Source: Candidatus Taylorbacteria bacterium RIFCSPLOWO2_01_FULL_48_100
GTDB lineage: Bacteria > Patescibacteriota > Minisyncoccia > Phycocordibacterales > UBA10002
DNA length: 64,000 nt
Assembly (NCBI GenBank): GCA_001821135.1
Contig: MHSA01000021.1
Coordinates: forward strand, 3,956-67,955
Reading direction: 5' to 3'
The notes under the pieces were generated by a model, which worked only from the letters and a program-made list of their open reading frames with translations, did no database searches and was not told the DNA's origin. Position 1 is the stretch's first letter. The number at the start of each line of letters is the position of its first letter. Below are positions 1 to 64,000 of the stretch, piece after piece. A program made the position numbers and the translations under genes.

Positions 1-419
1 AGTTCAAGTACTTCAGTAAAAGTTAATTTTCCGAGCCACTCAGAGTTGTATCGTAATACTGCGGAATTCTCCCCATTAAATTTTATAATCCGCGATGCCT
101 GTTCTTTGTATAATTTCGCGTTTGATAAAACTTCATCGCGCGTCAATTTCTTTCGCGTTGCGCTTTTACCAGTCGGGTCTCCAATCATCCCCGTAAAATC
201 CCCGATGAGTAGAATTATTTTATGCCCCAATTCCTGGAACTGCGCTAGTTTAAGAAGCGGAATGATATGACCTAGATGTAGCGTCGGGCCTGTTGGGTCA
301 ATACCGAGATAGAGAGAAAGCGGTTCGCTGGATTTAAGGTGTGCTTCCAAAAATTCGGCGTTCGGGTAAATCCGCTCAACACCGCGCGTTAATAATTCTT
401 TTATTGCTTCTTCTTTCAT
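1..419 (-). CDS. tyrS: Tyrosyl-tRNA synthetase, N-terminal 139 codons; the gene continues beyond the window's left edge
   Basis: My own translation of the minus strand from the ATG at 417-419 reads MKEEAIKELLTRGVERIYPNAEFLEAHLKSSEPLSLYLGIDPTGPTLHLGHIIPLLKLAQFQELGHKIILLIGDFTGMIGDPTGKSATRK... This has the class I HIGH motif (HLGH) and the typical TyrRS N-terminal block. The ORF track missed it because the frame has no stop inside the window. Confidence 0.8.
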   Translation of the reverse strand, partial: MKEEAIKELLTRGVERIYPNAEFLEAHLKSSEPLSLYLGIDPTGPTLHLGHIIPLLKLAQFQELGHKIILLIGDFTGMIGDPTGKSATRKKLTRDEVLSNAKLYKEQASRIIKFNGENSAVLRYNSEWLGKLTFTEVLE

Positions 420-488
420 ACCCCTATCTTATCATAAAAAACCTGTGCTAGTATGTTTCTGATGCACCACAAATAAATTGTTTGTAGT

Positions 489-1532
489 GTGTATTTAACT
501 ATGTTAATGAAAAAAATTGAATTCAGAGAAATAGGAAGTGGGGAAGAATTTGACCCAAATTCTATCTGCGACAATGTTCCGTTTACACAAGCAAGTTTCT
601 ATGGAGATTGGCAAAAAGAATTGGGGAGGGCTGTGAAAAGGTTCTTGGTTTATAGCGATGGTGAAATTGTGGCTTATTTTCAACTGATTAAATATCCGCT
701 TCTTTTCGGAAAAAGTTACCTTTATATACCCTATGGTCCGGTTGTAAGAAGTGTTGCGAGAGATTTCTTTGTTGCTTTAAAACAAAAATTAAAACGAATT
801 GCTAAAATAGAAAAAGCGATTTTTGTTAGATTGGATTTTACACCATCAATATCGAGTGATGTTCTTTCTAGACTCTTTACAGGAGCTCCGCTCTATACCT
901 ATCACTCGGCTTATTTTCAACCGCGTGTGGAATGGTTTCTGGGTTTAGAAAAAAATGAAAATGATTTGCTTATGGCGATGCATGAGAAAACTCGCTACTC
1001 AATACGATTAGCGAAAAGAAAGGGGATAATGGTAGAAATAATCACTGGGGATTTTGTAAGATATTTTGATATATTTTATGAATTAATGTCGGAGACAGCA
1101 AAAAGAAACGGCTTTAGTATTCATCAAAAAAACTACTATAAAAATATTTTCCAAAATCTTTACAAAACAAAATCGTACTTATCTGTTGCAAAGTACGGTC
1201 AAAAAGTTTTGGCGATTGACCTTGTTGTTGTTTTTGGAAAAATTGCAAATTATGTTTTCGGTGGGTCAAGCAGTGAAGAAAGAAATCGTGTGCCGACTTA
1301 CTTGGCGCAGTGGGAAGCGATTTGCCATGCTAAAAAACTTAACTGCGATTTTTATAACTTTGGCGGTATCTCCATTAACGACAAAATATACATCGGGTGG
1401 AAAGGTTTGACGATTTTTAAAAAGAAATTTGGCGGAAAAGAGATAACTCACTCTGATTTTTTTGATGTTATTGTAAATCAATTTTGGTACCGACTTTATA
1501 ATTTCAGAAAACAGTTACAAAAAATCTTTTAA
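489..1532 (+). CDS. FemAB-family peptidoglycan interpeptide-bridge aminoacyltransferase (FemX-like)
   Basis: A 347-aa ORF whose size and sequence pattern match the FemABX family (e.g. ...LYIPYGPV..., C-terminal FGG/W-rich region). It lies directly upstream of a class A PBP gene, which is a coherent cell-wall context. Family assignment is from recall only. Confidence 0.5.
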   Translation: MYLTMLMKKIEFREIGSGEEFDPNSICDNVPFTQASFYGDWQKELGRAVKRFLVYSDGEIVAYFQLIKYPLLFGKSYLYIPYGPVVRSVARDFFVALKQKLKRIAKIEKAIFVRLDFTPSISSDVLSRLFTGAPLYTYHSAYFQPRVEWFLGLEKNENDLLMAMHEKTRYSIRLAKRKGIMVEIITGDFVRYFDIFYELMSETAKRNGFSIHQKNYYKNIFQNLYKTKSYLSVAKYGQKVLAIDLVVVFGKIANYVFGGSSSEERNRVPTYLAQWEAICHAKKLNCDFYNFGGISINDKIYIGWKGLTIFKKKFGGKEITHSDFFDVIVNQFWYRLYNFRKQLQKIF

Positions 1533-1539
1533 CTTATTT

Positions 1540-4071
1540 ATGTTGTATAAAAAATACAAACAACGAAGGTGGTATGGCGATATATTAGCATTTTTATTGT
1601 CCATTGGATTTATTCTAACTGGAATTATTGCGCTTTGGATTTCCACATTTCGCATCCCCGACCTTGCGTCGCTTGGCGAGCGTAGAGTGAGCGAATCCAC
1701 CAAAATATACGACCGCACCGGCGAAGTGCTCCTTTACGACCTGCACCGAGGCGTAAAGAGGAGCATTGTTTCGTCTGATGAAATTTCGCAACACATTAAA
1801 AATGCGGCGATTGCGCTGGAGGATGCTGGATTTTACGAGCATAATGGCATTGAACCGAAAGCAATCGCGCGCGCAATACTTGCAAACCTAGGAAGCGGAA
1901 GCTACGGCCAAGGCGGTTCAACGATCACCCAACAGGTAGTGAAAAATTCTCTGCTCACAGGCGAAAAGAAAATTTCGCGGAAATTAAAGGAATGGGTGCT
2001 TGCGCTTAAACTGGAAAGAGTTCTAACTAAAAACGAAATACTTACGCTTTACCTGAATGAAGCGCCGTACGGCGGAAATATTTACGGGATTGAGGAAGCG
2101 AGCCGCGCATATTTTAATAAATCATCGCGCGACCTTACTATTGCGGAATCAGCTTACCTTGCGGCCCTTCCAAACGCGCCTACTTACTTCTCCCCTTACG
2201 GTACTAACCGTGCGCGGCTTGAAGAACGGAAGAACCTCGCGCTGACACGCATGCGCGAGGCGGAATATATTTCGGAAGAAGAGTTTGAAGCGGCAAAAAA
2301 AGAAGAAGTTGCATTTATTCCTATGGACCCATACGGAATCCGAGCGCCGCATTTTACGCTGATGGTCCGCGACGAACTTATAAAAAAATATGGGGAAGGC
2401 GTGGCAGAAAAGGGTATGCAGGTTATTACAACGCTGGACTGGCGGCTCCAAGAACTTGCAGAAAAAATTGTGAAAAAACACGCGCTGGAAAACGAAGAAA
2501 AGTTTAACGCGGAAAATGCCTCGCTAGTCGCCATTGACCCGAAAACGGGCGATGTGCTCGCGCTAGTTGGCTCACGCGACTATTTTGACCAGGAGATTGA
2601 CGGCAATTTTAATGTCGCCACTGGGCAGGGCCGACAACCCGGCTCGGCGTTTAAGCCGTTTGCGTACGCGGAGGCGTTCATAAATGGCTACACGCCCGAT
2701 ACTGCGGTCTTTGACCTTCCTACGCAATTTAGCGCACTCTGTGATGCTGACGGCAAGCCATTAAATGAAGGGGATGACCCCGAGAAGGTGTGCTACGCCC
2801 CGCAAAACTACGACGAGAAATTCCGAGGACCGATTACGATGCGTGAGGCACTCGCGCAGTCCATCAATGTGCCGTCAGTCAAAACACTCTATCTTGCTGG
2901 ACAGCAAAACACTTTTAACCTCGCGTCTCTTATGGGTATTTCAACGCTTACTAATGCCAACCAATATGGATTCACACTCGTGCTTGGGGGAGGAGAAGTT
3001 AAACTTCTTGATATTGTTGGCGCGTATGGAGTATTCGCCAATAATGGAGAGAAAAATGAGATTCATTCAATTAAACAAGTTTTTGACGCGGACGGAAAAA
3101 TTATAATGGAGCCGCGACCTAATACAGAGCGAGTGCTACCTGAATCTGTGGCATGGCAGATTTCAGATATTTTAAGTGATGATGAGGCGCGTTCTCCCAT
3201 ATTTGGACTAAATTCGTATCTCAAAGTTAATAATTTTTCTGTTGCGGCAAAAACAGGAACTACTAATGATTACAAAGACGCATGGACTGTTGGATATTCA
3301 CCAACACTCTCTGTGGGGGTGTGGGTTGGAAACAATGACGCACGCCCAATGGAAAAAAAGGCGGCTGGGTTTGTTGTAGTTGCTCCGTTGTGGAACGAGT
3401 TTATGCGCGAAGCGCTCCCGCTTATGCCGCGCGAAGTGTTTCCGCCTCCGCCTGAAGAAAACAAGGATGCGCTCCCGCCAGCACTAAATGGCGAATGGCG
3501 CGGAGGAAGAAAGTTTGTGATTGACCGTATGTCTGGAAAGCTCGCAACCGAGTACACACCTGCGGAAACGCGCGAGGAAAGGGTGGTGCGTGAGGTGCAT
3601 TCCATACTGTATTGGCTCAATAAAAATGAGCCGCGAAGCGGTATTAAGCCCGCGAACCCCGAAGCCGACCAGCAATTCGTGCTTTGGGAAACGCCTGTAC
3701 GCAAATGGGCGGAGGAACAAAAATTAACAGACGAAACGGACGCTGTGATTCCAACAAGTTATGATGATATTCATAAACCAGAGTTTGCTCCGACCATATC
3801 CATTTCGTCGCCTGTATCTGGCACCGTACTCGGCAAAAATGAGCGTTTATCAATCGCTATCTCCACCGCACCGAAAAGATATGGGCTTCTCAAAGCAGAA
3901 TTATATATCAACGGCGTGTTTACCGATTCAACATTCTCCTCTCCGTTTTCGTTCTCCTTCATTCCGAAAAATATAAACAGTATTACAGAAACAAACGAAC
4001 TAAAAGTTGTGGTGTATGATTCTGTTCTCAATAGAGGAGAAGCGAGTGTGAGTTTTAGTATTGCAGAATAA
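1540..4071 (+). CDS. Bifunctional class A penicillin-binding protein (GT51 transglycosylase + transpeptidase) with a C-terminal extension
   Basis: N-terminal TM segment. GT51 signature GGSTITQQVVKN. Transpeptidase motifs SAFKPF (SxxK) and KTGTT (KTG). 843 aa. Confidence 0.85.
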   Translation: MLYKKYKQRRWYGDILAFLLSIGFILTGIIALWISTFRIPDLASLGERRVSESTKIYDRTGEVLLYDLHRGVKRSIVSSDEISQHIKNAAIALEDAGFYEHNGIEPKAIARAILANLGSGSYGQGGSTITQQVVKNSLLTGEKKISRKLKEWVLALKLERVLTKNEILTLYLNEAPYGGNIYGIEEASRAYFNKSSRDLTIAESAYLAALPNAPTYFSPYGTNRARLEERKNLALTRMREAEYISEEEFEAAKKEEVAFIPMDPYGIRAPHFTLMVRDELIKKYGEGVAEKGMQVITTLDWRLQELAEKIVKKHALENEEKFNAENASLVAIDPKTGDVLALVGSRDYFDQEIDGNFNVATGQGRQPGSAFKPFAYAEAFINGYTPDTAVFDLPTQFSALCDADGKPLNEGDDPEKVCYAPQNYDEKFRGPITMREALAQSINVPSVKTLYLAGQQNTFNLASLMGISTLTNANQYGFTLVLGGGEVKLLDIVGAYGVFANNGEKNEIHSIKQVFDADGKIIMEPRPNTERVLPESVAWQISDILSDDEARSPIFGLNSYLKVNNFSVAAKTGTTNDYKDAWTVGYSPTLSVGVWVGNNDARPMEKKAAGFVVVAPLWNEFMREALPLMPREVFPPPPEENKDALPPALNGEWRGGRKFVIDRMSGKLATEYTPAETREERVVREVHSILYWLNKNEPRSGIKPANPEADQQFVLWETPVRKWAEEQKLTDETDAVIPTSYDDIHKPEFAPTISISSPVSGTVLGKNERLSIAISTAPKRYGLLKAELYINGVFTDSTFSSPFSFSFIPKNINSITETNELKVVVYDSVLNRGEASVSFSIAE

Positions 4072-4076
4072 AATAC

Positions 4077-5174
4077 CTACCGATTCATCGGCATTACTAT
4101 GTATCGGAAGCCGGAGGAGCCGGCACCGGTGATGAGGAGCGGCTTGCCTACACCGGAAAACATCAGTGACATACTGGATTCGGTAATCGCGCCGAGTACA
4201 TCTATGAGGTAGCGTGCGTTGAAGCTCATCTCAATCGCCTCCCCCGAGCGCGAGGACTTGAGTGTACTCACACCCTCACCTACTTCCGCATTCTTCACAG
4301 AAAGCGAAATCTCATCTCCGCTCGCTGGAACGGTAATGAGAATTTGGTTTGATTTTTCAGAAAGCCCCGACGCAAGTTGGAGCGCTTTTGCAAGGTCGTC
4401 TTTTAGAAGTGTTACTGTGGTGGTGAACTCTTTTGGAATAATTTGCTTGTAGTCGGGGAATGAGCCGTCTATAACACGAGATGTAAAGACCATTCCGTCG
4501 CTTTTCATAACAAATTGCCCAGATTCACTTGCGACTGTACATGATTCGTTTTCAATTTCGGAAACAATACGAAGAAGTTCGGCGGCGTTCTTAGCCGGCA
4601 AAAGCGTTGGGTGTATGGAAATGTTCTTTTGCGGAAAAACATGTTTTTCAGCAAGGCGGAATGAGTCGGTTGCGGCAAACACCACACTATTTCCTTCGGA
4701 AAAAATATAAATACTTGAGAGCTCTTGGCGGATAGACGACTGAGACGCACTATACAAAACCGATTTTAATCCTGATGCCAAAAGATAAGTTGGAATTGTG
4801 TTTTGACTTTCTTTTGGCTGTGAAAATTTCGGAAAGTCCTCGTGTGGAAATACTTTTAACACAGCACTTGCATTTCCTCCACTTACAGACAAACCACCTT
4901 GTGTTGAGTGAAACAAAACATTTTGAGCTGAAACGCCAGATAAAAATGTATTTAGAGCAATTCCAGAGACAGCAATCACACCTTCCTTTTCAATACGCGC
5001 AGGAACCGCCACTTCATATGCGACATCAATATTGGTTGCGCGTACTACAACAGATCCTTTTTTCGCTTCAATAAGTACGCACGCCAAAACAGGAAGTGAT
5101 GGGTTTTTACCGGTAACTCGGCTTGCGTTCCTAACTGCCTGTTCTAATTTTTCTTTGAAGCATTCTCCTTTCAT
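4077..5174 (-). CDS. dnaN: DNA polymerase III beta sliding clamp
   Basis: 365 aa, immediately downstream of dnaA on the same strand. The N-terminus (MKGECFKEKLEQAVRNASRVTGKNPSLPVLACVLIEAKKGSVVVRATN...) matches the DnaN fold pattern. Confidence 0.85.
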   Translation of the reverse strand: MKGECFKEKLEQAVRNASRVTGKNPSLPVLACVLIEAKKGSVVVRATNIDVAYEVAVPARIEKEGVIAVSGIALNTFLSGVSAQNVLFHSTQGGLSVSGGNASAVLKVFPHEDFPKFSQPKESQNTIPTYLLASGLKSVLYSASQSSIRQELSSIYIFSEGNSVVFAATDSFRLAEKHVFPQKNISIHPTLLPAKNAAELLRIVSEIENESCTVASESGQFVMKSDGMVFTSRVIDGSFPDYKQIIPKEFTTTVTLLKDDLAKALQLASGLSEKSNQILITVPASGDEISLSVKNAEVGEGVSTLKSSRSGEAIEMSFNARYLIDVLGAITESSMSLMFSGVGKPLLITGAGSSGFRYIVMPMNR

Positions 5175-5386
5175 ATATTTAATAGATTATGTATAAAGAA
5201 ATAAGAGTAAGAATAAATGATGTTGATCGTGTGGAAAAGATTGTTTTGTGTTTTGTTTACTTATATATTTTTGATTTTTTATTGTGTACAATATATGAAG
5301 AAGTTTATAATTGTTTGTGTGTAGTTTTAATTTTTTATTATATATTTTTGATTTTCCACACATAACAACTTACTTTTCCACACCAG
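5175..5386. promoter_or_regulatory. Candidate oriC: AT-rich dnaA-dnaN spacer carrying three DnaA-box-like 9-mers (TTTTCCACA)
   Basis: tgtggaaaa at 5230-5239 (reverse orientation), ttttccaca at 5353-5361 and 5375-5383. Each is one mismatch from the TTATCCACA consensus. The spacer is very AT-rich, and the position between dnaA and dnaN is classical for oriC. Confidence 0.5.
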
Positions 5387-6733
5387 CTACAACATAGCCC
5401 GCAACTGTTTAATTTCTTGTTCAAGTGTGCTGTTGTGTTTTAATTCATTTTTAATTTTTTCATATGAATGAATAACAGTTGTGTGGTCTCTTCCTCCTAA
5501 TTTTTGTCCTATTAATGGATATGATACAGCACAGTCCTCTCTAAGTAGAAACATTGCTATTTGGCGCGGCCGCACCACCTCCTTGCGACGCGTCTTTTCA
5601 TAAATACTCGCTTCCTCTATTTGATAAAAATGTGAAATTACCCGAAGAACATCTTTTACTGAAGTCGTTTTTTTAGGCTTCTCGTTCGCCTTAACAATTT
5701 GTTTTACTTCCACAAGAGTAAGTTCCCTGTTTTTTAGTTGAGAATTACACACAACAGAATTCAGAAGCCCTTCTATTTCACGGATATTCCCTTCAACAAT
5801 ACCTGCAAGATACTGTGCTGTTTCGTTGGAAATTGGAAATCCAGCAATTTTCGCCTTTGATTGTAAAATAGCAATACGGGACTCAAAGTCGGGTGCAGGC
5901 AAGTCCACCACCATACCTGACGCAAAGCGCGACTTCAAGCGGTCTTGAATGTCGGAAATGAAGTTGGGGTGCACGTCAGCGGAAAAGATAATCTGCTTGT
6001 TGTTTTCATATAGCGTGTTGAAGAGGTGGAATAATTCTTCTTGTGTTTTTGTTTTTCCGGAAATGAATTGTATGTCGTCCATAATAAACACATCATAGAC
6101 ACGGTATTTTTCCTTAAATTGGTTGATGCTGGTGTTCTGCATCGCGTTTGTAAACTCAATTTGGAATTTTTCCGATGTGATGTAGAAAATCTTCTTACGC
6201 GGCTCTGATTTATAAAAGTAATTTCCAACCGCTTGAATGAGGTGGGTTTTTCCGTGCCCGGTATTGCCATAGAAAAAAAGAGGGTTGTACGCCGACGGCT
6301 TTTTGATGATTGCCTGCGCCGCGGCGTGCGCGAGCTCATTAAAGGGGCCAACGACAAAGGATTCAAAGGTGTAGCGCGGATTGAGGTTATTCTCTTTGTT
6401 GATATAGTGCTCTTTAAGAGGAAGTTCTGCGTTATTTTGGTTTGTATTGAGCCACACCTGAGGTTGAGCCGCTATTTTTTTCTGTTCGTCTTTGGAAATT
6501 ACATATTCAATAGAGCGCGTGCCTTCCGAAAGCGCGCGCAAGGAATGAAGAATCATTTTATGATATTTGTCCGACAGCCAATCGCGCACGAACGCGTTTG
6601 GTACAGCAAGGTACGCAATCCCCTCTTCCATTCGTGAGAGGGCTGTGTCTTTAAACCATGTCTGAAAGTTTGCCTTTGATACCGTTCCGCCGATTTCAAC
6701 CAGCGCGCTGTCCCATAATTGTTTTGGATTCAT
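5387..6733 (-). CDS. dnaA: Chromosomal replication initiator DnaA
   Basis: 448 aa. AAA+ Walker A GNTGHGKTHL. C-terminal DnaA DNA-binding domain pattern. Divergent from rpmH-rnpA. Confidence 0.9.
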   Translation of the reverse strand: MNPKQLWDSALVEIGGTVSKANFQTWFKDTALSRMEEGIAYLAVPNAFVRDWLSDKYHKMILHSLRALSEGTRSIEYVISKDEQKKIAAQPQVWLNTNQNNAELPLKEHYINKENNLNPRYTFESFVVGPFNELAHAAAQAIIKKPSAYNPLFFYGNTGHGKTHLIQAVGNYFYKSEPRKKIFYITSEKFQIEFTNAMQNTSINQFKEKYRVYDVFIMDDIQFISGKTKTQEELFHLFNTLYENNKQIIFSADVHPNFISDIQDRLKSRFASGMVVDLPAPDFESRIAILQSKAKIAGFPISNETAQYLAGIVEGNIREIEGLLNSVVCNSQLKNRELTLVEVKQIVKANEKPKKTTSVKDVLRVISHFYQIEEASIYEKTRRKEVVRPRQIAMFLLREDCAVSYPLIGQKLGGRDHTTVIHSYEKIKNELKHNSTLEQEIKQLRAML

Positions 6734-6845
6734 ATTTTTTAGAAATGTCGTTACAGAAGTATAGCGCGGAAGGAATGCAAAGGAAGTTGCAGATATGTAT
6801 CTATTATGTTAATAATATGTGGACAGCAAGTGAACAACTAAAAAT

Positions 6846-6980
6846 ATGAGCTTTACATACAAACCAAAGAAGAAAAAACGCGCGCGTACGCACGGATTCC
6901 TAGTGCGTATGAGGAGTACGAGCGGGAGCCGCGTAGTTGCGCGCCGCCGGCAGAAGGGTCGCAAAAAACTTTCTGTGTAA
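6846..6980 (+). CDS. rpmH: 50S ribosomal protein L34
   Basis: A 44-aa ORF I translated myself: [44 protein letters not shown]. It matches the conserved bL34 pattern (…RARTHGF…RR+KGRK+L). It falls below the 60-aa cutoff of the ORF track. The stop overlaps the rnpA start (TAATG). Confidence 0.85.
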
Positions 6981-7303
6981 TGTTAAAAAAAGTAAATCGC
7001 ATAACTACCGAAGGGTTTAGAAAATTAAGTAGGTCAAACTGTATGTTGCATACGGACTTTTTCAGTGTGCGGCTACATCAGACCACACACAAACAGCCGA
7101 GATTTGCAGTTGTTGCGTCTAAAAAGATTGCGCCGACCGCGGTTATGCGCAATCTTCTTCGCCGCCGTCTCTATGAACTATTTGGTAAAAAAATCGGCAA
7201 TATATCTGGAGGCACCGCCGTGGTTGTTTTCGTAAAGAAAGAAGCGAACAAAGCATCTTTTCAAGAACTCAAAGGCGCTGTTGAGAATCTTGATGGTTTT
7301 TGA
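6980..7303 (+). CDS. rnpA: Ribonuclease P protein component
   Basis: 107 aa basic protein immediately after rpmH (canonical rpmH-rnpA-yidC order). Contains the FAVVASKKIAPTAVMRNLLRRRL block, matching the RnpA motif region. Confidence 0.75.
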   Translation: MLKKVNRITTEGFRKLSRSNCMLHTDFFSVRLHQTTHKQPRFAVVASKKIAPTAVMRNLLRRRLYELFGKKIGNISGGTAVVVFVKKEANKASFQELKGAVENLDGF

Positions 7304-7315
7304 TACGATTGAACA

Positions 7316-8059
7316 ATGCTAGAGTTTTTTAAGGTGGTGTTCTATCAGCCGCTCTACAACGGGCTTGTTTTTTTGATGGATGTAATTCCAGGCGCGGACG
7401 CAGGTATCGCAGTTATCGCACTCACCGTTATTGTTAAACTTGTACTCTTTCCCCTCTCCAAGCGCTCCATAGAAACGCAGTTTTCTATGCGCCGTTTCCA
7501 GCCGGAGCTTGATGAATTAAAAAAGAAATATGCAAGCGACCGCGAGGGGTACGCGCGCGCCACGATGGCGTTTTACAAAGAAAAGCGCATCAACCCATTT
7601 TCCAGTTTCTTTCTTTTACTTATACAACTCCCGGTCATTATTTCTTTGTATTATGTGTTCTTTCGCGGCGGACTTCCTGAAATAAACGAGGTGCTCCGAT
7701 ACGCGTTTATTCCAAGCCCAGAAGTTAGTATGGAATTTCTCGGACTGATTGATATTGCGGGCAAAAGCATCACACTCGCAGCGCTTGCTGGAATTACGCA
7801 GTTTTTCCAAGTTAAACTTGCTCTTCCCCCGCCCGCGCCTGGAACGCGCGACGGCTCGTTCCAAGGGGAGCTTATGCACGGTATGCATATGCAAATGAAA
7901 TATGTAATGCCGATTGTCGCGGCAGTTGTTGCGTACACGATTTCAGGCGCTGTCGCTCTGTACTGGACGACCTCTAACCTTTTTGCAATAGGACAAGAGA
8001 TTGTAGTGCGTAGGAGATTGGGTGCACAAAACAAGGAAATTCCAAATCAACATGCTTGA
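7316..8059 (+). CDS. yidC: Membrane protein insertase YidC (short form)
   Basis: 247 aa polytopic membrane protein following rnpA. Conserved YidC/Oxa1 core pattern (…YKEKRINPFSSFFLLLIQLPVIISLYYVF…). Confidence 0.75.
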   Translation: MLEFFKVVFYQPLYNGLVFLMDVIPGADAGIAVIALTVIVKLVLFPLSKRSIETQFSMRRFQPELDELKKKYASDREGYARATMAFYKEKRINPFSSFFLLLIQLPVIISLYYVFFRGGLPEINEVLRYAFIPSPEVSMEFLGLIDIAGKSITLAALAGITQFFQVKLALPPPAPGTRDGSFQGELMHGMHMQMKYVMPIVAAVVAYTISGAVALYWTTSNLFAIGQEIVVRRRLGAQNKEIPNQHA

Positions 8060-8513
8060 AAATAGTACAATTAAAAACCATCTTGAAGAAATATTGCGGC
8101 TTGTCGGGGTTGCTCACGAAGGAGTGGAACACATTGATGATGAAAGTGGAGTGCGGTTTTGCATAAAAACAAGCGAATCGCACGCGCTTATTGGGCAAGG
8201 CGGCGAAACGCTCGCGGCTTTGAACCATATAATAAAGCGCATCAGAGCGCGCGGTGGTAAAGAGGAAGAAAGAGAAGAAATGTTTTATGTTGATGTGAAC
8301 GGATATCAAGAGCAACTATTTTCCGACATTAAAGCGAAAGCAAAAGTACTTGCTGAGCGCGCGAAGTCGCTACAGGCGAATATAGAAATGGAGCCAATGA
8401 GTGCGTACGAGCGGCTATTCGTGCATAATTTTCTTTCCAAAGATGCAGGAGTAAAAACAGAATCAAAAGGAGAAGGAAGAAATAGGCGTGTTGTTATTAA
8501 GTGTGTTGTGTAA
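8052..8513 (+). CDS. jag: Jag/KhpB-type RNA-binding protein (KH + R3H domains)
   Basis: Follows yidC. KH-like GQGGETLAALNHIIKRI and R3H-like YERLFVHNFL motifs. The start is probably the internal Met (MLENST…), which overlaps the yidC stop. Confidence 0.7.
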   Translation: MLENSTIKNHLEEILRLVGVAHEGVEHIDDESGVRFCIKTSESHALIGQGGETLAALNHIIKRIRARGGKEEEREEMFYVDVNGYQEQLFSDIKAKAKVLAERAKSLQANIEMEPMSAYERLFVHNFLSKDAGVKTESKGEGRNRRVVIKCVV

Positions 8514-8522
8514 AGTTCTCTC

Positions 8523-8652
8523 CTCTCGCCCTTATCCTAAGGGGGAGTACCACGAGCGGAGCGAGGGGGAGGGGGTGGTTTTTCTGTGGGAACAGAAGCA
8601 CCCCTCCGTCTCCCTACGGGAGACACCTCCCCTTATGTTAAGGGCAGGAGGT
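8523..8652 (+). repeat. GC-rich structured intergenic repeat, family R1 copy 1 (CTCGCCCTTATCCTAAGGGGGAGTACC…GAGGGGGAGGGGGT…ACCCCTCCGTCTCCCTACGGGAGACACCTCCCCTTA…GGCAGGAGG)
   Basis: About 130 bp and near-identical to copies at 21289-21410 and 26250-26376, and to a reverse-orientation copy at 36355-36510. It contains several internal hairpins (CCCTTA/TAAGGG, GGGGGAGGGGG/CCCCTCC, TCTCCC/GGGAGA). It lies between the convergent 3' ends of jag and the 8658-9875 gene. Confidence 0.7.
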
Positions 8653-8657
8653 AGTAG

Positions 8658-9875
8658 TTATAGTGCGAGAATCCACAGCGTTAAATCATTTTTGTTTTGG
8701 AAAAGAAGATACTGGTCGTCCGGACTGATGTCTACATTAAATACATCAATTTCTGTTCGTGCGATTTCCGAAAGATTTACAGCGAGGTCGGCGCGGCCGT
8801 CTTCCGCGTCAATTTTCCACACAGAATCATTCGTCTGCGCAGTTCCTTGATACCAGTTGTTTGGGAAACCATTCGGAAGCGCGTCGGGAACGGCGCACAA
8901 TGCAACTGCGCGGTTTTTCTTGCCCCACACGCACTTGTCTGCGAGCGTGGCGAGCCCGAGCGGCACGGTCTCCCCCCTAGTACGATTAAAGAGAGATAGT
9001 GTTGCACTAGATTCATTGCTAGTTGAGGACAGCACAACTGTTCCGCCTCGGCTTGGAAGCGCGGTAAGCCCAACGCCGCTTTCTACAACATCAAGCGCGC
9101 CGTTCTGCGCGCCGACGGCAAACAGATGTCCTGCCATGCCCGCCGAGGCACGCGTTGTTAGAAATATGGAGTCGTTCACCGGCCACACAGCGGCAAGATC
9201 TTTGAGCGGTAAATCAATAATCGTATTTTTGCGCGAGCCGTCCGGCGCGGCGAGTACGCCGCTTGCACCTGTTGCATTTTCAGAAAGGTAAAAAATGGTG
9301 TTGCCGGTCGGCGAAAAGGCGAGTGTGCGAATGTTGCGCGGAAGGAACGAGGCGCGCAGAGCATCGCCCTCACTCGCCGCCGCGCCGACGGTTGCATAAA
9401 AACTTTCAATATATTCCGTTCCCGCCGACTTTTTGTTATAGCGCACAATAACCCCAGAGCCGTCAGGTTTCCAGAGTGCCGCGCCTATTTCTGGAATTGT
9501 TTGATTAGAGATGCGGCGCGCCGTTCCTTCTTCCGCTCCGATTTCAAACAAATGCCCCGTGCCGCGCTCAGCGTAGCGCACGAGCGTTTGCCCTCCGCGC
9601 GAGAAAATCACTGCGCCCGCAACCGGCGTTTCTGTGAGTTGGCGTAAGCGAGGCAACTCGCCATCGCCAACACCAAGGTCTCCCGCATCTTCACCGCCAG
9701 TTCCCAAATCACCAAATCCACCAACCTCACCTGCTTCAGGAAATGCTCCACCCGTTTCTCCTCCGCTAGGTGTTGTTGCGCGCATAAAGAACCACCAATA
9801 CGCAAACGCACCCACTGCTACGACAAGCAGAACCGCAACACTACCCCATATTATTTTTTTGGTCTTGTTGAACAT
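8658..9875 (-). CDS. Hypothetical membrane-anchored protein with Gly/Asp-rich linker and a possible beta-propeller/TolB-like C-terminal domain
   Basis: N-terminal TM, Gly-rich acidic linker, then repeated beta-strand-like blocks. I did not recognise a precise family. Confidence 0.35.
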   Translation of the reverse strand: MFNKTKKIIWGSVAVLLVVAVGAFAYWWFFMRATTPSGGETGGAFPEAGEVGGFGDLGTGGEDAGDLGVGDGELPRLRQLTETPVAGAVIFSRGGQTLVRYAERGTGHLFEIGAEEGTARRISNQTIPEIGAALWKPDGSGVIVRYNKKSAGTEYIESFYATVGAAASEGDALRASFLPRNIRTLAFSPTGNTIFYLSENATGASGVLAAPDGSRKNTIIDLPLKDLAAVWPVNDSIFLTTRASAGMAGHLFAVGAQNGALDVVESGVGLTALPSRGGTVVLSSTSNESSATLSLFNRTRGETVPLGLATLADKCVWGKKNRAVALCAVPDALPNGFPNNWYQGTAQTNDSVWKIDAEDGRADLAVNLSEIARTEIDVFNVDISPDDQYLLFQNKNDLTLWILAL

Positions 9876-9881
9876 AAAGGT

Positions 9882-10955
9882 TTATGGAGGACAATTACCG
9901 CTTTCAAGCCCCCTCCCTTTCACATAAAGCGTTTTAGAATTAGGACATCGGATATAAAATGCAGTTTCTGTTTCTATATTAGTCATACGCTGTCTTAAAT
10001 CAATAGCTCGGTCATTTAATCCAGCCGTTTCCAGTTTTTCCGCGTCCTTTTCTACCTTGGCGCGCGCCGCCAGTAGCATTTGTGATACCGCCGCATTATT
10101 TGCCCCTACATCTTTATTGGCGATATTATAATCAACGCGCGGCAATCCACCCTGCCATGTCCAGTTGGTTGGATTTAATCTATCAAGCAACCCCGTCGGA
10201 ACTAAACAAGTCCCTCCTCCTTTCAAACATTTGTTAATCTGCGCTCGCATATCGGTAGACAACCAATCAACCGCCCCCTCGTAACTTCTCACCACCGTTT
10301 CTTTCGTTTTGATTTCTTGGAGTTTTGGCCTTAATGTATCAAGTTCTTCTTCCAATGCTGATAAGTTTGCGATTTCCTCAGGAGTAAAGTCGCCTTCACG
10401 AAATTTTCTATCCAGTTCTTTAACTCTTACATCAACAGCATCCCCTGCTATTTTTAGATCTTTCGCCTTCGTTGAAATGTTTTGAGCCCTCTGCAACGCT
10501 TCATCAAGAAACTTTCCATATGTATCCTCCACGCTTTGTATCCTCGTCTTTGTTACCGGATTGAGTTTTCCAATCGCGAGACCGATATCTACCAGACGCG
10601 GGTTGATGGTGTAAAGGAGCACATACGACGCGAGCACGGTCGCGAGCCCCCACACGACATTCATAATAACTCCCTTACTTTCGCTCTTGCCGCTCACTGC
10701 CTCCGTCGTCATATACTGGAACCCGCCCCACACGAGCATCAGCACGGCGAGAACTCCTGCGGCCCCTATTCCGAGTTTGTAAATCCCTGTGAGATATGTA
10801 GGGAGTGAAGTAGTTGTCTTTCCCAAATCAGTGATGTTTGGAAGTGGCGCAAGCGGTACATAATCAGTTTGCGCGAGCAACAGCGCAGGAATTACTAGCG
10901 TGGCAAGTGCGCATATTTCCACAAACATCGTTATTTTATACTGTACTTTTTTCAT
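9882..10955 (-). CDS. Hypothetical protein with a VirB2/TrbC pilin-like N-terminal region (signal peptide + two hydrophobic helices) and a long coiled-coil C-terminal domain
   Basis: Signal peptide (…ALLLAQTDYVPLAPLP), then two TM-like helices (GIYKLGIGAAGVLAVLMLVWGGF / VVWGLATVLASYVLLYTINP), then about 220 aa of coiled-coil-like sequence. The pilin-like topology is my inference only. It is the last gene of the T4SS-like locus. Confidence 0.3.
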   Translation of the reverse strand: MKKVQYKITMFVEICALATLVIPALLLAQTDYVPLAPLPNITDLGKTTTSLPTYLTGIYKLGIGAAGVLAVLMLVWGGFQYMTTEAVSGKSESKGVIMNVVWGLATVLASYVLLYTINPRLVDIGLAIGKLNPVTKTRIQSVEDTYGKFLDEALQRAQNISTKAKDLKIAGDAVDVRVKELDRKFREGDFTPEEIANLSALEEELDTLRPKLQEIKTKETVVRSYEGAVDWLSTDMRAQINKCLKGGGTCLVPTGLLDRLNPTNWTWQGGLPRVDYNIANKDVGANNAAVSQMLLAARAKVEKDAEKLETAGLNDRAIDLRQRMTNIETETAFYIRCPNSKTLYVKGRGLESGNCPP

Positions 10956-10965
10956 GTTGCTTTCA

Positions 10966-11075
10966 TACTAATATACTAATGCATACCAATCTACCAATGA
11001 CTACCAATAAAATTCGTTTCTTATTCGTAGACATTCGTATCATTAGTATAATTCGCAGATTAGTATTTATTAGTA
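10966..11075. repeat. TACGAAT-nonamer palindromic element (family R2), full copy
   Basis: Left arm of tandem ~9-nt units (catactaatatactaatgcataccaatctaccaatgactaccaataaa), a short spacer, then an inverted right arm (…attcgtagacattcgtatcattagtataattcgcagattagtatttattagtatc). It lies directly upstream of the ATG of 9882-10955 (start at 10955). Confidence 0.75.
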
Positions 11076-12035
11076 TCAAAATGTAATCATTGTTCTCGCT
11101 TCTCCAAACTGAAACATCGCTTTTGGATTGGTTACCTCAACACTAATATCCGCGCTTCCCGCAGCGCCTTCTTTTCTAAACACAACGCTCTCATCATTTG
11201 GCGAGCCGACCTTTAGATTATTGAGCGTCCAGTTGTATTGTAGAAGTGGCGCGTCTGCTTTGTTGAAAAAGAATGGTTGTGCCGCAACGCGGATTTCCGG
11301 TGCCGTAAGCGTAGTGCCCCTCGCAAGCGCTTTATTCCACAATATGCCGTAGAGCGGATTGTCTTCGTACAAAATAACTTGCGGCGCAGTTGCTTCGGCG
11401 ACTATACGCGCTTCCGCCACCGCGCTTCCGTCAGGCGATTCCACTTCCACCGTTATTTCCGTCGGGCGAAACGGCACTTTTGCATAAAAGGTGAAAATAT
11501 CTCTTCCAACCCCCGACGAACCCTCCGGCACACGGTCGGCAATGCGCCAAGTGTATTTAAGCATTTTCGGGTTGGCGCGCGCGCTCGCGGCACCTGCAAA
11601 AAACGGAACCGCGGCAATCCGCGTCGCGCCGTGGTAAGAAAAGAGCGTCTTGCCTAGGTAAAAAGGCGGAGCGGTGCCGTCCGATTCTGCAACAAGAAGC
11701 ACCGACGCCGGCGAGAGGTTTATTGTTTTTTCTATCATCTCTTCTAATTCAGACATCCTCACCGTCAGCACTGTTTTAGAGCCGAGCTTGCCGGTGCGAA
11801 ACGACGCGCTCGTTTCCCCCTTCCCCTTCCGCACCGATACGCCATTGATTAGCCATTGTATTTCCACATCTGCCGCGCTCCCGCCGCTTAAAATGTGAAG
11901 CGACGCTTGCACGAGCGTATTCGGTCCCGGCTTTTCCGGCGAGAGGTTTATCAGTATCGCGTCAGCGGAAGGCGGCAGCGCGGCAAAAGCAGGTGTCGCA
12001 ACGAGGAATATGAAGATGTATAGTATTTTTTTCAT
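11076..12035 (-). CDS. Hypothetical secreted protein (signal peptide, beta-rich)
   Basis: Signal peptide MKKILYIFIFLVATPAFAALP. No recognised family. Stop/start overlap (ATGA) with the upstream small membrane-protein gene. Confidence 0.4.
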   Translation of the reverse strand: MKKILYIFIFLVATPAFAALPPSADAILINLSPEKPGPNTLVQASLHILSGGSAADVEIQWLINGVSVRKGKGETSASFRTGKLGSKTVLTVRMSELEEMIEKTINLSPASVLLVAESDGTAPPFYLGKTLFSYHGATRIAAVPFFAGAASARANPKMLKYTWRIADRVPEGSSGVGRDIFTFYAKVPFRPTEITVEVESPDGSAVAEARIVAEATAPQVILYEDNPLYGILWNKALARGTTLTAPEIRVAAQPFFFNKADAPLLQYNWTLNNLKVGSPNDESVVFRKEGAAGSADISVEVTNPKAMFQFGEARTMITF

Positions 12036-12376
12036 ACCTTTTTCGGCATTTTTATGCCGGTTTTATCTTCCAATTGTACCACAAGCACCGTGAGCGCGAC
12101 CCCAACCGTTATACAAGGCAATATATTGAGCACTGGAATCGCCTCAATAATCGCAGAGCCGAAAAACGAAGCCGCGCGCTTAGGGTTCACAAACCCTACT
12201 CCGCGGCTCAAAAACCAAAATCCAAATGTGAGGTACGCAATAATTGACACAAGCACGGCGAGCACTTGTCCCAATAAAGGGATAAGATTTAACCCAGCAT
12301 TTACGGCATCAAACAAAACAGCAACCGCAACCATAACAACGCCGGTTGTTTTATCAATTCTAATTTCTTGTTTCAT
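12032..12376 (-). CDS. Small three-TM membrane protein; start moved to MKQEIRID because the upstream Met lies inside the R2 repeat
   Basis: About 114 aa and hydrophobic. Part of the T4SS-like locus. Function unknown. Confidence 0.35.
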   Translation of the reverse strand: MKQEIRIDKTTGVVMVAVAVLFDAVNAGLNLIPLLGQVLAVLVSIIAYLTFGFWFLSRGVGFVNPKRAASFFGSAIIEAIPVLNILPCITVGVALTVLVVQLEDKTGIKMPKKV

Positions 12377-12383
12377 AGAAATT

Positions 12384-12490
12384 ATATATACCAATATACA
12401 AATGTATACCAATCTACAAATGGATACGAATAGGAACAGGAAATATTAGTAGTCATTCGTATAATTCGTATCATTGGTATATTGGTATTA
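12384..12490. repeat. R2 palindromic element, full copy; its right terminus (…ATTGGTATTA) supplies the TAA stop of the VirB4-like gene
   Basis: ataccaatatacaaatgtataccaatctacaaatggatacgaata…attcgtataattcgtatcattggtatattggtatta. The stop codon of 12488-14305 sits at 12488-12490, inside the repeat terminus. Confidence 0.75.
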
Positions 12491-14305
12491 CGCGCTTGCG
12501 CGCAATTCTTCTTTTGCGCGTTTAATCGCTAAGAGTTGCGACGGGTCGGAAGTGATAATCTGGTCTTCTGTGTAGGATGCAACAATTTTAATCGCGACAT
12601 GTTTCAGCCCGACGAAAAAGAGTCCCTCCCCCACATCCGATTCAAGCAAAAGATATTTTTCCTCATCGGTCAGGTTGAATACTTTTTGTATGCGGTCTAT
12701 CACTGCGGGTGATTGCTTCAGAAGCATTTGGATAGACGAGTTCGTTACAATCGGCAATCCATACGGAGAGGAAAGGAAATCGTCCACATCTTGCGTAATG
12801 GTCGCAACACCTAAAAAGTATTTGCGTCCGCGCTTGGCGACAGAAAGAAGAAATGAGGCGGTATCTTCCGAGCGCATCATCCACCACGCCTCATCCACGA
12901 CGAGGAGCCGTTTTTTGAGATTTCGGCGCACGGCGTTCCAGATGTGGTGTGTAACGATGTAAGTTGCGACCGATTTTAGTTCGTCTTCCATATCCCGAAG
13001 GGAAAATACGACAAGATTGCCGTTTATGGACACATTGGATGGGCGATTAATAAAGTTTGCCCAAGTGCCTTTTGTGTATTTGGTAAGCCGCACACGGATG
13101 CTCTCTGTCCCCTCCATTCCCGCAAGCACCATTTCAAAATCAGACAGAAGCGGCGGCTCGGTTTTCCCGAAGTCAGAATCAGGCGTAATGTCTTTAAGCG
13201 CGTAGGTCTCGGTAATCGCTCGGTCCACTAGTGCGTCTTCTTCCGGTGTAAGCCCGCCCAGCATTATGCGAAAAAGCCCGACGAGCGAGATAATGTGCGA
13301 GCGCAAAATGTCCGCAGGCGATTCATCCTCGCGCGGCAAAGGCAAGTCAAACGGGTTGATGTGGTGTTCGGAAGTGAGTGAGATGGAAAAGAACTTGCCG
13401 CCGACCGATTCCGCGAGAAACTCATACTCTTTTTCCGGGTCAATCACAATCACTTCCGTATCAAACATCAGTGTTCGTAAGATTTCCAATTTCATCATAT
13501 AGGACTTGCCGGCGCCCGACTTCGCAAAAACGACCGAGTTGTAGTTTTCCAGCGAGAAGCGGTCAAACAAAACAAGCGAAGAATTATGCCTATTTATGCC
13601 GTACAAGATTCCTTTGTCGGAAGTTAAGTCAAACGAAATGAATGGGAAAATTGAAGAAAGCGGTCCAGAATTAAGTTTAGAATGTACCAGAAGCTCGTCC
13701 GATGCTGTAGGCGCAACCGAACGAAACCCCTCCGCCTGCTGAAAGAGTGCCGGCTTCATATACACGAGTTTCGCTTCCATAATGGACTTCACTTCGCTCT
13801 CAATTTTTTCTAATTCTTCTTCTGTGTCTGCGTACAGCGTAATATATAATCCAACATCAAAAATCTTTTCTTGCGCCTGTTGCAGTTCATCGCGAAGCTT
13901 TTCCAAGTCCTGATACGCGGTCTCAAGCATCGGGTCGCGCACAAACCCTTTTTCTTCGCGCGTGTGGATTTGGCTCTGCACCTCCGCGACTTTTTTCTGG
14001 AACTGCTTCAGCACTTTTCCCGTTTCAACAGGATGTACGAAAATAGAGACATCAAACACTTTATCAAGATTTATAATCGGCGAAAACCAGCCGGCGGTTA
14101 GGAAGCGCGGATAGGAGATGACGAAATAGGTGCGAGCGATTTTCTCGCCCATATTGAGCGTCTTCGGCGTGATTTTGAGAGCCGCGGGCGCGAGCACATC
14201 GCGCAGTTCCAAAACCCCCGACTGGTAAATCTGTTCGGGCAGTATCGGCGTAATCTCGCTCTCGCCACTTTGTTTTTTCTTTTTGAATAGGTCTAGTATG
14301 TTCAT
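12488..14305 (-). CDS. VirB4/TraC/CagE-family type IV secretion ATPase
   Basis: 605 aa. Walker A FAKSGAGKSYMMK and Walker B LLVVDEAWWM (the DEAW motif characteristic of VirB4-like ATPases). Domain order is typical of VirB4/TrsE/PrgJ. Confidence 0.75.
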   Translation of the reverse strand: MNILDLFKKKKQSGESEITPILPEQIYQSGVLELRDVLAPAALKITPKTLNMGEKIARTYFVISYPRFLTAGWFSPIINLDKVFDVSIFVHPVETGKVLKQFQKKVAEVQSQIHTREEKGFVRDPMLETAYQDLEKLRDELQQAQEKIFDVGLYITLYADTEEELEKIESEVKSIMEAKLVYMKPALFQQAEGFRSVAPTASDELLVHSKLNSGPLSSIFPFISFDLTSDKGILYGINRHNSSLVLFDRFSLENYNSVVFAKSGAGKSYMMKLEILRTLMFDTEVIVIDPEKEYEFLAESVGGKFFSISLTSEHHINPFDLPLPREDESPADILRSHIISLVGLFRIMLGGLTPEEDALVDRAITETYALKDITPDSDFGKTEPPLLSDFEMVLAGMEGTESIRVRLTKYTKGTWANFINRPSNVSINGNLVVFSLRDMEDELKSVATYIVTHHIWNAVRRNLKKRLLVVDEAWWMMRSEDTASFLLSVAKRGRKYFLGVATITQDVDDFLSSPYGLPIVTNSSIQMLLKQSPAVIDRIQKVFNLTDEEKYLLLESDVGEGLFFVGLKHVAIKIVASYTEDQIITSDPSQLLAIKRAKEELRASA

Positions 14306-14309
14306 AAAA

Positions 14310-14421
14310 TATCTATACCAATATACTAATGATACGAATTATACGAATGACTACGAATAAAAATTCTTTGTTTACATTGGTAATCATTAGTAGATTGGTA
14401 TGCATTCGTATATTGGTATTA
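14310..14421. repeat. R2 palindromic element, full copy; its terminus supplies the TAA stop of the 14419-15045 gene
   Basis: taccaatatactaatgatacgaattatacgaatgactacgaataaa | aattctttgtttac | attggtaatcattagtagattggtatgcattcgtatattggtatta. It lies directly upstream of the VirB4-like start at 14305. Confidence 0.8.
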
Positions 14422-15045
14422 AGCAACTGCCGCGTGCTGTTCCTCGCCAGGGTTAAATAATTTATAAAACAATTCTATTTCCTCGTCTGTGCCGAGTCGC
14501 GCGGTGCGGAGACCGCACCTCGTCAGCCCCTGCTCTACGATAGAAATGCGTTGTTCAATCTGAGTTCTATTTTCGTTGAAGTCGCTCGTTGCCGCGGCGG
14601 GCGTTTGGTTTTTACGCCTGAGCCCTATCGGCAGCCCACCTTTGAGTTTCACTGGTGTAGGCGAATACGGCACGACTATGAAAAATGTTTTGGACATAAT
14701 AGCCGTGCTTTCCGTAAACGAGCGCACAAACTCTATATACTCGCGCGTCTGAATTTTTAGAAGTTCCGTCTGTTGCGCCTTCACGCGCGTTTCAAGAAGC
14801 GCGATGTAGGGTCTGACATCAAACCGCCGCGAGTGAATAACGATTTGTGCAGAAAAGTCCAGCGTGTTCAAGAAGTTTTGGAATTGCAAAAGAATCGCCT
14901 CTTGATTGTCTTCTGATTTCAGCGCGAAGTTGACGGAAGACACCATAAGAACAGCGCGCAGCCCACCATCGCGTAGGACGAGTATGCCGTCGCGAATTTC
15001 CGAAATCGGCACAAATTCCTGAGTTGGTTTTGTTTTTGGAGGCAT
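14419..15045 (-). CDS. Hypothetical soluble protein; its N-terminal region resembles the N-terminus of the adjacent VirB4-like protein
   Basis: 208 aa with no TM. The block PISEIRDGILVLRDGGLRAVLMVSSVNFALK parallels PEQIYQSGVLELRDVLAPAALKITPK in the VirB4-like ORF. It may be a VirB4 N-domain-like accessory protein. I cannot name a family. Confidence 0.4.
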   Translation of the reverse strand: MPPKTKPTQEFVPISEIRDGILVLRDGGLRAVLMVSSVNFALKSEDNQEAILLQFQNFLNTLDFSAQIVIHSRRFDVRPYIALLETRVKAQQTELLKIQTREYIEFVRSFTESTAIMSKTFFIVVPYSPTPVKLKGGLPIGLRRKNQTPAAATSDFNENRTQIEQRISIVEQGLTRCGLRTARLGTDEEIELFYKLFNPGEEQHAAVA

Positions 15046-15048
15046 AAA

Positions 15049-15100
15049 GTAAATATACGAATATACAAATTATACGAATGATACGAATGTCTACGAATAA
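15049..15100. repeat. R2 element, left arm only
   Basis: atatacgaatatacaaattatacgaatgatacgaatgtctacgaataaaa. It lies immediately upstream of the 14419-15045 start. The matching right arm is at 15493-15540, with the GxxExxY gene between the two arms. Confidence 0.7.
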
Positions 15101-15107
15101 AACTATA

Positions 15108-15524
15108 TCATAATTTTATCTGTCGTATTCGCTCAATCCGCACGATTCTTCGTGGTTTAAGTAGTTTTTCACGAAAATTCACCAACAAACCAAGCCGCAA
15201 CTCAGTTTGTTGTAAGTAATTTTGGATTTGCCTAAAATCCTCTCTTAATAATAGCCGTTTTGCTTTTAATTCCAAAACGACCTGATTCTCTATAAGAAAA
15301 TCAAGGATGTTACCTCCGGTTCCGATGGCTAATTCTCTTTTGTAGTTTATATTTTTTTCTTTAAGATATTTCTCTATTGCATCAGCGTACTGTTTTTCTC
15401 TTGCATACTCGCCGAGTTCATTATGTGCAGCAAAACATATGCCAGTGAGTATGTATGAAAGTTCCGGAAACAGTAGTACTGGCTTTTTGTTCCTATTAGT
15501 AGACATTAGTAGATTAGTATTCAT
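15108..15524 (-). CDS. GxxExxY-family protein (the four-helix-bundle family typical of 23S rRNA intervening sequences)
   Basis: The sequence …PELSYILTGICFAAHNELGEYAREKQYADAIEKYLKEKNINYKRELAIGTGGNILDFLIENQVVLELKAKRLL…FRQIQNYLQQTELRLGLLVNFREKLLKPRRIV matches the GxxExxY / TIGR04256-like pattern well. The annotated N-terminus (MNTNLLMSTN…) is a translated R2 repeat, so the true start is uncertain. Confidence 0.65.
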   Translation of the reverse strand: MNTNLLMSTNRNKKPVLLFPELSYILTGICFAAHNELGEYAREKQYADAIEKYLKEKNINYKRELAIGTGGNILDFLIENQVVLELKAKRLLLREDFRQIQNYLQQTELRLGLLVNFREKLLKPRRIVRIERIRQIKL

Positions 15525-15540
15525 TCGTATATTGGTATTA
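15493..15540. repeat. R2 element, right arm only
   Basis: ctattagtagacattagtagattagtattcattcgtatattggtatta. Together with 15049-15100 it forms one palindrome interrupted by the GxxExxY gene. Confidence 0.7.
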
Positions 15541-15945
15541 CTATTTTCTGGTGGTGGTATGCGAAATGTCCAGCGTCCATGTTAAGTCCTTCAACTTTCC
15601 TTCCGTCAATTTTGGAATAGTCGGCGGGTTCGTGTTTTGCGCAGGACTTTTCGCGGATGGCGCGCGCGGCACTTTACGCCATAAGTACAATTTTTCCGAC
15701 AAGTAATAGCGGATGGCGGATTCAAGCACAAAAACAAACGGCTTGTTGTTTATTTTCCAAAACGCGAGCGCGAGCGCGAGCGCGGCGACTGGCGCAATAA
15801 TGAGAATTGCGACGATAAACGGCAAGAAGCGGTAGAGAATAAAAGAAAGCCCCGCTCCGCCGACAAGGTAAATGAACTGCTTGACGGTGAGCGGTCCAAA
15901 CAGGCGGTCTTCTATGTCTATAAATTGCGGGGTTTGATAACGCAT
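15541..15945 (-). CDS. Small two-TM membrane protein, possibly VirB3/PrgI-like
   Basis: 134 aa. A hydrophobic hairpin (…LVGGAGLSFILYRFLPFIVAILIIAPVAALALALAFWKI) followed by a hydrophilic tail. It lies adjacent to the VirB4-like gene, as VirB3/PrgI genes usually do. Assignment rests on topology and context only. Confidence 0.3.
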   Translation of the reverse strand: MRYQTPQFIDIEDRLFGPLTVKQFIYLVGGAGLSFILYRFLPFIVAILIIAPVAALALALAFWKINNKPFVFVLESAIRYYLSEKLYLWRKVPRAPSAKSPAQNTNPPTIPKLTEGKLKDLTWTLDISHTTTRK

Positions 15946-15952
15946 ATGCGTT

Positions 15953-16062
15953 TTATACCAATATACTAATGTTACTAATGATACGAATGTCTACGAATAA
16001 AAAATCTCTGTTTCCATTTGTAGTCATTGGTAGATTGGTATGCATTCGTATATTGGTATTAT
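15953..16062. repeat. R2 palindromic element, full copy; supplies the TAA stop of the 16059-17138 ORF
   Basis: ataccaatatactaatgttactaatgatacgaatgtctacgaataaaa | aatctctgtttcc | atttgtagtcattggtagattggtatgcattcgtatattggtatta. Confidence 0.8.
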
Positions 16063-17138
16063 TCTATTGGCTCACGATAAGGGTCTTTTGGATAATTACT
16101 CTGTGTTGATGTTGATTGTGGCGAATAATTTGGCGCGGCAATCGGCAAGTTTTTCGGCGGTTCGGTGGTTGGTGCAAATCGGTACTTACCTTCTGTTTTT
16201 TGTTCCTGTTCTTTCCCCGTCTTATTTGTAGCCATTTGTAGATTAGTATTCATTCGTATATTGGTATTCATATTTCTCAAAATCTCCCGCACTGGCCGCA
16301 AAATCTCCATATTCACCACTTGTCCAACCGCCATCGCGCGGTCGCGCGGTAGGCGCAAGCGGCGCGTGAGGTTGTCTACAAAATTCACCGGCTGTGTTAG
16401 CCCCAACATAACAAGCCCCGCCTCGCTCACCAATTCTCCCGTTTCTTCCACATTTAACCCGAACTTTTTCGCCACTCCTTCAAGACGAGATAAAAACCCA
16501 ACGCTCTCCAGCGACTGCTTCACTTCAATCGGCGTTTTGCGGAACGCGTCGTTTATTCGGTTGTCGTCGTACGCAGTGCCACGTTTGATATCGGAGAGAA
16601 GAGTTTGTAGCGTATAGCGTGTAGCGTGTAACGTAGATTCGGGGGGAGTGGGTAATTCTTTGCGGATGAGAACGGGGCGAGGAGGGGCTGGGGGTAAGTT
16701 GGTAAGTTTGGAAGTTTGTAAGTTGGGTGGCGTAGTAGTTGGTTTTGTTTCTGTTTTATTCGTAGACATTCGTAGATTAGTATTCATTCGTATATTGGTA
16801 TTAATATTGGTATTAAAAATCTCTTTTTCAACTTCCCCCGCAATCGCCCGCGCCTGCTCGGGCGGCAATAATAATTCACTCGCGAATTCGTTTTCTGCTT
16901 GTTTTGTGTCAATGATCTGTAGAAGTATTGCGCCTACTATGTAATTAAACTTTACTCGCTGTTCTTTTGATAGATTATGTTTTTCTGCAACACGAACAGT
17001 CGCCGCTGTTGCTTCTGGCGAAGTAATATAATCCTGCGTATCTTGCGGTAATTTTTTTAACGCCCTTATTTTTTCTTCGTTTGTAAATTTCATATTTTTA
17101 TTATACCCAGAGCGTTGCATTGACTGGATTTGAAACAT
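16059..17138 (-). CDS. Uninterrupted 359-codon frame that runs in-frame through two R2 half-elements; either one protein with repeat-encoded NTNIRMNTNL(R/Q)M segments or 2-3 small genes separated by repeats
   Basis: The translation contains NTNINTNIRMNTNLRMSTNK and NMNTNIRMNTNLQMATNK exactly where R2 half-copies lie (16757-16815 and 16233-16270). The first 13 codons overlap the VirB6-like gene, so the real start is probably MKFTNEEK… near 17093. Confidence 0.3.
   Translation of the reverse strand: MFQIQSMQRSGYNKNMKFTNEEKIRALKKLPQDTQDYITSPEATAATVRVAEKHNLSKEQRVKFNYIVGAILLQIIDTKQAENEFASELLLPPEQARAIAGEVEKEIFNTNINTNIRMNTNLRMSTNKTETKPTTTPPNLQTSKLTNLPPAPPRPVLIRKELPTPPESTLHATRYTLQTLLSDIKRGTAYDDNRINDAFRKTPIEVKQSLESVGFLSRLEGVAKKFGLNVEETGELVSEAGLVMLGLTQPVNFVDNLTRRLRLPRDRAMAVGQVVNMEILRPVREILRNMNTNIRMNTNLQMATNKTGKEQEQKTEGKYRFAPTTEPPKNLPIAAPNYSPQSTSTQSNYPKDPYREPIE
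16233..16270. repeat. R2 element, right-arm half copy embedded in a coding frame
   Basis: catttgtagattagtattcattcgtatattggtattca. Confidence 0.6.
16757..16815. repeat. R2 element, right-arm half copy embedded in a coding frame
   Basis: ttattcgtagacattcgtagattagtattcattcgtatattggtattaatattggtatta. Confidence 0.6.
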
Positions 17139-19023
17139 AAGCCAACTGAGCAGCTTGCTCGGGATATGCCACAGCCCCAGTTATTTCGTTCAATATCGCT
17201 GTTATTTCATTCGGCATAAGATTTCCATTTTCCATAAGATCGCGAAGATGTTGCGGTCGCATCCTTCTAATTATATCTGGATTGACGCGTGCTTCATGAG
17301 AAAGTTCTCGCGCTTGGTTTGGACGAAGTATTGCAACGCGCCTATCCATTTCTGCGTGTGTTATTGGTGGTGCACCTGCCACTGGTGGTGTCGCAATCGC
17401 TTCAATTTCAGTAAGGCGTTGTTCGTTTTGTGTGTCTCGTTCCACATTTCTCCGCGCCTCACGAACTTTGTCTTGTTCTTCCGGTGTCAGACGGTTGTAA
17501 AGACCTGTTATCTGTTCTGGTGAAAGAGTACCGGTTCTTTCTAACGCCACCCTATCTCTTGCCGAAAGTTTCTCATACGCTTTCCTGCGTTGGCCTTCTG
17601 GAAGGTTTGCGAGGTATTGCGCCTGCATGGCTGGGTTATTGCGGAACCCTTTCATTGTTTTTTCTACTTCTTCATCGCCCACTGTGCCGAAAGTACCCTT
17701 CTCCTGCATTTCTTTGTAACTTTTCCCACCGATTTTCATTGACTGCAAGCGGTCGGCGGTGCGAAGAGCCATGCGTGCAAGCGGGTTGGTAGACGCTTTT
17801 AGCGCATCGCTGTTTGTCGCAGCGCGCGCAAACCCTCCAATCGTGCGCGCCGCGACGCCCCCCGCAAGTCCGGTAACCGCTCCCTGCCCCCATTTGCGGA
17901 GACCTTGCCCCCAGCCCATTACCATAGAGCCGCCGTATGCTCCCATATTTTTTGCGATAAGGAGTGTCGCGGCAATGGCGACAATGAGAATCAAATAGTT
18001 TATAACAATCCCGATATTCCCCGACGATTCGGATGTCATCAGCGCGGCAAATGACGCTTCGTTGTTTTGGATTTTCAAGAGTTCCGCCATACCGCCGCTC
18101 TGAATCGCATTGGCGACCGCGTAGTTAAGCGCCATATATACTGGGGCGAAAAATGTATAAGAAAAAAGCGCGTGCCACCATTTATCCGTATGTGATTTCA
18201 TTCCGGGAAAAACCCACGCCACAAACGCGAGCGGCGCGAGAATCATCACAAACATCAGCACCACAGCGCGGACGATAAACAGCACTGCGGCGGCGAAGAA
18301 GATGAACGCAGTAACAAGGAAGAATACCGAGCCGAGAATAGTCGCAAGCCCCACTTTCATAAAATTGTCGGCAAACCCGCCCGCCGCCGCCATAGCATCT
18401 GTCGTTGTTTGCCCGCCTCTCGCATCCATCACGCTCTGGAGTCGCAAGCCCTCCATATATATATCGGAGAGTCCCGCTTTTTCAGTTGTTTCTACGCCGT
18501 TGACGATGAGGTTAGGCCGCATTGCGTCGTAGAAGTGAAGCGTCGCAATGTTGCCTGCGTCAATAATCGCTTTGGTGATAAAGAGCGAGAAGTTTATCAG
18601 AAGCGCCATTATGATTACATTCAGAAGCAGTTTCTTTATTTCCCCTCCACCAAGCCCGAGAATAGTCCGTATGCCTATCCAAAGTAAAATAAAAATGAAG
18701 CACAGGTTTGCAATGTCGCGAAATACCGTCCAGCCGACAGACACAATCGGCACTTTCTCTATCAATTCGCCAACTCTGCCGATGCTGAGTTCCACTGAGG
18801 CATTCAGTATTGCGCCGGATATGTTCAACACTTTGGAAACAATCGTAAGAACGATGTTGCCTAAGTCGGCGAAGACGCTCGTAATCACATCATGCCAGCC
18901 CATCGCGCCGATAATTTTACCCGCGACATACCCAACGGCACCTTCCTGCGCAAACGCAACTCCCGCGCCGATCGGCGCCAGTATCATTCCAGCAAGCACT
19001 ATGATGATAAGCAGTTTTTTCAT
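17101..19023 (-). CDS. VirB6/TrbL-like polytopic membrane protein with a long hydrophilic C-terminal domain
   Basis: 640 aa. Signal peptide, at least six TM helices in the first ~400 aa, and a Gly-rich segment (GWGQGLRKWGQGAVTGLAGG). The C-terminus is charged and alpha-helical. It sits in the same operon as the VirB4-like gene. Family call is by topology and context. Confidence 0.4.
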   Translation of the reverse strand: MKKLLIIIVLAGMILAPIGAGVAFAQEGAVGYVAGKIIGAMGWHDVITSVFADLGNIVLTIVSKVLNISGAILNASVELSIGRVGELIEKVPIVSVGWTVFRDIANLCFIFILLWIGIRTILGLGGGEIKKLLLNVIIMALLINFSLFITKAIIDAGNIATLHFYDAMRPNLIVNGVETTEKAGLSDIYMEGLRLQSVMDARGGQTTTDAMAAAGGFADNFMKVGLATILGSVFFLVTAFIFFAAAVLFIVRAVVLMFVMILAPLAFVAWVFPGMKSHTDKWWHALFSYTFFAPVYMALNYAVANAIQSGGMAELLKIQNNEASFAALMTSESSGNIGIVINYLILIVAIAATLLIAKNMGAYGGSMVMGWGQGLRKWGQGAVTGLAGGVAARTIGGFARAATNSDALKASTNPLARMALRTADRLQSMKIGGKSYKEMQEKGTFGTVGDEEVEKTMKGFRNNPAMQAQYLANLPEGQRRKAYEKLSARDRVALERTGTLSPEQITGLYNRLTPEEQDKVREARRNVERDTQNEQRLTEIEAIATPPVAGAPPITHAEMDRRVAILRPNQARELSHEARVNPDIIRRMRPQHLRDLMENGNLMPNEITAILNEITGAVAYPEQAAQLAYVSNPVNATLWV

Positions 19024-19029
19024 AAGTGA

Positions 19030-21195
19030 TTATGGGACTTGGATGTTGATGGTACTTACTGCACCAGAAATCTGAATTCCTGCAGTATCTGTAATTTCGG
19101 TTATAAGTCCGTAAGTTTCTCCTCTTGTTGCACTCGTAGGCGTAAATTCATATCCAACCGCAATCCGTTCTCCCGCCACTACATTAAATGTTTTTGTGGT
19201 CTTATAAAATCTCGGTTCATTGTTTACGAATTCTTCTTCAAGTTTTATTTCACCAGTCGTTTCATTTTTTACTCGCACAAGAATCTTTGAGAATTCTTGA
19301 CTAGGCGCAAAGTCCTTAAATACCCCGTTTTCCTTTTTCGTTATCATAACGCCAATCCGCGCATTGCTAAGCGGCTCGTTTATTGTGAATGCAGCGGCAT
19401 CCGTTTTTACTTCCACATTTACGCTCGCCGTGAGCGTCGGTGTAGTGTTTCCTCCTGTTCCTGTTGTTGCAGATGTTATCGGCGGCGGCTCTGCCGTAAC
19501 GCCCGACTGCGGTACCATACTCGCTGCATTGCCTTGTGTAGCTTTGCCGAATACTTCAACTTCTGCAATAGCAAGGGGGTGTACATCGCCAATATCAACT
19601 ATCCGTACATATCTACCCCTTTTAATGTTTGTGGTTTTAATGGAAAGTGTGTCGCCTGTAAAGTCCGAAGCGTTGTACTCTTTAGCGAATAGCACGGTTA
19701 ACGGGTCCGCGCCGAGGATTTCCACCTTGAATTTTCCTTGATTTAGCGTGTTTACATAAGTGCCCCAAGTTCCAACCGTCTTCCAGTCGCCTGTAAGACG
19801 ATAAATGACAATCTCGTTTATTTCATCAACTACCCATCCTTGTATTTTACTTGTTGCGTCAGTTTCAAGATCAACTCTCCAATAATTACCGCTTGTGCAA
19901 GCGAATGAGCCATAATAGATACTCCCTACTGCTTTTTGATTATTAACTGCCGCTTGTGCAAATGGGTCCTGCACTGTTATTGCTCCGAGCCTATCGCAAT
20001 TATCGAGTTGCGCCGCTTCTTTTCCTAACGCAATGTTCCCCGTTTTTATTTCAGAAAGAGATGTTACTCCGCCAGCTCCCGCGCTTCCTACTCGCTTGTT
20101 TATTTCCTGCCTCGTCGGGTCTATAGCGTTTGTCCCTGCCGTGTTGAGTAGCGCATCGTCTCCTTGATTTCCTTGTCGCTGTATTCGATCTTGTACTGTC
20201 ACAAAACTCTCTCCTGTTACAGTTACGCTCGCCTTGCTCGCGCCGCGGAGACCGCCTCTCGCTGACGAGAACACCTGTCGTAGCCCGTAATTCACGAGCG
20301 CTTGAAATACTTCGTTGATTTCGTCCGCCACCTCAAACTTGCGAAGTTCCGAACCAAACACATTATTTAGTTGGCCGTTTATAAGAGAGCCCGGAGTTTC
20401 CACTTTGTATTTAAGGCACACTTTCGCGCTGCCCTCCCCCGTTCCTTCGTTTGGACCCTCCGACCAATCAGTACATTTTTTATATGACAAAAATCCTCTT
20501 CCTTCAGAAAGCTCCCGCAGTTTTTCATTGGTTTTCCGCATAAGTTCCGTATTAAGCGCGTCGGATGCGAGAATGTACGCGCCGAATTGGTTGTTGCGCG
20601 GGTCTGAAGTAAGCGCGTGGAAGGTGTTCCACCCGCCGTTTGCGATAAACCCGCCACCCGTGAACGCACCATACGCATTCTTTTGAATATCAGTCAGGCG
20701 GCAGCCGATGTATTGCTTGCGCGATGAGCCGGTAGAAAGCCATAAGTTGAGCCGCAGGCGCAAGTCAAACGGACTGCAGAGGAGTTGCCCGATGCCCCCC
20801 AATTGCGTTTCAATAAAGTTTCCCGCAGTTATGTCCGCTATATTGGTGAAGAATCCTGCGGGGTCGGTTACGAACGCCGGGCCCCCCTCAAAATCGCTGT
20901 TTATCCAATCCACAATAGAGCCGGTAATTTCGTTAATAAGCGCTTCTTTGAGAAAAGTTACCAATCCGTCCAGAATACACTCTTTGGTGGTTTGCGAAGA
21001 TTGTTGGAGATTCCCATAGGATACTTGCAAAGCGACAGCGGCGTCGTAACTTGGCACAAAAAGTCCGAGAGGTGTCGGCGGCGGAGCAAATGGTATACAA
21101 CTAACAACCGCGTGAACGCGCTTGGTTGGTACAAAAAGCGCGGGAACTGCGATAGCGGTAGCAAGAAAGAAAATTGTAATTTTTTTCCAACGCAT
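19030..21195 (-). CDS. Large secreted protein (721 aa) heading the T4SS-like locus; function unknown
   Basis: Signal peptide MRWKKITIFFLATAIAVPALFVP. Cys-containing, with a C-terminal beta-rich / Ig-like region and a Thr/Pro-rich segment. Confidence 0.4.
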   Translation of the reverse strand: MRWKKITIFFLATAIAVPALFVPTKRVHAVVSCIPFAPPPTPLGLFVPSYDAAVALQVSYGNLQQSSQTTKECILDGLVTFLKEALINEITGSIVDWINSDFEGGPAFVTDPAGFFTNIADITAGNFIETQLGGIGQLLCSPFDLRLRLNLWLSTGSSRKQYIGCRLTDIQKNAYGAFTGGGFIANGGWNTFHALTSDPRNNQFGAYILASDALNTELMRKTNEKLRELSEGRGFLSYKKCTDWSEGPNEGTGEGSAKVCLKYKVETPGSLINGQLNNVFGSELRKFEVADEINEVFQALVNYGLRQVFSSARGGLRGASKASVTVTGESFVTVQDRIQRQGNQGDDALLNTAGTNAIDPTRQEINKRVGSAGAGGVTSLSEIKTGNIALGKEAAQLDNCDRLGAITVQDPFAQAAVNNQKAVGSIYYGSFACTSGNYWRVDLETDATSKIQGWVVDEINEIVIYRLTGDWKTVGTWGTYVNTLNQGKFKVEILGADPLTVLFAKEYNASDFTGDTLSIKTTNIKRGRYVRIVDIGDVHPLAIAEVEVFGKATQGNAASMVPQSGVTAEPPPITSATTGTGGNTTPTLTASVNVEVKTDAAAFTINEPLSNARIGVMITKKENGVFKDFAPSQEFSKILVRVKNETTGEIKLEEEFVNNEPRFYKTTKTFNVVAGERIAVGYEFTPTSATRGETYGLITEITDTAGIQISGAVSTINIQVP

Positions 21196-21288
21196 AATTC
21201 GCCTTGCGCTTTCGCGCGGCGTCTTCCGTGCCTATATTATATGTGGTTGGACAGTCAGATGGAAGTGGAAAACATTATTGCAAACCCA

Positions 21289-21410
21289 TCTCGCCCTTAT
21301 CATAAGGGGGAGTACCCGAGCGAAGCGAGGGGGAGGGGGTCTAACACAGAAACAAACAACCCCTCCGCCTCGCGGACTCGGCACCTCCACTTAGGAAAAG
21401 GGCAGGAGGT
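21289..21410 (+). repeat. R1 GC-rich structured repeat, copy 2
   Basis: tctcgcccttatcataagggggagtacccgagcgaagcgagggggagggggt…cccctccgcctcgcggactcggcacctccacttaggaaaagggcaggagg. Located between the 21416-22402 gene's 3' end and the 19030-21195 gene's start. Confidence 0.7.
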
Positions 21411-21415
21411 AAAAT

Positions 21416-22402
21416 CTAAATTCCAGATGTCGCTCTCCATAACGCATAGCCGTTTTCGTTTTCATTGTATGAGATGCCACGCGTTTCTAGAAAATTACGT
21501 AGCGCCGTAAGCGATTCTCCGAGGCGCGGCGCAGCATCCAAGTAGCGCGCAATCGCCGACACTGTTTTGATGGGGTCGTCTAATGCAACACTCATACCGC
21601 GAATACTCCCCCCTATTTCCATTGCTGTATTTGCAAAACGCAAATGCACGGCGAGCGCGCTTTGTGGAACTGATATTTTCATAGCCGCTTTTCCGAGATT
21701 GTTGTACGCAAGCGAAATCGGCGTTAGGTTCGCAAGGTCAAGCCGCGCGGTCTCTTGGTTCGGGTCTTGTATTGCACGCTCAAAAACCGCGAGTTCGTTC
21801 TCGCGCGACGGCCACGGCTTTTTGAGCACAGCGCCGAGCGTGTTTCCGTACGCGCGAAGCGCGCTTTCATTTTCTTCATTGAATATTTCTACATCTTTCT
21901 CCGTAAATAGTTGCGGGGCTTCCTCCGGAACGCTTGCCGACACGGTGTCTATAATTTTCGCAATTTCATTTTGCGAAAGCGGCAACCCTTCTTGCCTAGA
22001 TGATAGGTATGTAGCAAACAGTTCGCGCGCGAACCGTTCCGTATCGGGAATGTCTTTTTTCGCTTGCGGATTCACCTTTACGGCGATAGTTGCGGAATCA
22101 AGCAAGGCGTCTGCGCCGGCAATTAGCGGATTTCTCCCGCTTTTTATTTCCTCCGCGTCCCCCATTCCATCTACATCTGTATCCGGATTCAGCGGGTCAG
22201 TACGCCATAGTTCCTCCTCCCAGTCCTTCAAGCCGTCTTTATCGGAGTCGGCAATCAAAGCGGCGGAGCCGAGCGCGTCTGCCGGCGTTTTTGCTTGCGC
22301 AGATATTTCCTCTCCTTGGTTTTTATACTCGCCATATACAATAAAGCCGCCGAGTCCAGCAAGGACAGAAAGCGAAAAAACAAGAAAAGAGTGTTTGCGC
22401 AT
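21416..22402 (-). CDS. Secreted protein with thrombospondin-type-3-like Ca-binding Asp repeats
   Basis: Signal peptide. Repeats of the form DSDKDGLKDWEE, DPLNPDTDVDGMGDAEE. Confidence 0.4.
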   Translation of the reverse strand: MRKHSFLVFSLSVLAGLGGFIVYGEYKNQGEEISAQAKTPADALGSAALIADSDKDGLKDWEEELWRTDPLNPDTDVDGMGDAEEIKSGRNPLIAGADALLDSATIAVKVNPQAKKDIPDTERFARELFATYLSSRQEGLPLSQNEIAKIIDTVSASVPEEAPQLFTEKDVEIFNEENESALRAYGNTLGAVLKKPWPSRENELAVFERAIQDPNQETARLDLANLTPISLAYNNLGKAAMKISVPQSALAVHLRFANTAMEIGGSIRGMSVALDDPIKTVSAIARYLDAAPRLGESLTALRNFLETRGISYNENENGYALWRATSGI

Positions 22403-22443
22403 AGTGATTACATTAAGTATATACCTCGTGCTACAATTTTGGT

Positions 22444-23391
22444 ATGAAGCGTGTGTTTTCTTTTTATTTTTTTACAATACTCGGTTTGTTTTTTGTTTTT
22501 TCTGCTATACACGCAGAAGGATGGAAGTTTCCGCGCGAGATGCGACTAGGCGCTCGCGGTCCGGATGTTTTTGCGCTTCAGAGGACTCTCAACGAAAATA
22601 TGCAGACGCGCGTTTCGGAAAGAGACGCGGGTTCGCCAGGCAATGAGACGAATTATTTTGGACCGGCGACCGCAAGGGCAATTGTGGTATTTCAGCGACA
22701 AAATGCAATTACGGGAGAAACGGGGCGCGTTGGTCCGGCGACACTGGTGATGTTGAATAAAAAATTAGCGCAGAATATCAATCCCGTTAGAAGTAAGGAA
22801 CCTGTGGTTCCTGCCGATTTGCCTACGGCAAATCGGACTTCTAACGGGACACATCCCAACTCTCGCAACCTAGACCAATTTCTGGATATTGTTGAACAAG
22901 TAGGTGTAACACAAGGCCGTTCTGCGGGGGATTTACAAAAACTTTCGGAAGAAATGCGCTCCTTTGCGCTTTCTACCACCACTGATTTTTTTACTGAGTT
23001 CGCACAAAAAGCGCGCGGCAATTCAATCTCCATTTCTTTAGAATCGCCGTTCAAAAGCCGTATCGGCTCTTTGTTGGAAAAATTCGCTGGCGTGTTCGCT
23101 TTGCGGGCTGACGCGCAAGCACCGTCTTTCGGCGGAATGGTTGTTTATGTATTCCCATGTACTTGCAGCGGTAATTGGCTTGTGGGTATGGTTCCGTTAT
23201 CTATTCCGACTATTTCTTTAATCACTCACTATCAAGGCACTCAAGCTTTTGCTTGGTTTAATGCGCCATTCACATTGTTTATGAAAGGTAATTATATCCC
23301 GCAAGGCGCGCCGTGTTTGTTTACGGTACCGTTTGCGTGCATCCCACTTCCCTCGCAAGCGCAGACCACTCCTATACTTGGCTCATCATAA
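22444..23391 (+). CDS. Secreted protein with an N-terminal peptidoglycan-binding (PG_binding_1-like) domain and a Cys-containing C-terminal domain
   Basis: Signal peptide. PGBD-like block LGARGPDVFALQRTLNE…YFGPATARAIVVFQRQNAITGETGRVGPATLVML. Confidence 0.5.
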   Translation: MKRVFSFYFFTILGLFFVFSAIHAEGWKFPREMRLGARGPDVFALQRTLNENMQTRVSERDAGSPGNETNYFGPATARAIVVFQRQNAITGETGRVGPATLVMLNKKLAQNINPVRSKEPVVPADLPTANRTSNGTHPNSRNLDQFLDIVEQVGVTQGRSAGDLQKLSEEMRSFALSTTTDFFTEFAQKARGNSISISLESPFKSRIGSLLEKFAGVFALRADAQAPSFGGMVVYVFPCTCSGNWLVGMVPLSIPTISLITHYQGTQAFAWFNAPFTLFMKGNYIPQGAPCLFTVPFACIPLPSQAQTTPILGSS

Positions 23392-23450
23392 GTAGATAAA
23401 CATACGAATATACGAATGATACGAATCTGCGAATGGCTACGAATAATACA
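23391..23450. repeat. R2 element, left-arm half copy (overlaps the last codons of rsmA)
   Basis: agataaacatacgaatatacgaatgatacgaatctgcgaatggctacgaataatac. Confidence 0.6.
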
Positions 23451-24219
23451 AAGACAAACACCCCCATTGTGCAAGTGAAACATCCTCTGCGCGCGCGTTT
23501 TTTTCTACGCCGCATTTTTCTAGCATATCGGGAGTTATGCCTAAATTTGACGCGAGCAATTTGCGCGGATGCGCAAATCCTTTCTTGAGAACCGCAAAGA
23601 ATCTTTCTTCCGCAAAGTCAGCAAAAAACTTCTTTGATATACCCGATATTTTAAGAATCGCCGAATCCACCTTTGGCGTGGGCGAAAACGAGCCCGCTTT
23701 TACTGTGCCGATATATTTTGGTGTTCCGTAGCATTTTACGCTTATGGAAAGAATGGATTCTTTGTTTACCCCGCGTAGCCTTGGCGAAATGGGACCGGCA
23801 ACAATCCGTTTCGCAACCTCTTTTTGTAAAAGGAGAATCATCATGCTCGGTTGCATTTCGCTTTGCAGAAATTTTCGGAGAAATTGTCCGGTAATATAAT
23901 AAGGGATATTGGCGACTATTTTATAAGGAAACGGCTCGATTTTTTCAAGATCTAAAATATCGCAATGAATAAGTTCTAACTTTCCAGACGCAATTTCCTT
24001 CGCAAATCTTTTTTGCAAGACAGGAATCAGGTGCGAGTCCTTTTCTACCGCAACGACACGCCCGGCGCGTTCAAGAAGGAGCGCGGTCAAAACACCTTCA
24101 CCTGGTCCAACTTCCAGCACGGTGTCGGTCGGAACAAGCTCTGCCGCCGCGACTATTTTTTCTAACGCGCCGCGGTTTCGTAAGAAATGCTGGCCCAATG
24201 ATTTTTTACTACGAATCAT
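23437..24219 (-). CDS. rsmA: 16S rRNA (adenine1518/1519-N6)-dimethyltransferase
   Basis: Starts MIRSKKSLGQHFLRNRGALEKIV…VLEVGPGEGVLT, the canonical KsgA N-terminus and SAM-binding motif. The track's upstream extension (MLTIFIRIYLYISMHSYIGI) is a translated R2 repeat, so the start was moved to 24219. Confidence 0.85.
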   Translation of the reverse strand: MIRSKKSLGQHFLRNRGALEKIVAAAELVPTDTVLEVGPGEGVLTALLLERAGRVVAVEKDSHLIPVLQKRFAKEIASGKLELIHCDILDLEKIEPFPYKIVANIPYYITGQFLRKFLQSEMQPSMMILLLQKEVAKRIVAGPISPRLRGVNKESILSISVKCYGTPKYIGTVKAGSFSPTPKVDSAILKISGISKKFFADFAEERFFAVLKKGFAHPRKLLASNLGITPDMLEKCGVEKNARAEDVSLAQWGCLSLYYS

Positions 24220-24325
24220 AATACCAATATACGAATGCATACTAATATACAAATAGATACGAATAAAGATAGTGAGCATTCGTAGTCATTCGTATACATT
24301 CGTACCATTTGTAGATTGGTATATA
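24220..24325. repeat. R2 palindromic element, full copy; directly upstream of the rsmA start and encoding the last ~14 aa and stop of uvrD
   Basis: aataccaatatacgaatgcatactaatatacaaatagatacgaataaagatagtgagcattcgtagtcattcgtatacattcgtaccatttgtagattggtatatatc. The uvrD C-terminus …DIYQSTNGTNVYE* is read from the right arm. Confidence 0.75.
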
Positions 24326-26196
24326 TCTGCTTCCAGCAGATTTTCAGGAATATCAAAAATAAACTCGGAAGGCAAATTTACTTGCCGCGAACCGAACACA
24401 CTCCGCGCGCCCGCGTACGACAAGAATAATTTTTTGCGTGCGCGCGTGAGCGCCACATAGAAGAGTCGCCGCTCCTCCTCGGATTCCTCTTCTGTAATTT
24501 TGTCCGCATACAACCGAGCGTGAGGGAAAAGCCCGTCTTCAAGACCTGTAATGAACACAGTATCAAACTCAAGCCCTTTTGCCGCGTGTACCGTCATAAG
24601 CCGCACGGCATTTTTTTCTTCTTTCAACTCGTCTTGGTCGCTTTGGAGTGCCGCGTCTGCAAGGAATTGTTCCAATGCTTCGCGCCGTTCAATTCCGTTG
24701 TAACGAGTTGAAAAAGAAATAAGTTCGCGGATGTTTAGAAGCCGTTCTTCGTCTTCCCCGTCGCCATCTTTCAGTGCTTTTTCAAGCCCGCTTTCGGTTA
24801 AGACAAACTTGAGCGCGATGGATAGCGGCTCGGTTTCCAGTTTTTTCTTTATACGCGCGAGTAGCGCGCGGAATGCGGCGATTTTCGTGCGCGTTCCTAG
24901 GGTTATTCCACTTTCTTGTTTCGCGAGTATTTTGAGAAGCGTTACTTTACCGATACCGCGCGTTGGGACATTGATAATGCGTGCAAAGTCAGCGGTATCC
25001 GATTCGCTTAACGCCGCGCGGACATACGAAATAATGTCCTTCACCTCTTTTCGTTCAAAAAACCGCACGCCAATAACCTGATACGGAATATCAGCACCCA
25101 TAAATGCTTCTTCAAGTGCGCGGCTTTGGAAATTGGCGCGGAACAGCACAGCAATTTCTTTCGGTTCTGCCCCACCAGCAATCAATTCGCGCGATTTCTC
25201 TGCGACAAATTGCGCTTCGTGCGCCTCGTCAAACCCAGCAAACAGGTCAATTTTCTCTCCCCCTGAATTTTTCGTAAAGAGCGTTTTTTCCCGCCGATGC
25301 TTGTTCTTTTCAATCACGCGATTTGCGGCATCAAGAATCGTTTGCGTGGAGCGGTAATTTTCTTGGAGCGTTACCACTTTTGCATTCGGCCAGTCCTTTT
25401 CAAACCCCATAATATTTTTCATGCTCGCCCCGCGCCATTGGTAAATATTCTGGTCCACATCCCCCACAACTGCGATGTTTCTGTGCGCCTCCGCGAGCAG
25501 GCGCGCAATGTCGTACTGTACTCGGTTGGTGTCTTGATATTCGTCTATGTGTAGATATTTCCACTGTGTCTGATACGCCTCGCGCACGCCAGTTTCTTTT
25601 TTTAAAAGCAAAGCGGTCTTGAGGAGTAGGTCGTCAAAGTCCAGCGCTTTTTCTTCTGTAAGTATTTTTTCGTACGCGTCCCACACGCGCGACACGACAC
25701 GGGGGAAAAAATCGCTTGCGCGCTCCGCAAACTCATCTGCTGTAACACCCTCTCCTTTTTGTCGGCTGATGGCGCCAAGGATTTTCGGCGGTTCAAAATT
25801 CTTCGGGTCAAAACCAGCGATTTTAGTCGCTTGTTTTATCGCGCGTATGGAATCGCCTCGGTCAAAAATGGTAAAGCGTGGCGAAAGCCCCGCGCGTGTC
25901 GCATTGTCGCGCAAAATACGAACACCAAGAGAGTGAAATGTTGAAATAAACGGCAATTCCGTAACATCTGAAAGCAAGTTGCTAACTCTGTTTCGCATCT
26001 CTTGCGCCGCTTTATTTGTGAATGTAATCGCAAGAATAGATGACGGCTCAACACCGGTTTTTATTAAATGCAAAATGCGGTGCGCAATCACGCGCGTCTT
26101 CCCAGCACCCGCACCAGCGATAATCAAAAGTGGTCCGTCGCGGTGTTCCACCGCCTCACGCTGGCGCGGGTTCAATTCATCAAGATAAGACATCAA
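24286..26196 (-). CDS. UvrD/PcrA/Rep-family ATP-dependent DNA helicase
   Basis: 636 aa. N-terminal LNPRQREAVEHRDGPLLIIAGAGAGKTRV (helicase motif I) plus downstream SF1 helicase motifs. Confidence 0.85.
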   Translation of the reverse strand: MMSYLDELNPRQREAVEHRDGPLLIIAGAGAGKTRVIAHRILHLIKTGVEPSSILAITFTNKAAQEMRNRVSNLLSDVTELPFISTFHSLGVRILRDNATRAGLSPRFTIFDRGDSIRAIKQATKIAGFDPKNFEPPKILGAISRQKGEGVTADEFAERASDFFPRVVSRVWDAYEKILTEEKALDFDDLLLKTALLLKKETGVREAYQTQWKYLHIDEYQDTNRVQYDIARLLAEAHRNIAVVGDVDQNIYQWRGASMKNIMGFEKDWPNAKVVTLQENYRSTQTILDAANRVIEKNKHRREKTLFTKNSGGEKIDLFAGFDEAHEAQFVAEKSRELIAGGAEPKEIAVLFRANFQSRALEEAFMGADIPYQVIGVRFFERKEVKDIISYVRAALSESDTADFARIINVPTRGIGKVTLLKILAKQESGITLGTRTKIAAFRALLARIKKKLETEPLSIALKFVLTESGLEKALKDGDGEDEERLLNIRELISFSTRYNGIERREALEQFLADAALQSDQDELKEEKNAVRLMTVHAAKGLEFDTVFITGLEDGLFPHARLYADKITEEESEEERRLFYVALTRARKKLFLSYAGARSVFGSRQVNLPSEFIFDIPENLLEADIYQSTNGTNVYE

Positions 26197-26215
26197 GAAA
26201 ATATAGCACAGATAA

Positions 26216-26243
26216 AGAAAAATCCCCCAGCGGGGATTTTTCT
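26216..26243. terminator. Bidirectional intrinsic-terminator-like hairpin (aaaaatcccccagcggggatttttct)
   Basis: A perfect 6-bp GC stem with an A-run on one side and a T-run on the other. Nearly identical in form to the hairpin at 49229-49250. Confidence 0.4.
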
Positions 26244-26249
26244 GTGTTT

Positions 26250-26376
26250 CCTCTCGCCCTTATCCTAAGGGGGAGTACCCGAGCGAAGCGAGGGGGAGGG
26301 GGTCGTTCCCGCAAAACCAAATCCACCCCTCCGTCTCCCTACGGGAGACACCTCCCCTTAAGTTAATGGCAGGAGG
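26250..26376 (+). repeat. R1 GC-rich structured repeat, copy 3
   Basis: cctctcgcccttatcctaagggggagtacccgagcgaagcgagggggagggggtcgttcccgcaaaaccaaatccacccctccgtctccctacgggagacacctccccttaagttaatggcaggagg. Confidence 0.7.
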
Positions 26377-26384
26377 AAAAAATA

Positions 26385-28370
26385 CTACCTCCCACCAAAA
26401 AACGCCTTCACAAACCCCCACACATCTGATTCTGGAATGCCTGCGCCGGCAAGTTGTTGAGAAATACCGATGAATGCTCCGGCTTTATACACAATTTCTT
26501 TGGAAACAGATGATGAACAGTTGTCTGTTTCGGTTCCAATACAGAGGCGGAAGTAGTATGAGCCGACGCCAGCAGTCCATGTGTGGGAGACGGTCTGTGT
26601 TCCGCCTGCGGCAAGATTAGCAATCGGGCCGACATTTGCGCTGAAGTCATACCAATTTGCGTTGTTAGATGAGTATTGGAATCGCGCTGGAACTGAGGAA
26701 GTGAGCGCGCCTCCACTGTTTGATACAGTTGAGGTAAGTGTCAGTTGTCCCGCGTAAAGCTTCCCTTCTGTCGCATCTTCTCCTGATATGCTAGGCGTGC
26801 TTGCGTTTAGTTTTGGTGAAGCGGTAGTTGTTGTCGGTGTTGTTGTGGCGGTTGTTGTGGCGGTTGTTGTGGCGGTTGTTGTGGCGGTTTTTGTTGGAGC
26901 TGTTGTTGTTGGTTGCGTAACATTCACCGTTACTGTGTCGGATGCCGTTGCGCTACCGCCATCTTGTTTACAGGTAACTGCATATGTTTTAGAAACAGTC
27001 GCAGTAGTGCGAATCGCCCCAGTCGCTTCCCCAGTTACATCTCCATTACACTGTTCAATCTTTCCAGTGGTTGTATATGAAAGCGCAATCGCTGTTCCAG
27101 CCGCTACTGTTATTGGGCCGTCGCTTGGAATGCTGTTGTTTGTGTATGCTTTGAGGTCTACGGTAATGGGGCTTGCTGGGGCGGTGATGGTGAAGTAGGA
27201 GTCGCTTTCGTCGAAAGCGGCATAAGTGTTTTTCTGCATATTGGAGCAATAGAGGTCAGAATTTGATTGCGGACAAAGTCCGATTTGTAATTTGTAATTG
27301 CCAGTTCTTTGTGCTTCCGGTATTCTCCACTGATAATTTGTTATCCCGGGCGAGAATATCTCCTGACCTAGACCGACAGAAAAATATCCGTCTGGGCCGA
27401 GTAAATTAAGTACAAATTTGTATCCTGCTGATGCCCCTCTCCAAGAAATTGTCTGTGTGGAACCTGTCTGCCAACTCTCTCCCCCATTCGGACTCAACAC
27501 AGTAATACTCGGCTGCGCGGAGGTGGCGGGGGCAGATGAATATATCGTGAATCTACCACCACTGATAGGAAGCGACCCACTTACAGAAGCGGATGTCCTA
27601 ATGGCAACAACTCTAACTGAAAATTCCTTACCATCATATTGACTTATATTAGGGGCCATAACTACACCAAAAGTGAAAACTTGTCCTTCATCAGGGATAA
27701 AACCGGAATAAAGCGCCACCGCTTGATTATTGGTATTGAACGGAATAGGGACAATTGGACCAGATGGTATTGGTGCCACTGTGGTGGAGTAGTTGGAATT
27801 TTCTGGGAAGATAACTACACCAGCAAATGCGTTACGAGGTGCTGTACCAGTTAACTCTAGAACAAAACCTTCAATTTTTTGTAATGGCTTACCACTACTT
27901 TTCAAGGTGATATGGGTTGTCCTAACTGCTGTTCCACTCGCAATGTTTTCCATAGTAGAATTCATTGCTGGAGAAACCTGAATCTCTGTTTGTGTCACCG
28001 GAATCGGCGCGGTAACCGTTGCCTGTCCCGACACATTTACCACCACACTATCATCATCGCGCTCGCCTTCTTTGTTGATGCACGCGACTTTAATAACTGC
28101 GGAACGGCTAATGCGCCCGGCGACTGTGCCCGACAATTTAATATCATTTTTAGACCAATTGCCTCGGCATCGGCTTGCGCCTTCTGATATCCAACTCACG
28201 ACAATGCGACTTCCTTTCTCTACAGTAACAGGCCCATCCTGCCCGTTCACTTTCATATCTACCGACACCGTCTCAAATATATTCTCAAACCCGACATCCT
28301 GCGCCTTTGCGACTGCAACAAACGCAAACACTGCAATACCGACTGCGCCGACATAAAGGAGTTTCCTCAT
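26385..28370 (-). CDS. Large secreted/cell-surface protein with a Thr/Ala-rich linker encoded by a 12-bp tandem repeat
   Basis: Signal peptide MRKLLYVGAVGIAVFAFVAVAKA. Internal TTTAPTKTATTTATTTATTTATTTPTTTT linker encoded by (GTTGTTGTGGCG)x4 at about 26839-26886. The N-terminal ~90-aa domain is paralogous to the C-terminus of the fragmented gene at 31654-32973. Confidence 0.5.
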   Translation of the reverse strand: MRKLLYVGAVGIAVFAFVAVAKAQDVGFENIFETVSVDMKVNGQDGPVTVEKGSRIVVSWISEGASRCRGNWSKNDIKLSGTVAGRISRSAVIKVACINKEGERDDDSVVVNVSGQATVTAPIPVTQTEIQVSPAMNSTMENIASGTAVRTTHITLKSSGKPLQKIEGFVLELTGTAPRNAFAGVVIFPENSNYSTTVAPIPSGPIVPIPFNTNNQAVALYSGFIPDEGQVFTFGVVMAPNISQYDGKEFSVRVVAIRTSASVSGSLPISGGRFTIYSSAPATSAQPSITVLSPNGGESWQTGSTQTISWRGASAGYKFVLNLLGPDGYFSVGLGQEIFSPGITNYQWRIPEAQRTGNYKLQIGLCPQSNSDLYCSNMQKNTYAAFDESDSYFTITAPASPITVDLKAYTNNSIPSDGPITVAAGTAIALSYTTTGKIEQCNGDVTGEATGAIRTTATVSKTYAVTCKQDGGSATASDTVTVNVTQPTTTAPTKTATTTATTTATTTATTTPTTTTASPKLNASTPSISGEDATEGKLYAGQLTLTSTVSNSGGALTSSVPARFQYSSNNANWYDFSANVGPIANLAAGGTQTVSHTWTAGVGSYYFRLCIGTETDNCSSSVSKEIVYKAGAFIGISQQLAGAGIPESDVWGFVKAFFGGR

Positions 28371-28490
28371 CTCGTTAGAGACAGGTCGCGGTCGCCCGCT
28401 TCCCCATCCCGTATGGTTTAATTAACTTTGTAATAAAAATTGAACTAATACGAAAATATAAACCCTCCGCGACCGCTGTCTCTAACGGGA
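28371..28490. repeat. TIR-bounded start-codon-abutting cassette (family R4), copy A: CTCGTTAGAGACAGGTCGCGGTCGC…[AT-rich]…GCGACCGCTGTCTCTAACGGGAT
   Basis: 11-12-bp terminal inverted repeats, subterminal GCGGTCGC/GCGACCGC repeats and an AT-rich core. The inner terminus abuts the ATG (28368-28370) of the surface-protein gene. Confidence 0.65.
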
Positions 28491-28550
28491 TTCATACACC
28501 ACAAGAGTATATCACTGGGGGCGTGCTTATAGACACTGTGGATAAGTGCG

Positions 28551-29237
28551 TTATTTCAGCCCGAGCAGATTTTTTGCAATTCGCGGCACTTCAGCGCGAA
28601 AATAGCTTTTTATATCCTCCCATGTCATGTCAAAAAAGAGCGTGGGCATAAGGTCGTTTTCCGCATCATCAAAATAAGTCATGCTTTTTATGATGTGGTG
28701 ATAGTTATGCGCCACCGTAGGATACTGACGCGGCAACTTTTCAACGACTGATTCAAGCGGCGCGACATTGTTTGCATACCAGTACAAATCCACAAAATCG
28801 CGCTTGCGTCCGCGCTGGCTCATTGCGATAATTTTCATTACGGCGATGTCGTCTTTATCAAGAACGGCAACCGCCCCATATTTCAATGGTGGCACCACAG
28901 GGACAAAAAATGGATATGCGATAAAACTAATTTTTGCTTTACAAAGCGTCCCGTACACCGTTCCTTCTTTTACGATTTTGCCCTGCCAGATGCGATTGTC
29001 TGGAAAATGCCGTGTTATTTCGGCTGGAGCGAAGGTTTTCTCTTGCGTAAAGAAATCAAGGTCAACCGATTGCCGATGCCCAACTTGGAGCGCGAGCGCG
29101 GTTCCGCCAGCAAGATACCATTTTTCTTCTTCAAGCCAGGATTCTTTGCGCGCATACTCAAGAGCTTTTTGCGTTGACCGCGGAAGCGCTTCAAGTTTTG
29201 GCGTCCATTCGTTCATGTTGATAGCATTAAATTCCAA
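28551..29237 (-). CDS. Predicted nucleotidyltransferase (Pol-beta-superfamily minimal NTase motif; AbiEii-like toxin candidate)
   Basis: YLAGGTALALQVGHRQSVDLDFF fits the hG[GS]…DhD NTase signature. It is paralogous to 31035-31652. Its start overlaps the small upstream ORF. Confidence 0.4.
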   Translation of the reverse strand: MEFNAINMNEWTPKLEALPRSTQKALEYARKESWLEEEKWYLAGGTALALQVGHRQSVDLDFFTQEKTFAPAEITRHFPDNRIWQGKIVKEGTVYGTLCKAKISFIAYPFFVPVVPPLKYGAVAVLDKDDIAVMKIIAMSQRGRKRDFVDLYWYANNVAPLESVVEKLPRQYPTVAHNYHHIIKSMTYFDDAENDLMPTLFFDMTWEDIKSYFRAEVPRIAKNLLGLK

Positions 29238-29452
29238 AACGAGCGGGTGGCGGGGAAAAGTCCGCGCGAACGATCGACTACATCGCGTATAAGCGCGTGG
29301 TTATAACGATTCCACATCCAGCGCACTTCGTTGTCATCGCCAAAATCCAAAATCCGCTCAATGATATAGCGCGCGTTTTTTTCAATGTCAATCGTCTTCG
29401 GGTCCACATCCCAAAACAGCGATTGGCGAAATGTGATTTGTTCATTTTTCAT
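29213..29452 (-). CDS. Small 79-aa protein paired with the NTase (candidate antitoxin/partner)
   Basis: Overlaps the NTase start by 25 nt. Paralogous to the 30755-31045 product (shared pattern …W..D…D.DK….II…….G…E.RW….Y…IR…). Confidence 0.3.
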   Translation of the reverse strand: MKNEQITFRQSLFWDVDPKTIDIEKNARYIIERILDFGDDNEVRWMWNRYNHALIRDVVDRSRGLFPATRSFWNLMLST

Positions 29453-29651
29453 ACCCCCTATTATACCATATTTCCTGTGGACAACTCGGTTATAGGCGGT
29501 TGCTTTTTTATGATGTGTGGGATAGTATGAATATGTCGGTTACAGCAGATTTCCCGAGACACCGTTATTTCAAGCCGTTTTCCGAACTACCGCGCGATTA
29601 GCAATTAAACTTTGGCTTATATTACTTACCTTTCAGGCGACAAAGCGTATT

Positions 29652-30680
29652 TTGCGTTCTAACCTTTCTGTAAAGGTTCTTTTTGTTGCCACTGTCTTTT
29701 TTGTTTTTGTAAGTTTACCGCTGGCTGTTGTGCACGCCAGCGTTTTTTCTTTTTTAGAAGAACTAATGTCTCCAAAAGTAAACGCACAAGATTCGCGGGA
29801 AACAGCGAACGGCAATTCGCAGACCATTGAACTGTTGCGCTCCGCGCTAAACTCCGACCCGAACCCGGCGAAGGGCGGCGGAGATATTTCAATTGTCGGA
29901 GGTGCCGCACTTCTTCCCGAGTCAGGTCCGTCTGGAACGATTGCAGATATTTCAGTAGGAAATGTGCATGGCTCTATTAGCGTTTATACCGTGCGTTCGG
30001 GCGATACGCTCTCGCAAATTGCAAAAATGTTCGGCGTGTCAGTGAATACGGTTGTGTGGGCAAACAATATCAAAAACGGCGTTATCCGCCCCGGCGATTC
30101 TCTCGTCATTCTCCCTATTTCCGGAGTACAGCATATCGTAAAGAAAGGCGATACGGTTGCAAGTATTGCAAAAAAGTATAGCGCGGACGCGCGAGAAGTC
30201 GCTCTCTTTAACAATCTTTCCGAAAACGCAAAGCTTGCCGTTGGCGATGAAGTGACTATCCCCGACGGCGAAATGGCGTTCCCCGCATCGTTTGCGCCCG
30301 CGCCGCGCGTGCGCGGCGCGGGCGGCCCAACATACGAAGGGTATTACCTGCGCCCGATTCTCGGCGGGCGGAAGACACAAGGGCTTCACGGCTACAACGG
30401 AGTAGACCTTGCGAGTTACTACGGCGCGCCGGTGTTTGCGTCAGCAGAAGGCGAAGTGATTGTCGCGCGCTACGACGGTTGGAACGGCGGGTACGGCAAG
30501 TATATTGTTATCTCGCATCCGAACGGCACGCAGACGCTATACTCCCACCTTTCGCAAGTCATTACCTATGTCGGCAGGCAGGTTCCGCGCGGCGAGCTCA
30601 TCGGCAACATCGGTTCTACCGGCAACTCCACCGGCCCTCACCTCCACTTTGAAATCCGCGGCGCGCGAAATCCGTTTTAA
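29652..30680 (+). CDS. Secreted LysM-domain M23-family metallopeptidase
   Basis: Signal peptide. Two LysM motifs (YTVRSGDTLSQIAKMFGVSVNTVVWANN; HIVKKGDTVASIAKKYSADAREVALFNN). C-terminal M23 signature …GVDLAS…HLHFEIR. Confidence 0.8.
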   Translation: MRSNLSVKVLFVATVFFVFVSLPLAVVHASVFSFLEELMSPKVNAQDSRETANGNSQTIELLRSALNSDPNPAKGGGDISIVGGAALLPESGPSGTIADISVGNVHGSISVYTVRSGDTLSQIAKMFGVSVNTVVWANNIKNGVIRPGDSLVILPISGVQHIVKKGDTVASIAKKYSADAREVALFNNLSENAKLAVGDEVTIPDGEMAFPASFAPAPRVRGAGGPTYEGYYLRPILGGRKTQGLHGYNGVDLASYYGAPVFASAEGEVIVARYDGWNGGYGKYIVISHPNGTQTLYSHLSQVITYVGRQVPRGELIGNIGSTGNSTGPHLHFEIRGARNPF

Positions 30681-30754
30681 GGAAGTTGGCGTTACGCATT
30701 ATGATTGAGTGAATAAAAAGATTCCGAGAATAGAATATGCTATAATATTTACAT

Positions 30755-31045
30755 ATGAAAGAGAACAGGGGCGTTTTTATACAAAACAAATTACCCAATT
30801 CATTTCGTCCGCTTTTGTGGTCCTTAAAATGGGAGGATGTGGATGTTGACAAAGATAAAAGTGATATTATTCTCGCCGCTGTTAATGAGGGAACTCTTGA
30901 ACAATGGCGCTGGATTATTAGAATGTATGGGCGGGAAGCAATACGGGAAACGCTTGCGAATCGTCTTGCTACAGAATTTCATCCAGAATCCGGTAACTTA
31001 GCAAAAGTTGTCTTTGACTTGCCGAAATTATCATATGCACGATGA
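30755..31045 (+). CDS. Small 96-aa protein paired with the second NTase (paralog of 29213-29452)
   Basis: Same conserved pattern as the other small partner. Directly precedes and overlaps the second NTase ORF. Confidence 0.3.
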   Translation: MKENRGVFIQNKLPNSFRPLLWSLKWEDVDVDKDKSDIILAAVNEGTLEQWRWIIRMYGREAIRETLANRLATEFHPESGNLAKVVFDLPKLSYAR

Positions 31046-31652
31046 GGTTTTAACAAAGTCCGCGGCGGCGCTTCTTCCGTCAATTGTTCGTTTTAGTGAT
31101 TTCTACCTTGCCGGCGGTACGGCGCTCGCCTTACAGATTGGACACAGGCGTTCGGTTGATTTTGACTTGTTTTCAGAAAAAACGCTTCCCGCAGAATTGC
31201 TCCCGCGTGTAAAGCGCGTATGCGCCCCACTGTCAGTTGTTGTTACATATAGTTCTACGGAACAACTCAATGTTCTTATCGGCGGCGTTAAGACGACCTT
31301 TTTGTTTTTTCCTTACCCGGTTATTAATCCGCCAGTCGCGTATCGCGGTATTTCAATCGCGAGCATACGCGAAATTGCCGCAATGAAAGCATTTGCGGTC
31401 GGCAAGCGGCTCTCGTTCAAGGATTATGTTGATTGGTATTTTATGTTGAAAGAAAAATATGTAACGCTTCCAGATGTTATAGCTCTCGCTCAAAAGAAAT
31501 TCGGCGGCGATTTCAATGACCGGCTGTTTCTCGGGCAACTCGTGTCGCTTGCCGATGTTCCTATTCAGTCAATAGATTTCTTGCGCGCCGCGGTTGATAA
31601 AAAAGAAATCACGGAGTTTCTTGAGTATTCTGTAAAGACATTCGCACTCTAA
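31035..31652 (+). CDS. Predicted nucleotidyltransferase, paralog of 28551-29237
   Basis: YLAGGTALALQIGHRRSVDFDLF. The start was moved to MHDEV… because the track's upstream Met overlaps the partner gene. Confidence 0.4.
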   Translation: MHDEVLTKSAAALLPSIVRFSDFYLAGGTALALQIGHRRSVDFDLFSEKTLPAELLPRVKRVCAPLSVVVTYSSTEQLNVLIGGVKTTFLFFPYPVINPPVAYRGISIASIREIAAMKAFAVGKRLSFKDYVDWYFMLKEKYVTLPDVIALAQKKFGGDFNDRLFLGQLVSLADVPIQSIDFLRAAVDKKEITEFLEYSVKTFAL

Positions 31653-31653
31653 C

Positions 31654-32973
31654 GGGATGAAACAAAAACTATCGTTTGCGGTTTCTTTTTTATTGTTAAT
31701 TTCTCCTCTTTTTACTTTCGCGCAAGATGGGCAAAGGAAGCCCAATGCGCGCAAAGAATAGCAGACGCAACTATACTTCAACAAAAAATCTCCGATATAT
31801 CTTCTAGTATTGGTGTGATTGACCGCCTGCTTGATTCTTTGCAAATCACCAAAAAATACACCGATTCGCTCACTAAACTTGATGGCGCATTGTTTATGCT
31901 CGTTCCTTTTGGCGGAGAACAATCACAAAACTATGAACACGCAAATCGCACCGCCATCAAGTGTGTACAAAACCGTGGGGGACCAGTGCCTATTGGTACA
32001 AGTACATACGCAAAAGGTGTTTTGTACACGGAAATAACCGCACCGCAACGGCAACTGGTAACAAAACTCAAAACAGATGCTTCAGCAATTACTACTTATG
32101 TCAGCGAAGAGTTGGAAAAGTCAGAAAATGGGCAGTTGGGAATTGGCGCGACAGTATCTGTTGTAAGAAAAGTGGTTGCGCTTAAATCTGCCGGTGAGAA
32201 AGATTTACTGCCGATTAATCTTGAAGCACTTGCAAAAAATCACTCTTCGCTCAAACCGTAGGAGGGTTTGTCCATCAGTTTTTCAGCAGACGGCAATACT
32301 TTTAATATTCCGAGCGCATTGCGTACCGCACTCGCGCCTGTATTATGGCTCATGGGCATCTCGCTCGGTTCGGAGCCGCTGTCCGGAGGCATTCTTTCTT
32401 TTGACAGCGAAACATTCGGCGTTTTCGTTCCAGAAACAGTTATGCTCAATGAATTTCGTTCTACTATCACTGCGAAGATAAAGGATTTTCAAAATAAAAA
32501 ACAAAAGTATCAACAGATACAAAACACACTGCGGACACAACTTGCCGGTTTGGAAAAGAGCTCTTATCAGTGCGACGCTTCTGTGCTGACGGCGCAGGCG
32601 GAGATTGAAACTATCATCTCAAATGATGGCGATGCGCCTTACCAGGACGCACCGACTTATGCTGGTAATAATGAGCCGCCTGTATCTAACATAAGCGATA
32701 TCGCAAACGAATCCATTTTTGACACCGTATCCGTGAACCTCAAAGTGAACGGTCAAGACGGAACCGTAACCGTTTCGCCAGGTAGCCGTATTGTCCCGAG
32801 TAGGTGCAACCAGATGCAAGGCAAATTGGTCGCGCAATGACCTTAAACTCTCAGGCACGGTTGCCGGTCGCGTCAGTCGTTCCGTAACCGTTAAAGTCGC
32901 TTGCATAGACGCAGACGGAAACCGCGCGGATGATGAAGTGCGGGTGAATGTTGTAAGTGAAGAAATATCATAA
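31654..32973 (+). pseudogene. Fragmented secreted-protein gene (signal-peptide ORF + at least three pieces in different frames); its C-terminal domain is paralogous to the N-terminus of 26385-28370
   Basis: A signal peptide MKQKLSFAVSFLLLISPLFTFAQDG runs into a stop at about 31757. ORFs at 31815-32261, 32268-32840 and 32791-32973 follow in shifted frames. The last two together read …FDTVSVNLKVNGQDGTVTVSPGSRIV…RCKANWSRNDLKLSGTVAGRVSRSVTVKVACIDADGNRADDEVRVNV, matching …FETVSVDMKVNGQDGPVTVEKGSRIV…RCRGNWSKNDIKLSGTVAGRISRSAVIKVACINKEGERDDDSVVVNV. Confidence 0.4.
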
Positions 32974-32977
32974 ACAT

Positions 32978-33523
32978 CTAGATATTAAATCCTATTTTCC
33001 GTATCGGCTTTGTAGGAGGCGCAAGCAGTTGCTTGATTGCTTCAAACACCACCTTGAACTGCTGGTCGTATTTGCTTTCCAGTTTTTCTATTTTCTCCCG
33101 CAGTTCTTTGTTGGTCGCAATGAGTTCTCGCAATTTTGTAAAAGTTCTAATGATTTGTATGTTCACTTGAATGGCGCGTCTGCTATTGAGGACGCTTGAA
33201 AGCATCGCCACACCTTGTTCGGTAAAAGCATGATAACGATAGCGTTGTCCGCCATGACTTGAGGTTCCAATTTGTAACCTCAAGTTCAAGTCCGATTTGG
33301 ATGTCACAATTTGTGACTTCCAAATTTCCATTTCGCGAGCATTCAACTGAAACATAAAGTCAGCCGGAAATCTCTCTATGTTTCTTTTTACCGTTTTATT
33401 CAGATTCTTTGTCTCTGCTCCGTAAAGTTCCGCCAAGTCCTTATCCAACATAACTTTCTTTCCTCGCAACAGGAATATCTTGCCTTCAATTCTGCTATCT
33501 GGAATTATTGCTAGTGTTCGCAT
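32978..33523 (-). CDS. ORF6N-domain protein (phage antirepressor/KilA-N-like DNA-binding domain)
   Basis: N-terminal block …IFLLRGKKVMLDKDLAELYGAETKNLNKTVKRNIERFPADFMFQL… matches the ORF6N pattern. C-terminal coiled coil. Confidence 0.55.
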   Translation of the reverse strand: MRTLAIIPDSRIEGKIFLLRGKKVMLDKDLAELYGAETKNLNKTVKRNIERFPADFMFQLNAREMEIWKSQIVTSKSDLNLRLQIGTSSHGGQRYRYHAFTEQGVAMLSSVLNSRRAIQVNIQIIRTFTKLRELIATNKELREKIEKLESKYDQQFKVVFEAIKQLLAPPTKPIRKIGFNI

Positions 33524-33535
33524 GTTTTGTATTAT

Positions 33536-35113
33536 TTACTGATTGATTATTTGTTTTGGACGGTACGAAAGCGCTTCCAAAATATCGTCCTCCGTTACTT
33601 CATCGCGCTCGGCGAGGTCGGCGATTGTGCGTGCGAGTTTCATCACGCGGTGGTATGAGCGCGCAGAGAGGTCCAACCGTCGCGCGTTTGCGTTCAGCAT
33701 TCCTTTTGTTTTTTCATCAAGCGGGATTATTCTTGCAATATGTTTGGCGGGCGTGTCCGCGTTGGTCTTTGCTTTCAGTTTCGCCTTCTTAAATCGTTCT
33801 TCTTGTCGCTTCCGCGCCGCAATAACGCGCTCCCGCACTTCTTTTGACTCCGAACCATCACGCGCTTCGTCCGAAAGCTTTCCGTACTCAACGGCAGACA
33901 CTTCAATCGCGAGGTCAATGCGGTCAATCACTGGCCCAGAAATCTTCCTGCGGTAGCGCTCCGCGGCGTTAGCTCCGCAAACGCACGATTTTCCTTTTAC
34001 ACCCTTGTTTCCGCACGGGCACGGGTTCATTGCCGCAATCAAGATAAAATGCGCCGGAAAATGTGCAGAGCCCCGTGCGCGCGAAACCGAAATCATCCGC
34101 TCCTCAAGCGGCTCGCGGAGCGTGTCTATCACGCGCCGGTCAAATTCCGGAAACTCATCTAGAAACAAAACGCCTCGGTGCGCGAGCGTTGCTTCACCCG
34201 GCTTTGGAATCGCGCCTCCGCCAGTGATGGAGACATATGAAGATGTGTGGTGTGGGCTGCGCACGGGTGGGTGCGACACAATCGTATCGCGAAGCTTCCC
34301 CGCGACGGAATGTATGCCCGTCACTTCCAGCATTTCTTGAAACGAAAGCGGCGGGAGGAGCCCCGCAAACGCTTTCGCAAGCATTGTCTTACCTGTGCCG
34401 GGCGGGCCCCATAGCAGAATGTTGTGTCCGCCCGCCGCCGCAATTTCCAGCCCGCGCTTCGCGGTTTCCTGTCCTTTGATATCCGACAAATCAATTTGCG
34501 CTTCGGGTGGTTCGTCGGGAATCGCGGTCTCGTGGACTTGCTTCAGCGCGCGTTTTTTTACAAATGGTGTCTCATCTCCGTCTCCCGCAAGGTCTTTGGG
34601 TATAAGGTGTGCGATAACGGCAGTTAAAGTCGGTGCTGCGTACACTTGTATCCCCCGAATAAGCGCGGCTTCGCGCGCATTCCCTTGGGGTACAAATACT
34701 TCTTCAAAATCGCGCTTGCGCGCTTCTTCTACAAGAGGAAGTACACCCGCGACTGGTCTTAGCTCTCCGTCAAGCGAGAGTTCTCCTAGAAAGAGTTTCT
34801 TTTCAGGCGCAAAGCGAATTGCACCTACCGCTTTGAGGTACGCGAGTGCAACGGGCAAGTCAAACGCAGGTCCTTCTTTCTTGAGGTCTGCAGGTGCGAG
34901 CGAAATCGTTACTTTTTGGTTTTTCTGCTTTGGCGACTTGAAGCCGCTATTCTTTATCGCTGCAGAAACGCGGTCGCGAGATTCTTCAACCGCTTTGTCT
35001 GGAAGCCCTACGACGGAAAACGAATGGAGCCCGCCAGCAATGTCCGCTTCAACAGATATGAGATGGGGAGTGAGCAGATGCGTTTCGGCACTCCATACTT
35101 TGGCGAAACTCAT
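33536..35113 (-). CDS. comM: Mg-chelatase-like AAA+ protein YifB/ComM
   Basis: 525 aa. N-terminal Lon-like domain, Walker A LLWGPPGTGKT, C-terminal Mg-chelatase subunit ChlI pattern. Confidence 0.85.
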   Translation of the reverse strand: MSFAKVWSAETHLLTPHLISVEADIAGGLHSFSVVGLPDKAVEESRDRVSAAIKNSGFKSPKQKNQKVTISLAPADLKKEGPAFDLPVALAYLKAVGAIRFAPEKKLFLGELSLDGELRPVAGVLPLVEEARKRDFEEVFVPQGNAREAALIRGIQVYAAPTLTAVIAHLIPKDLAGDGDETPFVKKRALKQVHETAIPDEPPEAQIDLSDIKGQETAKRGLEIAAAGGHNILLWGPPGTGKTMLAKAFAGLLPPLSFQEMLEVTGIHSVAGKLRDTIVSHPPVRSPHHTSSYVSITGGGAIPKPGEATLAHRGVLFLDEFPEFDRRVIDTLREPLEERMISVSRARGSAHFPAHFILIAAMNPCPCGNKGVKGKSCVCGANAAERYRRKISGPVIDRIDLAIEVSAVEYGKLSDEARDGSESKEVRERVIAARKRQEERFKKAKLKAKTNADTPAKHIARIIPLDEKTKGMLNANARRLDLSARSYHRVMKLARTIADLAERDEVTEDDILEALSYRPKQIINQ

Positions 35114-35217
35114 AATACTAATATACGAATTATACTAATGATACGAATGACTACTAATGCTTCGTAATCTTTATTCGTATCCATTGGTAGATTGGTATTC
35201 ATTTGTATATTGGTATT
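35114..35217. repeat. R2 palindromic element, full copy; upstream of the comM start, and supplies the TAA stop of the dksA-like gene
   Basis: aatactaatatacgaattatactaatgatacgaatgactactaatgcttcgtaatctttattcgtatccattggtagattggtattcatttgtatattggtattta. Confidence 0.75.
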
Positions 35218-35582
35218 TATGCATTCATATGCTTCTTACAGGTCGTTGCCGCTGGGTTCGCCTCTAGGCGTTCGTTCTCTATAATCTCTTTCCCCTTTTC
35301 GCAGAGCCCATAGGTGCCGTTTTTAATCCGTTCAAGAGCCGCCTGTACTTCGTTGTAGCGAATTTCCAATTGTTTAAGAATTGCTGTATTACCCTCAAAT
35401 GCTTCTAAACTGTCGGCGAGTTCTGTTTCGTCTGCGGTGAGCGTATCCATTTTTTCCGGAGTCGCTTGCCAGTCGCTCGGATTGTCGGGGTTTTTGCGCC
35501 CAACGCCTTTTAATTCCGCTTCAACAATCGCAAGTTCCGATTTTAATTTTTCCTCAAAATGTTTTACTGTTTTTTTGTCCAT
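35217..35582 (-). CDS. DksA/TraR-family zinc-finger-like protein
   Basis: 121 aa with coiled-coil N-terminus and a C-terminal …GTYGLCEKGKEI… region. Resembles DksA/TraR, though the Cys4 motif is degenerate. Confidence 0.45.
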   Translation of the reverse strand: MDKKTVKHFEEKLKSELAIVEAELKGVGRKNPDNPSDWQATPEKMDTLTADETELADSLEAFEGNTAILKQLEIRYNEVQAALERIKNGTYGLCEKGKEIIENERLEANPAATTCKKHMNA

Positions 35583-35626
35583 AGTCGTGTAAGAGTATTA
35601 TAACAAGAAATAATATGTCAAGCACC

Positions 35627-36340
35627 TTACTGGGGCGCTGCAACTAACTTGTCCATTATTTTCTCAAATGAATCCTCGTCGTTTGTTATTATTATTGTCT
35701 TTTTATCTGCAAATCCGTAAAGTAACAATGGTTTATCGTCTGTGCCGATAAGTTCGCGAATATCGCGGTTTCTAATGGTACGGTCTGTAAAATTCACCCC
35801 TCCTATTGCCTCGCCAAACAAGGGCCCAATATCGCCAAGTATTGTTTTTTCCCACTTTAACATTCCCGCAAGCGCGGTTTGGTAGTAATTTGTTTTAAAA
35901 ACAAGGAACGCGCGGTTGGTTGGAAGCCCGCGAAGCCCAAGCGCAAATTGCGGCTCCAGCGCACGAACAAAACCACCTTCCGTGCTCGCATTTAAAAGCG
36001 ACAAAAATTCTTGCGCCGTGAGCGCGCGTTCCATCGCTTCTCCTTCAGCGCTTCGCGCGGCTTTTGTTGGCGTAATGAGTGTGAAAGACGAAAGCGCGAG
36101 CGCGGCTTCGCGCTCTCGCGCAAAAGCAGTTATAAAGGTATCCCGTACAAGACGGGACGAGTCAAGCGTTTTTTCTCTATCTGCAAGAATTATTTTTGTC
36201 ATTCCGGAAATGGTCGGTGTATTTTCGGCGGCAGGCAAATTAGAAAAATACCAATATCCGATTCCAATCGCTCCAGCAAGAAACAAAAACACAACGCTCC
36301 ACAACACAAGCGAACGCGCGCTTTTACGCATCAGTTCCAT
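35627..36340 (-). CDS. Single-pass membrane protein, hypothetical; start set at MELMRK because the upstream in-frame extension runs through an R1 repeat
   Basis: TM LVLWSVVFLFLAGAIGIGYWYF followed by a ~200-aa soluble domain. The track ORF extends to 36685 through the R1 copy, which I judge unlikely to be coding. Confidence 0.4.
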   Translation of the reverse strand: MELMRKSARSLVLWSVVFLFLAGAIGIGYWYFSNLPAAENTPTISGMTKIILADREKTLDSSRLVRDTFITAFAREREAALALSSFTLITPTKAARSAEGEAMERALTAQEFLSLLNASTEGGFVRALEPQFALGLRGLPTNRAFLVFKTNYYQTALAGMLKWEKTILGDIGPLFGEAIGGVNFTDRTIRNRDIRELIGTDDKPLLLYGFADKKTIIITNDEDSFEKIMDKLVAAPQ

Positions 36341-36354
36341 TTGCGGTAAAGGAA

Positions 36355-36510
36355 TTGAGATTTTTACATCCCCTCCTGCCTGAGGAGGGGTGCCGAGTCC
36401 GCGAGGCGGGGTGGTGGGAGGGTTTTGCAGAGAAACCACCCCCTCCCCCCTCGCTTCGCCCGCCTGCGCAGGCAGGCTCGTGGTACTCCCCCTTAAAAAA
36501 GGGCGAGAGG
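36355..36510 (-). repeat. R1 GC-rich structured repeat, copy 4 (reverse orientation)
   Basis: The reverse complement reads cctcttacctctcgcccttttttaagggggagtaccacgagcctgcctgcgcaggcgggcgaagcgagggggagggggtggtttctctgcaaaaccctcccaccaccccgcctcgcggactcggcacccctcctcaggcaggagggg. Confidence 0.65.
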
Positions 36511-36789
36511 TAAGAGGTTGCTCTGTATTATTAATCCTCCTCTCCTGCTCCGCCAACGCAAATTTCGCCGCAGTTCCACCTTCCTGCTTCATAAACTCTC
36601 CCACATCGCGCTCGTAGGTGCGTATCCGCGGCACGCCCGACTGAATGACTTCAGTCGTTCGGGCGGGCGTTTCTTTTGTTTCCATGATAATAGTATATCA
36701 AAAAACTTCTTCTTTGGTCTGTATACTTTACAAAAAATATACTCTATGATACTCTGTTTCTCAGATTCTGAGATAAAAGAAAGGTAGAT

Positions 36790-37107
36790 ATGCCAAATAT
36801 AGAGATTCACGGTTTCGTTGAAAAAACGAAACAAGTAAAAGATGCTGTGTGGGCTGGTTTTCTTCATAATGAACGGCTCAAAGAATTTGCTGAAGAGGTG
36901 GTAGTCACCACATTTCCTTCCGTGACTGACGATATGCGCGGAAGGCGGTCTCCGTTTATCCGCGTATTTTTTGCGACAAAAGCAGAAAAGAAAAACTGTA
37001 AGGATGTTCTTTCTCGCATTCCTGATATCTATGCTGGAATTTGTTTTGATGTTGAGTTCGTGCGATCGGAGGATTTTTGCAGTTTTCCACCGAAAAAGAA
37101 GAAATAA
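36790..37107 (+). CDS. Hypothetical 105-aa protein
   Basis: Clean ORF followed by an intrinsic terminator. No recognised family. Confidence 0.35.
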   Translation: MPNIEIHGFVEKTKQVKDAVWAGFLHNERLKEFAEEVVVTTFPSVTDDMRGRRSPFIRVFFATKAEKKNCKDVLSRIPDIYAGICFDVEFVRSEDFCSFPPKKKK

Positions 37108-37117
37108 ACACCATCAA

Positions 37118-37147
37118 ACCGTCGGACTTCTCCGGCGGTTTTTTTAT
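37118..37147 (+). terminator. Rho-independent terminator (aaaccgtcggacttctccggcggttttttta)
   Basis: GC-rich hairpin followed by a T-run immediately after the 36790-37107 ORF. Confidence 0.55.
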
Positions 37148-37258
37148 GCGCAAAACCTGTTTATGTCTCTACAAGTATTTTGCAAAATACTTGTATGAAT
37201 GATTCAGTGCGCCACAAGACACCCGATGTCTAAATTGCAGACATCGGGTGTCAAACAG

Positions 37259-37360
37259 TTACTTGCTCTTTTTTGCAAGAATACCGAGGAGAATAAAGAC
37301 GATTACCACAAGCGCACCAAGAATATAGATGTTAGTCATAGCGTTTGTTACATCATTCAT
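37259..37360 (-). CDS. Possible 33-aa hydrophobic peptide (MNDVTNAMTNIYILGALVVIVFILLGILAKKSK) followed by a 13-bp stem-loop
   Basis: My own translation. It is below the ORF-track cutoff. A perfect 13-bp inverted repeat (gacacccgatgtc…gacatcgggtgtc, 37218-37251) lies just downstream of it on the minus strand. Confidence 0.2.
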   Translation of the reverse strand: MNDVTNAMTNIYILGALVVIVFILLGILAKKSK

Positions 37361-37594
37361 AATATCACGATTTAGCTAATAATAAACTTGAAAACCATGT
37401 ACCAAAAGAAAGCAATAATCCCAACGCAATTAAATAAATGTTCGCATGTCCATTTGCAATTGGCTCAATAAACAATCCTGCAAACAAAACTTGTGCTATA
37501 TCGCGACTAATTGCCGACAAAGTTTCTGTTTTCAACAGTGTAGCGGTCATATAACGAAAGTATTCTAGCATACTAATCCATGCAATTAAACAAC

Positions 37595-39487
37595 CTACTT
37601 CCTCCCCCACCTGTTTTCGGACTCTTGTATGAGACGACCGATAACTGCCGCCGCTTTTTCGGCGGTGCCATTTTTACCGGTGATGAAGACGCGCCCATCG
37701 TCTTCAATATCAATCGCGCTTACCCCAGTCCTTTCTTTTATTTCATTAATCGTCTTGCCCCCGCTTCCGATAATCATTCCAATCTGCTCTTTTTTCACCT
37801 GTATAATCAAAATCTTCGGCGCAACGGGCGAAATATCTGCACGCGGCGCGGCGATTTCTTTTTCCATTACATCTAGAATCTTTTCCCGCGCCGCGCGCGC
37901 TTTTTCAAACGCTTCTGCAAGTATTGCAATCGGCACACCTTCTACTTTCACATCCATCTGCACCGCAGTTACGCCCGCGCGCGTGCCCGCAACTTTAAAA
38001 TCCATATCGCCGTGATGGTCTTCGGGGCCTTGAATGTCAGTGAGTATTTTATAATTTTTGTGGTCGCGCATCATCAACCCTGATGCAATTCCAGCAACGG
38101 GCGCAGAAATCGGCACTCCGCCGTCCAAGAGCGCGAGCGTTGCGCCGCACACGCTTCCCATTGAAGTAGAGCCGTTTGATGAAAACGCTTCAGATACGAG
38201 CCGTATCGTGTACGGAAACTTTTCTTGCGGAGGAATAACAGGCAAAAGCGCTTTTTCCGCCAAGGTCCCGTGGCCTATCATCCGGCGATTTTTACCTCCG
38301 AGCTTTCCCGTTTCTCCGTTAGAAAAAGGCGGAAAATTGTAATGATGTATGAAATGTTTTTTCTCTCCGTGATTTTCTATTCCATCAACCGTTTGCGAGT
38401 CCTTTGGTCCGCCCAGCGTCAAGACCGATAAAATATGCGTCCCGCCCCGGTAAAATGTCCCGGAGCCGTGCAGAATTTTAGAAAACCCGCCCGCTTGCGC
38501 GAAGAGAGGCCGCAGTTCGTCCATCCCCCTACCATCCGCGCGTTTTTCGTTTTCTATTGCTTCTGTGTGGAGAAGGTTGTTCACAGCATCCTCAAAATGC
38601 GCGCCCGCAAACGCGCCCGCATTTTTAATTTCCGCACATTTAGTTTTTACAAGATCAAGCCACTCGTTTTTTAAGTTGTTGATTGTTTCGTGTCCAGATT
38701 TTCCTGAAAACACCACTCCGTACATTTTCGGCGCGGTTTCTTTATTGAAAAGTTCTGCAATTTCTTTCGGCGATTCCGGAAACACAATCTTTTGTTTTTC
38801 TTTTCCAATTTCTTTTATTATTTTCTCCTGCCACGCCTGCAACTTCTTCATTTCTTTATTCGCTTCCTCAAGCGCGGCAATAATTGTTTTTTCAACAACT
38901 TCTCTGCCGCCGACCTCAATCATATTAATGCAATCATCTTTGCCGCACACAACAAGGTCAAGAAAGGCATGTTTCCTCGCGGAATAGATAGGATTTACCT
39001 CATAGGTCTTATCCTCACTTATTCCGATGCGCACTGCGGACACCGGTCCGTTCCACGGTATAGAAGAGGCGCTGAGCGCGAGCGAGGCGCCGATAACTCC
39101 CAAAATGTCAGGGTCGTTCTCTCCTAGCGCGAGAATTGTCGCTACTACTTGTATTTCGTTCCGAATGCGCTGGTCAAAGAGCGGGCGAATCGTACGGTCA
39201 ATAAGCCGTCCAGAAATAACCGCTTCATCAGCCGGCTTCCCTTCCCGTCGTACAAAACTGCTTCCGAGAATCTCCCCAACCGCATAAAACCGCTCCTCGT
39301 AATCAACGGTGAGCGGTAGATAATCCGTCCCTTTTTCTTCTTTTGAGATGACCGCAGTTACGAGCACTGCGGTGTCGCCACAGCGAATGAGTACCGACCC
39401 ACTCGCATTTTCCGCAAGGTCGCTAAACTCCGCGATAAGCATTTTCCCACCGACTTCAATAGAGTACTCCTTCTTCTGCATGCTCAC
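37595..39487 (-). CDS. pnp: Polyribonucleotide nucleotidyltransferase (PNPase), apparently lacking the C-terminal S1 domain
   Basis: 630 aa. Two RNase PH-like domains and a KH domain (…IGMIIGSGGKTINEIKERTGV…). The protein ends about 30 aa after the KH domain, so no S1 domain is encoded. Confidence 0.85.
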   Translation of the reverse strand: MSMQKKEYSIEVGGKMLIAEFSDLAENASGSVLIRCGDTAVLVTAVISKEEKGTDYLPLTVDYEERFYAVGEILGSSFVRREGKPADEAVISGRLIDRTIRPLFDQRIRNEIQVVATILALGENDPDILGVIGASLALSASSIPWNGPVSAVRIGISEDKTYEVNPIYSARKHAFLDLVVCGKDDCINMIEVGGREVVEKTIIAALEEANKEMKKLQAWQEKIIKEIGKEKQKIVFPESPKEIAELFNKETAPKMYGVVFSGKSGHETINNLKNEWLDLVKTKCAEIKNAGAFAGAHFEDAVNNLLHTEAIENEKRADGRGMDELRPLFAQAGGFSKILHGSGTFYRGGTHILSVLTLGGPKDSQTVDGIENHGEKKHFIHHYNFPPFSNGETGKLGGKNRRMIGHGTLAEKALLPVIPPQEKFPYTIRLVSEAFSSNGSTSMGSVCGATLALLDGGVPISAPVAGIASGLMMRDHKNYKILTDIQGPEDHHGDMDFKVAGTRAGVTAVQMDVKVEGVPIAILAEAFEKARAAREKILDVMEKEIAAPRADISPVAPKILIIQVKKEQIGMIIGSGGKTINEIKERTGVSAIDIEDDGRVFITGKNGTAEKAAAVIGRLIQESENRWGRK

Positions 39488-39501
39488 AGTGTAGCACCGT
39501 T

Positions 39502-40020
39502 TTATCTTTTCCCATACCCCATCAAGTATTTGCGCGGAGTGTCATCAAGGTCGGTAAACTCGTCCGCCGCCTCAATAAGTTTCGCAGAGGTTGATTTTCC
39601 AAACGCAACAATTTCCACCTGGCACCCCTCGTTTATTTTTAAGTATTCTACAAGCGGAATGAAGTCGCCGTCGCCGGAGAGAATAATCACGGCATCCACC
39701 TTCGGCGCAAGTTTCACTGCATCTATCGCAAGCCCGACATCCCAGTCCGCTTTTTTCGCGCCGCTTCCGAATATCTGCAAGGGCTTCGTCTTTGCCTCAA
39801 TGCCGACTTTTGCAAGTGCCTCAAAAAAACTTTTTTCTTCCCCGCTTTCGGTCGTAATCACATACGCAACCGCGCGTATAAGCGAGCGCCCCGCGAGCGC
39901 GTCCTTCACTACCTGCCCGAAGTTCACATTCGCGCGGTAGAGATTTTTCGCGCAATGGTATAAGTTTTGGGTATCAATAAATACCGCCACGCGCTGATTT
40001 TTGTGTTTTATAATACTCAC
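39502..40020 (-). CDS. NYN/LabA-like (PIN-like) domain protein
   Basis: …RVAVFIDTQNLYHCAKNLY…AVAYV…DWDVGLAIDAVKLA…DAVIILSGDGDFIPLV… matches the LabA/NYN pattern. Located between rpsO and pnp. Confidence 0.6.
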   Translation of the reverse strand: MSIIKHKNQRVAVFIDTQNLYHCAKNLYRANVNFGQVVKDALAGRSLIRAVAYVITTESGEEKSFFEALAKVGIEAKTKPLQIFGSGAKKADWDVGLAIDAVKLAPKVDAVIILSGDGDFIPLVEYLKINEGCQVEIVAFGKSTSAKLIEAADEFTDLDDTPRKYLMGYGKR

Positions 40021-40283
40021 TTTTTAAGTTCCAATTTGCGAACAATTCCATTATACCTCTTCGGATGCCTTTTTTGTAAATAGCGCAAGTGCGCTTGCCT
40101 GTCGGCAACCATACCAAGTAGTCCCCTGCGCGAGTGAGTATCTTTCTTATGTGTCTTGAGATGTCTCGTCAACTCTTCAATTCGGCGCGACAAAATTCCG
40201 ACCTGCACTTCCGCAGACCCTGTATCCTTCTCATGCATTCCGACTTCCTTGATAATACTTTGCTTTTTTCGCCTGGTTATCAT
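40017..40283 (-). CDS. rpsO: 30S ribosomal protein S15
   Basis: …KDTGSAEVQVGILSRRIEELTRHLKTHKKDTHSRRGLLGMVADRQAHLRYLQKRHPKRY… matches the uS15 signature. The start was moved to MITRRKK. Canonical rpsO-pnp arrangement. Confidence 0.8.
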   Translation of the reverse strand: MITRRKKQSIIKEVGMHEKDTGSAEVQVGILSRRIEELTRHLKTHKKDTHSRRGLLGMVADRQAHLRYLQKRHPKRYNGIVRKLELKK

Positions 40284-40392
40284 AGTAAATAGGAGTATAG
40301 CATAAGAATCTTTATTTTGCAACTGCCTGTGAATGTGGATATTAAAATTTCGTAAAGACCTCTTCCCTACAGCGCGATTCTGTGTTCTATTC

Positions 40393-40590
40393 TAAAGGAC
40401 ATTTCATAAAGGACATTTGCGAATGTCCTTTATGAATAATCAAATGTCCATTAGAAATGTCCTTTACGAATGTCCTTTATAACCACTTGAATGTCCTTTA
40501 GAAGTGTTTCCTTGTGCATTTTTAGGTGGTTTATCCACAGTTCGTGTCCTTTACACAAATGTCCTTTATAAATTAGAATGTCCTTTAGAC
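40393..40590. repeat. Iteron-like array of ~10 AATGTCCTTTA / TAAAGGACATT motifs (family R3) upstream of rpsO; includes one perfect DnaA-box 9-mer TTATCCACA at 40530-40538
   Basis: aaaggacatttcataaaggacatttgcgaatgtcctttatgaataatcaaatgtccattagaaatgtcctttacgaatgtcctttataaccacttgaatgtcctttag…gtgtcctttacacaaatgtcctttataaattagaatgtcctttag. Confidence 0.7.
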
Positions 40591-40900
40591 ACTTTTTAGT
40601 TCTTTGAAACCTTTTTCCAACACCAGCGCAGAACTTTTTGTTTTTATTGGTCTATCCTTCCGCGCTGATGTTACACGGGAAACATTTCCGGCTTTGCTAC
40701 CCAGAAAATATATTCTCACTAAAACTTCTTGGAATAGTATTTTTCTAGGCACTTCTGATTTTTGTTTCCCCATCTCCTTTACCCACCACATTTGTGTGGC
40801 GTATGGGTTCACCGCCTAGTCGCGGAGTGGTCGAAACACCCACTCAAAATGACTGGGCGGTTTTTATTGCCCCCACACTTGTTTCACATGTAACATGTGG

Positions 40901-42511
40901 CTATTTAACCCAGTATTTTCCACGGATTTCCTTGATTACCGTTTCTTCTATCTCAACTTTCCTTTCTTTGCCTTTTTTACCGAGGTTTTCAATTTCCTTA
41001 TCAGGGAGCGCTGCGAGTTCGGTAACCCTTTTTTCCAAGTATTCTTTCTTGTTTCTTAACGGATCTTCAAGCACCTCCTCAAGTAACGCATGTAAAATGA
41101 AACCAATTTTTGGGCTTGGTTGTAGTTTTGTAATTTCTATAATCTCTCCTCCTTTTATTTTCAACATTCCTACCGATATTGGGTCGTGCATCACCTCCTC
41201 TATGAGCGAATGGTATTTGCGAAGGCGATAAGGGCTTTCTTTTGGCCTGCCGGTTCCTATACGGTCGCATGTGCGCACATTCATTAAGTCCCAGATATTT
41301 TCCTTACCTACATTCATAAGAAGCCTCCGAACTGCTGATTGTGTTATAACCTCAGTATCGGAAAAAAACATATGCCAGCGCACTAATTTAGCAACTTTAT
41401 CAGTTAGTTTCACGGGAAACTTTAGCCGCTCAAGTATTTTTACCGCCGTTCTAGTTCCCACAACATCGTGTCCGTAAAAGGTCCAATCGTTCTTTTCTTC
41501 CGACCACCTGCGTGTCTCTGGCTTTGAGATGTCGTGTAACAATGCGGCAAGCCGCACTTCTATTGGAAATTCTTTTTTAGCGGAGTGTGCAACCGTTCTT
41601 AATAGGTGCTCTCCGACACCAAAAGAGTGCGCTTTGTTTTGTTTCACATGAAACGATTGCTCTAATTCAGGTATAAAATGCTGTAAAAGCCCTAGTTTGC
41701 TACACATAGTAATACCCTCCATCGGCCGCTCTGACATTACAATCTTTGTGAATTCATCGCGAATCCTTTCCGGTGCTATCTTCTTAAGGAGTTCGTTATT
41801 TTTGAATATTGCTTCAGATGTTTCATTTTCAATCATAAAACCAAGTTCTGATGCTATGCGTACGGCTCGTAAGAGGCGTAGTCCGTCTTCTGAGAAGCGT
41901 TCTATGGGGTTACCAACGGTTTTTACCACGCCTTTTTTGATATCTGACTGTCCTTTATATGGGTCAGTGATGTGTCCTTTATAAGTTTTATAATGTCCTT
42001 TAGAATTATAAAGGACATTTGTTTTGTTATAAACGACATTTGTATTTTCCAAATGTCCTTTATCATGTCCGTTAGAAATGTCCGTTAGAATGTCCTTTAT
42101 AACCTTGACTGTCGGTTCAATTTCTAGCGCAATAGCGTTTATGGTGAAGTCGCGGCGCTTAAGGTCGTCCTCAAGATTTTTACTGAAAGACACCGAGTCG
42201 GGTCGTCTGCTATCTGAATATACCCCTTCAAGCCGATATGGAGTTACTTCAACCACTTTAAGCGTAGGATCTTCTGAATTTGTAACAACACCAACCGTAC
42301 CGTACTCGTTTTCGTAAAAGCTTTCCTTGAAGATTCTTTGTATTTTTTCCGGCGTTGCGTTGGTGGTAATGTCCCAGTCGGACGGTTTCCTGCCTATAAG
42401 TAAATCTCGGACGCACCCACCAACCAAATGCGCTTCAAACCCCGCTTTCTCAAGGGTTTCTGAAACATCTGCAACTTGATTCGGAATCTCAAAAGTATTG
42501 TTTTTAATCAT
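40901..42511 (-). CDS. cca: CCA-adding tRNA nucleotidyltransferase with C-terminal HD domain; carries an in-frame insertion encoded by an R3 repeat array
   Basis: N-terminal …GGCVRDLLIGRKPSDWDITT… (polbeta NTase head) and …RDFTINAIA… motifs. A ~45-aa insert (…ISNGHDKGHLENTNVVYNKTNVLYNSKGHYKTYKGHITDPYKGQ…) maps exactly onto the AATGTCCTTTA array at 41947-42100. Confidence 0.75.
   Translation of the reverse strand: MIKNNTFEIPNQVADVSETLEKAGFEAHLVGGCVRDLLIGRKPSDWDITTNATPEKIQRIFKESFYENEYGTVGVVTNSEDPTLKVVEVTPYRLEGVYSDSRRPDSVSFSKNLEDDLKRRDFTINAIALEIEPTVKVIKDILTDISNGHDKGHLENTNVVYNKTNVLYNSKGHYKTYKGHITDPYKGQSDIKKGVVKTVGNPIERFSEDGLRLLRAVRIASELGFMIENETSEAIFKNNELLKKIAPERIRDEFTKIVMSERPMEGITMCSKLGLLQHFIPELEQSFHVKQNKAHSFGVGEHLLRTVAHSAKKEFPIEVRLAALLHDISKPETRRWSEEKNDWTFYGHDVVGTRTAVKILERLKFPVKLTDKVAKLVRWHMFFSDTEVITQSAVRRLLMNVGKENIWDLMNVRTCDRIGTGRPKESPYRLRKYHSLIEEVMHDPISVGMLKIKGGEIIEITKLQPSPKIGFILHALLEEVLEDPLRNKKEYLEKRVTELAALPDKEIENLGKKGKERKVEIEETVIKEIRGKYWVK
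41947..42100. repeat. R3 AATGTCCTTTA-motif array (~9 units) lying inside the cca coding sequence, in frame
   Basis: tgtcctttatatgggtcagtgatgtgtcctttataagttttataatgtcctttagaattataaaggacatttgttttgttataaacgacatttgtattttccaaatgtcctttatcatgtccgttagaaatgtccgttagaatgtcctttat. Confidence 0.7.
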
Positions 42512-42525
42512 GTAAGAAATTAAAA

Positions 42526-42596
42526 TGCGGGTACGGAGAATCGAACTCCGATCTCGTCCTTGGCAAGGACGCGTTCTGCCACTAAACCATACCCGC
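42526..42596 (-). tRNA. tRNA-Gly (anticodon GCC)
   Basis: The minus-strand sequence GCGGGTATGGTTTAGTGGCAGAACGCGTCCTTGCCAAGGACGAGATCGGAGTTCGATTCTCCGTACCCGCA folds as a cloverleaf, with anticodon loop CTTGCCAAG. Coordinates are approximate, within 2 nt. Confidence 0.75.
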
Positions 42597-42650
42597 GTTC
42601 ACGAAATAATAGCAGAAATATATACGGTGCGCTATGATTGAGTGTGCTGT

Positions 42651-42722
42651 GCGCCCGTGGTGAAATGGATATCACAACGGTCTTCGGAACCGTTGTTCCG
42701 GGTTCGAATCCTGGCGGGCGCG
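42651..42722 (+). tRNA. tRNA-Arg (anticodon TCG)
   Basis: GCGCCCGTGGTGAAATGGATATCACAACGGTCTTCGGAACCGTTGTTCCGGGTTCGAATCCTGGCGGGCGCG. Anticodon stem ACGGT/ACCGT with loop CTTCGGA. Confidence 0.7.
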
Positions 42723-42769
42723 TCCTATAGAATAGATGAAAATGTGGATAAGTCGGTGGATATGTGTAT

Positions 42770-42895
42770 AACGGACATTTGGTTTTATGTCAGTGTCCGA
42801 GAGGAAATGTTGAGAAATACGGATATTTTGTAAAAGACACTTCTTTTCTTAATAAAGGACATTTATGCCGAGAGGAAAAACAGGACATTTGCGAG
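42770..42895. repeat. R3 motif cluster (3 units) spanning the yraN start
   Basis: acggacattt…aataaaggacatttATGccgagaggaaaaacaggacatttgcg. Confidence 0.5.
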
Positions 42896-43281
42896 TGGGA
42901 AAGGTGGGGGAGGAGGTTGCGGCGAAATATCTGACGCAAAACGGCTTTGAGATAAAAGAGCGAAATTATTCTAAAAAATGGGGGGAATTGGATATTGTCG
43001 CGCTTAAGGACAAAAAACTGCATTTTGTGGAAGTGAAAACGGTTTCATGGGACAGTAGTGGGGAAGAGGCGGGTAGGCGAGTTAGTGAATATCGTCCGGA
43101 AGACAATATGCATCCGCAAAAGCTTAAACGGCTAGCGCGCGTTACGGAGTCGTATTTAGCAAGCAAACAGCGCGCGCAGGGTATGCCGTGGCAATTTGAT
43201 GTCGCCGCCGTGTTTTTAGATATTGAGGAAAGGCGGGCGAAAGTGAAAATGCTGTGGGACCTCATTCTGCCCGCCCGATAA
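42865..43281 (+). CDS. yraN: YraN-family (UPF0102) predicted endonuclease
   Basis: 138 aa. …GEEVAAKYLTQNGFEIKERNYSKKWGELDIVALKDKKLHFVEVKT… matches the YraN/UPF0102 pattern. Confidence 0.65.
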   Translation: MPRGKTGHLRVGKVGEEVAAKYLTQNGFEIKERNYSKKWGELDIVALKDKKLHFVEVKTVSWDSSGEEAGRRVSEYRPEDNMHPQKLKRLARVTESYLASKQRAQGMPWQFDVAAVFLDIEERRAKVKMLWDLILPAR

Positions 43282-43302
43282 ATCGTGCTATGATGCGCGA
43301 AA

Positions 43303-43373
43303 CGGGGCGTAGTATAGTGGCAGTATATACGCTTTGGGAGCGTACGGTCCGGGTTCGATTCCCGGCGCCCCGA
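43303..43373 (+). tRNA. tRNA-Pro (anticodon TGG)
   Basis: CGGGGCGTAGTATAGTGGCAGTATATACGCTTTGGGAGCGTACGGTCCGGGTTCGATTCCCGGCGCCCCGA. Anticodon stem TACGC/GCGTA with loop TTTGGGA. Ends approximate. Confidence 0.7.
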
Positions 43374-43417
43374 ATTAAAAAAGACACGCGCTGTGGAGCG
43401 TGTGTCGTGTTAGTTCT

Positions 43418-44014
43418 CTAGAATTGCAGGAGCAGTTGTCGCCGTGGACGCCACTTGAAGAATATCTCGCGTCCATGTCCTTCTAGTTCCCGATAGCCGT
43501 ATTTGTGAAAAAGTTGTCTTTCAATAGTGCATTCAAAGAGGTATCGGTTGTATTGCGCTTTGATGCCCGGCCACTTCTCGGATGGTACAGGGTCGCGGCG
43601 CTCTACACCTAAGCATTCCGACAAATGGTAGAGTGTTGGGTCGCAGAAGTTGAGTTCTTCCGCAAGGCAACGCATAGCACCCTCGCGCGGTGCCTCATCA
43701 CGCTTTAAGGTCTCCGCAATTCCGTTGAAGTTCCTGCGACGCAATACTGTACCGTTAGAAGATGTCTGTCTGTCCTCATACAATTCAAGCCACTCTCTCT
43801 TGAATTTATGGATAACAATTACGATTGCGGCGTGTACTTCAACAACAAGGTCGTTGTTTTCGCCGTCGCGTAGGAAGAACTTATCCTCAGTTGCATAGCG
43901 CACGAAATCCTCAAGTGACCGATGTTTTCCCGTGCCCCATTTCTGGAGCGGGACGCTGTGTCGTTTTAAAATCTCCAGTATTTCTCGGTTTTCAAGAATT
44001 ATTGGGGTTTTCAT
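43418..44014 (-). CDS. Hypothetical 198-aa protein
   Basis: Clean ORF with no TM. I tested a NUDIX-box fit (…GIAETLKRDEAPREGAMRCLAEELNF) and found it imperfect. Left unassigned. Confidence 0.35.
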   Translation of the reverse strand: MKTPIILENREILEILKRHSVPLQKWGTGKHRSLEDFVRYATEDKFFLRDGENNDLVVEVHAAIVIVIHKFKREWLELYEDRQTSSNGTVLRRRNFNGIAETLKRDEAPREGAMRCLAEELNFCDPTLYHLSECLGVERRDPVPSEKWPGIKAQYNRYLFECTIERQLFHKYGYRELEGHGREIFFKWRPRRQLLLQF

Positions 44015-44123
44015 TTTCCCCTCCTTTCTGTTTTGTCTATCCTATTTATAACTCATTTCTCAATTTTTCGCAAAAATGCTCTGCCTTTTAAAAGTAGTTT
44101 ATAACTACGATCGTATCTATAAA

Positions 44124-44921
44124 CTACTTGTGCAGTTCCGCATCCAGCCGCTTCGCCTCCGCCCACGCAAGTTCATAAATCTTTTTCATCGCATCGGCAA
44201 TCTCCGCGCTTTCAATAATCACACCGAGTTTTTCTTTCCAAGAGGCAATCATCACCTTGTTGTCGTAGATGTTAATTTCAGGAGAAAAATAATATTTATC
44301 GGGCGACACAAACGCAATCTCGCGTTTTTCTTCCACATCATGCGCTCCGCGCTCAATGCCGATGGGCGTTTTCGGAACAATCGCGCGAATCGCGATTCCT
44401 TTTCCAGCCCGCCGTTTATAGTAAGCAGGGAAGTAGTTAGGGAGTCCCTTGTGCATATCGTCTACATTCGCGTATGCGCGTATCGGTTCAGTGGACGAGA
44501 GCGTGTCTTCATAGACATTCTTCAACCCATCCGCGCCTTCATAAAACTTGATGCGCGGGCGGTTTTGCGTCGTCGCTATCGCACGAAGTTCAGGGAGAAG
44601 CGTTTCTGCTTTGCTTATCCGCTCCTCTGCTGTTCCAACTTCTTTTTTCAAATACACAACCACCGCTTCCGGCGGCTCCGCCGCATATTCTGATTTCGGC
44701 TCTTTGCCTGAGATATTGACCAACCCCTTGTTCACCAAAGAATCCAAAATATCGTAGCCAGTTGTGCGGTTGAGTCCTGCCTTGCGCGCAATCTGCGCGA
44801 CCGTCCCGCGACCCATTTCAAGGAGCGCGATATATACACCCGCTTCTTTTTCTCCAAGACCAAGTCCTTGCAAAGTGAGCGATAGTTGTTCGTTCTTCAT
44901 AACGCCATCATACACCCCCAC
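44124..44921 (-). CDS. TrmB-family transcriptional regulator (N-terminal wHTH)
   Basis: N-terminus …LTLQGLGLGEKEAGVYIALLEMGRGTVAQIARKAGLNRTTGYDILDSLVNKGLV… is a TrmB-type winged HTH. C-terminal effector-like domain. Confidence 0.55.
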   Translation of the reverse strand: MGVYDGVMKNEQLSLTLQGLGLGEKEAGVYIALLEMGRGTVAQIARKAGLNRTTGYDILDSLVNKGLVNISGKEPKSEYAAEPPEAVVVYLKKEVGTAEERISKAETLLPELRAIATTQNRPRIKFYEGADGLKNVYEDTLSSTEPIRAYANVDDMHKGLPNYFPAYYKRRAGKGIAIRAIVPKTPIGIERGAHDVEEKREIAFVSPDKYYFSPEINIYDNKVMIASWKEKLGVIIESAEIADAMKKIYELAWAEAKRLDAELHK

Positions 44922-45707
44922 TATTCTGTGTCAATTTCTTTCCACAGAAATATGTTGATAGCACAGAATATATCGGTATATATGCATTTCTCTCTTATTC
45001 CAATGACGAAAAGCATTGACAATATCTATCCACTATGCTATACTTAACGCAGGAAAGATACGGTAAGTTCTTTGAGATGCTTGCGAGAAGTCATAAGCAA
45101 AACATCTTCAACGGATGAATAGTGTGCAGGTGAAAGCCCGCTTACTACTCATCTGTTGAGTGAGGCATGTGCCATTCTGAATCGGCTTGAAAACCCGAAC
45201 AGGATTGAGAAGCGCAGATCCGCATTTCTCTTCACAAAATGGATGACACAACTTATGACTACTACTACCCAAAATACTTTTTCCACTCCAATAATAATCC
45301 GCATTCACTGCCACGCCTCGGTTGTTTCTTACGACCACAGCTGGAACCGTGACTGCGGAATGGACGAACGGCGTGAGCGATGGGAGACGGGCTTTGTGCA
45401 AAACGGTCGGATGGTGAATATCGTGGAATTTGACACTGACGACCCAGACTGGAACAAAGGAGCGGCTGAAACGGTCGCTATGCGCAGGGCACTCGCTCTG
45501 GAACAATCGGGAAAACTTGTTGATCTGGAGTTCACCCGAAGCAAGTGGTAGATATGCAAGTTTCGGAGAGTTTACACTACAAAACTCTCCTCTGTACCGA
45601 GATGTGTGTCTCGGCTGATGATTCCGAAAGGATGAAACAGGTGTTCTTTGAAAACCTGCTTGCGAACCAAACAATCACAACAAACCGAAACGAAAGGAAA
45701 AGAAAGA

Positions 45708-46424
45708 ATGAACTCACAAATGGCTAAAATATATTCTGCACTACGGTATATGCTCACGCCGCAAGAGGGTGGGAATGTGCTAACCAGTTCCGCTGAAGAT
45801 CTTATTAAAGATCTCAAACCGGGACCGGAAATCATATCTTACCAAGGCAATCTACAGGCTGCCTCCACTGCTGTTCTGGAAACTGAATGTGTATCGCAGG
45901 AACTCATCGATCTGGTACTTGAAAAGTATTTTGATGCGATAGGTGGATACACTTCCGAATCACCCGTCATTTGCGGTACGAAATATTCCGAGGCGGATAG
46001 GCATCGTATGTTGGTGTATGGAATGTCTCGTCACGGAGTTGTAGAGCGGTTGTGGCTGTGCCGTCAGTTTGAATGGATCAAGAAATTCAGCAAATGGGTC
46101 TATGACGAAGATGAAAGACACGGGCGTCATACCGATGGGAGTGCAAATCTTGCGTACCTTTTTGCGAAATACGCAGACTGGGATCAAAGACCACAGGACT
46201 TCCATGTAACGAGGTTTGTCAAATCAAATCTCAACAAGAAGAACTGCCACTGCGAGTACCACTGGCCGGAAATTAAGAGGATCGAACATGGCGTGTTTAA
46301 ATCCAAGACATGCTTCAAGCAGTGGGCAAATGAGAATGGTCTTAATATCACCCCTGTTAATCCTCACAACCCCGCGGCCTGTCTCTGGGACTTGCCAAAA
46401 AATCTGGTACCAAAACGGCAGTAG
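45708..46424 (+). CDS. Hypothetical 238-aa Cys/Trp-rich protein (start uncertain; the track ORF begins at 45648)
   Basis: No recognised family. Followed by the hairpin ccccgcacagaaatgcgcgggg+ttttgtt at 46463-46494. The surrounding ~1.5 kb (45.1-46.4 kb) has ambiguous coding on both strands. Confidence 0.3.
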   Translation: MNSQMAKIYSALRYMLTPQEGGNVLTSSAEDLIKDLKPGPEIISYQGNLQAASTAVLETECVSQELIDLVLEKYFDAIGGYTSESPVICGTKYSEADRHRMLVYGMSRHGVVERLWLCRQFEWIKKFSKWVYDEDERHGRHTDGSANLAYLFAKYADWDQRPQDFHVTRFVKSNLNKKNCHCEYHWPEIKRIEHGVFKSKTCFKQWANENGLNITPVNPHNPAACLWDLPKNLVPKRQ

Positions 46425-46509
46425 GTCTGCCAAAGGAAAAGGAGTTTATTGTAAAAACTCCCAACCCCGCACAGAAATGCGCGGGGTTTTGTTATGGTAC
46501 AATTTTCGC

Positions 46510-46893
46510 ATGCAGAAAGATTTTGACGGGTGGAATGGTGAGAAAAAACGGGCGCATGAAGAATCTCCACGTTTATATACCGTGCGTGAAATCTGGTGGT
46601 GTCGCTTTGGCGTGAACATCGGAACGGAACAAGATGGAAGCGGAAAACTCTTTTTACGCCCAGCAATTATTGTTCGTGGTTTTGGTTCGGAAACATGCGT
46701 GGTTGTGCCGCTTACCACATCAACCAAAAAACACACTCTCCGTATTCCAATAGGAAGGGTTCAAGGAAAAGAAGCGACTGCACTTTTGTCGCAAATCCGC
46801 GTTATTGATACGCGGCGTTTGATTGAAAAAATCGGGTTTCTTGAGAGAGGTGTTTTTACAAACATAAGAAAAGCCGTCAGAAAGCTGTTCTAA
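46510..46893 (+). CDS. MazF/PemK-family toxin-like protein (solo; no obvious antitoxin)
   Basis: …REIWWCRFGVNIGTEQDGSGKLFLRPAIIVRGFGSETCVVVPLTTSTKKHTLRIPIG…ATALLSQIRVIDTRRLIEKIG matches the PemK/MazF fold pattern (xIW…G.E..G..RPalIV…vvPlTs…). The start was moved to MQKDFDG, after the upstream terminator-like hairpin. Confidence 0.55.
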   Translation: MQKDFDGWNGEKKRAHEESPRLYTVREIWWCRFGVNIGTEQDGSGKLFLRPAIIVRGFGSETCVVVPLTTSTKKHTLRIPIGRVQGKEATALLSQIRVIDTRRLIEKIGFLERGVFTNIRKAVRKLF

Positions 46894-46974
46894 CGGCTTT
46901 TCGCGATTTTCTCCCCCTTACGGGGGTAAGGCCGAAGCCACTTGTATCGCACATACTAGCAAAATCATTATTTC

Positions 46975-47604
46975 TTGTCAATAACACTTATGAACACCCA
47001 TATTGCGCTCAAACAATTGGAAGAGTTAAAAAAGATCGGCGGCAAGCCGATGCGGCTTGCCGCCGAAGAATGGGATGCGGAATGGAAAACGCTCATTGCG
47101 ATAATACTTTCCGCGCGCACGCGCGATGAGACGACGATTGAAGTGTGTAAAAAGCTGTTTGCAAGATACGAAACGGCTGACGCGCTCACTCGCGCTCGCG
47201 CAGAAGAGGTCTCCGACATCATTCGCACAGTTAATTTTTACAAAAACAAAACGAGAAACATTATTGCGTGCGCTCGCACGCTCTCGGACGAATATGCCGG
47301 CGCGCCGCCACACGATATGGCGCAGTTGGTGGCGCTCCCTGGTGTTGGGCGCAAGACGGCGAATGTGTTTCTTGCAGAATACGGCGCGCCGGCAATCGGT
47401 GTTGATACGCATGTGTCCTACATTTCGCAAAAGCTCGGCTGGACGCCGCACAAAGACCCAGCGAAAATTGAAAAGGATTTAGAACATCTCTTCCCGCAAA
47501 AACATTGGCGTGTTCTTAATCAAACACTTGTTCGCTTTGGCAAGTCGCACACGAGCCGCAAAGAAAAAGACGCTATTTTGGAAGAAATACGGAATATCTT
47601 ATGA
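46975..47604 (+). CDS. nth: Endonuclease III-like HhH-GPD DNA glycosylase
   Basis: HhH-GPD motif LVALPGVGRKTANVFL. Catalytic-region GVDTHV. No obvious 4Fe-4S Cys cluster at the C-terminus. Confidence 0.65.
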   Translation: MSITLMNTHIALKQLEELKKIGGKPMRLAAEEWDAEWKTLIAIILSARTRDETTIEVCKKLFARYETADALTRARAEEVSDIIRTVNFYKNKTRNIIACARTLSDEYAGAPPHDMAQLVALPGVGRKTANVFLAEYGAPAIGVDTHVSYISQKLGWTPHKDPAKIEKDLEHLFPQKHWRVLNQTLVRFGKSHTSRKEKDAILEEIRNIL

Positions 47605-47891
47605 CAAAAAGGTTTGTAAGAACAAAAGAAGATTTTATTTGCGAAAATTGTGGTGCGGAAGTAAATGGCAACGGCTACACAAATCATTGCTCCGAGTGCT
47701 TGTGGAGCAAGCATGTGGATGTTCACCCTGGCGACCGCGCGGAGCCGTGCGGCGGGCTTATGAAGCCCGTTTCGCTTGCAAAAAAACGAGAAAAGTTTTC
47801 AATTACGCACCAGTGTCTTCGGTGTGGCGCGGAGCGCCGCAATGTCGCTTCAGAAGGGGATAAAATAGAAGTGCTGTTGTCGGCTTTTTAA
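47601..47891 (+). CDS. Small zinc-ribbon protein (CxxC…CxxC…CxxC; RNHCP-like)
   Basis: …FICENCGAEVNGNGYTNHCSECLWSKHVD…CGGLMKP…HQCLRCGAER. Overlaps the nth stop (ATGA). Confidence 0.35.
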   Translation: MTKRFVRTKEDFICENCGAEVNGNGYTNHCSECLWSKHVDVHPGDRAEPCGGLMKPVSLAKKREKFSITHQCLRCGAERRNVASEGDKIEVLLSAF

Positions 47892-49048
47892 TTTCCGCTT
47901 GTTTTGTAAATAACATCTGTCAGTTTTTTGCGGAGCAAGGGAGCAATCTGAATATTGAATTGTTCTGATAGGGAAGCGAGAGCGGCGTTTTTAAGTTCAT
48001 ACAAAGAAAAGCCCGCTTCTTCCGCAAATGCGCGCGCAATATAGTCGGTTGTCAGCGCGCGCACATCGCGCGTGTCCGTGTTGCCCTCTACAATCGCCGT
48101 GGTGATAAGCCCAACAAGCTCACCCGCGCCATCAACAACCGCGCCGCCGCTCGCGCCTTTTTGTGCGAGTAGGTTTCCTCCGAGCCCAATAATGTCAAGT
48201 GTGTCTTCGCCGAGCGTGTAGCGCGACTGTATGGTTGCAAACGACGACACACTGTACAACTCGCGCTGGACTGCAATGCCGCCGAGGAATCCTGCTGGGT
48301 AGCCCGCGGCGAGGAATGCGTCTCTGGTTTCAACTTCTAGTAATTTTTCTCGTAGTGGAATAAATGGAAATGAAGAGGGAAGTTGCGCGTTTGGGTTTGT
48401 GGTTTCTGTTACAAGTAGAAGCGCGTAGTCATTTTCTCCCCGTTCTTTTGGATTTTCTTCAAACAGGTTTTTTGCATTATCGGTAATCCAGCGCGGTGAA
48501 ATATAAAATACTTCCGCGCGATAGCGGTTCACTGCTGGGTTGCCAACACGAATGGTGCAATCAAGTAAATCGGACTTCTCGTCTCCAGAGGTTAACAAAA
48601 GATATTGTGCCACATGCGCGTTAGTAAGAATAATCCCGCGCGGGTCTATAAAAACACCGCTACCGGACAGCGGTTGAAATACATCCCCGTTTTTTGAGAC
48701 GCAAAGAACATTGGTGAGCGCGCCGCGCATTTTTTCGTTGATAGTATTCCAGTCAGGTTCAACTACGCTCGTCGTAGGAGGTATAGAGGGAAGTGGTATG
48801 GGTGTAGTAGCGACAGAAACAGGAATTTCTTTCTGTTTTGGTATTGGTGGCGCGGCAACTGGCGTTGTTGTTGGCGTTTCCACCATGTCTTCTGTGGCTG
48901 TACTGATGTTCTTGAGAACATCAGAATATACAGGAGTGGGCGAAGTGTTCAGCACATCTTGCTGTTGAAAGTTTTTAACCACGAGCGTCGTCGCGCCTCC
49001 AACTAGCGCGAGCAACAGAAACATCAGCAATTTTCCGAACAGAGTCAT
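47888..49048 (-). CDS. Membrane-anchored trypsin-like (S1) serine protease with Pro/Thr-rich linker
   Basis: N-terminal TM. Catalytic triad context GIILTNAHVAQ (His), NDYALLLV (Asp), GASGGAVVD (Ser in GxSGG). Confidence 0.6.
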   Translation of the reverse strand: MTLFGKLLMFLLLALVGGATTLVVKNFQQQDVLNTSPTPVYSDVLKNISTATEDMVETPTTTPVAAPPIPKQKEIPVSVATTPIPLPSIPPTTSVVEPDWNTINEKMRGALTNVLCVSKNGDVFQPLSGSGVFIDPRGIILTNAHVAQYLLLTSGDEKSDLLDCTIRVGNPAVNRYRAEVFYISPRWITDNAKNLFEENPKERGENDYALLLVTETTNPNAQLPSSFPFIPLREKLLEVETRDAFLAAGYPAGFLGGIAVQRELYSVSSFATIQSRYTLGEDTLDIIGLGGNLLAQKGASGGAVVDGAGELVGLITTAIVEGNTDTRDVRALTTDYIARAFAEEAGFSLYELKNAALASLSEQFNIQIAPLLRKKLTDVIYKTSGN

Positions 49049-49091
49049 TGAGGTTTCATTCTAGCAGAAATTTTGGTACGATTCCGTTGTC

Positions 49092-49162
49092 GCGGGCGTT
49101 GTATAATGGCAATACGCGACCCTTCCAAGGTTGAGACGCGAGTTCGATTCTCGCCGCCCGCA
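49092..49162 (+). tRNA. tRNA-Gly (anticodon TCC)
   Basis: GCGGGCGTTGTATAATGGCAATACGCGACCCTTCCAAGGTTGAGACGCGAGTTCGATTCTCGCCGCCCGCA. Anticodon stem CGACC/GGTTG with loop CTTCCAA. Confidence 0.7.
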
Positions 49163-49228
49163 AATTACAAATTCAGTTTTCCATCCGCCTGAGGCGGACG
49201 ATTCTCCCATCCCGCAAATAAGGAAAAA

Positions 49229-49250
49229 TCCCCCGCTGGGGGATTTTTCC
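49229..49250. terminator. Bidirectional intrinsic terminator (aaaaatcccccgctgggggattttt)
   Basis: Perfect GC stem flanked by an A-run and a T-run, between the tRNA-Gly gene and the 3' end of the HU gene. Confidence 0.5.
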
Positions 49251-49277
49251 GGTTCCGCAAAAACAACATTCCGAGCG

Positions 49278-49550
49278 TTATTTCACAGCTTCCTTGAGCG
49301 CTTTCGCCGCGCGGAATTTCGGGACTTTCATTGCGGCTACTTGCACAGTTGCGCCTGTGCGCGGATTGCGCGCTTGGCGCGCCTCGCGCTGTTTAACCGA
49401 GAAAATACCGAGACCCGCGATAGAAACCTCCTCGCTATTCTTGAGCGAACCCACAATCGCGTCAACCACTTTGTCCACGACCGCCTCCGCCTGCACTTTG
49501 GTAGTGCCGAGCACTTCGTGTACTGCATCTGCAATGCCTTGTTTATTCAT
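49278..49550 (-). CDS. HU/IHF-family nucleoid-associated DNA-binding protein
   Basis: MNKQGIADAVHEVLGTTKVQAEAVVDKVVDAIVGSLKNSEEVSIAGLGIFSVKQREARQARNPRTGATVQVAAMKVPKFRAAKALKEAV is a classical HU sequence. The start was moved to MNKQG. Confidence 0.8.
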   Translation of the reverse strand: MNKQGIADAVHEVLGTTKVQAEAVVDKVVDAIVGSLKNSEEVSIAGLGIFSVKQREARQARNPRTGATVQVAAMKVPKFRAAKALKEAVK

Positions 49551-49557
49551 AGGTGAA

Positions 49558-49605
49558 CATACCAATATACGAATGATACGAATCTACAAATAGATACGAA
49601 TGATT
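49558..49605. repeat. R2 element, left-arm copy immediately upstream of the HU start
   Basis: acaccaatatacgaatgatacgaatctacaaatagatacgaatgattt. Confidence 0.6.
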
Positions 49606-49699
49606 TCGTAATTCAGTAGGAAAATAAATAATAATAAAGTATTAAAACGACTCACCTATTATCCCCCATTGGCGTTAGAATGCAAGGGTTTTTTGGGAA

Positions 49700-49762
49700 A
49701 TTAATATACGAATATACGAACAATACGAATCAACGAATGGCTACGAATAAGGATAAATAGGG
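49700..49762. repeat. R2 element, left-arm-type copy
   Basis: aattaatatacgaatatacgaacaatacgaatcaacgaatggctacgaataaggataaatag. Confidence 0.6.
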
Positions 49763-49791
49763 CTTAACAGAGCCATATTTTGCGATTTTGC

Positions 49792-49820
49792 TTGACTTCT
49801 ACAATCAGGTATGCTATACT
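49792..49820 (+). promoter_or_regulatory. Sigma70-like promoter: TTGACT-17 bp-TATACT
   Basis: cttgacttctacaatcaggtatgctatact. Perfect spacing and near-consensus hexamers. It points toward the structured leader and the small ORF at 49991. Confidence 0.4.
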
Positions 49821-49990
49821 AGATAGTAGCAAAATAAGGTTCTTTGATAGGGCTTCTTCACAGCGTTGAGGGCGGGGAGTTATTATTTTTTACTAAAACA
49901 ACCCTACCCTCGCCGCTGTGAGGAAGTAAACCCGCCTCCTCGGCGGGTCGCCGAAGAGGCGACAACAAAAACAAAAAGAAAGGCAAAAAA

Positions 49991-50122
49991 ATGAACGCCG
50001 CGCACAAGAAGTCCAAATTGGTCAAACGGATTGCCCGACTCGCCAAAAAGTACGGGCAAGGCCACAAATTTGTGGCCGAGGCGCAACAACGCCTCACGGT
50101 GCTGGAAGCCATCGCACAATAG
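49991..50122 (+). CDS. Possible 43-aa basic protein (MNAAHKKSKLVKRIARLAKKYGQGHKFVAEAQQRLTVLEAIAQ)
   Basis: My own translation. The ATG follows aaaggcaaaaaa. It is preceded by a ~160-nt GC-rich leader with several stem-loops, and followed by the terminator at 50147-50175. Confidence 0.25.
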   Translation: MNAAHKKSKLVKRIARLAKKYGQGHKFVAEAQQRLTVLEAIAQ

Positions 50123-50146
50123 CGGTGTGACTTTTCCAGCACCAAA

Positions 50147-50175
50147 CGCACGGATTAAAAGTCCGTGCGTTTTTA
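50147..50175 (+). terminator. Rho-independent terminator (cgcacggattaaaagtccgtgcgttttt)
   Basis: 9-bp stem plus T-run. It abuts the stop codon of the convergent rny gene. Confidence 0.5.
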
Positions 50176-51705
50176 TTATCTTGCATACTCCACCACCCGA
50201 TTCTCCCGAATTACCGTTACTTTAATTTCGCCAGGATATTTTAGTTCGTCTTCAATCTTTTTTGCTGTGTTTTTGGCGATATTTTTCGCTTCCAAGTCGG
50301 ACACCTCGGCTGATTTTACGAAAATGCGAATTTCGCGACCCGCTTGGAGCGCGTACGCCTTCTCAATACCGGGGGAGGAAGTCGCAATCCGTTCAAGGTC
50401 TTCTAATCGCTTCAAGTAATTTTCTACCGTGTCGCGCCGCGCGCCGGGCCGCGAGCCCGAAATGGCGTCCGCGACCTGCACAATCACCGACTCCGGCGTT
50501 TCAAACGGATACTCGCCGTGGTGTGCTTGCATCGCCTTCACCACTGCCTCGTCTACGCCGAACTTTTGCAAAATGCGCCGCCCGATTTCCACATGCGTGC
50601 CCTGCACCTCGTGGTCCATCGCCTTGCCGATGTCGTGAAGTAGCGCTCCCGCCTTCGCCACGGCGATATTCACACCAAGTTCCGCAGCAATCATACCCGC
50701 GATATGCGCCATCTCAATGGAGTGGTGTAGCACATTCTGGCCGTAGCTTGTGCGGAAGTGCAGACGCCCCAAAATTGCAATAACCTGCGGTGGGAGATTG
50801 ATAACCCCACACTCAAACGCCGCCTGCGTGCCCTTGTCTTTGATTATTTTGTTTATTTCTTGCTCCGCCTTTTCCACCATCTGTTCAATTTTTGCGGGCT
50901 GAATCCTGCCGTCAAGTATCAGATTCTCCAGCGCGACGCGCGCGATTTGCCTGCGAATCGGATTAAAAGACGAAATGGTAATTGCGCCAGGCGTATCGTC
51001 AACAATAACCTCCACGCCAGTCGCGCGCTCAAACGCCTTGATATTCCTGCCCTCCTTGCCGATAATTTTGCCTTTCGCGTCGTCGGAGGGGATGGATACG
51101 GAAGTAGTGAGCGAGTCCGCAGCGATATTGGTGCCTAATCGCTGTATGGCGGAAGTAATAATTTCCTGCGCTCGTCGCTCCAGCTTTTCCTCGCCGCCCT
51201 GCTCAAGCTTTTGCATCCTCATCAGAATATCCTCCTCGTTCTTTTTTTCCACTGCCGCGATGAGTTCTTTCTTCGCGTCTTCTTCCGAGAGGCGCGCCGC
51301 GCGTTCAAGTGCCGCGCGCTTTTCCATTTCCAGCGCGTCCGCGCGCTCCTTAATTTTCTTAATTTCAATAATCCGCGACTTCAGTTCTTCCGTTTCTTTG
51401 TCCAAATCCGACTGCCGTTTGTCCAATGTGTCCTCCCGCTTCACGAGCCGCTCCTCGCTTTTCTTGACCGAATCTTCTTTGACCCTCGCTTCATTGCGCG
51501 CTTCTTTGAGAATGCGCGCCGCTTCCTCTTCCGCCCTGAGCGTCAGTTTTTTTGATTCCTCCTGCCCTTTCAATTCAATTTCCTTCAACTTCAGCTCCAT
51601 AGAGCCCTTCTTGCCGAGGGAAATTAGAAAACGCAGGTACGCGCCTAGCCCGACCCCGAGAAGCCCCGAAGCCGCGGCGAGCGCAAGCACTAGTTTTAGA
51701 GACAT
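50176..51705 (-). CDS. rny: Ribonuclease Y
   Basis: 509 aa. N-terminal TM, long coiled coil, KH domain (…IGKEGRNIKAFERATGVEVIVDD…) and HD domain (…LLHDIGKA…). This is the canonical RNase Y architecture. Confidence 0.85.
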   Translation of the reverse strand: MSLKLVLALAAASGLLGVGLGAYLRFLISLGKKGSMELKLKEIELKGQEESKKLTLRAEEEAARILKEARNEARVKEDSVKKSEERLVKREDTLDKRQSDLDKETEELKSRIIEIKKIKERADALEMEKRAALERAARLSEEDAKKELIAAVEKKNEEDILMRMQKLEQGGEEKLERRAQEIITSAIQRLGTNIAADSLTTSVSIPSDDAKGKIIGKEGRNIKAFERATGVEVIVDDTPGAITISSFNPIRRQIARVALENLILDGRIQPAKIEQMVEKAEQEINKIIKDKGTQAAFECGVINLPPQVIAILGRLHFRTSYGQNVLHHSIEMAHIAGMIAAELGVNIAVAKAGALLHDIGKAMDHEVQGTHVEIGRRILQKFGVDEAVVKAMQAHHGEYPFETPESVIVQVADAISGSRPGARRDTVENYLKRLEDLERIATSSPGIEKAYALQAGREIRIFVKSAEVSDLEAKNIAKNTAKKIEDELKYPGEIKVTVIRENRVVEYAR

Positions 51706-51939
51706 TGTTGGTGTCCGGTAGAGTTCGCGGGAAAAAGAGCCGCCATTAGCAATGGGCGATTTAATTCACCAAGTATTGTTTTTCTGAATCCGACAACATT
51801 TTAGTAAGAATCTAAGCGCGCATAAGGGGACATTCCATAACCCGTTTCACCCCAAGACATAATTCAATTTAATAAGTTGATACGCCAATTTTTTAATTGA
51901 CCCTATCACTCTACTACAACTCACCCTTTTTTGCAAAAG

Positions 51940-52515
51940 TTATAGAATCTTATCAATCACCCCGTACTTTTTTGCTTCCTCGGTAGACATATAGTAGTCG
52001 CGCTCAACATCTTTTTCTATTTGTGCGACCGGTTGGCCTGTGTTTTCAGCAAGAATCTTGTTGAGTTTTTCACGAATTTTGATAATTTGTTTTGCGGTAA
52101 TTTCAATGTCCGTTGCTTGTCCCTGCGCGCCTCCGAGCGGCTGGTGAATCATAATTTCCGCGTTCGGGAGCGCGAAGCGCTTACCTTTTGCGCCAGAGGA
52201 AAGGATAATCGCCGCGCCGCTCGCCGCAAGCCCAACACACACAGTGGAAACATCGTTTTTTACATGATTCATCGTGTCCACAATCGCGAGCGTTGCGGTA
52301 ACAGAGCCGCCCGGCGAGTTCACATAGAGTGAAATGTCTTTTTTCGGGTCTTCGGATTGCAAGAAGAGGAGCTGGGCAATCACAATGTTTGCCGTGTAAT
52401 CCTCAATCGGCCCGCCGAGGAATATAATGTTTTCTTTCAGAAGACGCGAATAAATATCGTACGCGCGCTCGCCGTTTGTCGTCTTTTCTATGACGGTTGG
52501 AATTAAGATGGACAT
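51940..52515 (-). CDS. clpP: ATP-dependent Clp protease proteolytic subunit
   Basis: …[59 protein letters not shown]… has the ClpP catalytic Ser context (GxSxG…). Confidence 0.9.
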
Positions 52516-52573
52516 ATGTTTCTTGATTTACGAATAAGATAGGGGAGAGTATAGCAGAAATCTTTTTTTGTAT

Positions 52574-52813
52574 CTACTTACTTGTCCATACTCGCCACAT
52601 CTTTTTGTTTATTTTTGACTGGCGAATCATTATTTCCAATGTTCTAGGAGGGAAACTCTTTTGTCCGTGGAAATTTATATTTACAACCGCGCCTGTTAGT
52701 TCATTTACCCAATATTCATGCGAACCCTCGGTTTGCTTGTAAAAAACAAACCCGCGTTCAGACAAAAATCTTGTTACATCGCGATAGGTCCAATTAAAAA
52801 CTCCTCGCGGCAT
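52574..52813 (-). CDS. hicA: HicA-like mRNA interferase toxin
   Basis: …VTRFLSERGFVFYKQTEGSHEYWVN… matches the HicA/YcfA pattern (GSHe). The start was moved to MPRGVF. The upstream track extension is hydrophobic junk. Confidence 0.5.
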   Translation of the reverse strand: MPRGVFNWTYRDVTRFLSERGFVFYKQTEGSHEYWVNELTGAVVNINFHGQKSFPPRTLEIMIRQSKINKKMWRVWTSK

Positions 52814-53087
52814 AGGGAGTAATAAGGAAATGATAAGGTGAACGAACTCGCTTCCTCCCACTCGTTGCAATAACGGCTTGGCGATATTTATCCCAGTATT
52901 CCTTTGGAGCATGTCGATTCAGCAAATCATCATTCATATTAAGTTTTCGCACTACTTTCAAATACCCTTCCGCCGCTTCAACGATACTTTCCATCAATGT
53001 GGCTGGGTCATTTCCCTCCTCGATAATATCTAGCGTCAAACAAACCCCTACATAGGTTTTGCCGTCTTTGTACACCAAAAACTCCAT
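52794..53087 (-). CDS. hicB: HicB-like antitoxin
   Basis: MEFLVYKDGKTYVGVCLTLDIIEEGNDPATLMESIVEAAEGYLKVV fits the HicB N-terminal fold pattern. It overlaps the hicA start by 20 nt. Confidence 0.45.
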   Translation of the reverse strand: MEFLVYKDGKTYVGVCLTLDIIEEGNDPATLMESIVEAAEGYLKVVRKLNMNDDLLNRHAPKEYWDKYRQAVIATSGRKRVRSPYHFLITPYAARSF

Positions 53088-53215
53088 CGTTCCTTTTTCT
53101 TTTGTGTTTTTTGAACGCATCGTCATACGAGTAGAGTATAGCAAGTTGTTTGTTTATCAGCAATGCTAAACCCGCCAGTGGTTGGCGGGTTTGATTTCAA
53201 TCTTTTGTTGTATGC

Positions 53216-53494
53216 TTATTCCTGATTTAGCGCGTTCAGGTCTTCGTCCAAGTTGAGAGCGTCACCAGCGTTCAAGTCCGCTTCTATGTCGGAGAGTTCA
53301 TCCGATGCGCCCGCCGCGGCGTTCACTGCCGCCGACTCGTCAAAGTTGAGTTCGCCTTCCTCCTGCTGTAGTTTGCCGCCCCAGAAGTACAAAGCGCCGA
53401 GTACGAGAATCAAGATTACGATGATTGAGCCGATGAGCGCGCCAACGCCGCCCTTTTTCGGTTCTCCCATCGGCATTCCGTTTTGTGGTTCCAT
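53216..53494 (-). CDS. Small membrane-anchored acidic protein, hypothetical
   Basis: One TM (ALIGSIIVILILVLGALYFW) followed by an acidic D/E-rich tail. Confidence 0.35.
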   Translation of the reverse strand: MEPQNGMPMGEPKKGGVGALIGSIIVILILVLGALYFWGGKLQQEEGELNFDESAAVNAAAGASDELSDIEADLNAGDALNLDEDLNALNQE

Positions 53495-53523
53495 TTTCTT
53501 AAAAAATTAATTAATAATTAAAA

Positions 53524-54156
53524 TTATTTTGGCTTTACTGCGTTCCGTCCTGGCTTCAGGGAATTGACTGCGTCAACAAGCGCGGCGTGCGCGGACTTTA
53601 TTTTAGCTTCCGCGTTGCGCGCGGCTGTGGTTACTTGGGCGATTGACTCTTTGGTTGCGGTTTCCGCCGCTGTTTGCGCTTTCGCCTTCACTTCTTCAAT
53701 CGCCGTTTTTGCATCAGCAATTTTCACTTTTGCCGTTGCGACAAGCGATGTAGATAAATCGGTGTTGGTGCCTTGTGTTGCGAGTTTTGCAATACGCGAC
53801 TCAGTGCGCACGAGAAGTGCATCAATTGTTTTTGCTCGCGCTTCCAATTTACGAACAACATTCTGAAGTTGTGTCTTTTTGAGCGCGCTTATTTTTTCTT
53901 TTACTGCTTTCCGTTCCGTTTTAACTTCGTCTTTCTTTCCCGCAACACGCTCTTTGAGAGTTTGCACCTTTGCGCGGATTCCCGTTGTAGGTTTTGCTGT
54001 GGTCGGTGCGGCTTGCGTTTCTACCGGTGCGGCGGTTGTTTGAGCCGAATCTGTTGTTGCCTGTGCCGCATCTTGCGCGAACGCGAGACCCGCAACGAAG
54101 AGAAGCCCCGCGACTGCCGCCGCCTGAAACGGCAAGATTGTTTTTACATTTTGCAT
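53524..54156 (-). CDS. Secreted Ala/Thr/Lys-rich coiled-coil protein, hypothetical
   Basis: Signal peptide followed by a low-complexity helical region. Confidence 0.4.
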   Translation of the reverse strand: MQNVKTILPFQAAAVAGLLFVAGLAFAQDAAQATTDSAQTTAAPVETQAAPTTAKPTTGIRAKVQTLKERVAGKKDEVKTERKAVKEKISALKKTQLQNVVRKLEARAKTIDALLVRTESRIAKLATQGTNTDLSTSLVATAKVKIADAKTAIEEVKAKAQTAAETATKESIAQVTTAARNAEAKIKSAHAALVDAVNSLKPGRNAVKPK

Positions 54157-54540
54157 ATTTTAATAATTTATTAACGACTAATTTTTAACAAATGTATTAT
54201 ACACACACACGCCTTTCCTGCGCAACCCTTGCGCCAAGCCGCTTTCTGTTTCATGGCGATAAGAAACGAGACCTACCACGCGTCTTTGTTAACGCACGGA
54301 CATCTACCATCAACATCTTGTCTTTTGTTGCATATAACGCATTTTGTTTTTGCCCATTCAATCGGCATATAGAGAGTAATTATTTCCGATTTCTTAAAAC
54401 ATGCTACACTCTTTTTGCGGACTGTTTTTAATGTTTCACCCATTGTTTGTTTGTGGTGTGCGATGTGCATGTTGTTAGTATATCAAAGAACACCGCACAA
54501 AACATAAATGACCACCCACAGATTGATTTTTGAGTACATA

Positions 54541-54577
54541 AAACGGCTCAGCGCGCGCTGAGCCGTTTTTGTTTATT
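54541..54577. terminator. Bidirectional intrinsic terminator (aaaacggctcagcgcgcgctgagccgtttttg)
   Basis: 12-bp GC-rich stem flanked by an A-run and a T-run, about 100 nt downstream of the hppA 3' end. Confidence 0.55.
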
Positions 54578-54676
54578 GTCTAATTCGCGCGAATTAGCAC
54601 ATATACATTGGTATAATAAAAGCCCGCGCTGGAGGGCTTTATGCGTGTTCGGACACGGGAGCTGTGCGAGCGATTT

Positions 54677-56674
54677 TTAAATCAAAAATGGTATCAAAAG
54701 CAGCGCGACAATATTTAGTATTTTAATCATTGGGTTAATGGCGGGACCTGCCGTATCTTTGTACGGGTCGCCGACGGTGTCGCCCGTAACCGCGGCTTTG
54801 TGCGCGTCGCTACCCTTGCCGCCATAATTTCCTTTTTCAATATATTTCTTTGCATTGTCCCACGCGCCGCCACCCGAGGTCATTGATATTGCGACGAAGA
54901 GTCCGGTGATGATTGAGCCGACAAGAAGTCCACCGAGTGCGGCTGGTCCCAGAGTGAAACCAACAATAATCGGCGCGGCGACGGGGATGAGCGCGGGGAG
55001 AATCATTTGTTTAATTGCGGCGGCGGTTACTATATCCACACATTTTGCATATTCTGGTTTGCCTGTGCCTTGCATAATTCCAGCAATCTCGCGGAACTGT
55101 CGCCGCACCTCTTCCACCACCTTGCCAGCGGTCTTGCCGACCGCCTCCATCGCAAGCGCGGCGAAGTAGTATGGTAGAAGCCCGCCTATGAATAGACCAA
55201 CAAGTACATTTGGGTCGCCGAGCGCGAACACAACTTCTGCGCCGAGTGAGCGCAAATCCTCCGCGTACGAAGCAAACAATACAAGCGCGGCGAGCCCCGC
55301 CGAGCCGATGGCGTAGCCCTTGGTAACGGCTTTCGTAGTATTACCGACAGCGTCAAGCGCGTCTGTAACTTCACGCACGCTTTCTGGAAGGTTCGCCATT
55401 TCCGCGATGCCTCCAGCATTGTCGGTAATCGGCCCGTACGCATCTATTGCAATAATAATTCCGGCGAGCGATAACATCGCCATTGCCGCAACGGCGATGC
55501 CGTAAAGCCCCGCAAAGTAGTACGCGCCGAGAAGCCCTGCGACAATCACAAGGAGCGGGAGCGCGGTCGCCTTCATAGAAATCGCAAGCCCTTGGATGAT
55601 GTTGGTGCCGTGTCCAGAAAGAGATGCGCGCGCGATGGACTGCACCGGCTTATGTGCTGTACCTGTGTAATATTCGGTAATCACGACTAGTGCGACAGTA
55701 ACGATGAGTCCGATTAGCGCGGAGAAGAAAAGATTAAGCGATGAATAGACGCTGTTCGCGCCCATAATGTAAGAAGTGATTGGGTAGAATACGATGGCGG
55801 ACAAAATGCCGCTGACCGCAAGTCCTTTATACAACGCGCCCATAATGTTTTTGCTTTGCGCGCCAATTCTCATAAACCAAGAACCAATGACGGACGCGAT
55901 AAGCGCGGCTCCGCCGATGGCGAGCGGGTAGAGAATTGCCGCAGAGCTTCCGGGAAAGATTAGCGAGCCGAGGAGAATTGCGGCAACTGAAGTAACCGCA
56001 TATGTCTCAAACAAGTCCGCGGCCATTCCGGCACAGTCGCCCACATTGTCGCCCACATTGTCGGCAATCACCGCAGGGTTGCGCGGGTCGTCTTCTGGAA
56101 TACCCGCTTCCACTTTGCCGACAAGGTCGGCACCGACATCTGCGGCTTTCGTAAATATGCCGCCGCCAAGCCGCGCGAAAACGGAAATGAGCGATGCGCC
56201 GAAGCCGAGCCCGATAAGTGCTTTAATGTCGCCAGTTGCCGCGTAAAAACCGGCGACACCAAGTAGCGCGAGCGCGGCGACGAGAATACCCGTTACCGAG
56301 CCGCCTTTCGCGGCGAGCGCGAGCGCGGGCGCGAGGCCGCCGCGCGCCGCTTCCGCAGTGCGCGCGTTCGCGCGTACCGATACGAACATACCGACATAGC
56401 CGGCGAGCGCTGAGAGGAACGCGCCTACTAGAAATCCTAGCGCGGTTGTCCAGTTAATCGCAAAACCGATAATTACAAAAAGAATTGTGGCGATACCGGC
56501 AATCGTTTTGTATTGGCGGTTGAGGTACGCATTCGCGCCTTCCTTAACCGCGTTGGAAATTTCCTGCATCCGCGCGTTTCCGGGGCTTGCCTTAAGAATG
56601 CGCGTGGTCAAAAACACTGCGTAGATAATGGCGGCAACTGACGAACTGATGGCGAATAAAATGATTGGGTTCAT
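54677..56674 (-). CDS. hppA: Membrane-bound proton-translocating inorganic pyrophosphatase
   Basis: About 665 aa polytopic protein with H+-PPase motifs (…[16 protein letters not shown]…, …DNVGD…). The start was moved to MNPIILF because the track's first 14 codons are a translated R4 repeat. Confidence 0.9.
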
Positions 56675-56793
56675 CCCGTTAGAAGCAGGTCGCGGTCGCG
56701 GTACCGTTTGCTGCATAATGTTATAACGACCTTACTTTGTTAAATAATTAAACATCTCTACCATTAGTAAGCGACCGCGGCTTCTAACGGGAT
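56675..56793. repeat. R4 TIR-bounded cassette, copy B, abutting the hppA ATG (CCCGTTAGAAGCAGGTCGCGGTCGCGGTAC…GCGACCGCGGCTTCTAACGGGAT)
   Basis: Terminal inverted repeats cccgttagaagc / gcttctaacggg. AT-rich core taatgttataacgaccttactttgttaaataattaaacatctctaccattagtaa. Confidence 0.7.
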
Positions 56794-56825
56794 AAATAAT
56801 ATCGGGATTGTAGCAGAAAAGACAG

Positions 56826-56855
56826 GACGCGCAATGCGTCCCGTTTTTTGTTTTT
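56826..56855. terminator. Intrinsic-terminator-like hairpin just downstream of nusA (ggacgcgcaatgcgtccc + T-run)
   Basis: 7-bp GC stem followed by ttttttgttttttt on the + strand, with an A-run on the opposite side. Confidence 0.45.
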
Positions 56856-58046
56856 TTATTCTGTTTTTGTTTCTGTGGGGACAGGTTCAGCTTTTTCTGT
56901 TTCTGCCGTGGCGGGTGGCGGCTCTGCGGGTTTGTTTAATGATGCAATATCAATTTTCGCGTTCGTGAGGCGGGCGGCGAGGCGCACATTCTGCCCGCCG
57001 CGGCCGATGGCGAGCGACTGCTGGTCGTCGGCGACAATTGCTTTCACATGCCGCGCGGCTTCGTCCAGCACTTCCACAGAAAGAACTTTTGCTGGAGAAA
57101 GCGCTTCGGTTACAAACTTTTTCAGATTTTCGAACCACTGAATGATGTCTATTTTCTCGCCACCGAGTTCCGACATCACAGTTGAGACGCGCACGCCTCG
57201 GCCGCCGACGAGCGACCCAACCGGGTCTATATGCGGGTCGTTGCTCGCGACGGCAATTTTAGCGCGCGAGCCGGGCTCGCGCGCGATGGCTTTAATTTCC
57301 ACCGCGCCTGACGCGACTTCGGGTGTTTCCTGTTTAAACAGTGCTTCAATGAACTTCGGCGCGGCGCGCGAGAGCCGCAGGTGCACGCCGCGCGGCGTGT
57401 CTTCTACGCGCATAAGGTACGCGCGCACGCGCTCGCCCTGTCGGTACCGCTCGCCCGGAATCTGCTCCTCGTATGGGAGAATACCGGTTGCGCGGCCAAT
57501 ATCTATGAAAATCGCGCCGCGCTCAATTCGTTGGACAGTACCCGATACAATCTCGCCCGCGCGCGTGCCGTATTCGCTGAGCACCGACACCTTCTCCGCT
57601 TCGCGGATTTTCTGAATCACGACTTGTTTGGCGGTTTGCGCGGCAATCCTACCGAAGTCGCTCTTGGTTTCCAGTGGGAAAATTATTTCATCTTCCAACT
57701 GCGCGCCTTTCTTAATTTTGCGGGCGTCTTCTATGAAAATATGGTGTTCGGAGTTGTAAAAAATTCGATCGTCGTCTGCAGCGCGTTCAATTTCCTCGCC
57801 ATCTTCGTTTTCAGAGCGCACAATCACCTTCGTATCATCCACAACTTCCTTAACTTGGAAGAATTCCACTGCGCCGCTTACTGCGCTAAACTTCGCGCGC
57901 ACAATTTGGCCTTTCTTGCCGTACTCTTTGCGGTACGCCGTCGCGAGCGCGGATTCAATCGCTTCAATTACTTTCTCGCGCGGTACTCCGCGCGTTTCTT
58001 CAAGTTCTGTAAGTACCGCGTTGATAGTTTTTAAATCAAAAAGCAT
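56856..58046 (-). CDS. nusA: Transcription termination/antitermination factor NusA
   Basis: 396 aa. N-terminal NusA domain, S1 domain and two KH domains (…GGRGVRVSTVMSELGGEKIDII…). Confidence 0.9.
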   Translation of the reverse strand: MLFDLKTINAVLTELEETRGVPREKVIEAIESALATAYRKEYGKKGQIVRAKFSAVSGAVEFFQVKEVVDDTKVIVRSENEDGEEIERAADDDRIFYNSEHHIFIEDARKIKKGAQLEDEIIFPLETKSDFGRIAAQTAKQVVIQKIREAEKVSVLSEYGTRAGEIVSGTVQRIERGAIFIDIGRATGILPYEEQIPGERYRQGERVRAYLMRVEDTPRGVHLRLSRAAPKFIEALFKQETPEVASGAVEIKAIAREPGSRAKIAVASNDPHIDPVGSLVGGRGVRVSTVMSELGGEKIDIIQWFENLKKFVTEALSPAKVLSVEVLDEAARHVKAIVADDQQSLAIGRGGQNVRLAARLTNAKIDIASLNKPAEPPPATAETEKAEPVPTETKTE

Positions 58047-58049
58047 AAA

Positions 58050-58207
58050 GTATATATACTAATCTACTAATGATACGAATTATACGAATGTCTACGAATA
58101 ATATACTAATCTGCGAATGGTACGAATATACGAATGACTACGAATAAAAAATGAATCTTATTGGTAGTCATTTGGAGATTTGGTATGTATTCGTAATATT
58201 GGTATAA
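58050..58207. repeat. R2 palindromic element, extended full copy directly upstream of the nusA start
   Basis: tatatatactaatctactaatgatacgaattatacgaatgtctacgaataatatactaatctgcgaatggtacgaatatacgaatgactacgaataaaaaatgaatcttattggtagtcatttggagatttggtatgtattcgtaatattggtata. Confidence 0.75.
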
Positions 58208-58305
58208 AAATAGCCCGCCTTCGTGGGGCGAACTTCCACCTTAATATACACTATATATAGTATACGCGCAAGCAACAGTTATCAACATTAAGGGTGTATA
58301 CCCTG

Positions 58306-58941
58306 CTAACCCAAGTGCGCGTGATCATTCCATACCCAGAGCCACCATGGCGAAGTATTGTTTTTCTCGTCAAACCCCAGAACGGTCACGCCGGTATTTT
58401 CTGTATGAAATTTCTGAATAAATTGCTCGCATTCTTGCGCGGTCAGTTTTTCACCAAAAACAGCGTATGCGACAATTATCCTCAAAAAGAAACCGTGAGT
58501 AATAACAAGCATGTTTCTCTCTGATTTTTGTTGTAAATATCTTAACGCTTGACTAGCGCGCGTCTTTAAATCATCAAAATTTTCTTCATCGGAGAATCGG
58601 AATCCCGAAACTGTGAAATTCTCCCGAATTGTTTTTTCCGCATCCAGTGCTTTCGGGTCATTTTTCAAGACCCCAATCTGCTCCTTTGGCCTACGACGCT
58701 CTATAAAAAGATCCGAATATTCAGCCGATTTTTTCAATCGCGCCAAAATTATTTTCGCTGTTTCTACTGCGCGCTTCATAGTACTTGAAATAATAGAATC
58801 AATGGAAAGTTTCTCGCAGCGCTCCGCAATAATTTCAGATTGCATCAGTCCTTTTGGCGTCAATGAAGAGTTTTGTCCTTGACGAACAGGACCTGTATTA
58901 CCCTCACTTTCCCCATGTCTAACGAAATAAATCTTTTTCAT
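58306..58941 (-). CDS. Histidine phosphatase superfamily protein (phosphoglycerate-mutase-like)
   Basis: N-terminal RHGESEGN catalytic motif, about 210 aa. Confidence 0.7.
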   Translation of the reverse strand: MKKIYFVRHGESEGNTGPVRQGQNSSLTPKGLMQSEIIAERCEKLSIDSIISSTMKRAVETAKIILARLKKSAEYSDLFIERRRPKEQIGVLKNDPKALDAEKTIRENFTVSGFRFSDEENFDDLKTRASQALRYLQQKSERNMLVITHGFFLRIIVAYAVFGEKLTAQECEQFIQKFHTENTGVTVLGFDEKNNTSPWWLWVWNDHAHLG

Positions 58942-59249
58942 ATTTACATCATATCAAAAACCATCTTTATTCAAAATCTATAAATGTTGACAGATAATCT
59001 ATGTTGGTGTTGTATGGATATGGAAATATCAAACCTCTCCCTACCCCCCAATACGAAGGGTAAGGAAAATGAATTGATGCACAGTTTTTTGACAATAACT
59101 GCACGAGAAGACCAAGAAGAGCGTTAAAAACAGTGCTTTTCTTAATCCTCTCGTGTGAGAGGATTCCTTTAAAAATGAAGTGGCGCTTAACAAGTAGCCC
59201 TTCGTATTTAAAGGTGGGGAGAACAAAAAAACAAATCGAGAGGAAAAAA

Positions 59250-60393
59250 ATGAAAGATCCAATACTTCTGCAATTAACAAGTGAACAATACTCAATTCTT
59301 CACGAAGGATTAAAGTCGGTTGTCCATTACCGCAAATCAGGTTTAAGCGTCAATCATATCATTGGGTGTCCACTGGATTGCGCGTACTGCATTCGTCATC
59401 AAAATAATAATTTTGATATGAAACAGCCGCATCAATTGATGTCTGATGAAGAGGTGGTGAATATGTTGGTACAGCACCGCTATTTCATACCGCACAAGAC
59501 ACCGCTCCAAATCTTCAACAAAGCCACCGACCCATTTTTAGGCGCAGTCCGTCCGCATACTCATTGCATGTTGTCTTTACTAGACAATAGAGGTTTGATG
59601 AACCACATCCTTGTCATTACACGGTATGTGGTTACCGAGGAAGACATGCGAAAACTTAATCAACTTCAACACTTGCGCGTTACTCTCCTTATTACCTTTA
59701 ACGGTCTAAAAGACAGTCGGATTGAGCCGTTGTCAAAAAAGATAACGCTTAAATCAATTGAAGTTGCTTGTCGCCAAAAAGGTCGCACTAAAGTTATACT
59801 ATAATTGGCGTCCGATTGTTCCTGGTTGGAATGATGACGAAGAAACTGTGTGTGGCGTTCTTGAAGCGGCGCGTGGTTGTGATGCGGTCGCATTCACCGG
59901 ATTATTTCACCGCAAAGAACAGCACGAATTCTTTGCAAATATCGGTATCGCGCCACCTTACAGTGAGATACACCGCAGAAAGATACTGCCGCAGGACTTG
60001 GAAAACAACATCTTGAGAATGTATAAAGAGTGCGGACTTACCGTGCCGCTCTTTAGAAAGACATCATGCGCCGTTGCTTTCGCGCACCACGAATCTGATT
60101 ACAACGGTCATTACGGAGTTCCCGATATTTGTGACATCTGTCCGACTGATCAAGTTGCGCGTTGCGCGCAGTCGCACAAAAAACCTTCGGAAGAAGAATT
60201 CGCCGAGCTCCTTCAACGCTACGGCTATGATACTGTGTTTAAGGTTGGCGATGGGCATGTAGAGACAGTTGGTTTGAGTGAAGAACAAAGGTATCACCTG
60301 CAACACACGCTTGGATTTCAGATTTGGGATGTAAAATACCCGCATTTGAAGAACCAACACGGTCGAGCACCCGTCGGCTATACAAAACCATAA
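59250..60393 (+). pseudogene. Radical SAM protein (CxxxCxxC; SplB-like) apparently split by a +/-1 frameshift near 59795
   Basis: ORF 59250-59804 contains GCPLDCAYC (CX3CX2C). ORF 59758-60393 continues in another frame (…KVIL|YYNWRPIVPGW…), contains further Cys motifs (…DICDICPT…), and overlaps the first by 47 nt. Together they are about 380 aa. This is either a frameshifted pseudogene or a sequencing error. Confidence 0.4.
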
Positions 60394-60397
60394 AAGT

Positions 60398-61006
60398 ATG
60401 AGAATACTAACAAGTGAATACACAAAAAAATGGACCGAGTTCGAATATGCCGTTTTGGACCTTGAAGGAACCGGCGCACAGCACAGAGAAAATGAGGGTA
60501 TTGTAGACATTGCCGGAGTTTTGGTTAAAGGCGGAGCAGTAACACATGAAAGTTTTAACCATTTGCTTAATCCGGAAATTTCTATACCATCTTTCATTTC
60601 TAGGATTCACGGAATCACCGACAAAGATGTGCAGAATAAACCGAAACTAGCCGAAGTAAAAAGTGGTATTCTCACATTCTGTGAAGGTCGGATACTTGTT
60701 TCCCATAACGCTCCAGTTGAGCGCAGGGTGTTGCGGTTTCGGTTGCCTGAATACGAACCGCCGATCATCTTTGACACACTGAAAATGTCTCGCACGGCGT
60801 ATCAGGAAGAAAAGAAACACAGTTTAGATGAAATGATCAAACGGCTAAATCTTGAGTCAGTTCTTTCTAGCGCCACGGATTCCAAAAGGCATTCTGCGTT
60901 CTATGATGCGTTGGCTACTGCGCACGCATTTGTAGTGTTGGCGAATCGTTTGGTTGGAAAAGAAGGGGTGTTGCAAGACCTCTTAAAATACAACATACGC
61001 GATTGA
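60398..61006 (+). CDS. DnaQ-like 3'-5' exonuclease (DEDDh family)
   Basis: Exo motif I AVLDLEGTG (DxE). Exo III-like HSAFYDALATAH. Confidence 0.65.
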   Translation: MRILTSEYTKKWTEFEYAVLDLEGTGAQHRENEGIVDIAGVLVKGGAVTHESFNHLLNPEISIPSFISRIHGITDKDVQNKPKLAEVKSGILTFCEGRILVSHNAPVERRVLRFRLPEYEPPIIFDTLKMSRTAYQEEKKHSLDEMIKRLNLESVLSSATDSKRHSAFYDALATAHAFVVLANRLVGKEGVLQDLLKYNIRD

Positions 61007-61150
61007 ATCTTCAACAATACTTACACACAACACCCGAACGGTTCGTTCCACTCGGGTGTTTTTTGTTGTTTGTTGTGCGGTAGTTATCAACAGAGAGCGC
61101 GAACGGCACAGGCGCACATTCCGTATATAATATAGAATGCAGTATGGAGT

Positions 61151-61276
61151 CCCGTTAGAAGCCGCTTCGCTACGGAAACGCTTTATCCAATCATATTATG
61201 TATAAAGCATTATCAACTAATTTATACAGCATAAACGCTTATATAAAAATGCGAAGCGTTTCCTGCTTCTAACGGG
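61151..61276. repeat. R4 TIR-bounded cassette, copy C, abutting the ATG at 61277
   Basis: cccgttagaagccgcttcgctacggaaacgctttatcc…[AT-rich: tataaagcattatcaactaatttatacagcataaacgcttatataaaa]…atgcgaagcgtttcctgcttctaacggg. Confidence 0.7.
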
Positions 61277-61549
61277 ATGGAGCGCGGAACAACAAAAACA
61301 GCGACTGCGGGTGCGGCGGTTTTAGTCGCCGTTGCGCTTGGTGCGTGGCTCGTTTTTGCTTCGCGGGAGAGCGCCGGCTCGCCAGCGCAAAACGGTAACC
61401 GCGCGGAGATTTTGCGGCTCACGGAGCGAGGGCGGCTTTCCGACGGCGAAAAGAAGCGCGTTTTTGAGCTCTTGTCGGGAGAGCAATTTCGCGAGTACGA
61501 GTTTAGCGCGCGCGAGCGCGCGCTGATTCTGAAGGCAATAGGCGGGTAA
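61277..61549 (+). CDS. Small N-terminally anchored protein (90 aa), member of a three-paralog set
   Basis: TM AAVLVAVALGAWLVFA followed by the helical …LSDGEKKRVFELLSGEQFREYEFSARERALILKAIGG. Confidence 0.4.
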   Translation: MERGTTKTATAGAAVLVAVALGAWLVFASRESAGSPAQNGNRAEILRLTERGRLSDGEKKRVFELLSGEQFREYEFSARERALILKAIGG

Positions 61550-61561
61550 TGGAATATGGAT

Positions 61562-61677
61562 CCCGTTAGAAGCCGCGGTCGCTTCTAGTGGTAAGAAAAT
61601 TATCAAAAATATAATAGGTCGTTAAAATAAATTGTTGCAGTGTAGCGGTTCCGCGACCGCGACCTGCTTCTAACGGG
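61562..61677. repeat. R4 TIR-bounded cassette, copy D, abutting the ATG at 61678
   Basis: cccgttagaagccgcggtcgcttctagtgg…[AT-rich]…gcggttccgcgaccgcgacctgcttctaacggg. Confidence 0.7.
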
Positions 61678-62049
61678 ATGGAGCCAAATCAAAATCAGAC
61701 AACGGTACAAGGAGGCGGTGCGAAGAAAACCATAAGCGCGATTATCGTGCTTGCGATTATTGCAGTTGGAGGGTGGTATTTGTATAACAGCGGAGCGTTT
61801 AAGCGCGGTGTTGAAAATGCGCCGGAAATAACCCGCGAACAGTTAGTGGGGGAAGCGCCGCTATCCGCGTCGCTTGAAAGTGCAATAGAGAAGCATAAAG
61901 GCGAGATTCTTGAGCGCATTGGGACGGGCGTGCCGCTTTCGGAAGATGAACGCGAAGCGTTGGGAAAGACAATGTTGATGGAAGCGCATCTCTACAACTT
62001 CACGGATGCGGAGACCAACGCTATTTTTGAGGCGTTGAAGGTGCAGTAA
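61678..62049 (+). CDS. Small N-terminally anchored protein (123 aa), paralog
   Basis: TM ISAIIVLAIIAVGGWYLY. C-terminal …VPLSEDEREALGKTMLMEAHLYNFTDAETNAIFEALK. Confidence 0.4.
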   Translation: MEPNQNQTTVQGGGAKKTISAIIVLAIIAVGGWYLYNSGAFKRGVENAPEITREQLVGEAPLSASLESAIEKHKGEILERIGTGVPLSEDEREALGKTMLMEAHLYNFTDAETNAIFEALKVQ

Positions 62050-62052
62050 TGT

Positions 62053-62496
62053 ATGAAGCCGACCACAAGCAGAAAAACAATCATTATTGAAATCGTTGCA
62101 CTTGTTGTGCTCGCTTTGTTTTTATTTGTGTCGGTACAGCGCGGCTCGCCGCCAAATGGCGAAGCGGATATAGCAGCTCCGCAGTTTACTGCTCCTATGT
62201 ATGCAGACAATGAATCGCCAAACGCGCTCATTCGCCCACTATACCTTGATGTTTTAGTTGGGGGACTTGCCGGTTTGACAGCAGAGAAAAAACAAAACAT
62301 CGCTGATTTCAAGCAAAAAATACTTACGCGCATCGCTTCTCGCGAGCCGCTGAGCGAATCGGAAAAGAGCGTGCTTCAGATAAGTATTTCAACTGCGGAA
62401 AAACCGCCTATGGGGGCGATTGTCGTTGCCGACCAGACCGTATTTAATTTTACTTCCGAAGAATTAGCGCGGATTGAATCAGCGATTAAAAAATGA
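62053..62496 (+). CDS. Small N-terminally anchored protein (147 aa), paralog
   Basis: TM IIIEIVALVVLALFLFVSV. C-terminal …PLSESEKSVLQISISTAEKPPMGAIVVADQTVFNFTSEELARIESAIKK. Confidence 0.4.
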   Translation: MKPTTSRKTIIIEIVALVVLALFLFVSVQRGSPPNGEADIAAPQFTAPMYADNESPNALIRPLYLDVLVGGLAGLTAEKKQNIADFKQKILTRIASREPLSESEKSVLQISISTAEKPPMGAIVVADQTVFNFTSEELARIESAIKK

Positions 62497-64000
62497 AAAA
62501 TTATTTTATTGCAAAAAACTTTTCGGTCTTCATCGGCGTCATAGCCGCTGCGCTGTTTTTTGCAGTTGCGCCTCGTGCATTCGCGCTCTCATATTCTCCT
62601 TCAACAATATACCCTGGCACGCCCTATACTCTTTATGAGTCGGTATCAAACAGTAACGGCTCTACGATTTCGGTAACAAAAGATTGTTTCTACTGGAAAA
62701 ACGGCGTGTATGGCGGCTCATGGAGCCATGAAGTGCTCAGCGTTCCTTCATCGGGCGCGACCGCAACCTGCTCAAGTACGGGCGACACTGCGGGGAGCGC
62801 GATGTCCTTTCAGATGAACATTTGGCGGCCCAATTACAACGGCAGTGTTTCGTGGGGTACCACTGGGTTTACCGTTCAATCCCCTCCTGTTGCATCTGTC
62901 TCTATAAGCGGCCCATCTCCGGTTTCGTATGGCGGAGGAAGTTATCTTACCGTTACCCCCACAAACGCTTACGGCTGTTCTGTGTCTGGTCCAGGATATT
63001 GGGCATACAATAATGTTTGGTGGACTGGAAGTTTGTATTCTGATACATCCTTCACCGCTTCATGTACGGCAAGTTATGGCGCGACAGGAAGCCCCACCGC
63101 GAGTTTTACCGTGCGCGTTACTCCGCCGCCGCCTTCTACCTACAATCTTTCAACATCTATAGCGAGCGGTTCTGGTAGTATTTCTTGTAACGGCAGTTCG
63201 TGCGCGTCTTCTTACTCCGCCAACACCTCACTTACACTCACCGCGTCTCCTTCATCTGGTTACACATTCGGCGGCTGGGGCGGCGCGTGTTCTGGAACTG
63301 GCTCTTGCTCGCTCACCATGAACACGAATAAAACCGTGAGCGCGAGTTTTGTGCAGCAGCCGTTTAACTATTCGTTAAGCGCGTCTGCAAACATTTCAGT
63401 AACCGCAGGCAGTAGCGGTTCAAACATTATCACACGCACGCTCACCTCCGGCATTACGCAATCGGTTGCTCTTTCAGCCTCCATATCACCAAGTACAGGT
63501 AGCATTACTCTCTTTTTCGCGAATAACCCCGCGAACCCGAGCTACGGTAGCGCGCTAACAGTAAGCACTGCGCGCGGGACGCCGCCAGGATCCTATACCA
63601 TTACTGTGACGGGCTCGCCGCTCGGCAAGACAACTTCTTTTAGTTTGGCGGTGTCGCCTCCAGCAATGCCGAATCTTACCGCGAGCCAGTATTGGATAGC
63701 CGGCACCAAAATGAACGGCCAGCAGAACTTTGAGGCAGGCACGACACTTACAGATGTGGTGCGCGTGACCAACACTGGCGGCGCGGATGCAAATAGTTTG
63801 TTTGTGTATTTACAGCGCGGTACGAATACGGCGAATATGGCGGATATTTCGGGTGCAACAGCGACTTACGAAACACTGTTGCATACCACTCCGCAAAACG
63901 CCATAAATATACCAGTTAGCGCGGAATTTCCCACCGGCACATGGCTGGTGCGTGCGTGCGTGAGGCACAACGATACGCCATTTGATGCGAACGGTAATTT
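62493..64000 (+). CDS. Large secreted Ser/Thr/Gly-rich surface protein with a Listeria-Bacteroides-repeat-like segment; truncated by the window's right edge
   Basis: My own translation: MKNYFIAKNFSVFIGVIAAALFFAVAPRAFALSYSPSTIYPGTPYTLYESVSNSNG… with …SSGYTFGGWGGACSGTGSCSLTMNTNKTVSASF (GYxFxGW repeat). The frame has no stop inside the window. The start overlaps the preceding stop (ATGA). Confidence 0.5.
   Translation, partial: MKNYFIAKNFSVFIGVIAAALFFAVAPRAFALSYSPSTIYPGTPYTLYESVSNSNGSTISVTKDCFYWKNGVYGGSWSHEVLSVPSSGATATCSSTGDTAGSAMSFQMNIWRPNYNGSVSWGTTGFTVQSPPVASVSISGPSPVSYGGGSYLTVTPTNAYGCSVSGPGYWAYNNVWWTGSLYSDTSFTASCTASYGATGSPTASFTVRVTPPPPSTYNLSTSIASGSGSISCNGSSCASSYSANTSLTLTASPSSGYTFGGWGGACSGTGSCSLTMNTNKTVSASFVQQPFNYSLSASANISVTAGSSGSNIITRTLTSGITQSVALSASISPSTGSITLFFANNPANPSYGSALTVSTARGTPPGSYTITVTGSPLGKTTSFSLAVSPPAMPNLTASQYWIAGTKMNGQQNFEAGTTLTDVVRVTNTGGADANSLFVYLQRGTNTANMADISGATATYETLLHTTPQNAINIPVSAEFPTGTWLVRACVRHNDTPFDANGN

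Follow-up and report, generated by a model that had tools for sequence, protein, structure and literature searches.

The DNA analysed here, called the window throughout, is a stretch of 64,000 nt from a genome bin of Candidatus Taylorbacteria (Patescibacteria/CPR), an ultrasmall groundwater bacterium. On its minus strand lies a T4SS operon with the order TrbL/VirB6-like gene, 359-aa ORF, PrgI/VirB3, cargo gene, TrsD/TraC-like gene and VirB4. The genes and repeats of this region are listed below with their positions in the window.

17101–19023, minus strand: TrbL/VirB6-like gene (weak match)
16059–17138, minus strand: 359-aa ORF, a neighbour in the T4SS operon, with two in-frame half-arms that read NTNIRMNTNL
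15943–16066, unstranded: cargo-less palindrome of family D4 in the spacer between the 359-aa ORF and prgI
15541–15945, minus strand: PrgI/VirB3-like T4SS gene (PF12666 PrgI, E 1.8e-9)
15494–15541, unstranded: 5′-side arm of the cargo gene, five ATTNGTA on the plus strand; family D3, 79% to the reference
15108–15524, minus strand: GxxExxY/PDDEXK_3 nuclease gene (the cargo), of 138 aa if read from the first ATG and 132 aa if read from the one at 15506
15101–15107, unstranded: junction of stop codon and 3′ arm with the coding-strand sequence TGA-TATAGTTTT-ATTCGTA, conserved in the window, L001 and L004
15054–15100, unstranded: 3′-side arm of the cargo gene, five TACNAAT on the plus strand with 8–10 nt spacing; family D1, 86% to the reference
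14419–15045, minus strand: TrsD/TraC-like T4SS gene (NF041427 TrsD, 2.7e-4; VirB4 N-terminal-like matches; orthologs match PF26593 TraC-like)
14303–14425, unstranded: cargo-less palindrome with 5+5 heptamers in the TrsD/VirB4 spacer (RNA fold −32 to −35 kcal/mol)
12488–14305, minus strand: VirB4 ATPase of the T4SS (PF19044, 3.4e-24; AAA_10)
12376–12495, unstranded: cargo-less palindrome 3′ of VirB4, its last heptamer adjoining the VirB4 stop codon
10950–11085, unstranded: cargo-less palindrome of the same family (repeat-family alignment, heptamer count and RNA fold)

Between prgI and trsD, at 15043–15547, two inverted arms of five TACNAAT heptamers each enclose an intact PD-(D/E)XK gene of the GxxExxY family. 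By heptamer count the five TACNAAT of the 3′-side arm span 15056–15098, and the five ATTNGTA of the 5′-side arm, which are the reverse complement and hence TACNAAT on the coding strand, span 15495–15537. The arms and the ORF had been located correctly to within a few bases from the sequence alone. The ATG codons at 15524 and 15506, either of which may start the cargo gene, both fall inside the 5′-side arm. The prgI stop codon TAG (15541–15543) is 3 nt away from the last heptamer of the element and the ATG of trsD (15043–15045) lies exactly 10 nt from its outermost heptamer. The best inverted-repeat alignment bracketing the ORF 15108–15524 scores 20.5; 300 randomly chosen places of equal spacing, outside the palindromes, score 8.5 ± 1.2 with a maximum of 13.

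The two arms are separated by 393 nt, compared with about 15 nt in the empty copies. When the cargo is removed, the joined flanks (15043–15107 + 15480–15547) are over about 121 nt 86% identical to the palindrome at 14303–14425 and 87% identical to the one at 15943–16066, which bears out the proposal of the sequence-only reading that the flanking arms are homologous to the R2 palindrome family. Identity to the palindromes at 10950–11085 and 12376–12495 is 76–79%. In the alignment of the cargo-removed join the loop-proximal bases of the empty palindromes are kept on both flanks of the cargo. The palindromes end in TA-ATACCAAT...ATTGGTAT-TA, an AT-rich context too ambiguous to call a target-site duplication, and a DDE transposase was not found at the element.

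The assignment of the ORF to the GxxExxY family, made before any database was searched, is upheld by two profiles. The 138-aa product matches PF13366 PDDEXK_3 as its sole Pfam match (E 8.9e-20, 71.6 bits, cut-off 22) and TIGR04256 GxxExxY (E 2.6e-18, 66.5 bits, cut-off 35). The NCBI annotation has the 132-aa form starting at 15506 (P0001, locus tag A3C08_03615), which is 100% identical to the ORF product. By residues and by fold the protein is a PD-(D/E)XK nuclease, the catalytic residues E43, D75 and E85-x-K87 being invariant across 30 homologs. Residues 1–12 are encoded by the arm and predicted to be disordered. In a fold comparison the best structural matches are the DNA nucleases Cas4, Dna2 and BpuSI; a PDB sequence search with the family profile returned nothing at E ≤ 1, and the fold comparison alone was informative. 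The PADLOC models matched neither the GxxExxY protein nor an IVP protein, the single PHROG match of the GxxExxY protein is a family of unknown function, and a survey of the PD-(D/E)XK superfamily enters GxxExxY/PDDEXK_3 as "Unknown" (PMC3424549).

The nuclease is under purifying selection. Between the window and locus L001 the cargo proteins are 77–81% identical with dN of about 0.16 and dN/dS of roughly 0.1. At four-fold sites the cargo differs at 22 of 34 positions and the adjoining genes at 15 of 57 and 27 of 95, and the silent-site divergence of the cargo is thus about 2.5 times that of its flanks; this comparison is restricted to the window–L001 pair, all other pairs being saturated. The excess would be accounted for either by a related copy having replaced the gene or by a higher mutation rate at this place.

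Counting TACNAAT and its complement we find seven full palindromes (+++++-----) in the window, at 10966–11075, 12389–12487, 14316–14418, 15956–16058, 24210–24321, 35116–35215 and 58057–58204, together with five solo half-arms and the one filled copy. Heptamers within the palindromes are spaced by 8–10 nt, and as RNA the empty copies have folding energies of −26 to −43 kcal/mol. The palindromes occupy gaps between co-directional genes in such a way that the upstream stop codon lies 0–3 nt from the last heptamer; six of the eight copies have the downstream ATG exactly 10 nt past the first one. Scans of the region 12300–17300 gave 14 sites resembling sigma-70 promoters (8.8 ± 2.8 in shuffled sequence) and eight sites resembling intrinsic terminators (6.1 ± 2.9 in shuffled sequence), the arms being unremarkable in both. 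The 64-kb window contains four tRNAs and no rRNA, and a search for the RNase III gene signature found none within it, the window being a small part of the genome. One of the palindromes, 14303–14425, separates trsD from virB4. The idea that a palindrome had split VirB4 was rejected, since separate TrsD and VirB4 genes are the normal layout in monoderm and CPR systems (preprint 10.1101/2025.01.22.634366).

This distribution could also be read in another way: the palindromes would be pre-existing intergenic hairpins of the host, serving for instance in mRNA processing or stability, one of which received a free-standing homing-type nuclease gene in its loop, and the arms would be unrelated to the protein. 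The far greater number of empty copies (seven full and five half ones in 64 kb for a single filled one), the constant geometry of the repeats relative to the neighbouring genes, which suits a host role, and the loop-side sequences kept on both flanks of the cargo all fit this explanation. What argues against it comes from other genomes and is set out below.

The closest relative, L001, has a VirB4 that is 96% and a TrsD that is 97% identical to those of the window and carries the GxxExxY gene with both arms at the identical site; L085 is arranged alike. The closest genomes without the gene (L086–L090; VirB4 91%, TrsD 85% identical) have no palindromes there, and the spacer between the prgI stop codon TAA and the ATG of trsD is 3 nt long and reads TAT. 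Stray heptamers number at most two per 5–7.6 kb in these genomes and dozens in L001 and the window. The lack of palindromes at PrgI/TrsD in these genomes without the gene speaks against hairpins that were there before the gene.

In L004 three states of the element occur in adjacent spacers of one operon. A full GxxExxY gene with arms lies in the spacer between trsD and virB4, the PrgI/TrsD spacer holds a copy that is about 98% identical to the full one minus about 340 internal nt, and the third state is an empty palindrome, in the loop of which the TGATATA 3′ end of the gene can still be aligned. This series from full to deleted to empty is a further point against a nuclease gene captured by a host hairpin. 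The cargo-less palindrome at 14303–14425 of the window is missing from the otherwise near-identical operon of L001, where the spacer is 7 nt long, and its 14314–14421 part is 91% identical to the palindrome at 15943–16066. Since it combines absence in L001 with this similarity, the copy probably reflects a recent gain or loss of an empty palindrome, which we count in support of an insertion.

Eight or more further loci, mostly distant ones, have a GxxExxY element in the PrgI/TrsD spacer (L001, L085, L006, L026, L048 and L141–L143). The sequence-only reading had noted that the gene interrupts an otherwise dedicated T4SS operon; the interruption is real, but it is not a one-off. The elements of L006, L026, L048 (degenerate), L141, L142 and L143 are TACNAAT-armed and belong to distant operons with TrsD 44–61% identical. 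Altogether the site is found filled (window, L001/L085, L006, L026, L141–L143), degenerate (L048), deleted (L004) and cleanly empty (L086–L090 and others), and the suggested comparison of filled and empty loci could be made, since the same spacers exist filled, with part of the element deleted, empty, and in a form that never received it. From these filled, never-inserted, deleted and recurrent states across relatives it follows that the element is an insertion of patchy distribution with intact, decaying and absent forms. At the PrgI/TrsD site its descent is largely vertical, with no visible jumping, because the divergence of the GxxExxY gene tracks that of VirB4 (Spearman 0.53 for T4SS-linked copies, calculated on non-independent pairs).

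The recurrence at exactly this spacer, in the window plus eight or more further loci that are mostly distant, the purifying selection and the correlation with VirB4 could also be the marks of a true accessory of the Patescibacteria T4SS, such as a nuclease that processes the transported DNA, with the palindromes as punctuation of the operon. However, the gene is missing from 54 of the 55 T4SS loci retrieved via TrsD, including lineages as close as the carriers. Its copy in L048 is degenerate, that in the PrgI/TrsD spacer of L004 is deleted, and L004 has its full gene in a different spacer. The equivalent spacers of other operons are filled by IVP genes or by a PemK toxin gene. Close homologs occur elsewhere in genomes: one with 66% identity lies between ruvA and fpg, and others are in frame within RecG and within an RseP-like gene. 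A survey of the components of CPR T4SSs mentions no nuclease (preprint 10.1101/2025.01.22.634366). We consider a role as T4SS accessory quite improbable.

For the family as a whole we compared about 140 other loci; relatives of the gene were taken from 80 loci with one genome per species, of which 79 were analysable. A significant inverted repeat, that is one scoring above the maximum of 60 control positions with the same spacing in the same locus (mean of the local null about 8.5), brackets the GxxExxY gene in about 65 of the 79 loci in many phyla, with scores of 15–39. In 49 of the 79 the gene lies between two inward-pointing arrays, each of three or more [AC]CN[AG]AT motifs. Such arrays are found at 0.2% of null places, in the opposite orientation in two of the 79 loci and in none of eight IVP elements. 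The suggestion that GxxExxY ORFs elsewhere would also be consistently flanked by inverted arms has thus been substantiated well beyond this lineage, with arms made of short-motif arrays also in Chloroflexi, Geobacteraceae, Omnitrophota, Cloacimonadota and Flavobacteriales. The arm motif itself varies by lineage and by element (TACNGAT, GCGAAA, CACGAAT, CACGGAT, CAGGAT, CACAGAT, CGCAGAC and others), most variants fitting [AC]CN[AG]AT.

A motif tied to the genome and not to the element was considered and rejected, since the contig of L043 holds three motifs. On a single contig each element can have a motif of its own, IVP and GxxExxY elements differing from each other and even two GxxExxY paralogs doing so (L043, L056, L006). 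In other T4SS operons the equivalent spacers can hold elements with 23S_rRNA_IVP genes, which encode four-helix-bundle proteins. In L100, L121 and L136 these genes (PF05635, E 1e-21 to 4.5e-40) lie between inverted heptamer arrays, and in L141–L143 one takes up the spacer preceding prgI, where the window has its empty palindrome 15943–16066. Within one and the same operon of L141–L143 the IVP and the GxxExxY element have different motifs. The T4SS spacers of L110, L121 and L127 contain palindromes of other heptamers again, namely GTCATCN, TGCTAGT and CCCTAAA, respectively.

Since the motif class tracks the cargo and IVP elements use other motifs, the arms belong to the cargo and are not generic hairpins of the host genome. 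The motif following the cargo and not the genome (L141–L143, L043, L056) weighs against the explanation by pre-existing host hairpins, which we regard as unlikely, and the idea of the sequence-only reading that the palindrome is a neutral carrier split by its cargo is probably not correct, given this behaviour and the deletion series of L004. The specificity of the arms for their cargo is also the main reason to think that protein and arms interact. The IVP elements have the same architecture without a nuclease, and a nuclease is therefore not required for the architecture.

We conclude that the PrgI/TrsD insertion is very probably a self-contained element whose arms belong with the cargo. Our preferred interpretation goes further and takes 15043–15547 as a complete, cargo-bearing palindromic element built of heptamer arrays, a selfish insertion module resembling both rRNA IVSs and Rickettsia palindromic elements (RPEs) and operating by the mechanism outlined below; for this package as a whole we estimate a probability of roughly 55%. 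The arms would form the two ends of the element itself and would probably be recognised by its nuclease. The nuclease would aid persistence and spread by introducing a break at the arms or at empty copies, with repair from the filled copy. Whether the nuclease indeed acts on the arms we see as close to an even question, leaning slightly towards no.

The cargo-less palindromes would be non-autonomous deletion derivatives comparable to MITEs or REPINs. They look derived from the cargo-bearing element because the arm motif follows the cargo and because of the deletion series of L004. The REPIN-like reading stays tentative since the enrichment of extra heptamers around other TACNAAT-armed GxxExxY loci is weak (0.95 vs 0.58 per kb, p = 0.04); in many genomes the GxxExxY gene is not accompanied by a swarm of empty copies.

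At the level of RNA the minimum free energy (MFE) fold of the filled element pairs both arms over a distance of about 400 nt. In the transcript of the operon they would form a stem of some 45 bp that is mismatched at most heptamers, and this pairing would loop the insert out and bring the stop codon of prgI beside the start codon of trsD. By analogy with rRNA IVSs the stem may be cut by RNase III, so that the insertion is tolerated. The variable centres of the heptamers show no covariation between the two arms, with 28 of 87 positions forming Watson–Crick pairs where 26.2 are expected, and pairing is therefore not demonstrably selected. We rate looping-out or RNase III processing of the transcript as possible, though somewhat short of probable.

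A purely RNA-level element would be one whose protein is an endonuclease for RNA, cutting the stem formed by the arms and thereby excising the insert from the transcript, a ligase resealing the RNA when the insert is inside a coding gene. In three loci whole units do lie inside otherwise intact genes, in frame, stop-free and with their arms translated: in L076 one is placed within RecG between helicase motifs II and III and in L034 one within an RseP-like protease gene, and the membrane glycosyltransferase-like gene of L043 holds two in-frame, stop-free units. Together with the copy between ruvA and fpg, these tolerated insertions count in favour of the insertion module. As evidence for excision they carry little weight, since such inserts are more simply explained by read-through translation as in RPEs, the best structural matches of the protein are to DNA nucleases, no link to a ligase was found and the arms do not covary. 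RNA excision is accordingly highly improbable in our view.

The element behaves like an rRNA IVS, like an RPE or MITE, or like the REP/RAYT system, yet it misses a defining feature of each. The 23S rRNA IVSs of Leptospira and Coxiella burnetii, with their PF05635 ORF, share with it a small ORF enclosed by a long stem of terminal inverted repeats, direct heptamer repeats right before the ORF, a tolerated position within a highly expressed transcription unit and sporadic occurrence among lineages. In Coxiella tandem GACAGAT heptamers precede the S23p/IVP ORF and a 28-bp terminal inverted-repeat stem is cut by RNase III (PMC4990558). Here, in contrast, the host is a protein-coding operon (prgI/trsD) and not an rRNA helix, the cargo is a PD-(D/E)XK nuclease and not the four-helix bundle S23p/23S_rRNA_IVP, and the motif class of the arms is unlike that of all eight IVP elements examined. 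The sequence-only reading had named GxxExxY genes as classical cargo of 23S rRNA IVSs, which we could not confirm, although the likeness to the Coxiella IVS upholds the analogy as such. The documented IVS ORF is 23S_rRNA_IVP/S23p (PMC4990558), and a survey of rRNA insertions in CPR bacteria reports 22 IVP ORFs and no PDDEXK_3 (PMC11270868). With Rfam no rRNA was found at the 20 closest GxxExxY loci, nor did a screen of 139 loci for conserved rRNA motifs, run without a positive control, detect any. For the origin of IVSs a "remnant of transposition" and a "mobile element whose ORF serves mobility" have been proposed (PMC4990558).

As in the REP/REPIN system with its RAYT protein, inverted copies of a short repeat flank a nuclease gene, and the genome contains further palindromic doublets of this repeat, without the gene, dispersed over its intergenic spacers. 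The nuclease is, however, of the PD-(D/E)XK type instead of an HUH/Y1 (IS200/IS605-like) transposase, each arm consists of 3–10 tandem heptamers instead of one REP hairpin, and outside this lineage the support for an association of the gene with dispersed empty copies is weak.

RPEs and MITEs such as Correia and Nezha are palindromic repeats of about 100–150 bp that are found between genes and in frame inside coding genes. The resemblance extends to the cargo-less copies, which look like deletion derivatives of a longer element (the series of L004), and to in-frame cases, here L034, L043, L076 and the 359-aa ORF of the window. No cognate protein is known for RPEs. MITEs derive from elements with a DDE transposase and have target-site duplications, whereas the present element lacks a transposase.

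Free-standing homing endonuclease genes include PD-(D/E)XK enzymes, for example I-Ssp6803I. They have in common with the element a small nuclease under purifying selection that occurs sporadically at one conserved site across divergent lineages, in intact, degenerate, deleted and cleanly empty states. In contrast to them there is neither intron nor intein here, the gene carries its own long repeat-array arms, and at the T4SS site it mostly co-diverges with the host operon.

Extending the interpretation to the whole family, we tentatively propose that GxxExxY nucleases and their cognate [AC]CN[AG]AT arrays constitute an undescribed, widespread class of autonomous selfish elements in which the nuclease acts on the arrays, a sister class to the ORF-bearing rRNA IVSs, with the short heptamer palindromes of Patescibacteria as its non-autonomous derivatives. 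A literature search (GxxExxY, PF13366, heptanucleotide or IVS protein, CPR palindromic elements) found neither the architecture nor the rule linking cargo and motif nor the CPR palindromes described. If the proposal is true, these elements colonise operon spacers and, in frame, even essential genes such as recG, with 23S_rRNA_IVP as an alternative cargo, and a mechanism and an origin would be at hand for palindromic insertions of the IVS and RPE type, which have lacked them for decades.

GxxExxY/PDDEXK_3 comprises tens of thousands of database proteins without an assigned function, and the origin and mobility of rRNA IVSs and Rickettsia-type palindromic elements are long-standing open questions. 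The window locus is one ordinary member of this large uncharacterised nuclease family and exposes a general rule for it, namely that a nuclease subfamily pairs with its flanking repeat motif. This rule is testable, and full, deleted, empty and never-inserted natural alleles of one site are available. For the annotation of CPR genomes, N-termini encoded by an arm (MxTN...), in-frame inserts in RecG, RseP-like and glycosyltransferase-like genes, and seemingly interrupted operons are products of these elements.

The palindrome at 14303-14425, in the gap between trsD and virB4, carries no cargo and shares 91% identity with the copy at 15954-16061. It is absent from the comparison locus L001, whose operon is 96-97% identical to that of the window and where, at 7080-7095, only a 7-nt spacer separates the two genes. 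The difference between the two operons is thus a cargo-less copy that was either recently gained in one or precisely lost from the other. All full palindromes of the window are placed with constant geometry: at one end 0-3 nt separate them from the stop codon of the upstream gene, which is often a TAA overlapping the terminal TAATAC, and in six of the eight copies the downstream ATG follows exactly 10 nt beyond the other end, so that there is no room for a Shine-Dalgarno sequence.

The GxxExxY cargo gene and both of its flanking genes are syntenic between the window and L001. At four-fold sites the cargo (window 15108-15506 versus L001 6001-6399) differs by 65%, whereas the directly flanking genes differ by 26-28%. 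Possible explanations for this excess are a replacement of the copy or a locally raised mutation rate.

Single arms, built of the same TACNAAT heptamers and lacking a partner, are found at further positions of the window:

16059-17138, minus strand, 359-aa ORF upstream of prgI with two half-arms inside
23393-23447, solo half-arm of 3-5 heptamers
49550-49604, solo half-arm of 3-5 heptamers
49697-49751, solo half-arm of 3-5 heptamers

The half-arms within the ORF (16224-16266 and 16758-16812) comprise five and six heptamers, and the partner arm is absent; their in-frame translations are ...NTNINTNIRMNTNLRMSTNK... and ...NMNTNIRMNTNLQMATNK.... In L001 the ortholog of this ORF has 334 aa and just 72-75% identity. 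For the three solo half-arms an inverted partner was not detectable. The first adjoins ksgA/rsmA in a gap between convergent genes, and the other two, spaced by 147 nt, are located downstream of a tRNA gene.

Genes of other loci harbour entire GxxExxY units, both arms included, inserted in frame and free of stop codons:

L043 3755-6313, 852-aa glycosyltransferase-like ORF with two GxxExxY units and an arm-like stretch
L076 2627-5293, RecG with a GxxExxY unit between helicase motifs II and III
L034 3761-5230, RseP-like site-2 protease with a GxxExxY unit

At another locus, L004, the right arm of a full GxxExxY element contains a nested insertion of ~35 nt (CCCCAGTAGTAGAGCGGGGCTCACTACAGGGTAAA, 6470-6505), which looks like a small hairpin.

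At eight loci inverted arrays of heptamers other than TACNAAT bracket genes of the 23S_rRNA_IVP family (four-helix-bundle, Avd-like), several of which occupy spacers within the same T4SS operon.

23S_rRNA_IVP genes and their flanking heptamers
L100 3087-3443, GTGACTA
L121 4167-4530, TGCTAGT
L136 3090-3460, TGGTAAC (ten copies)
L141 2670-3032, GCCTAAA
L142 2555-2845, ATGGAAA
L143 2674-3039, GCTTTTA
L043 2192-2482, minus strand, CTTGGAG
L056 about 2547-2910, TATCCTG

In one T4SS operon (L118, 2860-3510) the PrgI|TrsD spacer is 633 nt long, and its opposite strand encodes a toxin of the PemK/MazF type (PF02452, E 1.6e-8).

A second small ORF of PD-(D/E)XK type is present in the window:

42865-43281, plus strand, 138 aa, amid four tRNA genes

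Inspected by eye, its sequence looks like that of a putative YraN/UPF0102-type endonuclease; tblastn gave no GxxExxY homology, and heptamer arms were not seen at this ORF.

The window contains other repeats as well. Three copies of a G+C-rich repeat of ~130 nt (8524-8651, 21289-21409 and 26252-26376) read TCTCGCCCTTATCCTAAGGGGGAG...CCTCCCCTTA...AAGGGCAGGAGG; they are internally complementary and bear no relation to the heptamer palindromes. A 12-nt tandem repeat, GTTGTTGTGGCG, is present in ~8 copies (26815-26910) within a 661-aa ORF (26385-28370), and a short repeat family, TGTCCTTTA...AATGTCC, occurs at 40408-40503 and 41973-42005, intergenic near 40.4 kb.

Follow-up and report, generated by a model that had tools for sequence, protein, structure and literature searches.

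Four hairpin-forming cassettes, each adjoining a start codon, are probably copies of a non-autonomous, MITE-like palindromic mobile element that inserts at start codons and carries a translationally coupled leader ORF; this is the explanation that best covers the observations as a whole. Judged from its termini, the element is common throughout the ultra-small bacteria of the Candidate Phyla Radiation (CPR, Patescibacteria), and this family of small mobile hairpins is apparently new to description.

Elements in the window and their genes

The window, meaning the whole 64-kb stretch of DNA that was analysed, belongs to the genome of a Candidatus Taylorbacteria bacterium of the Rifle aquifer. 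All four copies described in an earlier note are present in it (c1 to c4, Table 1), ~116-126 bp in length, with an ATG directly after the right terminus in 4/4. The element reads as one variable base and then CCCGTTAGAAGC ... GCTTCTAACGGG; in 128 of the 130 elements listed from our wider search, this extra flanking base complements the first base of the duplication. The 12-bp terminal inverted repeats (TIRs) CCCGTTAGAAGC / GCTTCTAACGGG are perfect in three of the four window copies; the c1 pair, CCCGTTAGAGAC / GTCTCTAACGAG, departs from these by compensated changes and has one mismatch. With up to two mismatches allowed, GCTTCTAACGGG matches the window 11 times, against 4.55 +/- 1.97 in shuffled sequences. 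The subterminal GC-rich inverted repeats of the earlier description are also real, and their gene-proximal arm bears an asymmetric bulge of 4 nt (ACCT or ATCT).

Structure prediction gives a long hairpin for every window copy, at -46 to -52 kcal/mol (z-scores -4.3 to -7.3). A covariance model trained on 112 elements matches the four copies with E-values of 6e-18 to 2e-12, partly by construction because these copies are in its training set, and scores their sense strand 25-50 bits above the antisense. Over the 64 kb, the model found nothing beyond the four copies and a 66-bp family member, which the earlier note does not mention. This short member contributes 22 codons (PVRSKEPVVPADLPTANRTSNG) in frame to the ORF of a PG_binding_1 protein (about 22447-23391) and is predicted to form two small hairpins, with a terminal stem closing both.

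Table 1. Elements, flanking repeats, promoter-like boxes, leader ORFs and downstream genes in the window.
Feature	Position	Strand	Remarks
66-bp family member	22783-22848	+	TIR CCCGTTAGAAGT / ACTTCTAACGGG
661-aa secreted/surface-type protein gene	26385-28370	-	downstream of c1; ATG 28370..28368
c1	28371..28490	-	73.9 bits, E = 2e-13; base 28490 is the extra base, pairing with A of ATG
c1 short leader ORF, MGKRATATCL	28375..28407	-	stops at proximal-TIR TAA; 4 nt to gene ATG
c1 duplicated start, distal copy ATGAA	28491..28495	-	gene copy ATGAG; one mismatch
-10-like TATACT near c1 distal start	28511..28506	-	
hppA, true CDS	54677-56674	-	downstream of c2; ATG 56674..56672; PF03030
c2	56675..56792	-	upstream of hppA; 89.1 bits
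hppA host -10 box TACAAT	56807..56812	-	preceded by TGC; upstream of c2, after nusA terminator
Second c3 host hexamer TATAAT	61126-61131	+	
c3 host -10 box TAGAAT	61133..61138	+	5 nt upstream of distal ATG; identical in empty-site relative L128
c3 target-site duplication ATGGAG, left copy	61144..61149	+	original start-codon position
c3, including extra T at 61150	61150..61276	+	68.9 bits
c3 leader ORF, MYKALSTNLYSINAYIKMRSVSCF	61198..61272	+	24 codons; TAA 61270-61272, then CGGG, then gene ATG
c3 duplication ATGGAG, right copy	61277..61282	+	working start codon of 90-aa gene
90-aa membrane-anchored protein gene	61277-61549	+	downstream of c3
c4 duplication ATGGA, left copy	61556..61560	+	
c4, including extra T at 61561	61561..61677	+	95.6 bits; absent from relative L128
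c4 candidate leader ORF	61632-61673	+	sole one in TAA frame; TTG start
123-aa gene	61678-62049	+	downstream of c4

Elements precede about 6% of the window's genes. The identification of hppA is confirmed by its Pfam match (Table 1), and here the ORF caller did read through the element as previously suspected, with public calls of 679 aa for a true length of 665 aa, because an ATG at 56716 inside c2 is in frame with hppA. The same suspicion about the 661-aa protein is not borne out by the ORF listing. The 90-aa and 123-aa proteins had been called a paralog family; this is weakly supported by a BLASTP match (E = 0.002) across the membrane anchor, and Pfam matches neither. In relatives without the element, the hppA host promoter is also present, and an 18-19-nt leader takes the place of c2. 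c2, which has no intact flanking repeat, is not a simple insertion.

Insertion at start codons across the CPR

Insertion takes place directly 5' of a gene's ATG and duplicates the ATG and 1-3 following bases; almost always, the same arm faces the gene. On the opposite flank, the start codon and 1-3 further bases recur: 90/130 listed elements have an ATG 4-7 nt upstream, and the flank match extends beyond the ATG in 78 elements (shuffled mean 29, maximum 41). The duplication is 4 to 6 bp long and its first base is always the A of ATG. We can match neither this behaviour nor the complementary extra base to a known transposition chemistry. At c3, the close relative L128 has the empty site ATGGAG-CGCGG with an identical promoter, where the window reads ATGGAG-T-(element)-ATGGAG-CGCGG, that is, a 6-bp target duplication plus one extra T. 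This comparison is the proof that c3 arose by insertion. Tandem copies at three loci (L020, L036 and L042) likewise have a repeated target between them. The earlier note had treated MITE insertion as the alternative and named target-site duplications as evidence against its own reading; because such duplications and an empty site are present, we regard the element as MITE-like and mobile.

Scanning a genome collection with an exact two-arm pattern returned at least 118 loci with the same termini, almost all in CPR/Patescibacteria metagenome-assembled genomes of many classes; the same pattern had zero matches in a viral collection. The earlier note does not mention this superphylum-wide distribution. 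Across the many genomes represented, an ATG adjoins 112 of the 130 listed elements, the CGGG/ATG junction being exact in 86%, and the ATG side is the arm with the YCTGC bulge, with one exception among about 113 ATG-adjoining copies. Thus, although the element is mobile, its placement is far from random, as had been argued from the four window copies. The base after the ATG is preferentially a purine (ATGA or ATGG in 99/112). Preceded genes include ssb, rpmJ (L36), rpmE, dnaA, topA and rpoD; at ssb, elements with unrelated interiors occupy an identical site in several genomes, which suggests that this site was struck repeatedly. Short family members (39-66 bp) have lengths divisible by 3 and lie stop-free and in frame within ORFs. 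About 0.9 Mb of loci yielded no autonomous element with matching TIRs; RAYT/IS200-like genes occur in 4/118 listed loci, 2-6 kb from the elements and not flanked by them.

The termini could also be read as a site acting at the DNA level. It might serve recombination as a folded single strand, in the manner of integron attC or Xer sites, or else bind a global DNA-binding protein and have been spread by transposition; any effects on RNA would then be incidental. The 9-bp CCCGTTAGA core of the termini is invariant and base pairs beyond it need complementarity only, with many compensated variants at positions 9-12. The core resembles the GTTRRRY / RYYYAAC boxes of integrons, and the asymmetric bulge recalls the extrahelical bases of attC. 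However, the box order is reversed relative to attC, with GTT at the open end of the stem, and the copies are scattered singly before housekeeping genes rather than in cassette arrays. Given also the target duplication, and a strand-specific coding signal (see below) that points to the RNA level, we consider this reading very improbable.

Host promoters and the proposed leader ORF

TANNNT boxes are most frequent 6-10 nt ahead of the distal ATG, and the targets are mostly genes with a -10 box 5-10 nt before the ATG, i.e. leaderless or near-leaderless genes. The promoter thus appears to lie in host DNA upstream of the element, typically at leaderless-gene spacing, and its position would put the left ATGGAG of c3 at or near the transcription start. 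The earlier note had instead proposed a portable promoter, which would begin transcription inside its AT-rich core and use its proximal arm as 5' UTR. TATAAT-like hexamers are indeed present in the cores, c1, c2 and c4 contain weak -35/-10 matches, and a subset of elements has a GTCGTTATAAT-like motif followed by GCAG. Yet consensus matches occur at about chance level, -10-like hexamers number 154 sense vs 174 antisense, and -35/-10 pairs number 20 vs 13. Host promoters also stand directly upstream, unchanged with and without the element at both c3 and hppA. Because the empty and filled c3 sites share a promoter, and core hexamers have neither strand bias nor a positional peak, a promoter in the core is unsupported and we think it highly unlikely. 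The accompanying idea of a 5'-UTR module fits better, as these promoter positions would make the element a 5' leader.

One sense-strand reading frame ends at the TAA of the right repeat, leaving 4 nt to the gene's ATG; its median open length is 28 codons, and 72/112 elements reach at least 20. The other two sense frames have medians of 7 (gene frame) and 13 codons, and the antisense frames 11-15; core-shuffled controls have a median of 12.5 codons and reach 20 codons in at most 46/112 (200 shuffles). The sense frame is longer than the antisense (paired Wilcoxon p = 1e-6), and ATG-started ORFs of at least 8 codons number 65 sense vs 17 antisense. This frame signal holds across 102 unrelated, mutually unalignable core clusters (64 vs 13 and 25 in the other frames). 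Leader ORFs start at a median position of 41.5, have a median length of 23 codons and mostly lack a Shine-Dalgarno sequence. The cores are A-rich on the sense strand (A 2706, T 1884), to which several motifs are specific (TATGAA 24 vs 1, GTCG 29 vs 2, GCAG 48 vs 9). The open frame and its stop are absent from the earlier note.

That note had also suggested sequestration of the start codon, and the predicted fold agrees: the hairpin buries the gene AUG, with an unpaired probability of 0.05, vs 0.53 around the leader AUG. From the frame statistics and predicted accessibility, we infer that the leader ORF is translationally coupled to the gene. The host promoter would transcribe the element as a ~120-nt 5' leader that begins with the leftover AUG; its fold, at about -45 kcal/mol, would hide the real AUG at the base of the hairpin. 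An A-rich apical loop would expose the start of the leader ORF (about 23 codons), which would cross the 3' arm and stop at the UAA in the right repeat. Its translation would let ribosomes unwind the hairpin and start anew at the gene (termination-reinitiation coupling), so that a 115-bp insertion before essential genes would be tolerated without silencing them. Coupling via a short ORF has precedent in integron ORF-11 (PMC8876359) and elsewhere (PMC6728339).

Alternatively, the element may be a purely selfish MITE without any role in expression, whose transposase prefers ATGR while purifying selection in a very compact genome purges other insertions; the open frame would then be an untranslated leftover of the master copy. 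The target duplication, the empty site and the purine preference are all consistent with this. In about 40% of canonical elements, c2 and c4 among them, the TAA frame has no ORF that begins with ATG (c4 has TTG starts, c2 an in-frame ATG). An independent set of 19 variant-TIR elements did not reproduce the frame signal (median 18 codons vs 15 antisense); there, the frame ending in an ATGA overlap was often the open one. ORFs are carried by 64% of elements with intact flanking repeats vs 44% with decayed repeats (p = 0.06), so part of the ORF signal could be a decaying master-copy feature. However, an open frame that persists over 102 unalignable clusters, in one frame and on one strand, is hard to explain without selection. 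The near-absence of the opposite orientation also counts against this reading. Moreover, with essential genes such as those listed above lying behind an AUG buried in the predicted hairpin, some mechanism must restore translation. We therefore consider a purely selfish element unlikely.

Restoration might also come from removal of the leader, by RNase III acting on the ~21-bp duplex or by an enzyme cutting the 3' base of the stem. The element would then be a processing or stability module, yielding a leaderless or short-leader mRNA that starts at or near the proximal AUG. In Neisseria, RNase III acts on Correia elements, and in Gram-positive bacteria hairpins at the 5' terminus stabilise mRNAs. 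The exact junction, the leaderless type of the targeted genes and a long perfect duplex that begins only about 5-6 nt into the predicted transcript all suit such a module. Neither the frame- and strand-specific ORF nor the sense-only TATGAA motif is explained by it, however; the very end of a helix is not a normal RNase III cut site, and we can name no candidate endonuclease. We give removal a slimmer chance than selfish insertion, and favour the coupled leader ORF.

Comparison with known systems

The element resembles the Correia elements (CREE/NEMIS) known from Neisseria and other bacterial MITEs such as ERIC, RUP and MITEAba12, which are small (about 100-150 bp), TIR-bounded and present in many copies, with no transposase coding capacity and a flanking target duplication. 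They too form long hairpins that are co-transcribed with neighbouring genes and can alter expression, as we propose here. Unlike them, our element targets the start codon (ATG + 1-3 nt) rather than TA, is almost universally in a single orientation relative to the gene, has 9-12-bp termini conserved across a superphylum rather than within one genus, and carries a frame-conserved leader ORF that stops just before the host ATG. We also know of no parent IS for it.

Rickettsia palindromic elements are likewise palindromic, mobile and tolerated inside genes, as are the 39-66-bp in-frame members described here (e.g. the 66-bp copy in the window). The canonical ~115-bp form, however, precedes the start codon and stays outside the host protein, its gene-frame reading being closed. 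REP/REPIN sequences, mobilised by RAYT (Y1 HUH) transposases, share the hairpins, high repetition, longevity and non-autonomy. Yet REPINs are paired short REP palindromes, extragenic and flanking their RAYT gene, without target duplication, whereas our element has a duplication and RAYT-like genes lie well away from it.

In the leader-peptide attenuators of ermC and cat, a short leader ORF precedes a hairpin that hides the downstream start until leader ribosomes open it, much as we propose here. Our leader, in contrast, runs through the sequestering arm to stop beside the start codon, belongs to a mobile unit found before many genes, and contains no recognised motif for drug- or amino-acid-dependent stalling. 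Also comparable are ORF-11, ORF-17 and ORF-18 of the class 1 integron attI1 and synthetic bicistronic designs (BCD), in which a short upstream ORF, at a mobile-DNA junction, ends at or just before the start of a gene without its own ribosome-binding site and drives its translation by coupling. As the integron leader ORF has its stop codon inside the recombination core site (PMC8876359), so the TAA here lies inside the TIR. Most of our leader ORFs differ in having no Shine-Dalgarno sequence, and coupling is in our case a proposal. Integrons bring the gene cassette to a fixed platform, but the leader ORF here is itself brought to the gene by a self-contained transposable hairpin.

Copies in the window and across genomes

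The four full-size copies of the element lie where the earlier note had placed them, and each of them is directly followed by an ATG (4/4). Their positions are collected below, together with that of a short relative.

Copies of the element in the window, with termini read in gene orientation
Copy	Position	Strand	Termini	Gene context
c1	28371-28490	-	CCCGTTAGAGAC ... GTCTCTAACGAG	upstream of the gene for a 661-aa protein
c2	56675-56792	-	CCCGTTAGAAGC ... GCTTCTAACGGG	upstream of hppA
c3	61150-61276	+	CCCGTTAGAAGC ... GCTTCTAACGGG	upstream of a 90-aa gene
c4	61561-61677	+	CCCGTTAGAAGC ... GCTTCTAACGGG	upstream of a 123-aa gene
Short member, 66 bp	22783-22848	+		in frame, 22 codons without a stop, within ORF 22447-23391

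The terminal inverted repeats (TIRs) are 12 bp long with an invariant 9-bp core (CCCGTTAGA). They are perfect in c2, c3 and c4, and the variant in c1 has changes that are compensated across the two arms, with one mismatch. Aligned in gene orientation, c1-c4 have only their termini, a subterminal stem rich in GC and, on the arm next to the gene, a 4-nt bulge (ACCT) in common, whereas their AT-rich cores show no conservation. Allowing up to two mismatches, the termini match the window 11 times, compared with 4.55 +/- 1.97 matches in shuffles. All four copies are predicted to fold into long hairpins (-46 to -52 kcal/mol, z-scores -4.3 to -7.3). A covariance model scores them at E = 6e-18 to 2e-12, partly by construction, as it was built from 112 elements that include c1-c4; the gene-sense strand of each copy outscores its antisense strand by 25-50 bits. 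Searching the 64-kb window with this model returned only one further member, the 66-bp copy, giving 4 copies and 1 short relative per 64 kb.

This short member adds 22 residues (PVRSKEPVVPADLPTANRTSNG) to a linker behind the PG_binding_1 domain of a secreted protein, and similar in-frame short copies occur at L030, L058 and L023, three of the element-bearing loci described below. The internal ORF of the element has only about 23 codons, and a transposase ORF is absent. The suspicion that gene calling had run through the element is confirmed for hppA, where an in-frame ATG in c2 led to a called protein of 679 aa instead of the true 665 aa; public annotations hence already carry wrong starts from the element. 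Downstream of c3, the near-identical strain L122 differs from the window by a 32-bp deletion (61379-61410) and clustered substitutions inside the 90-aa gene, which therefore drops out of the gene calls for L122; the elements on either side do not differ.

Scanning one genome per prokaryotic species with the pattern CCCGTTAGAAGC-N(80-110)-GCTTCTAACGGG gave at least 118 loci. Among the matches listed, nearly all are Patescibacteria/CPR MAGs from many classes (Saccharibacteria, Paceibacteria, Nomura-, Kaiser-, Levy-, Taylor-, Jorgensen- and Moranbacteria, Microgenomates and others), and a few carry labels of other phyla. The window itself matches the Rifle-aquifer Candidatus Taylorbacteria assemblies GCA_001822615.1 and GCA_001822765.1. 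A viral origin is unsupported, with 0 matches to the element in the viral collection IMG/VR. Many of the 8-kb loci listed hold 2-4 copies, and element length among the matches listed is 104-132 bp, peaking at 113-118 bp. There is also a minor size class of 39-90 bp, whose members sit in frame within long ORFs when their length is a multiple of 3. In two members of about 76 bp at gene starts (L005:4316-4391 and L064:4307-4382), a strong Shine-Dalgarno sequence of the GGAGG type lies 13-14 nt ahead of the ATG, immediately interior to the right TIR; the canonical form has none.

Insertion at start codons

The element inserts at the ATG of genes, with duplication of the target, in one orientation and downstream of host promoters. 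The scan pattern was symmetric and blind to the flanks. Among the matches listed, an ATG directly follows the element on one side in 112 of 130 cases. In oriented elements, this side is that of the arm with a (C/T)CTGC bulge, with one exception found in the opposite orientation (L003:1888-2005). In a second set, of 28 elements whose termini vary, about 20 also contact an ATG; compensated changes are many at TIR positions 9-12 (AAGT/ACTT, AGAC/GTCT, AAAT/ATTT, AGGC/GCCT and others), again with CCCGTTAGA invariant. The target has a purine at +4 in 99/112 elements among the matches listed. Genes downstream include ssb, rpmJ, rpmE, dnaA, topA, nrdR, ruvX, murG, a rpoD-type sigma factor and type IV pilus genes, the last being the most recurrent neighbours of the element across loci. 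The membrane-protein theme suggested by the window fails across the loci, where housekeeping genes of all kinds are targeted.

The flank on the promoter side (distal) repeats the start of the gene, as in ATGAAT|element|ATGAAA or ATGCAAT|element|ATGCAAT. Among the matches listed, 90/130 copies have an upstream ATG 4-7 nt before the element, and the bases past this distal ATG equal the second codon of the gene in 78 cases; random re-pairing of the flanks averaged 29 such matches and never exceeded 41. An empty site is available for c3: the metagenome contig L128 (about 90% DNA identity to the window) has the orthologous 90-aa gene behind the same promoter, with the element absent. Its site reads GTATATAATATAGAATGCAGT-ATGGAG-CGCGG, compared with ...GCAGT-ATGGAG-T-[126 bp]-ATGGAG-CGCGG in the window, and c3 is therefore an insertion with a 6-bp duplication and one extra T. 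The earlier note had set the exact placement apart from random MITE insertion, naming target-site duplications as a finding that would speak against its reading; they are present, both in the flank counts (78 versus 29 in shuffles) and in the c3/L128 pair.

Other sites add to this picture of insertion. The c4 copy is also missing from L128, where the intergenic sequence is more divergent, and tandem elements with the target repeated between them occur at L020, L036 and L042. In different lineages, ssb carries elements with unrelated interiors at one site. Relatives of the window's hppA (HppA 96% and 91% identical; L130:1100-1530 and L131:940-1530) have an 18-19-nt leader instead of c2, and keep the TGCTACAAT promoter of the c2 site plus its TTATTTAT and ATG boundaries. 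These two leaders (ATCCGCTTCAATATCTAAT and AGGGATTTTAGAACTACT) are unlike each other, with pieces resembling TCTAA or TTAGAA in them, and may be what deletion or excision of the element left behind. The near-identical strains L119-L127 showed no presence/absence polymorphism of elements. The left flank of c4 (61549-61562) reads TAATGGAAT-ATGGAT-[element]-ATGGAG and so holds three ATGGA-like copies, the extra one of which a tandem element, since lost, could have left behind.

The duplication spans 4-6 bp, a variability in length that is unusual, and its first base is always the A of ATG. The extra base at the distal junction complements the first duplicated base in 128/130 copies (T for ATG.., C for GTTGA.., G for CCATG), and start codons may therefore be targeted by an undescribed recognition mechanism. 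The distal ATG itself has decayed to ATA, ACG, TTG or GTG in about 30% of cases, and it falls at random in the three frames set by the stop codon of the element (34:29:26). Both observations mark it as a relic and not a working part, and led us to reject it as a take-off point or leaderless start for the gene.

A minority class with non-canonical interiors is flanked by GTTGAC on both sides (L041, L042, L084, L086, L096, L027 and L030). In L086, L096 and L030, the right-hand GTTGAC can be read as a -35 box (TTGAC), followed 16-17 nt later by a -10-like hexamer, and the class hence seems to insert at -35 elements. At L042, a tandem array breaks the assembly.

Promoter, leader frame and RNA fold

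The earlier note had offered two readings of the cassette, a portable promoter or 5'-UTR module and a structure that sequesters the start codon. The promoter does not hold up: -10-like hexamers in the cores show neither strand bias (154 sense versus 174 antisense) nor a positional peak, promoter-consensus scans are at chance level, and host promoters lie upstream. A sigma-70 promoter cassette with strand-specific -35 and -10 boxes at a fixed distance was rejected on the same hexamer counts. The promoter is identical at the empty and filled c3 sites, and is likewise shared for hppA. Among the matches listed, TANNNT boxes are most frequent 6-10 nt before the distal ATG, and many element-free genes in the window read TATAAT-N6-8-ATG without a Shine-Dalgarno sequence; the targets are therefore typically leaderless or near-leaderless. 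Window gene starts mostly have a TATAAT-like box 6-9 nt before the ATG (e.g. 29452-, 30755+, 36685-, 58941- and 7316+) and lack a Shine-Dalgarno sequence, which suggests that leaderless mRNAs are the norm in this Taylorbacteria window. Our literature search on leaderless genes in CPR found no paper.

From the positions of the host promoters, we infer that the element is transcribed as a 5' leader, with the hairpin about 5-6 nt from the 5' end. The 5'-UTR and sequestration readings stand, the latter on the predicted fold: in predicted ensembles, the unpaired probability around the gene's AUG is 0.05, compared with 0.53 around a leader AUG in an open loop. A different repeat, of tandem ~9-nt units (cATTcGTAT aATTcGTAT cATTaGTAT ATTgGTATA) in arrays of 35-45 nt whose last unit closes a few bases before the ATG, lies upstream of the minus-strand genes ending at 10955, 14305, 15045, 15945, 24279, 35113 and 58046. 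These arrays may be a shared operator or promoter module.

A conserved open frame in the element ends 4 nt before the start of the gene. The sense core is A-rich (A 2706, T 1884), and three motifs are biased to the sense strand: TATGAA (24 sense vs 1 antisense; some 40 nt after the 5' end), GTCG (29 vs 2) and GCAG (48 vs 9; some 35 nt ahead of the 3' end). In 35/45 occurrences, TATGA opens an ORF that runs to the TAA in the right TIR (..TGC TTC TAA CGGG ATG). The sense frame closing at this stop, hereafter the TAA frame, is compared with the others below.

Open frames in the 112 ATG-abutting elements among the matches listed
Frame	Median open codons	Elements with at least 20 open codons
Sense, TAA frame	28	72/112
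Sense, gene frame	7	13/112
Sense, third frame	13	27/112
Antisense, three frames	11-15	30-41/112
Sense, core shuffled (200 shuffles)	12.5	mean 29, max 46

Open frames are longer in sense than in antisense (paired Wilcoxon p = 1e-6), and ATG-started ORFs of at least 8 codons in the TAA frame number 65 in sense and 17 in antisense. The signal persists across 102 mutually unalignable core clusters (64 when counted per cluster, vs 13 and 25 in the other frames), and is thus not inherited from a few copies. ATG-started ORFs reach the TAA of the TIR in 65-70 of the 112 elements, with a median start position of 41.5 and a median length of 23 codons. The TAA-CGGG-ATG arrangement is built into the TIR, and the upstream ORF stops within a few nt of the downstream start, as in a translationally coupled leader. 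The third frame ends in an ATGA overlap in 70/112 contexts, and the gene's own frame is usually shut by a TGA about 8 codons upstream.

The leader ORF is not universal. Some 40% of canonical copies have no ORF in the TAA frame that begins with ATG; in c2, the only ATG is in frame with hppA, and c4 has only TTG starts in the TAA frame. The TAA-frame signal was not reproduced in 19 variant-TIR elements (median 18 codons vs 15 antisense), where the open frame is often the one ending in the ATGA overlap. The leader ORF is somewhat commoner in copies with an intact flanking repeat (64% vs 44%, p = 0.06).

Base pairing is possible between the GCAG(R) segment and the (Y)CTGC bulge, and L010 and L095 show a compensatory GCGGA/TCCGC; the fold may therefore be more complex, involving a pseudoknot or an alternative local hairpin. 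By eye, the proximal arm resembles the 16S 3' end, and the CCCG/CGGG stem resembles the anticodon stem of initiator tRNA. Bridging between a Shine-Dalgarno sequence and the hairpin was dropped as an idea, since upstream Shine-Dalgarno-like 4-mers are rare and inconsistently positioned.

A translational mechanism is plausible. The leader RNA would fold and hide the AUG of the gene; ribosomes would enter at the leader ORF exposed in the loop, open the 3' arm and stop at the UAA, and would then re-initiate at the AUG 4 nt beyond it. Bacteria and archaea are known to use termination-reinitiation over gaps this short (PMC6728339). Such coupling would explain the orientation rule, the exact ATG junction and the A-rich sense core, as well as the dispensable distal ATG and the tolerance of the element in front of essential genes. 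The hairpin may also be a site of RNA processing. Staying with translational coupling, we tentatively propose, with rather less than even confidence, a start-codon-homing hairpin cassette that swaps leaderless initiation for its own leader ORF and re-initiation 4 nt downstream, possibly co-opted for genome-wide translational control. If many genes per genome are wired in this way (about 6% in the window), this would be a control layer in organisms with very few conventional regulators, and could for example couple the expression of many genes to the supply of ribosomes or charged tRNA.

Relation to known elements

The element is a MITE after all, and its mobile nature is well supported. Small size without a transposase, TIRs, a duplication with an empty site, and dispersed copies were all found; the sole exception among the structural hallmarks is a known parent IS. 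About 0.9 Mb of element-bearing loci showed no transposase ORF bounded by the TIRs, and viral contigs gave no match. IS1380-type ends, with 'CC' and a 4-5-bp duplication, are a lead for a related autonomous IS. RAYT/IS200-like Y1 HUH genes with YH(I/V)YNRG and HxH motifs occur in 4 of the 118 loci listed (L024:6905-7615, L032:41-655, L069:72-737 and L077:4896-5588), at a distance of 2-6 kb from the elements, which do not flank them. IS200/IS605 or RAYT is out as the direct mobiliser, as the right flank is gene-derived and duplicated and RAYT chemistry makes no duplication. A REPIN/RAYT system does not fit either, given the duplication, arms that are not REP-like palindromes, and the unflanked RAYT-like genes.

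Rfam 15, in both gathering and E-value modes, holds no family for the element: at the gathering score the window yields 4 tRNAs only, and the best sub-threshold score over c3/c4 is 22 bits versus a gathering score of 57. Self-cleaving ribozymes (hammerhead, twister, pistol, hatchet and HDV) were rejected, as the core is unconserved and AT-rich, with no core motif recognised. In full-text literature searches on the element sequence, on MITEs and leaderless genes of CPR bacteria, and on MITEs combined with translational coupling, no description came up, with reports beyond the searched texts possible. The element is real and widespread, and apparently undescribed.

CPR/Patescibacteria make up a large share of bacterial diversity, and to our knowledge very little is known about translation start and its regulation in these organisms. 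A single conserved element preceding an appreciable share of the genes, those for ssb, ribosomal proteins, dnaA, topA, rpoD and type IV pili among them, would be a major feature of CPR genomes that annotations have so far missed; its termini are a ready marker for true start codons and transcription units in CPR MAGs. Saccharibacteria can now be cultured and genetically manipulated (PMC10633639), making the element directly testable there.

Several known systems invite comparison. In class 1 integrons, a short ORF in the recombination site, with its stop in the core site, drives translation of cassettes that lack an RBS (PMC8876359). Integron attC sites (5'-RYYYAAC ... GTTRRRY-3') have their loop next to AAC/GTT and lie at the 3' ends of cassettes in arrays, whereas the element (5'-GTTAGAA ... 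TTCTAAC-3') has GTT/AAC at the open end of the stem. The reversed box order and the lack of arrays, with solitary copies upstream of housekeeping genes, rule against an attC site. The short members of the family behave like Rickettsia palindromic elements, in frame within ORFs. What appears to be new is start-codon targeting with a start-regenerating duplication, the near-universal orientation, the superphylum-wide termini and the built-in leader ORF. We know of no earlier mobile element that targets start codons with its own translational coupler, and this one would be the first. If the coupling is true, the element is a natural counterpart of the synthetic bicistronic design.

Follow-up and report, generated by a model that had tools for sequence, protein, structure and literature searches.

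DUF6922-AbiEii gene pairs as candidate toxin-antitoxin modules in a Candidatus Taylorbacteria genome and other Patescibacteria

DUF1814 nucleotidyltransferases (NTases), such as those of the AbiE and MenT systems, are among the most abundant toxins of defence and toxin-antitoxin (TA) systems. They carry four motifs, hGG/S (I), R-x-S/T-x-D-h-D (II), K-x-x-A-x-x-x-R (III) and +DxxD (IV) (Dy et al. 2014, PMC3985639), and in S. agalactiae the genes abiEi and abiEii overlap by 4 nt (PMC3985639). The unrelated antitoxins AbiEi, MenA3 and MenA1 neutralise DUF1814 toxins via binding and induced autophosphorylation (PMC11375011; bioRxiv 10.64898/2026.01.19.700257; PMC10435456). MenA1 has 68 aa, consists of a long and a short helix that together form a V, is partly disordered, and 21 homologues of it have been reported (PMC10435456). 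AbiE has been reclassified as a type VII system, with antitoxin-induced autophosphorylation (bioRxiv 10.64898/2026.01.19.700257), so that the label of type IV, which an earlier note on the present locus had used, is outdated.

The DNA analysed here (the window) is a stretch of 64,000 nt from Candidatus Taylorbacteria bacterium RIFCSPLOWO2_01_FULL_48_100. It contains two modules, each with a gene for a small protein (S1, S2) and a gene for an NTase (NT1, NT2), and a LysM/M23 peptidase gene between them (Table 1). All five ORFs described in the earlier note are present, and the translational overlap that it had reported within each pair was also found, with 4 nt (ATGA stop/start) or 25 nt in module 1, depending on whether the ATG or the TTG start is used for NT1, and 11 nt in module 2. 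Overlapping genes are usual in this family, being found in 136 of 146 homologous DUF6922-AbiEii pairs. By their coordinates, both modules have an AbiE-like bicistronic order with the small gene first, and cotranscription is predicted. An HMM scan detected no further copies of the module in the 64-kb window.

Table 1. Positions of the two modules, the intervening peptidase gene and the promoter-like elements in the window.
Feature	Position	Strand	Basis
Module 1 small gene S1, DUF6922 (79 aa), candidate antitoxin	29213-29452	-	PF21956 match
Module 1 NTase NT1 (221 aa, ATG start), candidate toxin	28551-29216	-	PF08843 match
Module 1 NTase, alternative TTG start (228 aa)	28551-29237	-	ORF read
LysM/Peptidase_M23 gene between the modules	29652-30680		two LysM domains and Peptidase_M23
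Module 2 small gene S2, divergent DUF6922 (96 aa), candidate antitoxin	30755-31045	+	PF21956 match
Module 2 NTase NT2 (205 aa), candidate toxin	31035-31652	+	PF08843 match
Module 1 extended -10-like element TGgTATAAT	29460-29468	-	sequence reading
Module 2 extended -10-like element TGcTATAAT	30738-30746	+	sequence reading

Both NTases are AbiEii/MenT-type (DUF1814) nucleotidyltransferases. NT1 and NT2 matched the Pfam family AbiEii (PF08843) with 62.6 bits (E 6.9e-17) and 44.6 bits (E 2.1e-11), respectively, against a curated cut-off of 22.5 bits. The structural model of NT1 (pLDDT 94.1) had its best PDB matches by Foldseek in MenT1 (8an5_B, E 3.2e-5), MenT4 (6y56, 4.3e-5) and Pb27 (5uvd), with moderate TM-scores of 0.39-0.56. 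The family matches and the nearness of the fold to MenT1 and MenT4 bear out the suggestion in the earlier note that the enzymes are AbiEii-like; HMM searches and structure prediction, which it had proposed as checks, led to the AbiEii family and a MenT-like fold. The motif residues of NT1 are G37 and G38 (I), R48, S50, D52 and D54 (II), K128...R135 (III) and R139, D140...D143 (IV), and NT2 has all of them (G, G, R, S, D, D, K, R, D, D) with a K replacing R139. Among the NTase relatives, the residues of motifs I-IV are retained in 153-155 of 155, those listed other than R139 in 154-155, and the motif-II serine (S50 in NT1) is invariant (155/155). When PDB sequences were searched, the only match of an NTase profile was a weak one to H. 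pylori JHP933 (4o8s/4ok0), and with NT1 as a single query the only matches, to NADH dehydrogenase, were spurious. The AbiEii models of PADLOC matched NT1 and NT2 weakly and partially, and no NCBIfam model matched any of the two NTases and two small proteins.

The small partners belong to DUF6922 (PF21956), a Pfam entry for a 52-residue domain of unknown function, which was the sole Pfam match of S1 (62.1 bits, E 3.3e-17) and S2 (42.2 bits, E 5.4e-11; gathering cut-off 27 bits). S1 is 100% identical to a hypothetical protein from Candidatus Taylorbacteria RIFCSPHIGHO2_02_FULL. The family as a whole comprises 2834 clusters at 50% identity, and all 35 clusters of the S2 subfamily match PF21956. 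In the AlphaFold2 model of S1 (pLDDT 92.8), an extended N-terminal segment, FRQSLFWDVDP, is followed by four helices, and the conserved acidic part of this segment reads LFWDVDP in module 1 and WEDVDVD in module 2. No significant fold match to the S1 model was found in the PDB and BFVD, AbiEi (6Y8Q) and MenA1 included; neither an HTH nor any other DNA-binding fold was matched by Foldseek in the PDB, and searches of PDB sequences, including 8AN5, with a single DUF6922 sequence and with a profile gave nothing below E 0.4. There was no AbiEi/COG5340 sequence signal in S1 or S2 in Pfam, NCBIfam or PADLOC. PADLOC has no DUF6922 model and gave no convincing match for the small proteins; a match of S2 to SspF (E 0.011) was judged to be noise. 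S1 and S2 have no DNA-binding domain, and, with no AbiEi, PADLOC, NCBIfam or fold match, they are not AbiEi, in line with the earlier note, which had found them much smaller than AbiEi. Its suggestion that the family may be undescribed stands in so far as no paper in the literature searched mentions DUF6922, but the family was already catalogued in Pfam. DUF6922 is a catalogued but uncharacterised partner family for a known toxin type, and neither the antitoxin role nor the near-obligate linkage to AbiEii put forward here is contained in the Pfam name or its one-line description. A literature search for AbiEii together with Patescibacteria listed no paper in which AbiEii occurs.

The co-occurrence analysis that the earlier note had called for showed linkage in both directions. 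When GTDB loci were seeded with DUF6922, an intact NTase gene was immediately downstream in about 70 of 80, and the rest had NTase remnants or none; when metagenome loci were seeded with the NTase (77 informative loci), a full DUF6922 gene was upstream in 76 and a partial one in the remaining locus (L118), and it was absent from none. AbiEii directly follows DUF6922 in contexts from Minisyncoccales, Ignavibacteriae and Doudnabacteria, and module-2-type relatives of S2 are directly upstream of AbiEii genes of 205-210 aa in three unrelated contexts. Fragments of the NTase were found beside DUF6922 in four loci (L040, L055, L061, L063), DUF6922 without any NTase in three (L047, L071, L077), and in P0320, where DUF6922 and the NTase are fused in frame, the NTase is missing its N-terminal portion, motif I with it. 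An intact NTase without a DUF6922 gene was not found among the 77 NTase-seeded loci. Such an asymmetry, with orphan DUF6922 genes but no orphan intact NTases, is predicted by a TA pair. The identity matrices of the two genes correlate (r = 0.55), a value reached in 0 of 500 permutations, and the DUF6922-AbiEii pair behaves as a unit. The conserved two-gene unit suspected in the earlier note is thus supported by two hallmarks of TA systems, adjacency in unrelated contexts and asymmetric decay. Antitoxins, however, usually evolve faster than their toxins. As the mean pairwise identity of DUF6922 is 57% and that of the NTase 56%, the equal conservation of the small protein counts against its being an antitoxin.

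The NTase could instead be a non-toxic enzyme, such as a housekeeping one that modifies RNA or a small molecule, with DUF6922 as its specificity or regulatory subunit, which would suit the unusually good conservation of DUF6922. The DUF1814 superfamily does include non-toxins, ANT(2'')-Ia and the fungal Pb27 (bioRxiv 10.64898/2026.01.19.700257), and MenT1 shows no toxicity in E. coli (PMC10435456). We nevertheless regard a housekeeping role as very unlikely. The distribution is patchy, with 296 confirmed matches when representative genomes from 185,579 species were searched with two narrow peptide patterns, the genomic contexts are variable, several divergent copies can be present in one locus, close relatives differ by the presence or absence of module 2, and NTase pseudogenes are found beside intact DUF6922 genes.

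The pairs are found mainly in Patescibacteria. Their flanking genes vary among loci and are mostly housekeeping genes. The varied flanks and the indel of module 2 relative to the syntenic locus L008 point to a portable, mobile pair, and we propose that the two modules, which belong to different subfamilies, were acquired or retained independently. Relatives of S1 were found neither in IMG/VR viral contigs nor in GenBank phages or PLSDB plasmids, and the usual association of TA pairs with mobile elements is not seen directly. Near one module-2-type locus (L088/L089) there are other TA modules, HicA and MNT/HepT.

Longer forms of DUF6922, which are also followed by AbiEii, indicate how the domain may work. 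In P0286 and P0350 it is preceded by an HTH_17 domain that scores above the cut-off; other N-termini are RHH/RelB-like or HTH_11 (winged HTH-like), both below the Pfam cut-off, or consist of a beta-hairpin segment. P0310 and P0335 are full single-chain DUF6922-AbiEii fusions. This domain architecture points to DUF6922 as a toxin-neutralising module. An antitoxin that never touches its toxin, acting as a transcriptional repressor or by counteracting the effect on the target as in the classical type IV model once put forward for AbiE, is unlikely. Binding of nucleic acid by a four-helix bundle is conceivable, and AbiE was long regarded as non-interacting (PMC3985639), but binding of AbiEi to AbiEii has since been demonstrated (bioRxiv 10.64898/2026.01.19.700257), the S1 model matches no DNA-binding fold, the fusion of DUF6922 behind HTH_17 suggests that DUF6922 itself is not the DNA-binding part, and the single-chain fusions favour physical contact.

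We therefore consider that each module is probably a two-gene TA operon, and by analogy with the characterised systems we infer that the NTase is toxic and is neutralised, that tRNA is its target, that the two proteins bind directly, that phosphorylation may occur and that the pair may have a role in phage defence. As in MenT1, MenT3, MenT4 and the S. agalactiae AbiEii, the AbiEii-type NTase would attach nucleotides to the 3'-CCA ends of tRNAs, halting translation and growth. The DUF6922 protein would bind the NTase and neutralise it by occluding its active site, by inducing autophosphorylation of the motif-II serine (R48-x-S50-x-D52-x-D54), or by both. S50 appears to align with the phospho-acceptors T65 of AbiEii, S78 of MenT3 and T39 of MenT1, by sequence pattern and not by superposition, and the R-x-S/T-x-D-x-D spacing is that of R63/T65/D67/D69 in AbiEii. 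In characterised homologues, the motif-II serine also contributes to catalysis. The conservation of this serine is no proof of a type VII mechanism, because MenT4 is not phosphorylated by its antitoxin (bioRxiv 10.64898/2026.01.19.700257).

The expression signals also have a common pattern. TGgTATAAT lies 7 nt upstream of the S1 start codon, with no evident -35 element, and TGcTATAAT 8 nt upstream of that of S2. Among the homologous loci, TATAAT is present within 130 nt upstream in 71 of 147, compared with a background of 5%; in 66 of these 71 it takes the form TGnTATAAT, and in 62 it is followed 6-10 nt downstream by an in-frame start. The extended -10 sites went unreported in a generic promoter scan, which requires the -35 element that they lack, and a generic terminator scan found no convincing terminator after either module. 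A nearby ATG, considered as an alternative S1 start with better SD spacing, is out of frame. From the match to consensus, an extended -10 promoter 7-8 nt before the start codon would drive each pair and give a leaderless or near-leaderless mRNA, and the overlap of the genes suggests that toxin translation could be coupled to that of the antitoxin. The retention of such an element at the start codon across loci suggests leaderless expression of a TA operon.

The earlier note had called the two modules clear paralog pairs, duplicated around a secreted peptidoglycan hydrolase. The stretch YLAGGTALALQxGHRxSVDxDxF shared by the NTases is real, and the modules are homologous in both components, as S1 and S2 each score well above the DUF6922 cut-off despite weak pairwise similarity (26% identity, E 0.036). 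Their closeness was overstated, however, with NT1 and NT2 sharing 36% identity over 127 aa (E 8e-19). The nearest relatives of NT2 (31-35% identity) are in 'second' modules that adjoin module-1-type pairs in L060, L061 and L084. On either side of the region there is also a pair of paralogous secreted-protein domains, again inversely oriented. The mirror-symmetric layout, together with this flanking pair, could suggest that one module was recently duplicated in inverted orientation, with the peptidase in the middle, and that the modules and the secreted hydrolase work as a functional unit, but we find this scarcely credible. Apart from the low identities, no inverted DNA repeat linking the modules was found in a repeat search of 25500-34500, the syntenic relative L008 (78% nucleotide identity over 28558-30679) has module 1 and the peptidase without module 2, and no peptidase adjoins the pair in seven other gene-annotated contexts. 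The modules belong to two distant subfamilies and are not a recent duplication, and the M23/LysM peptidase is a bystander without functional link to them.

Two DUF6922-AbiEii subfamilies also occur side by side outside this window, in L060, L061, L073 and L084, an arrangement that resembles a defence island. As a refinement of the TA explanation, it is possible, though we hold it only tentatively, that the modules are dedicated to abortive-infection phage defence, with DUF6922 as the sensor that frees the NTase on infection. Protection against phages is known for AbiE and for the DUF1814 systems SanaTA and RlegTA (bioRxiv 10.64898/2026.01.19.700257; PMC3985639), NT1 and NT2 match the AbiEii models of PADLOC, and HicA and MNT/HepT are near L088/L089. 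On the other hand, PADLOC matched the NTases only weakly and partially and has no model for DUF6922, no phage-related trigger was identifiable, and the flanking genes are mostly housekeeping genes.

DUF6922 would provide an independent test of the model that unrelated antitoxins converge on induced autophosphorylation, given its 2834 clusters, different predicted fold, near-obligate NTase link and the invariant candidate phospho-acceptor serine of its partner. A bolder reading, which may be correct but is less than probable, is that DUF6922 adds a structurally new class, the fourth, to the antitoxins of DUF1814 toxins, a minimal four-helix protein with no DNA-binding domain, whose acidic N-terminal WDVDP segment would enter the NTase active site and trigger autophosphorylation of the invariant serine; expressed from leaderless mRNAs and commonest in ultra-small, host-dependent Patescibacteria, it would provide a main translation-arrest or abortive-infection switch missed by current defence-annotation models. 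As PADLOC has no DUF6922 model, the modules are expected to go uncalled by tools that require AbiEi, leaving an annotation gap. They are common in Patescibacteria, whose repertoire for defence and growth control is poorly known.

Among known systems, MNT-HepT is likewise a small two-gene module with an NTase of the Pol-beta superfamily and covalent modification of the toxin, but its NTase is the antitoxin and belongs to PF01909/PF18765, as opposed to PF08843 here. A separate MNT-HepT pair is present near the module-2-type locus L089. AbiE of Lactococcus and S. agalactiae and MenAT3/MenAT4 of M. tuberculosis have in common with the present modules a PF08843 toxin, the four motifs, the R-x-S/T-x-D-x-D spacing and a bicistronic arrangement of overlapping genes with the antitoxin first. 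Their partner (COG5340), however, has about 200-300 aa compared with 79-96 aa here, and AbiEi combines an N-terminal winged HTH with a C-terminal neutralising domain, whereas the DUF6922 partners have no winged HTH, COG5340 signal or fold match to 6Y8Q; without a DNA-binding domain in S1 and S2, autoregulation by the antitoxin is unlikely. In MenAT1 (Rv0078B/Rv0078A), also from M. tuberculosis, the gene for a very small antitoxin lacking a DNA-binding domain likewise precedes that for a DUF1814 NTase; among solved structures MenT1 (8an5_B) is the one that NT1 matches best, and it has a phospho-acceptor Ser/Thr in the equivalent motif. Unlike MenA1, to whose structure (8AN5) it has no sequence or fold match, DUF6922 is confidently predicted to fold into a globular domain of four helices that follows an extended N-terminal motif, in a family of 2834 clusters.

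All of the ORFs proposed in the earlier note were found in the window (see table): two small genes, S1 and S2, each followed by a nucleotidyltransferase (NTase) gene, NT1 and NT2 respectively, with a peptidase gene between the two modules. For NT1 both start codons are possible, because its close homologues are mostly 215-231 aa. S1 and S2 were each 100% identical to hypothetical proteins of the RIFCSPHIGHO2_02_FULL assembly (Candidatus Taylorbacteria, Patescibacteria/CPR), no NCBIfam model was found for NT1, NT2, S1 or S2, and scanning the entire window with HMMs revealed no additional module copies.

Features of the two modules, the gene between them and homologous loci carrying two modules
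Feature	Position	Strand	Remarks
S1, small ORF of module 1	29213-29452	minus	79 aa
NT1	ATG at 29216	minus	ATGA overlap with S1 stop
NT1, alternative start	TTG at 29237	minus	25-nt overlap with S1; start chosen in the earlier note
S2, small ORF of module 2	30755-31045	plus	96 aa
NT2	ATG at 31035	plus	11-nt overlap with S2
Peptidase gene	29652-30680		two LysM domains and Peptidase_M23
Module 1 predicted extended -10, TGgTATAAT	29460-29468	minus	perfect; ends 7-8 nt before DUF6922 ATG
Module 2 predicted extended -10, TGcTATAAT	30738-30746	plus	perfect; ends 7-8 nt before DUF6922 ATG
L060	1728-2746 + 2956-3231		divergent module pair
L061	1137-2050 + 2950-3432		divergent module pair; module-1-type NTase is a C-terminal remnant
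L073	3001-3875 + 4255-4923		tandem module pair
L084	1105-1740 + 1852-2082		tandem module pair

The candidate toxin clearly belongs to a known family, AbiEii/DUF1814. NT1 and NT2 both scored above the PF08843 cut-off, and the confident NT1 model (pLDDT 94.1) matched M. tuberculosis MenT1 and MenT4 best in the PDB, followed by other Pol-beta NTases, confirming the AbiEii-like NTase that had been suspected; the PADLOC matches of NT1/NT2 to AbiEii were weak only. The four DUF1814 motifs, as defined by Dy et al. 2014 (PMC3985639), were complete in both proteins (G37-G38; R48-x-S50-x-D52-x-D54; K128...R135; R139-D140-x-x-D143 in NT1), and the spacing of R-x-S-x-D-x-D is the same as that of R63/T65/D67/D69 in AbiEii. 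The motif residues were conserved in 153-155 of the 155 NTases of this clade, with the serine present in all 155.

The small partner was not recognised in the earlier note, which suggested that the two-gene family may be undescribed. The partner was indeed not named in the literature searched, but its family is already catalogued in Pfam as DUF6922 (PF21956), with both S1 and S2 above the cut-off. PADLOC gave nothing credible for either protein. The S1 model was confident (pLDDT 92.8, pTM 0.84) and consists of four short helices preceded by an extended N-terminal segment, in which the most conserved motif (FRQSLFWDVDPKTID) lies; it had no significant fold match in PDB or BFVD, and sequence searches found no relative of DUF6922 with a solved structure. 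When 1.84 billion representative proteins were searched with a profile (E <= 1e-3), 2834 DUF6922 clusters were recovered. Among the best 150 of these most were 75-125 aa, and the longer forms included proteins with an N-terminal DNA-binding domain (HTH_17 above the cut-off in P0286 and P0350, RelB/RHH-like and HTH_11-like matches below the cut-off, and a recurrent beta-hairpin segment of the form 'IGxKKYAYL'), tandem DUF6922 (P0256) and complete DUF6922-AbiEii single chains (P0310, P0335). The longer forms also had an AbiEii gene next downstream. As antitoxins typically have a DNA-binding domain ahead of a neutralising one, DUF6922 would be the neutralising part, and S1 and S2 are its minimal form, without the DNA-binding part.

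The pairing of DUF6922 with AbiEii is real when approached from both directions, which bears out the expected co-occurrence of the small partner and the NTase. In context look-ups, DUF6922 was directly upstream of AbiEii in 3/3 module-1-type and 3/3 module-2-type relatives, with otherwise unrelated neighbours (tRNA synthetase, MoaC, SecY/adenylate kinase, dUTPase, RtcB and others). A GTDB scan with one genome per species confirmed 296 loci, and the 80 retained were mainly from Patescibacteria, with a few records labelled Ignavibacteriae, Smithella, Bdellovibrionales, Methylomirabilis, Troglogloeales or Pacearchaeota; a full-length NTase was directly downstream on the same strand in about 70 of these 80 DUF6922-seeded loci. 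Among 80 NTase-seeded metagenome loci, none was without DUF6922: the full gene was upstream in 76, three were cut by contig ends and one was partial. The sampled loci are the best-scoring relatives of module 1, and for the most distant DUF6922 members the linkage comes from a few look-ups only. Of the NTase-seeded loci, L118 alone (about 1100-2136) lacked a full DUF6922 gene; it has only a DUF6922 fragment (profile positions 44-69) 348 nt upstream of an NTase with all catalytic residues intact. This may be a true exception or the product of a sequencing frameshift. A module-1-type pair at L021 (3001-3881) is on a contig labelled Candidatus Pacearchaeota archaeon (DPANN); this could be due to a binning error, or to transfer among ultra-small organisms across the boundary between bacteria and archaea.

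The genes overlapped in 136 of 146 DUF6922-NTase pairs, and the pairwise identity matrices of both genes were correlated (r = 0.55, reached by 0/500 permutations). Intact DUF6922 was found beside NTase fragments (L040, L055, L061, L063) or with no NTase alongside (L047, L071, L077), and in P0320, a natural in-frame fusion, the NTase is missing its N-terminal part, motif I included. Retention of DUF6922 beside a lost or broken NTase is just what is expected of a toxin-antitoxin (TA) pair, in which the toxin can go first and the antitoxin cannot. At the level of the genes, the case for a TA pair is strong.

A TATAAT was present within 130 nt upstream in 71 of 147 homologous loci (vs 5% of random windows), 66 of these 71 having the TGnTATAAT form, and in 62 of the 147 (L008-L171) an in-frame start codon lay 6-10 nt past it. 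With the start codon so close behind the extended -10, the signals suggest that the DUF6922-AbiEii operon mRNAs are leaderless or near-leaderless. This would leave little room for an operator upstream of DUF6922, which fits the missing DNA-binding domain.

The two modules had been viewed as clear paralog pairs, possibly a family duplicated around the peptidase gene. They do share the same two Pfam families; however, NT1 and NT2 were 36% identical (127 aa, E 8e-19), S1 and S2 just 26% (E 0.036), and no DNA-level inverted repeat links the modules. L008, from the close relative Parcubacteria Gr01-1014_17, is collinear with 27996-30679 of the window at 76-78% nucleotide identity, across the start of a 661-aa gene, NT1, S1 and the peptidase; similarity ends at the peptidase stop codon and picks up again only at ~32667, and a second DUF6922 or NTase is absent from L008. 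Module 2 is therefore an indel that distinguishes close relatives rather than one half of a local duplication. NT2 was nearest (31-35% identity) to the second modules adjoining module-1-type pairs at L060, L061 and L084, so clustering of two subfamilies recurs, as in TA/defence islands. Two modules of different subfamilies also occur side by side in other Patescibacteria genomes. No peptidase adjoined the pair in the other annotated contexts, therefore the M23/LysM gene is a bystander. Two metagenome contigs, L088 and L089 (region upstream of 4001), have in common a module-2-type pair and its flanks (dUTPase, methyltransferase); further upstream their other TA genes differ, with HicA in one and MNT/HepT in the other, which points to a variable TA-rich neighbourhood.

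Several features flank the modules. The 661-aa protein (26385-28370, minus) is Thr-rich, probably secreted and without a Pfam match. Its N-terminal domain of ~95 residues has an inverted paralogous copy across the region at ~32680-32970 (plus; 55% identity over 49 aa, 68% over 50 aa), which is frameshifted or a pseudogene as it is split over two reading frames (ORFs 32268-32840 and 32791-32973); L008 has both copies. Within the gene, six overlapping copies of a 12-nt tandem repeat (26815-26910, GTTGTTGTGGCG-like units) encode, on the coding strand, a (T-T-A-T)n-type linker; the repeat could vary in length. In the intergenic stretch that separates the stop of NT1 from the start of the 661-aa gene, a long hairpin (28360-28500, minus; arms 28369-28384 and 28476-28491; -47.6 kcal/mol, z = -4.15) could serve as the module 1 terminator or as an element in the 5'-UTR of the 661-aa gene downstream; this stretch gave no blastn alignment to L008. 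Just past the module 2 side, a 181-aa ORF6N/phage Rha-like regulatory domain protein (32978-33523, minus; PF10543, E 1.6e-32) adjoins a YifB/ComM-type Mg-chelatase-like ATPase (33536-35113) and may be a mobile-element remnant.

According to published work (PMC7450476; PMC10435456; PMC11375011; bioRxiv 10.64898/2026.01.19.700257), MenT1, MenT3, MenT4 and AbiEii block translation by adding pyrimidines to the 3'-CCA ends of tRNAs, and DUF1814 toxins are neutralised by three unrelated antitoxin types, COG5340 (AbiEi/MenA3), COG4861 and the 68-aa MenA1, through binding and induced autophosphorylation of the motif-II Ser/Thr. By analogy, we infer the toxicity and target of the NTase, as well as DUF6922 binding and phosphorylation: DUF6922 would bind and silence the NTase by occlusion, by induced S50 phosphorylation or by both, and its acidic N-terminal segment may act like the acidic AbiEi loop (D85/E86).

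As DUF1814 toxins are known with diverse antitoxins, a DUF6922-AbiEii pair is unsurprising in principle. The recent reviews of DUF1814 partners consulted give only COG5340, COG4861 and MenA1, and the DUF6922 partner is outside current defence models. The pair constitutes a large, clean and testable family, concentrated in Patescibacteria. By fold and sequence searches S1 was unlike both AbiEi (6Y8Q) and MenA1 (8AN5), and it is on the antitoxin side that the pair departs from AbiE and from MenAT1.
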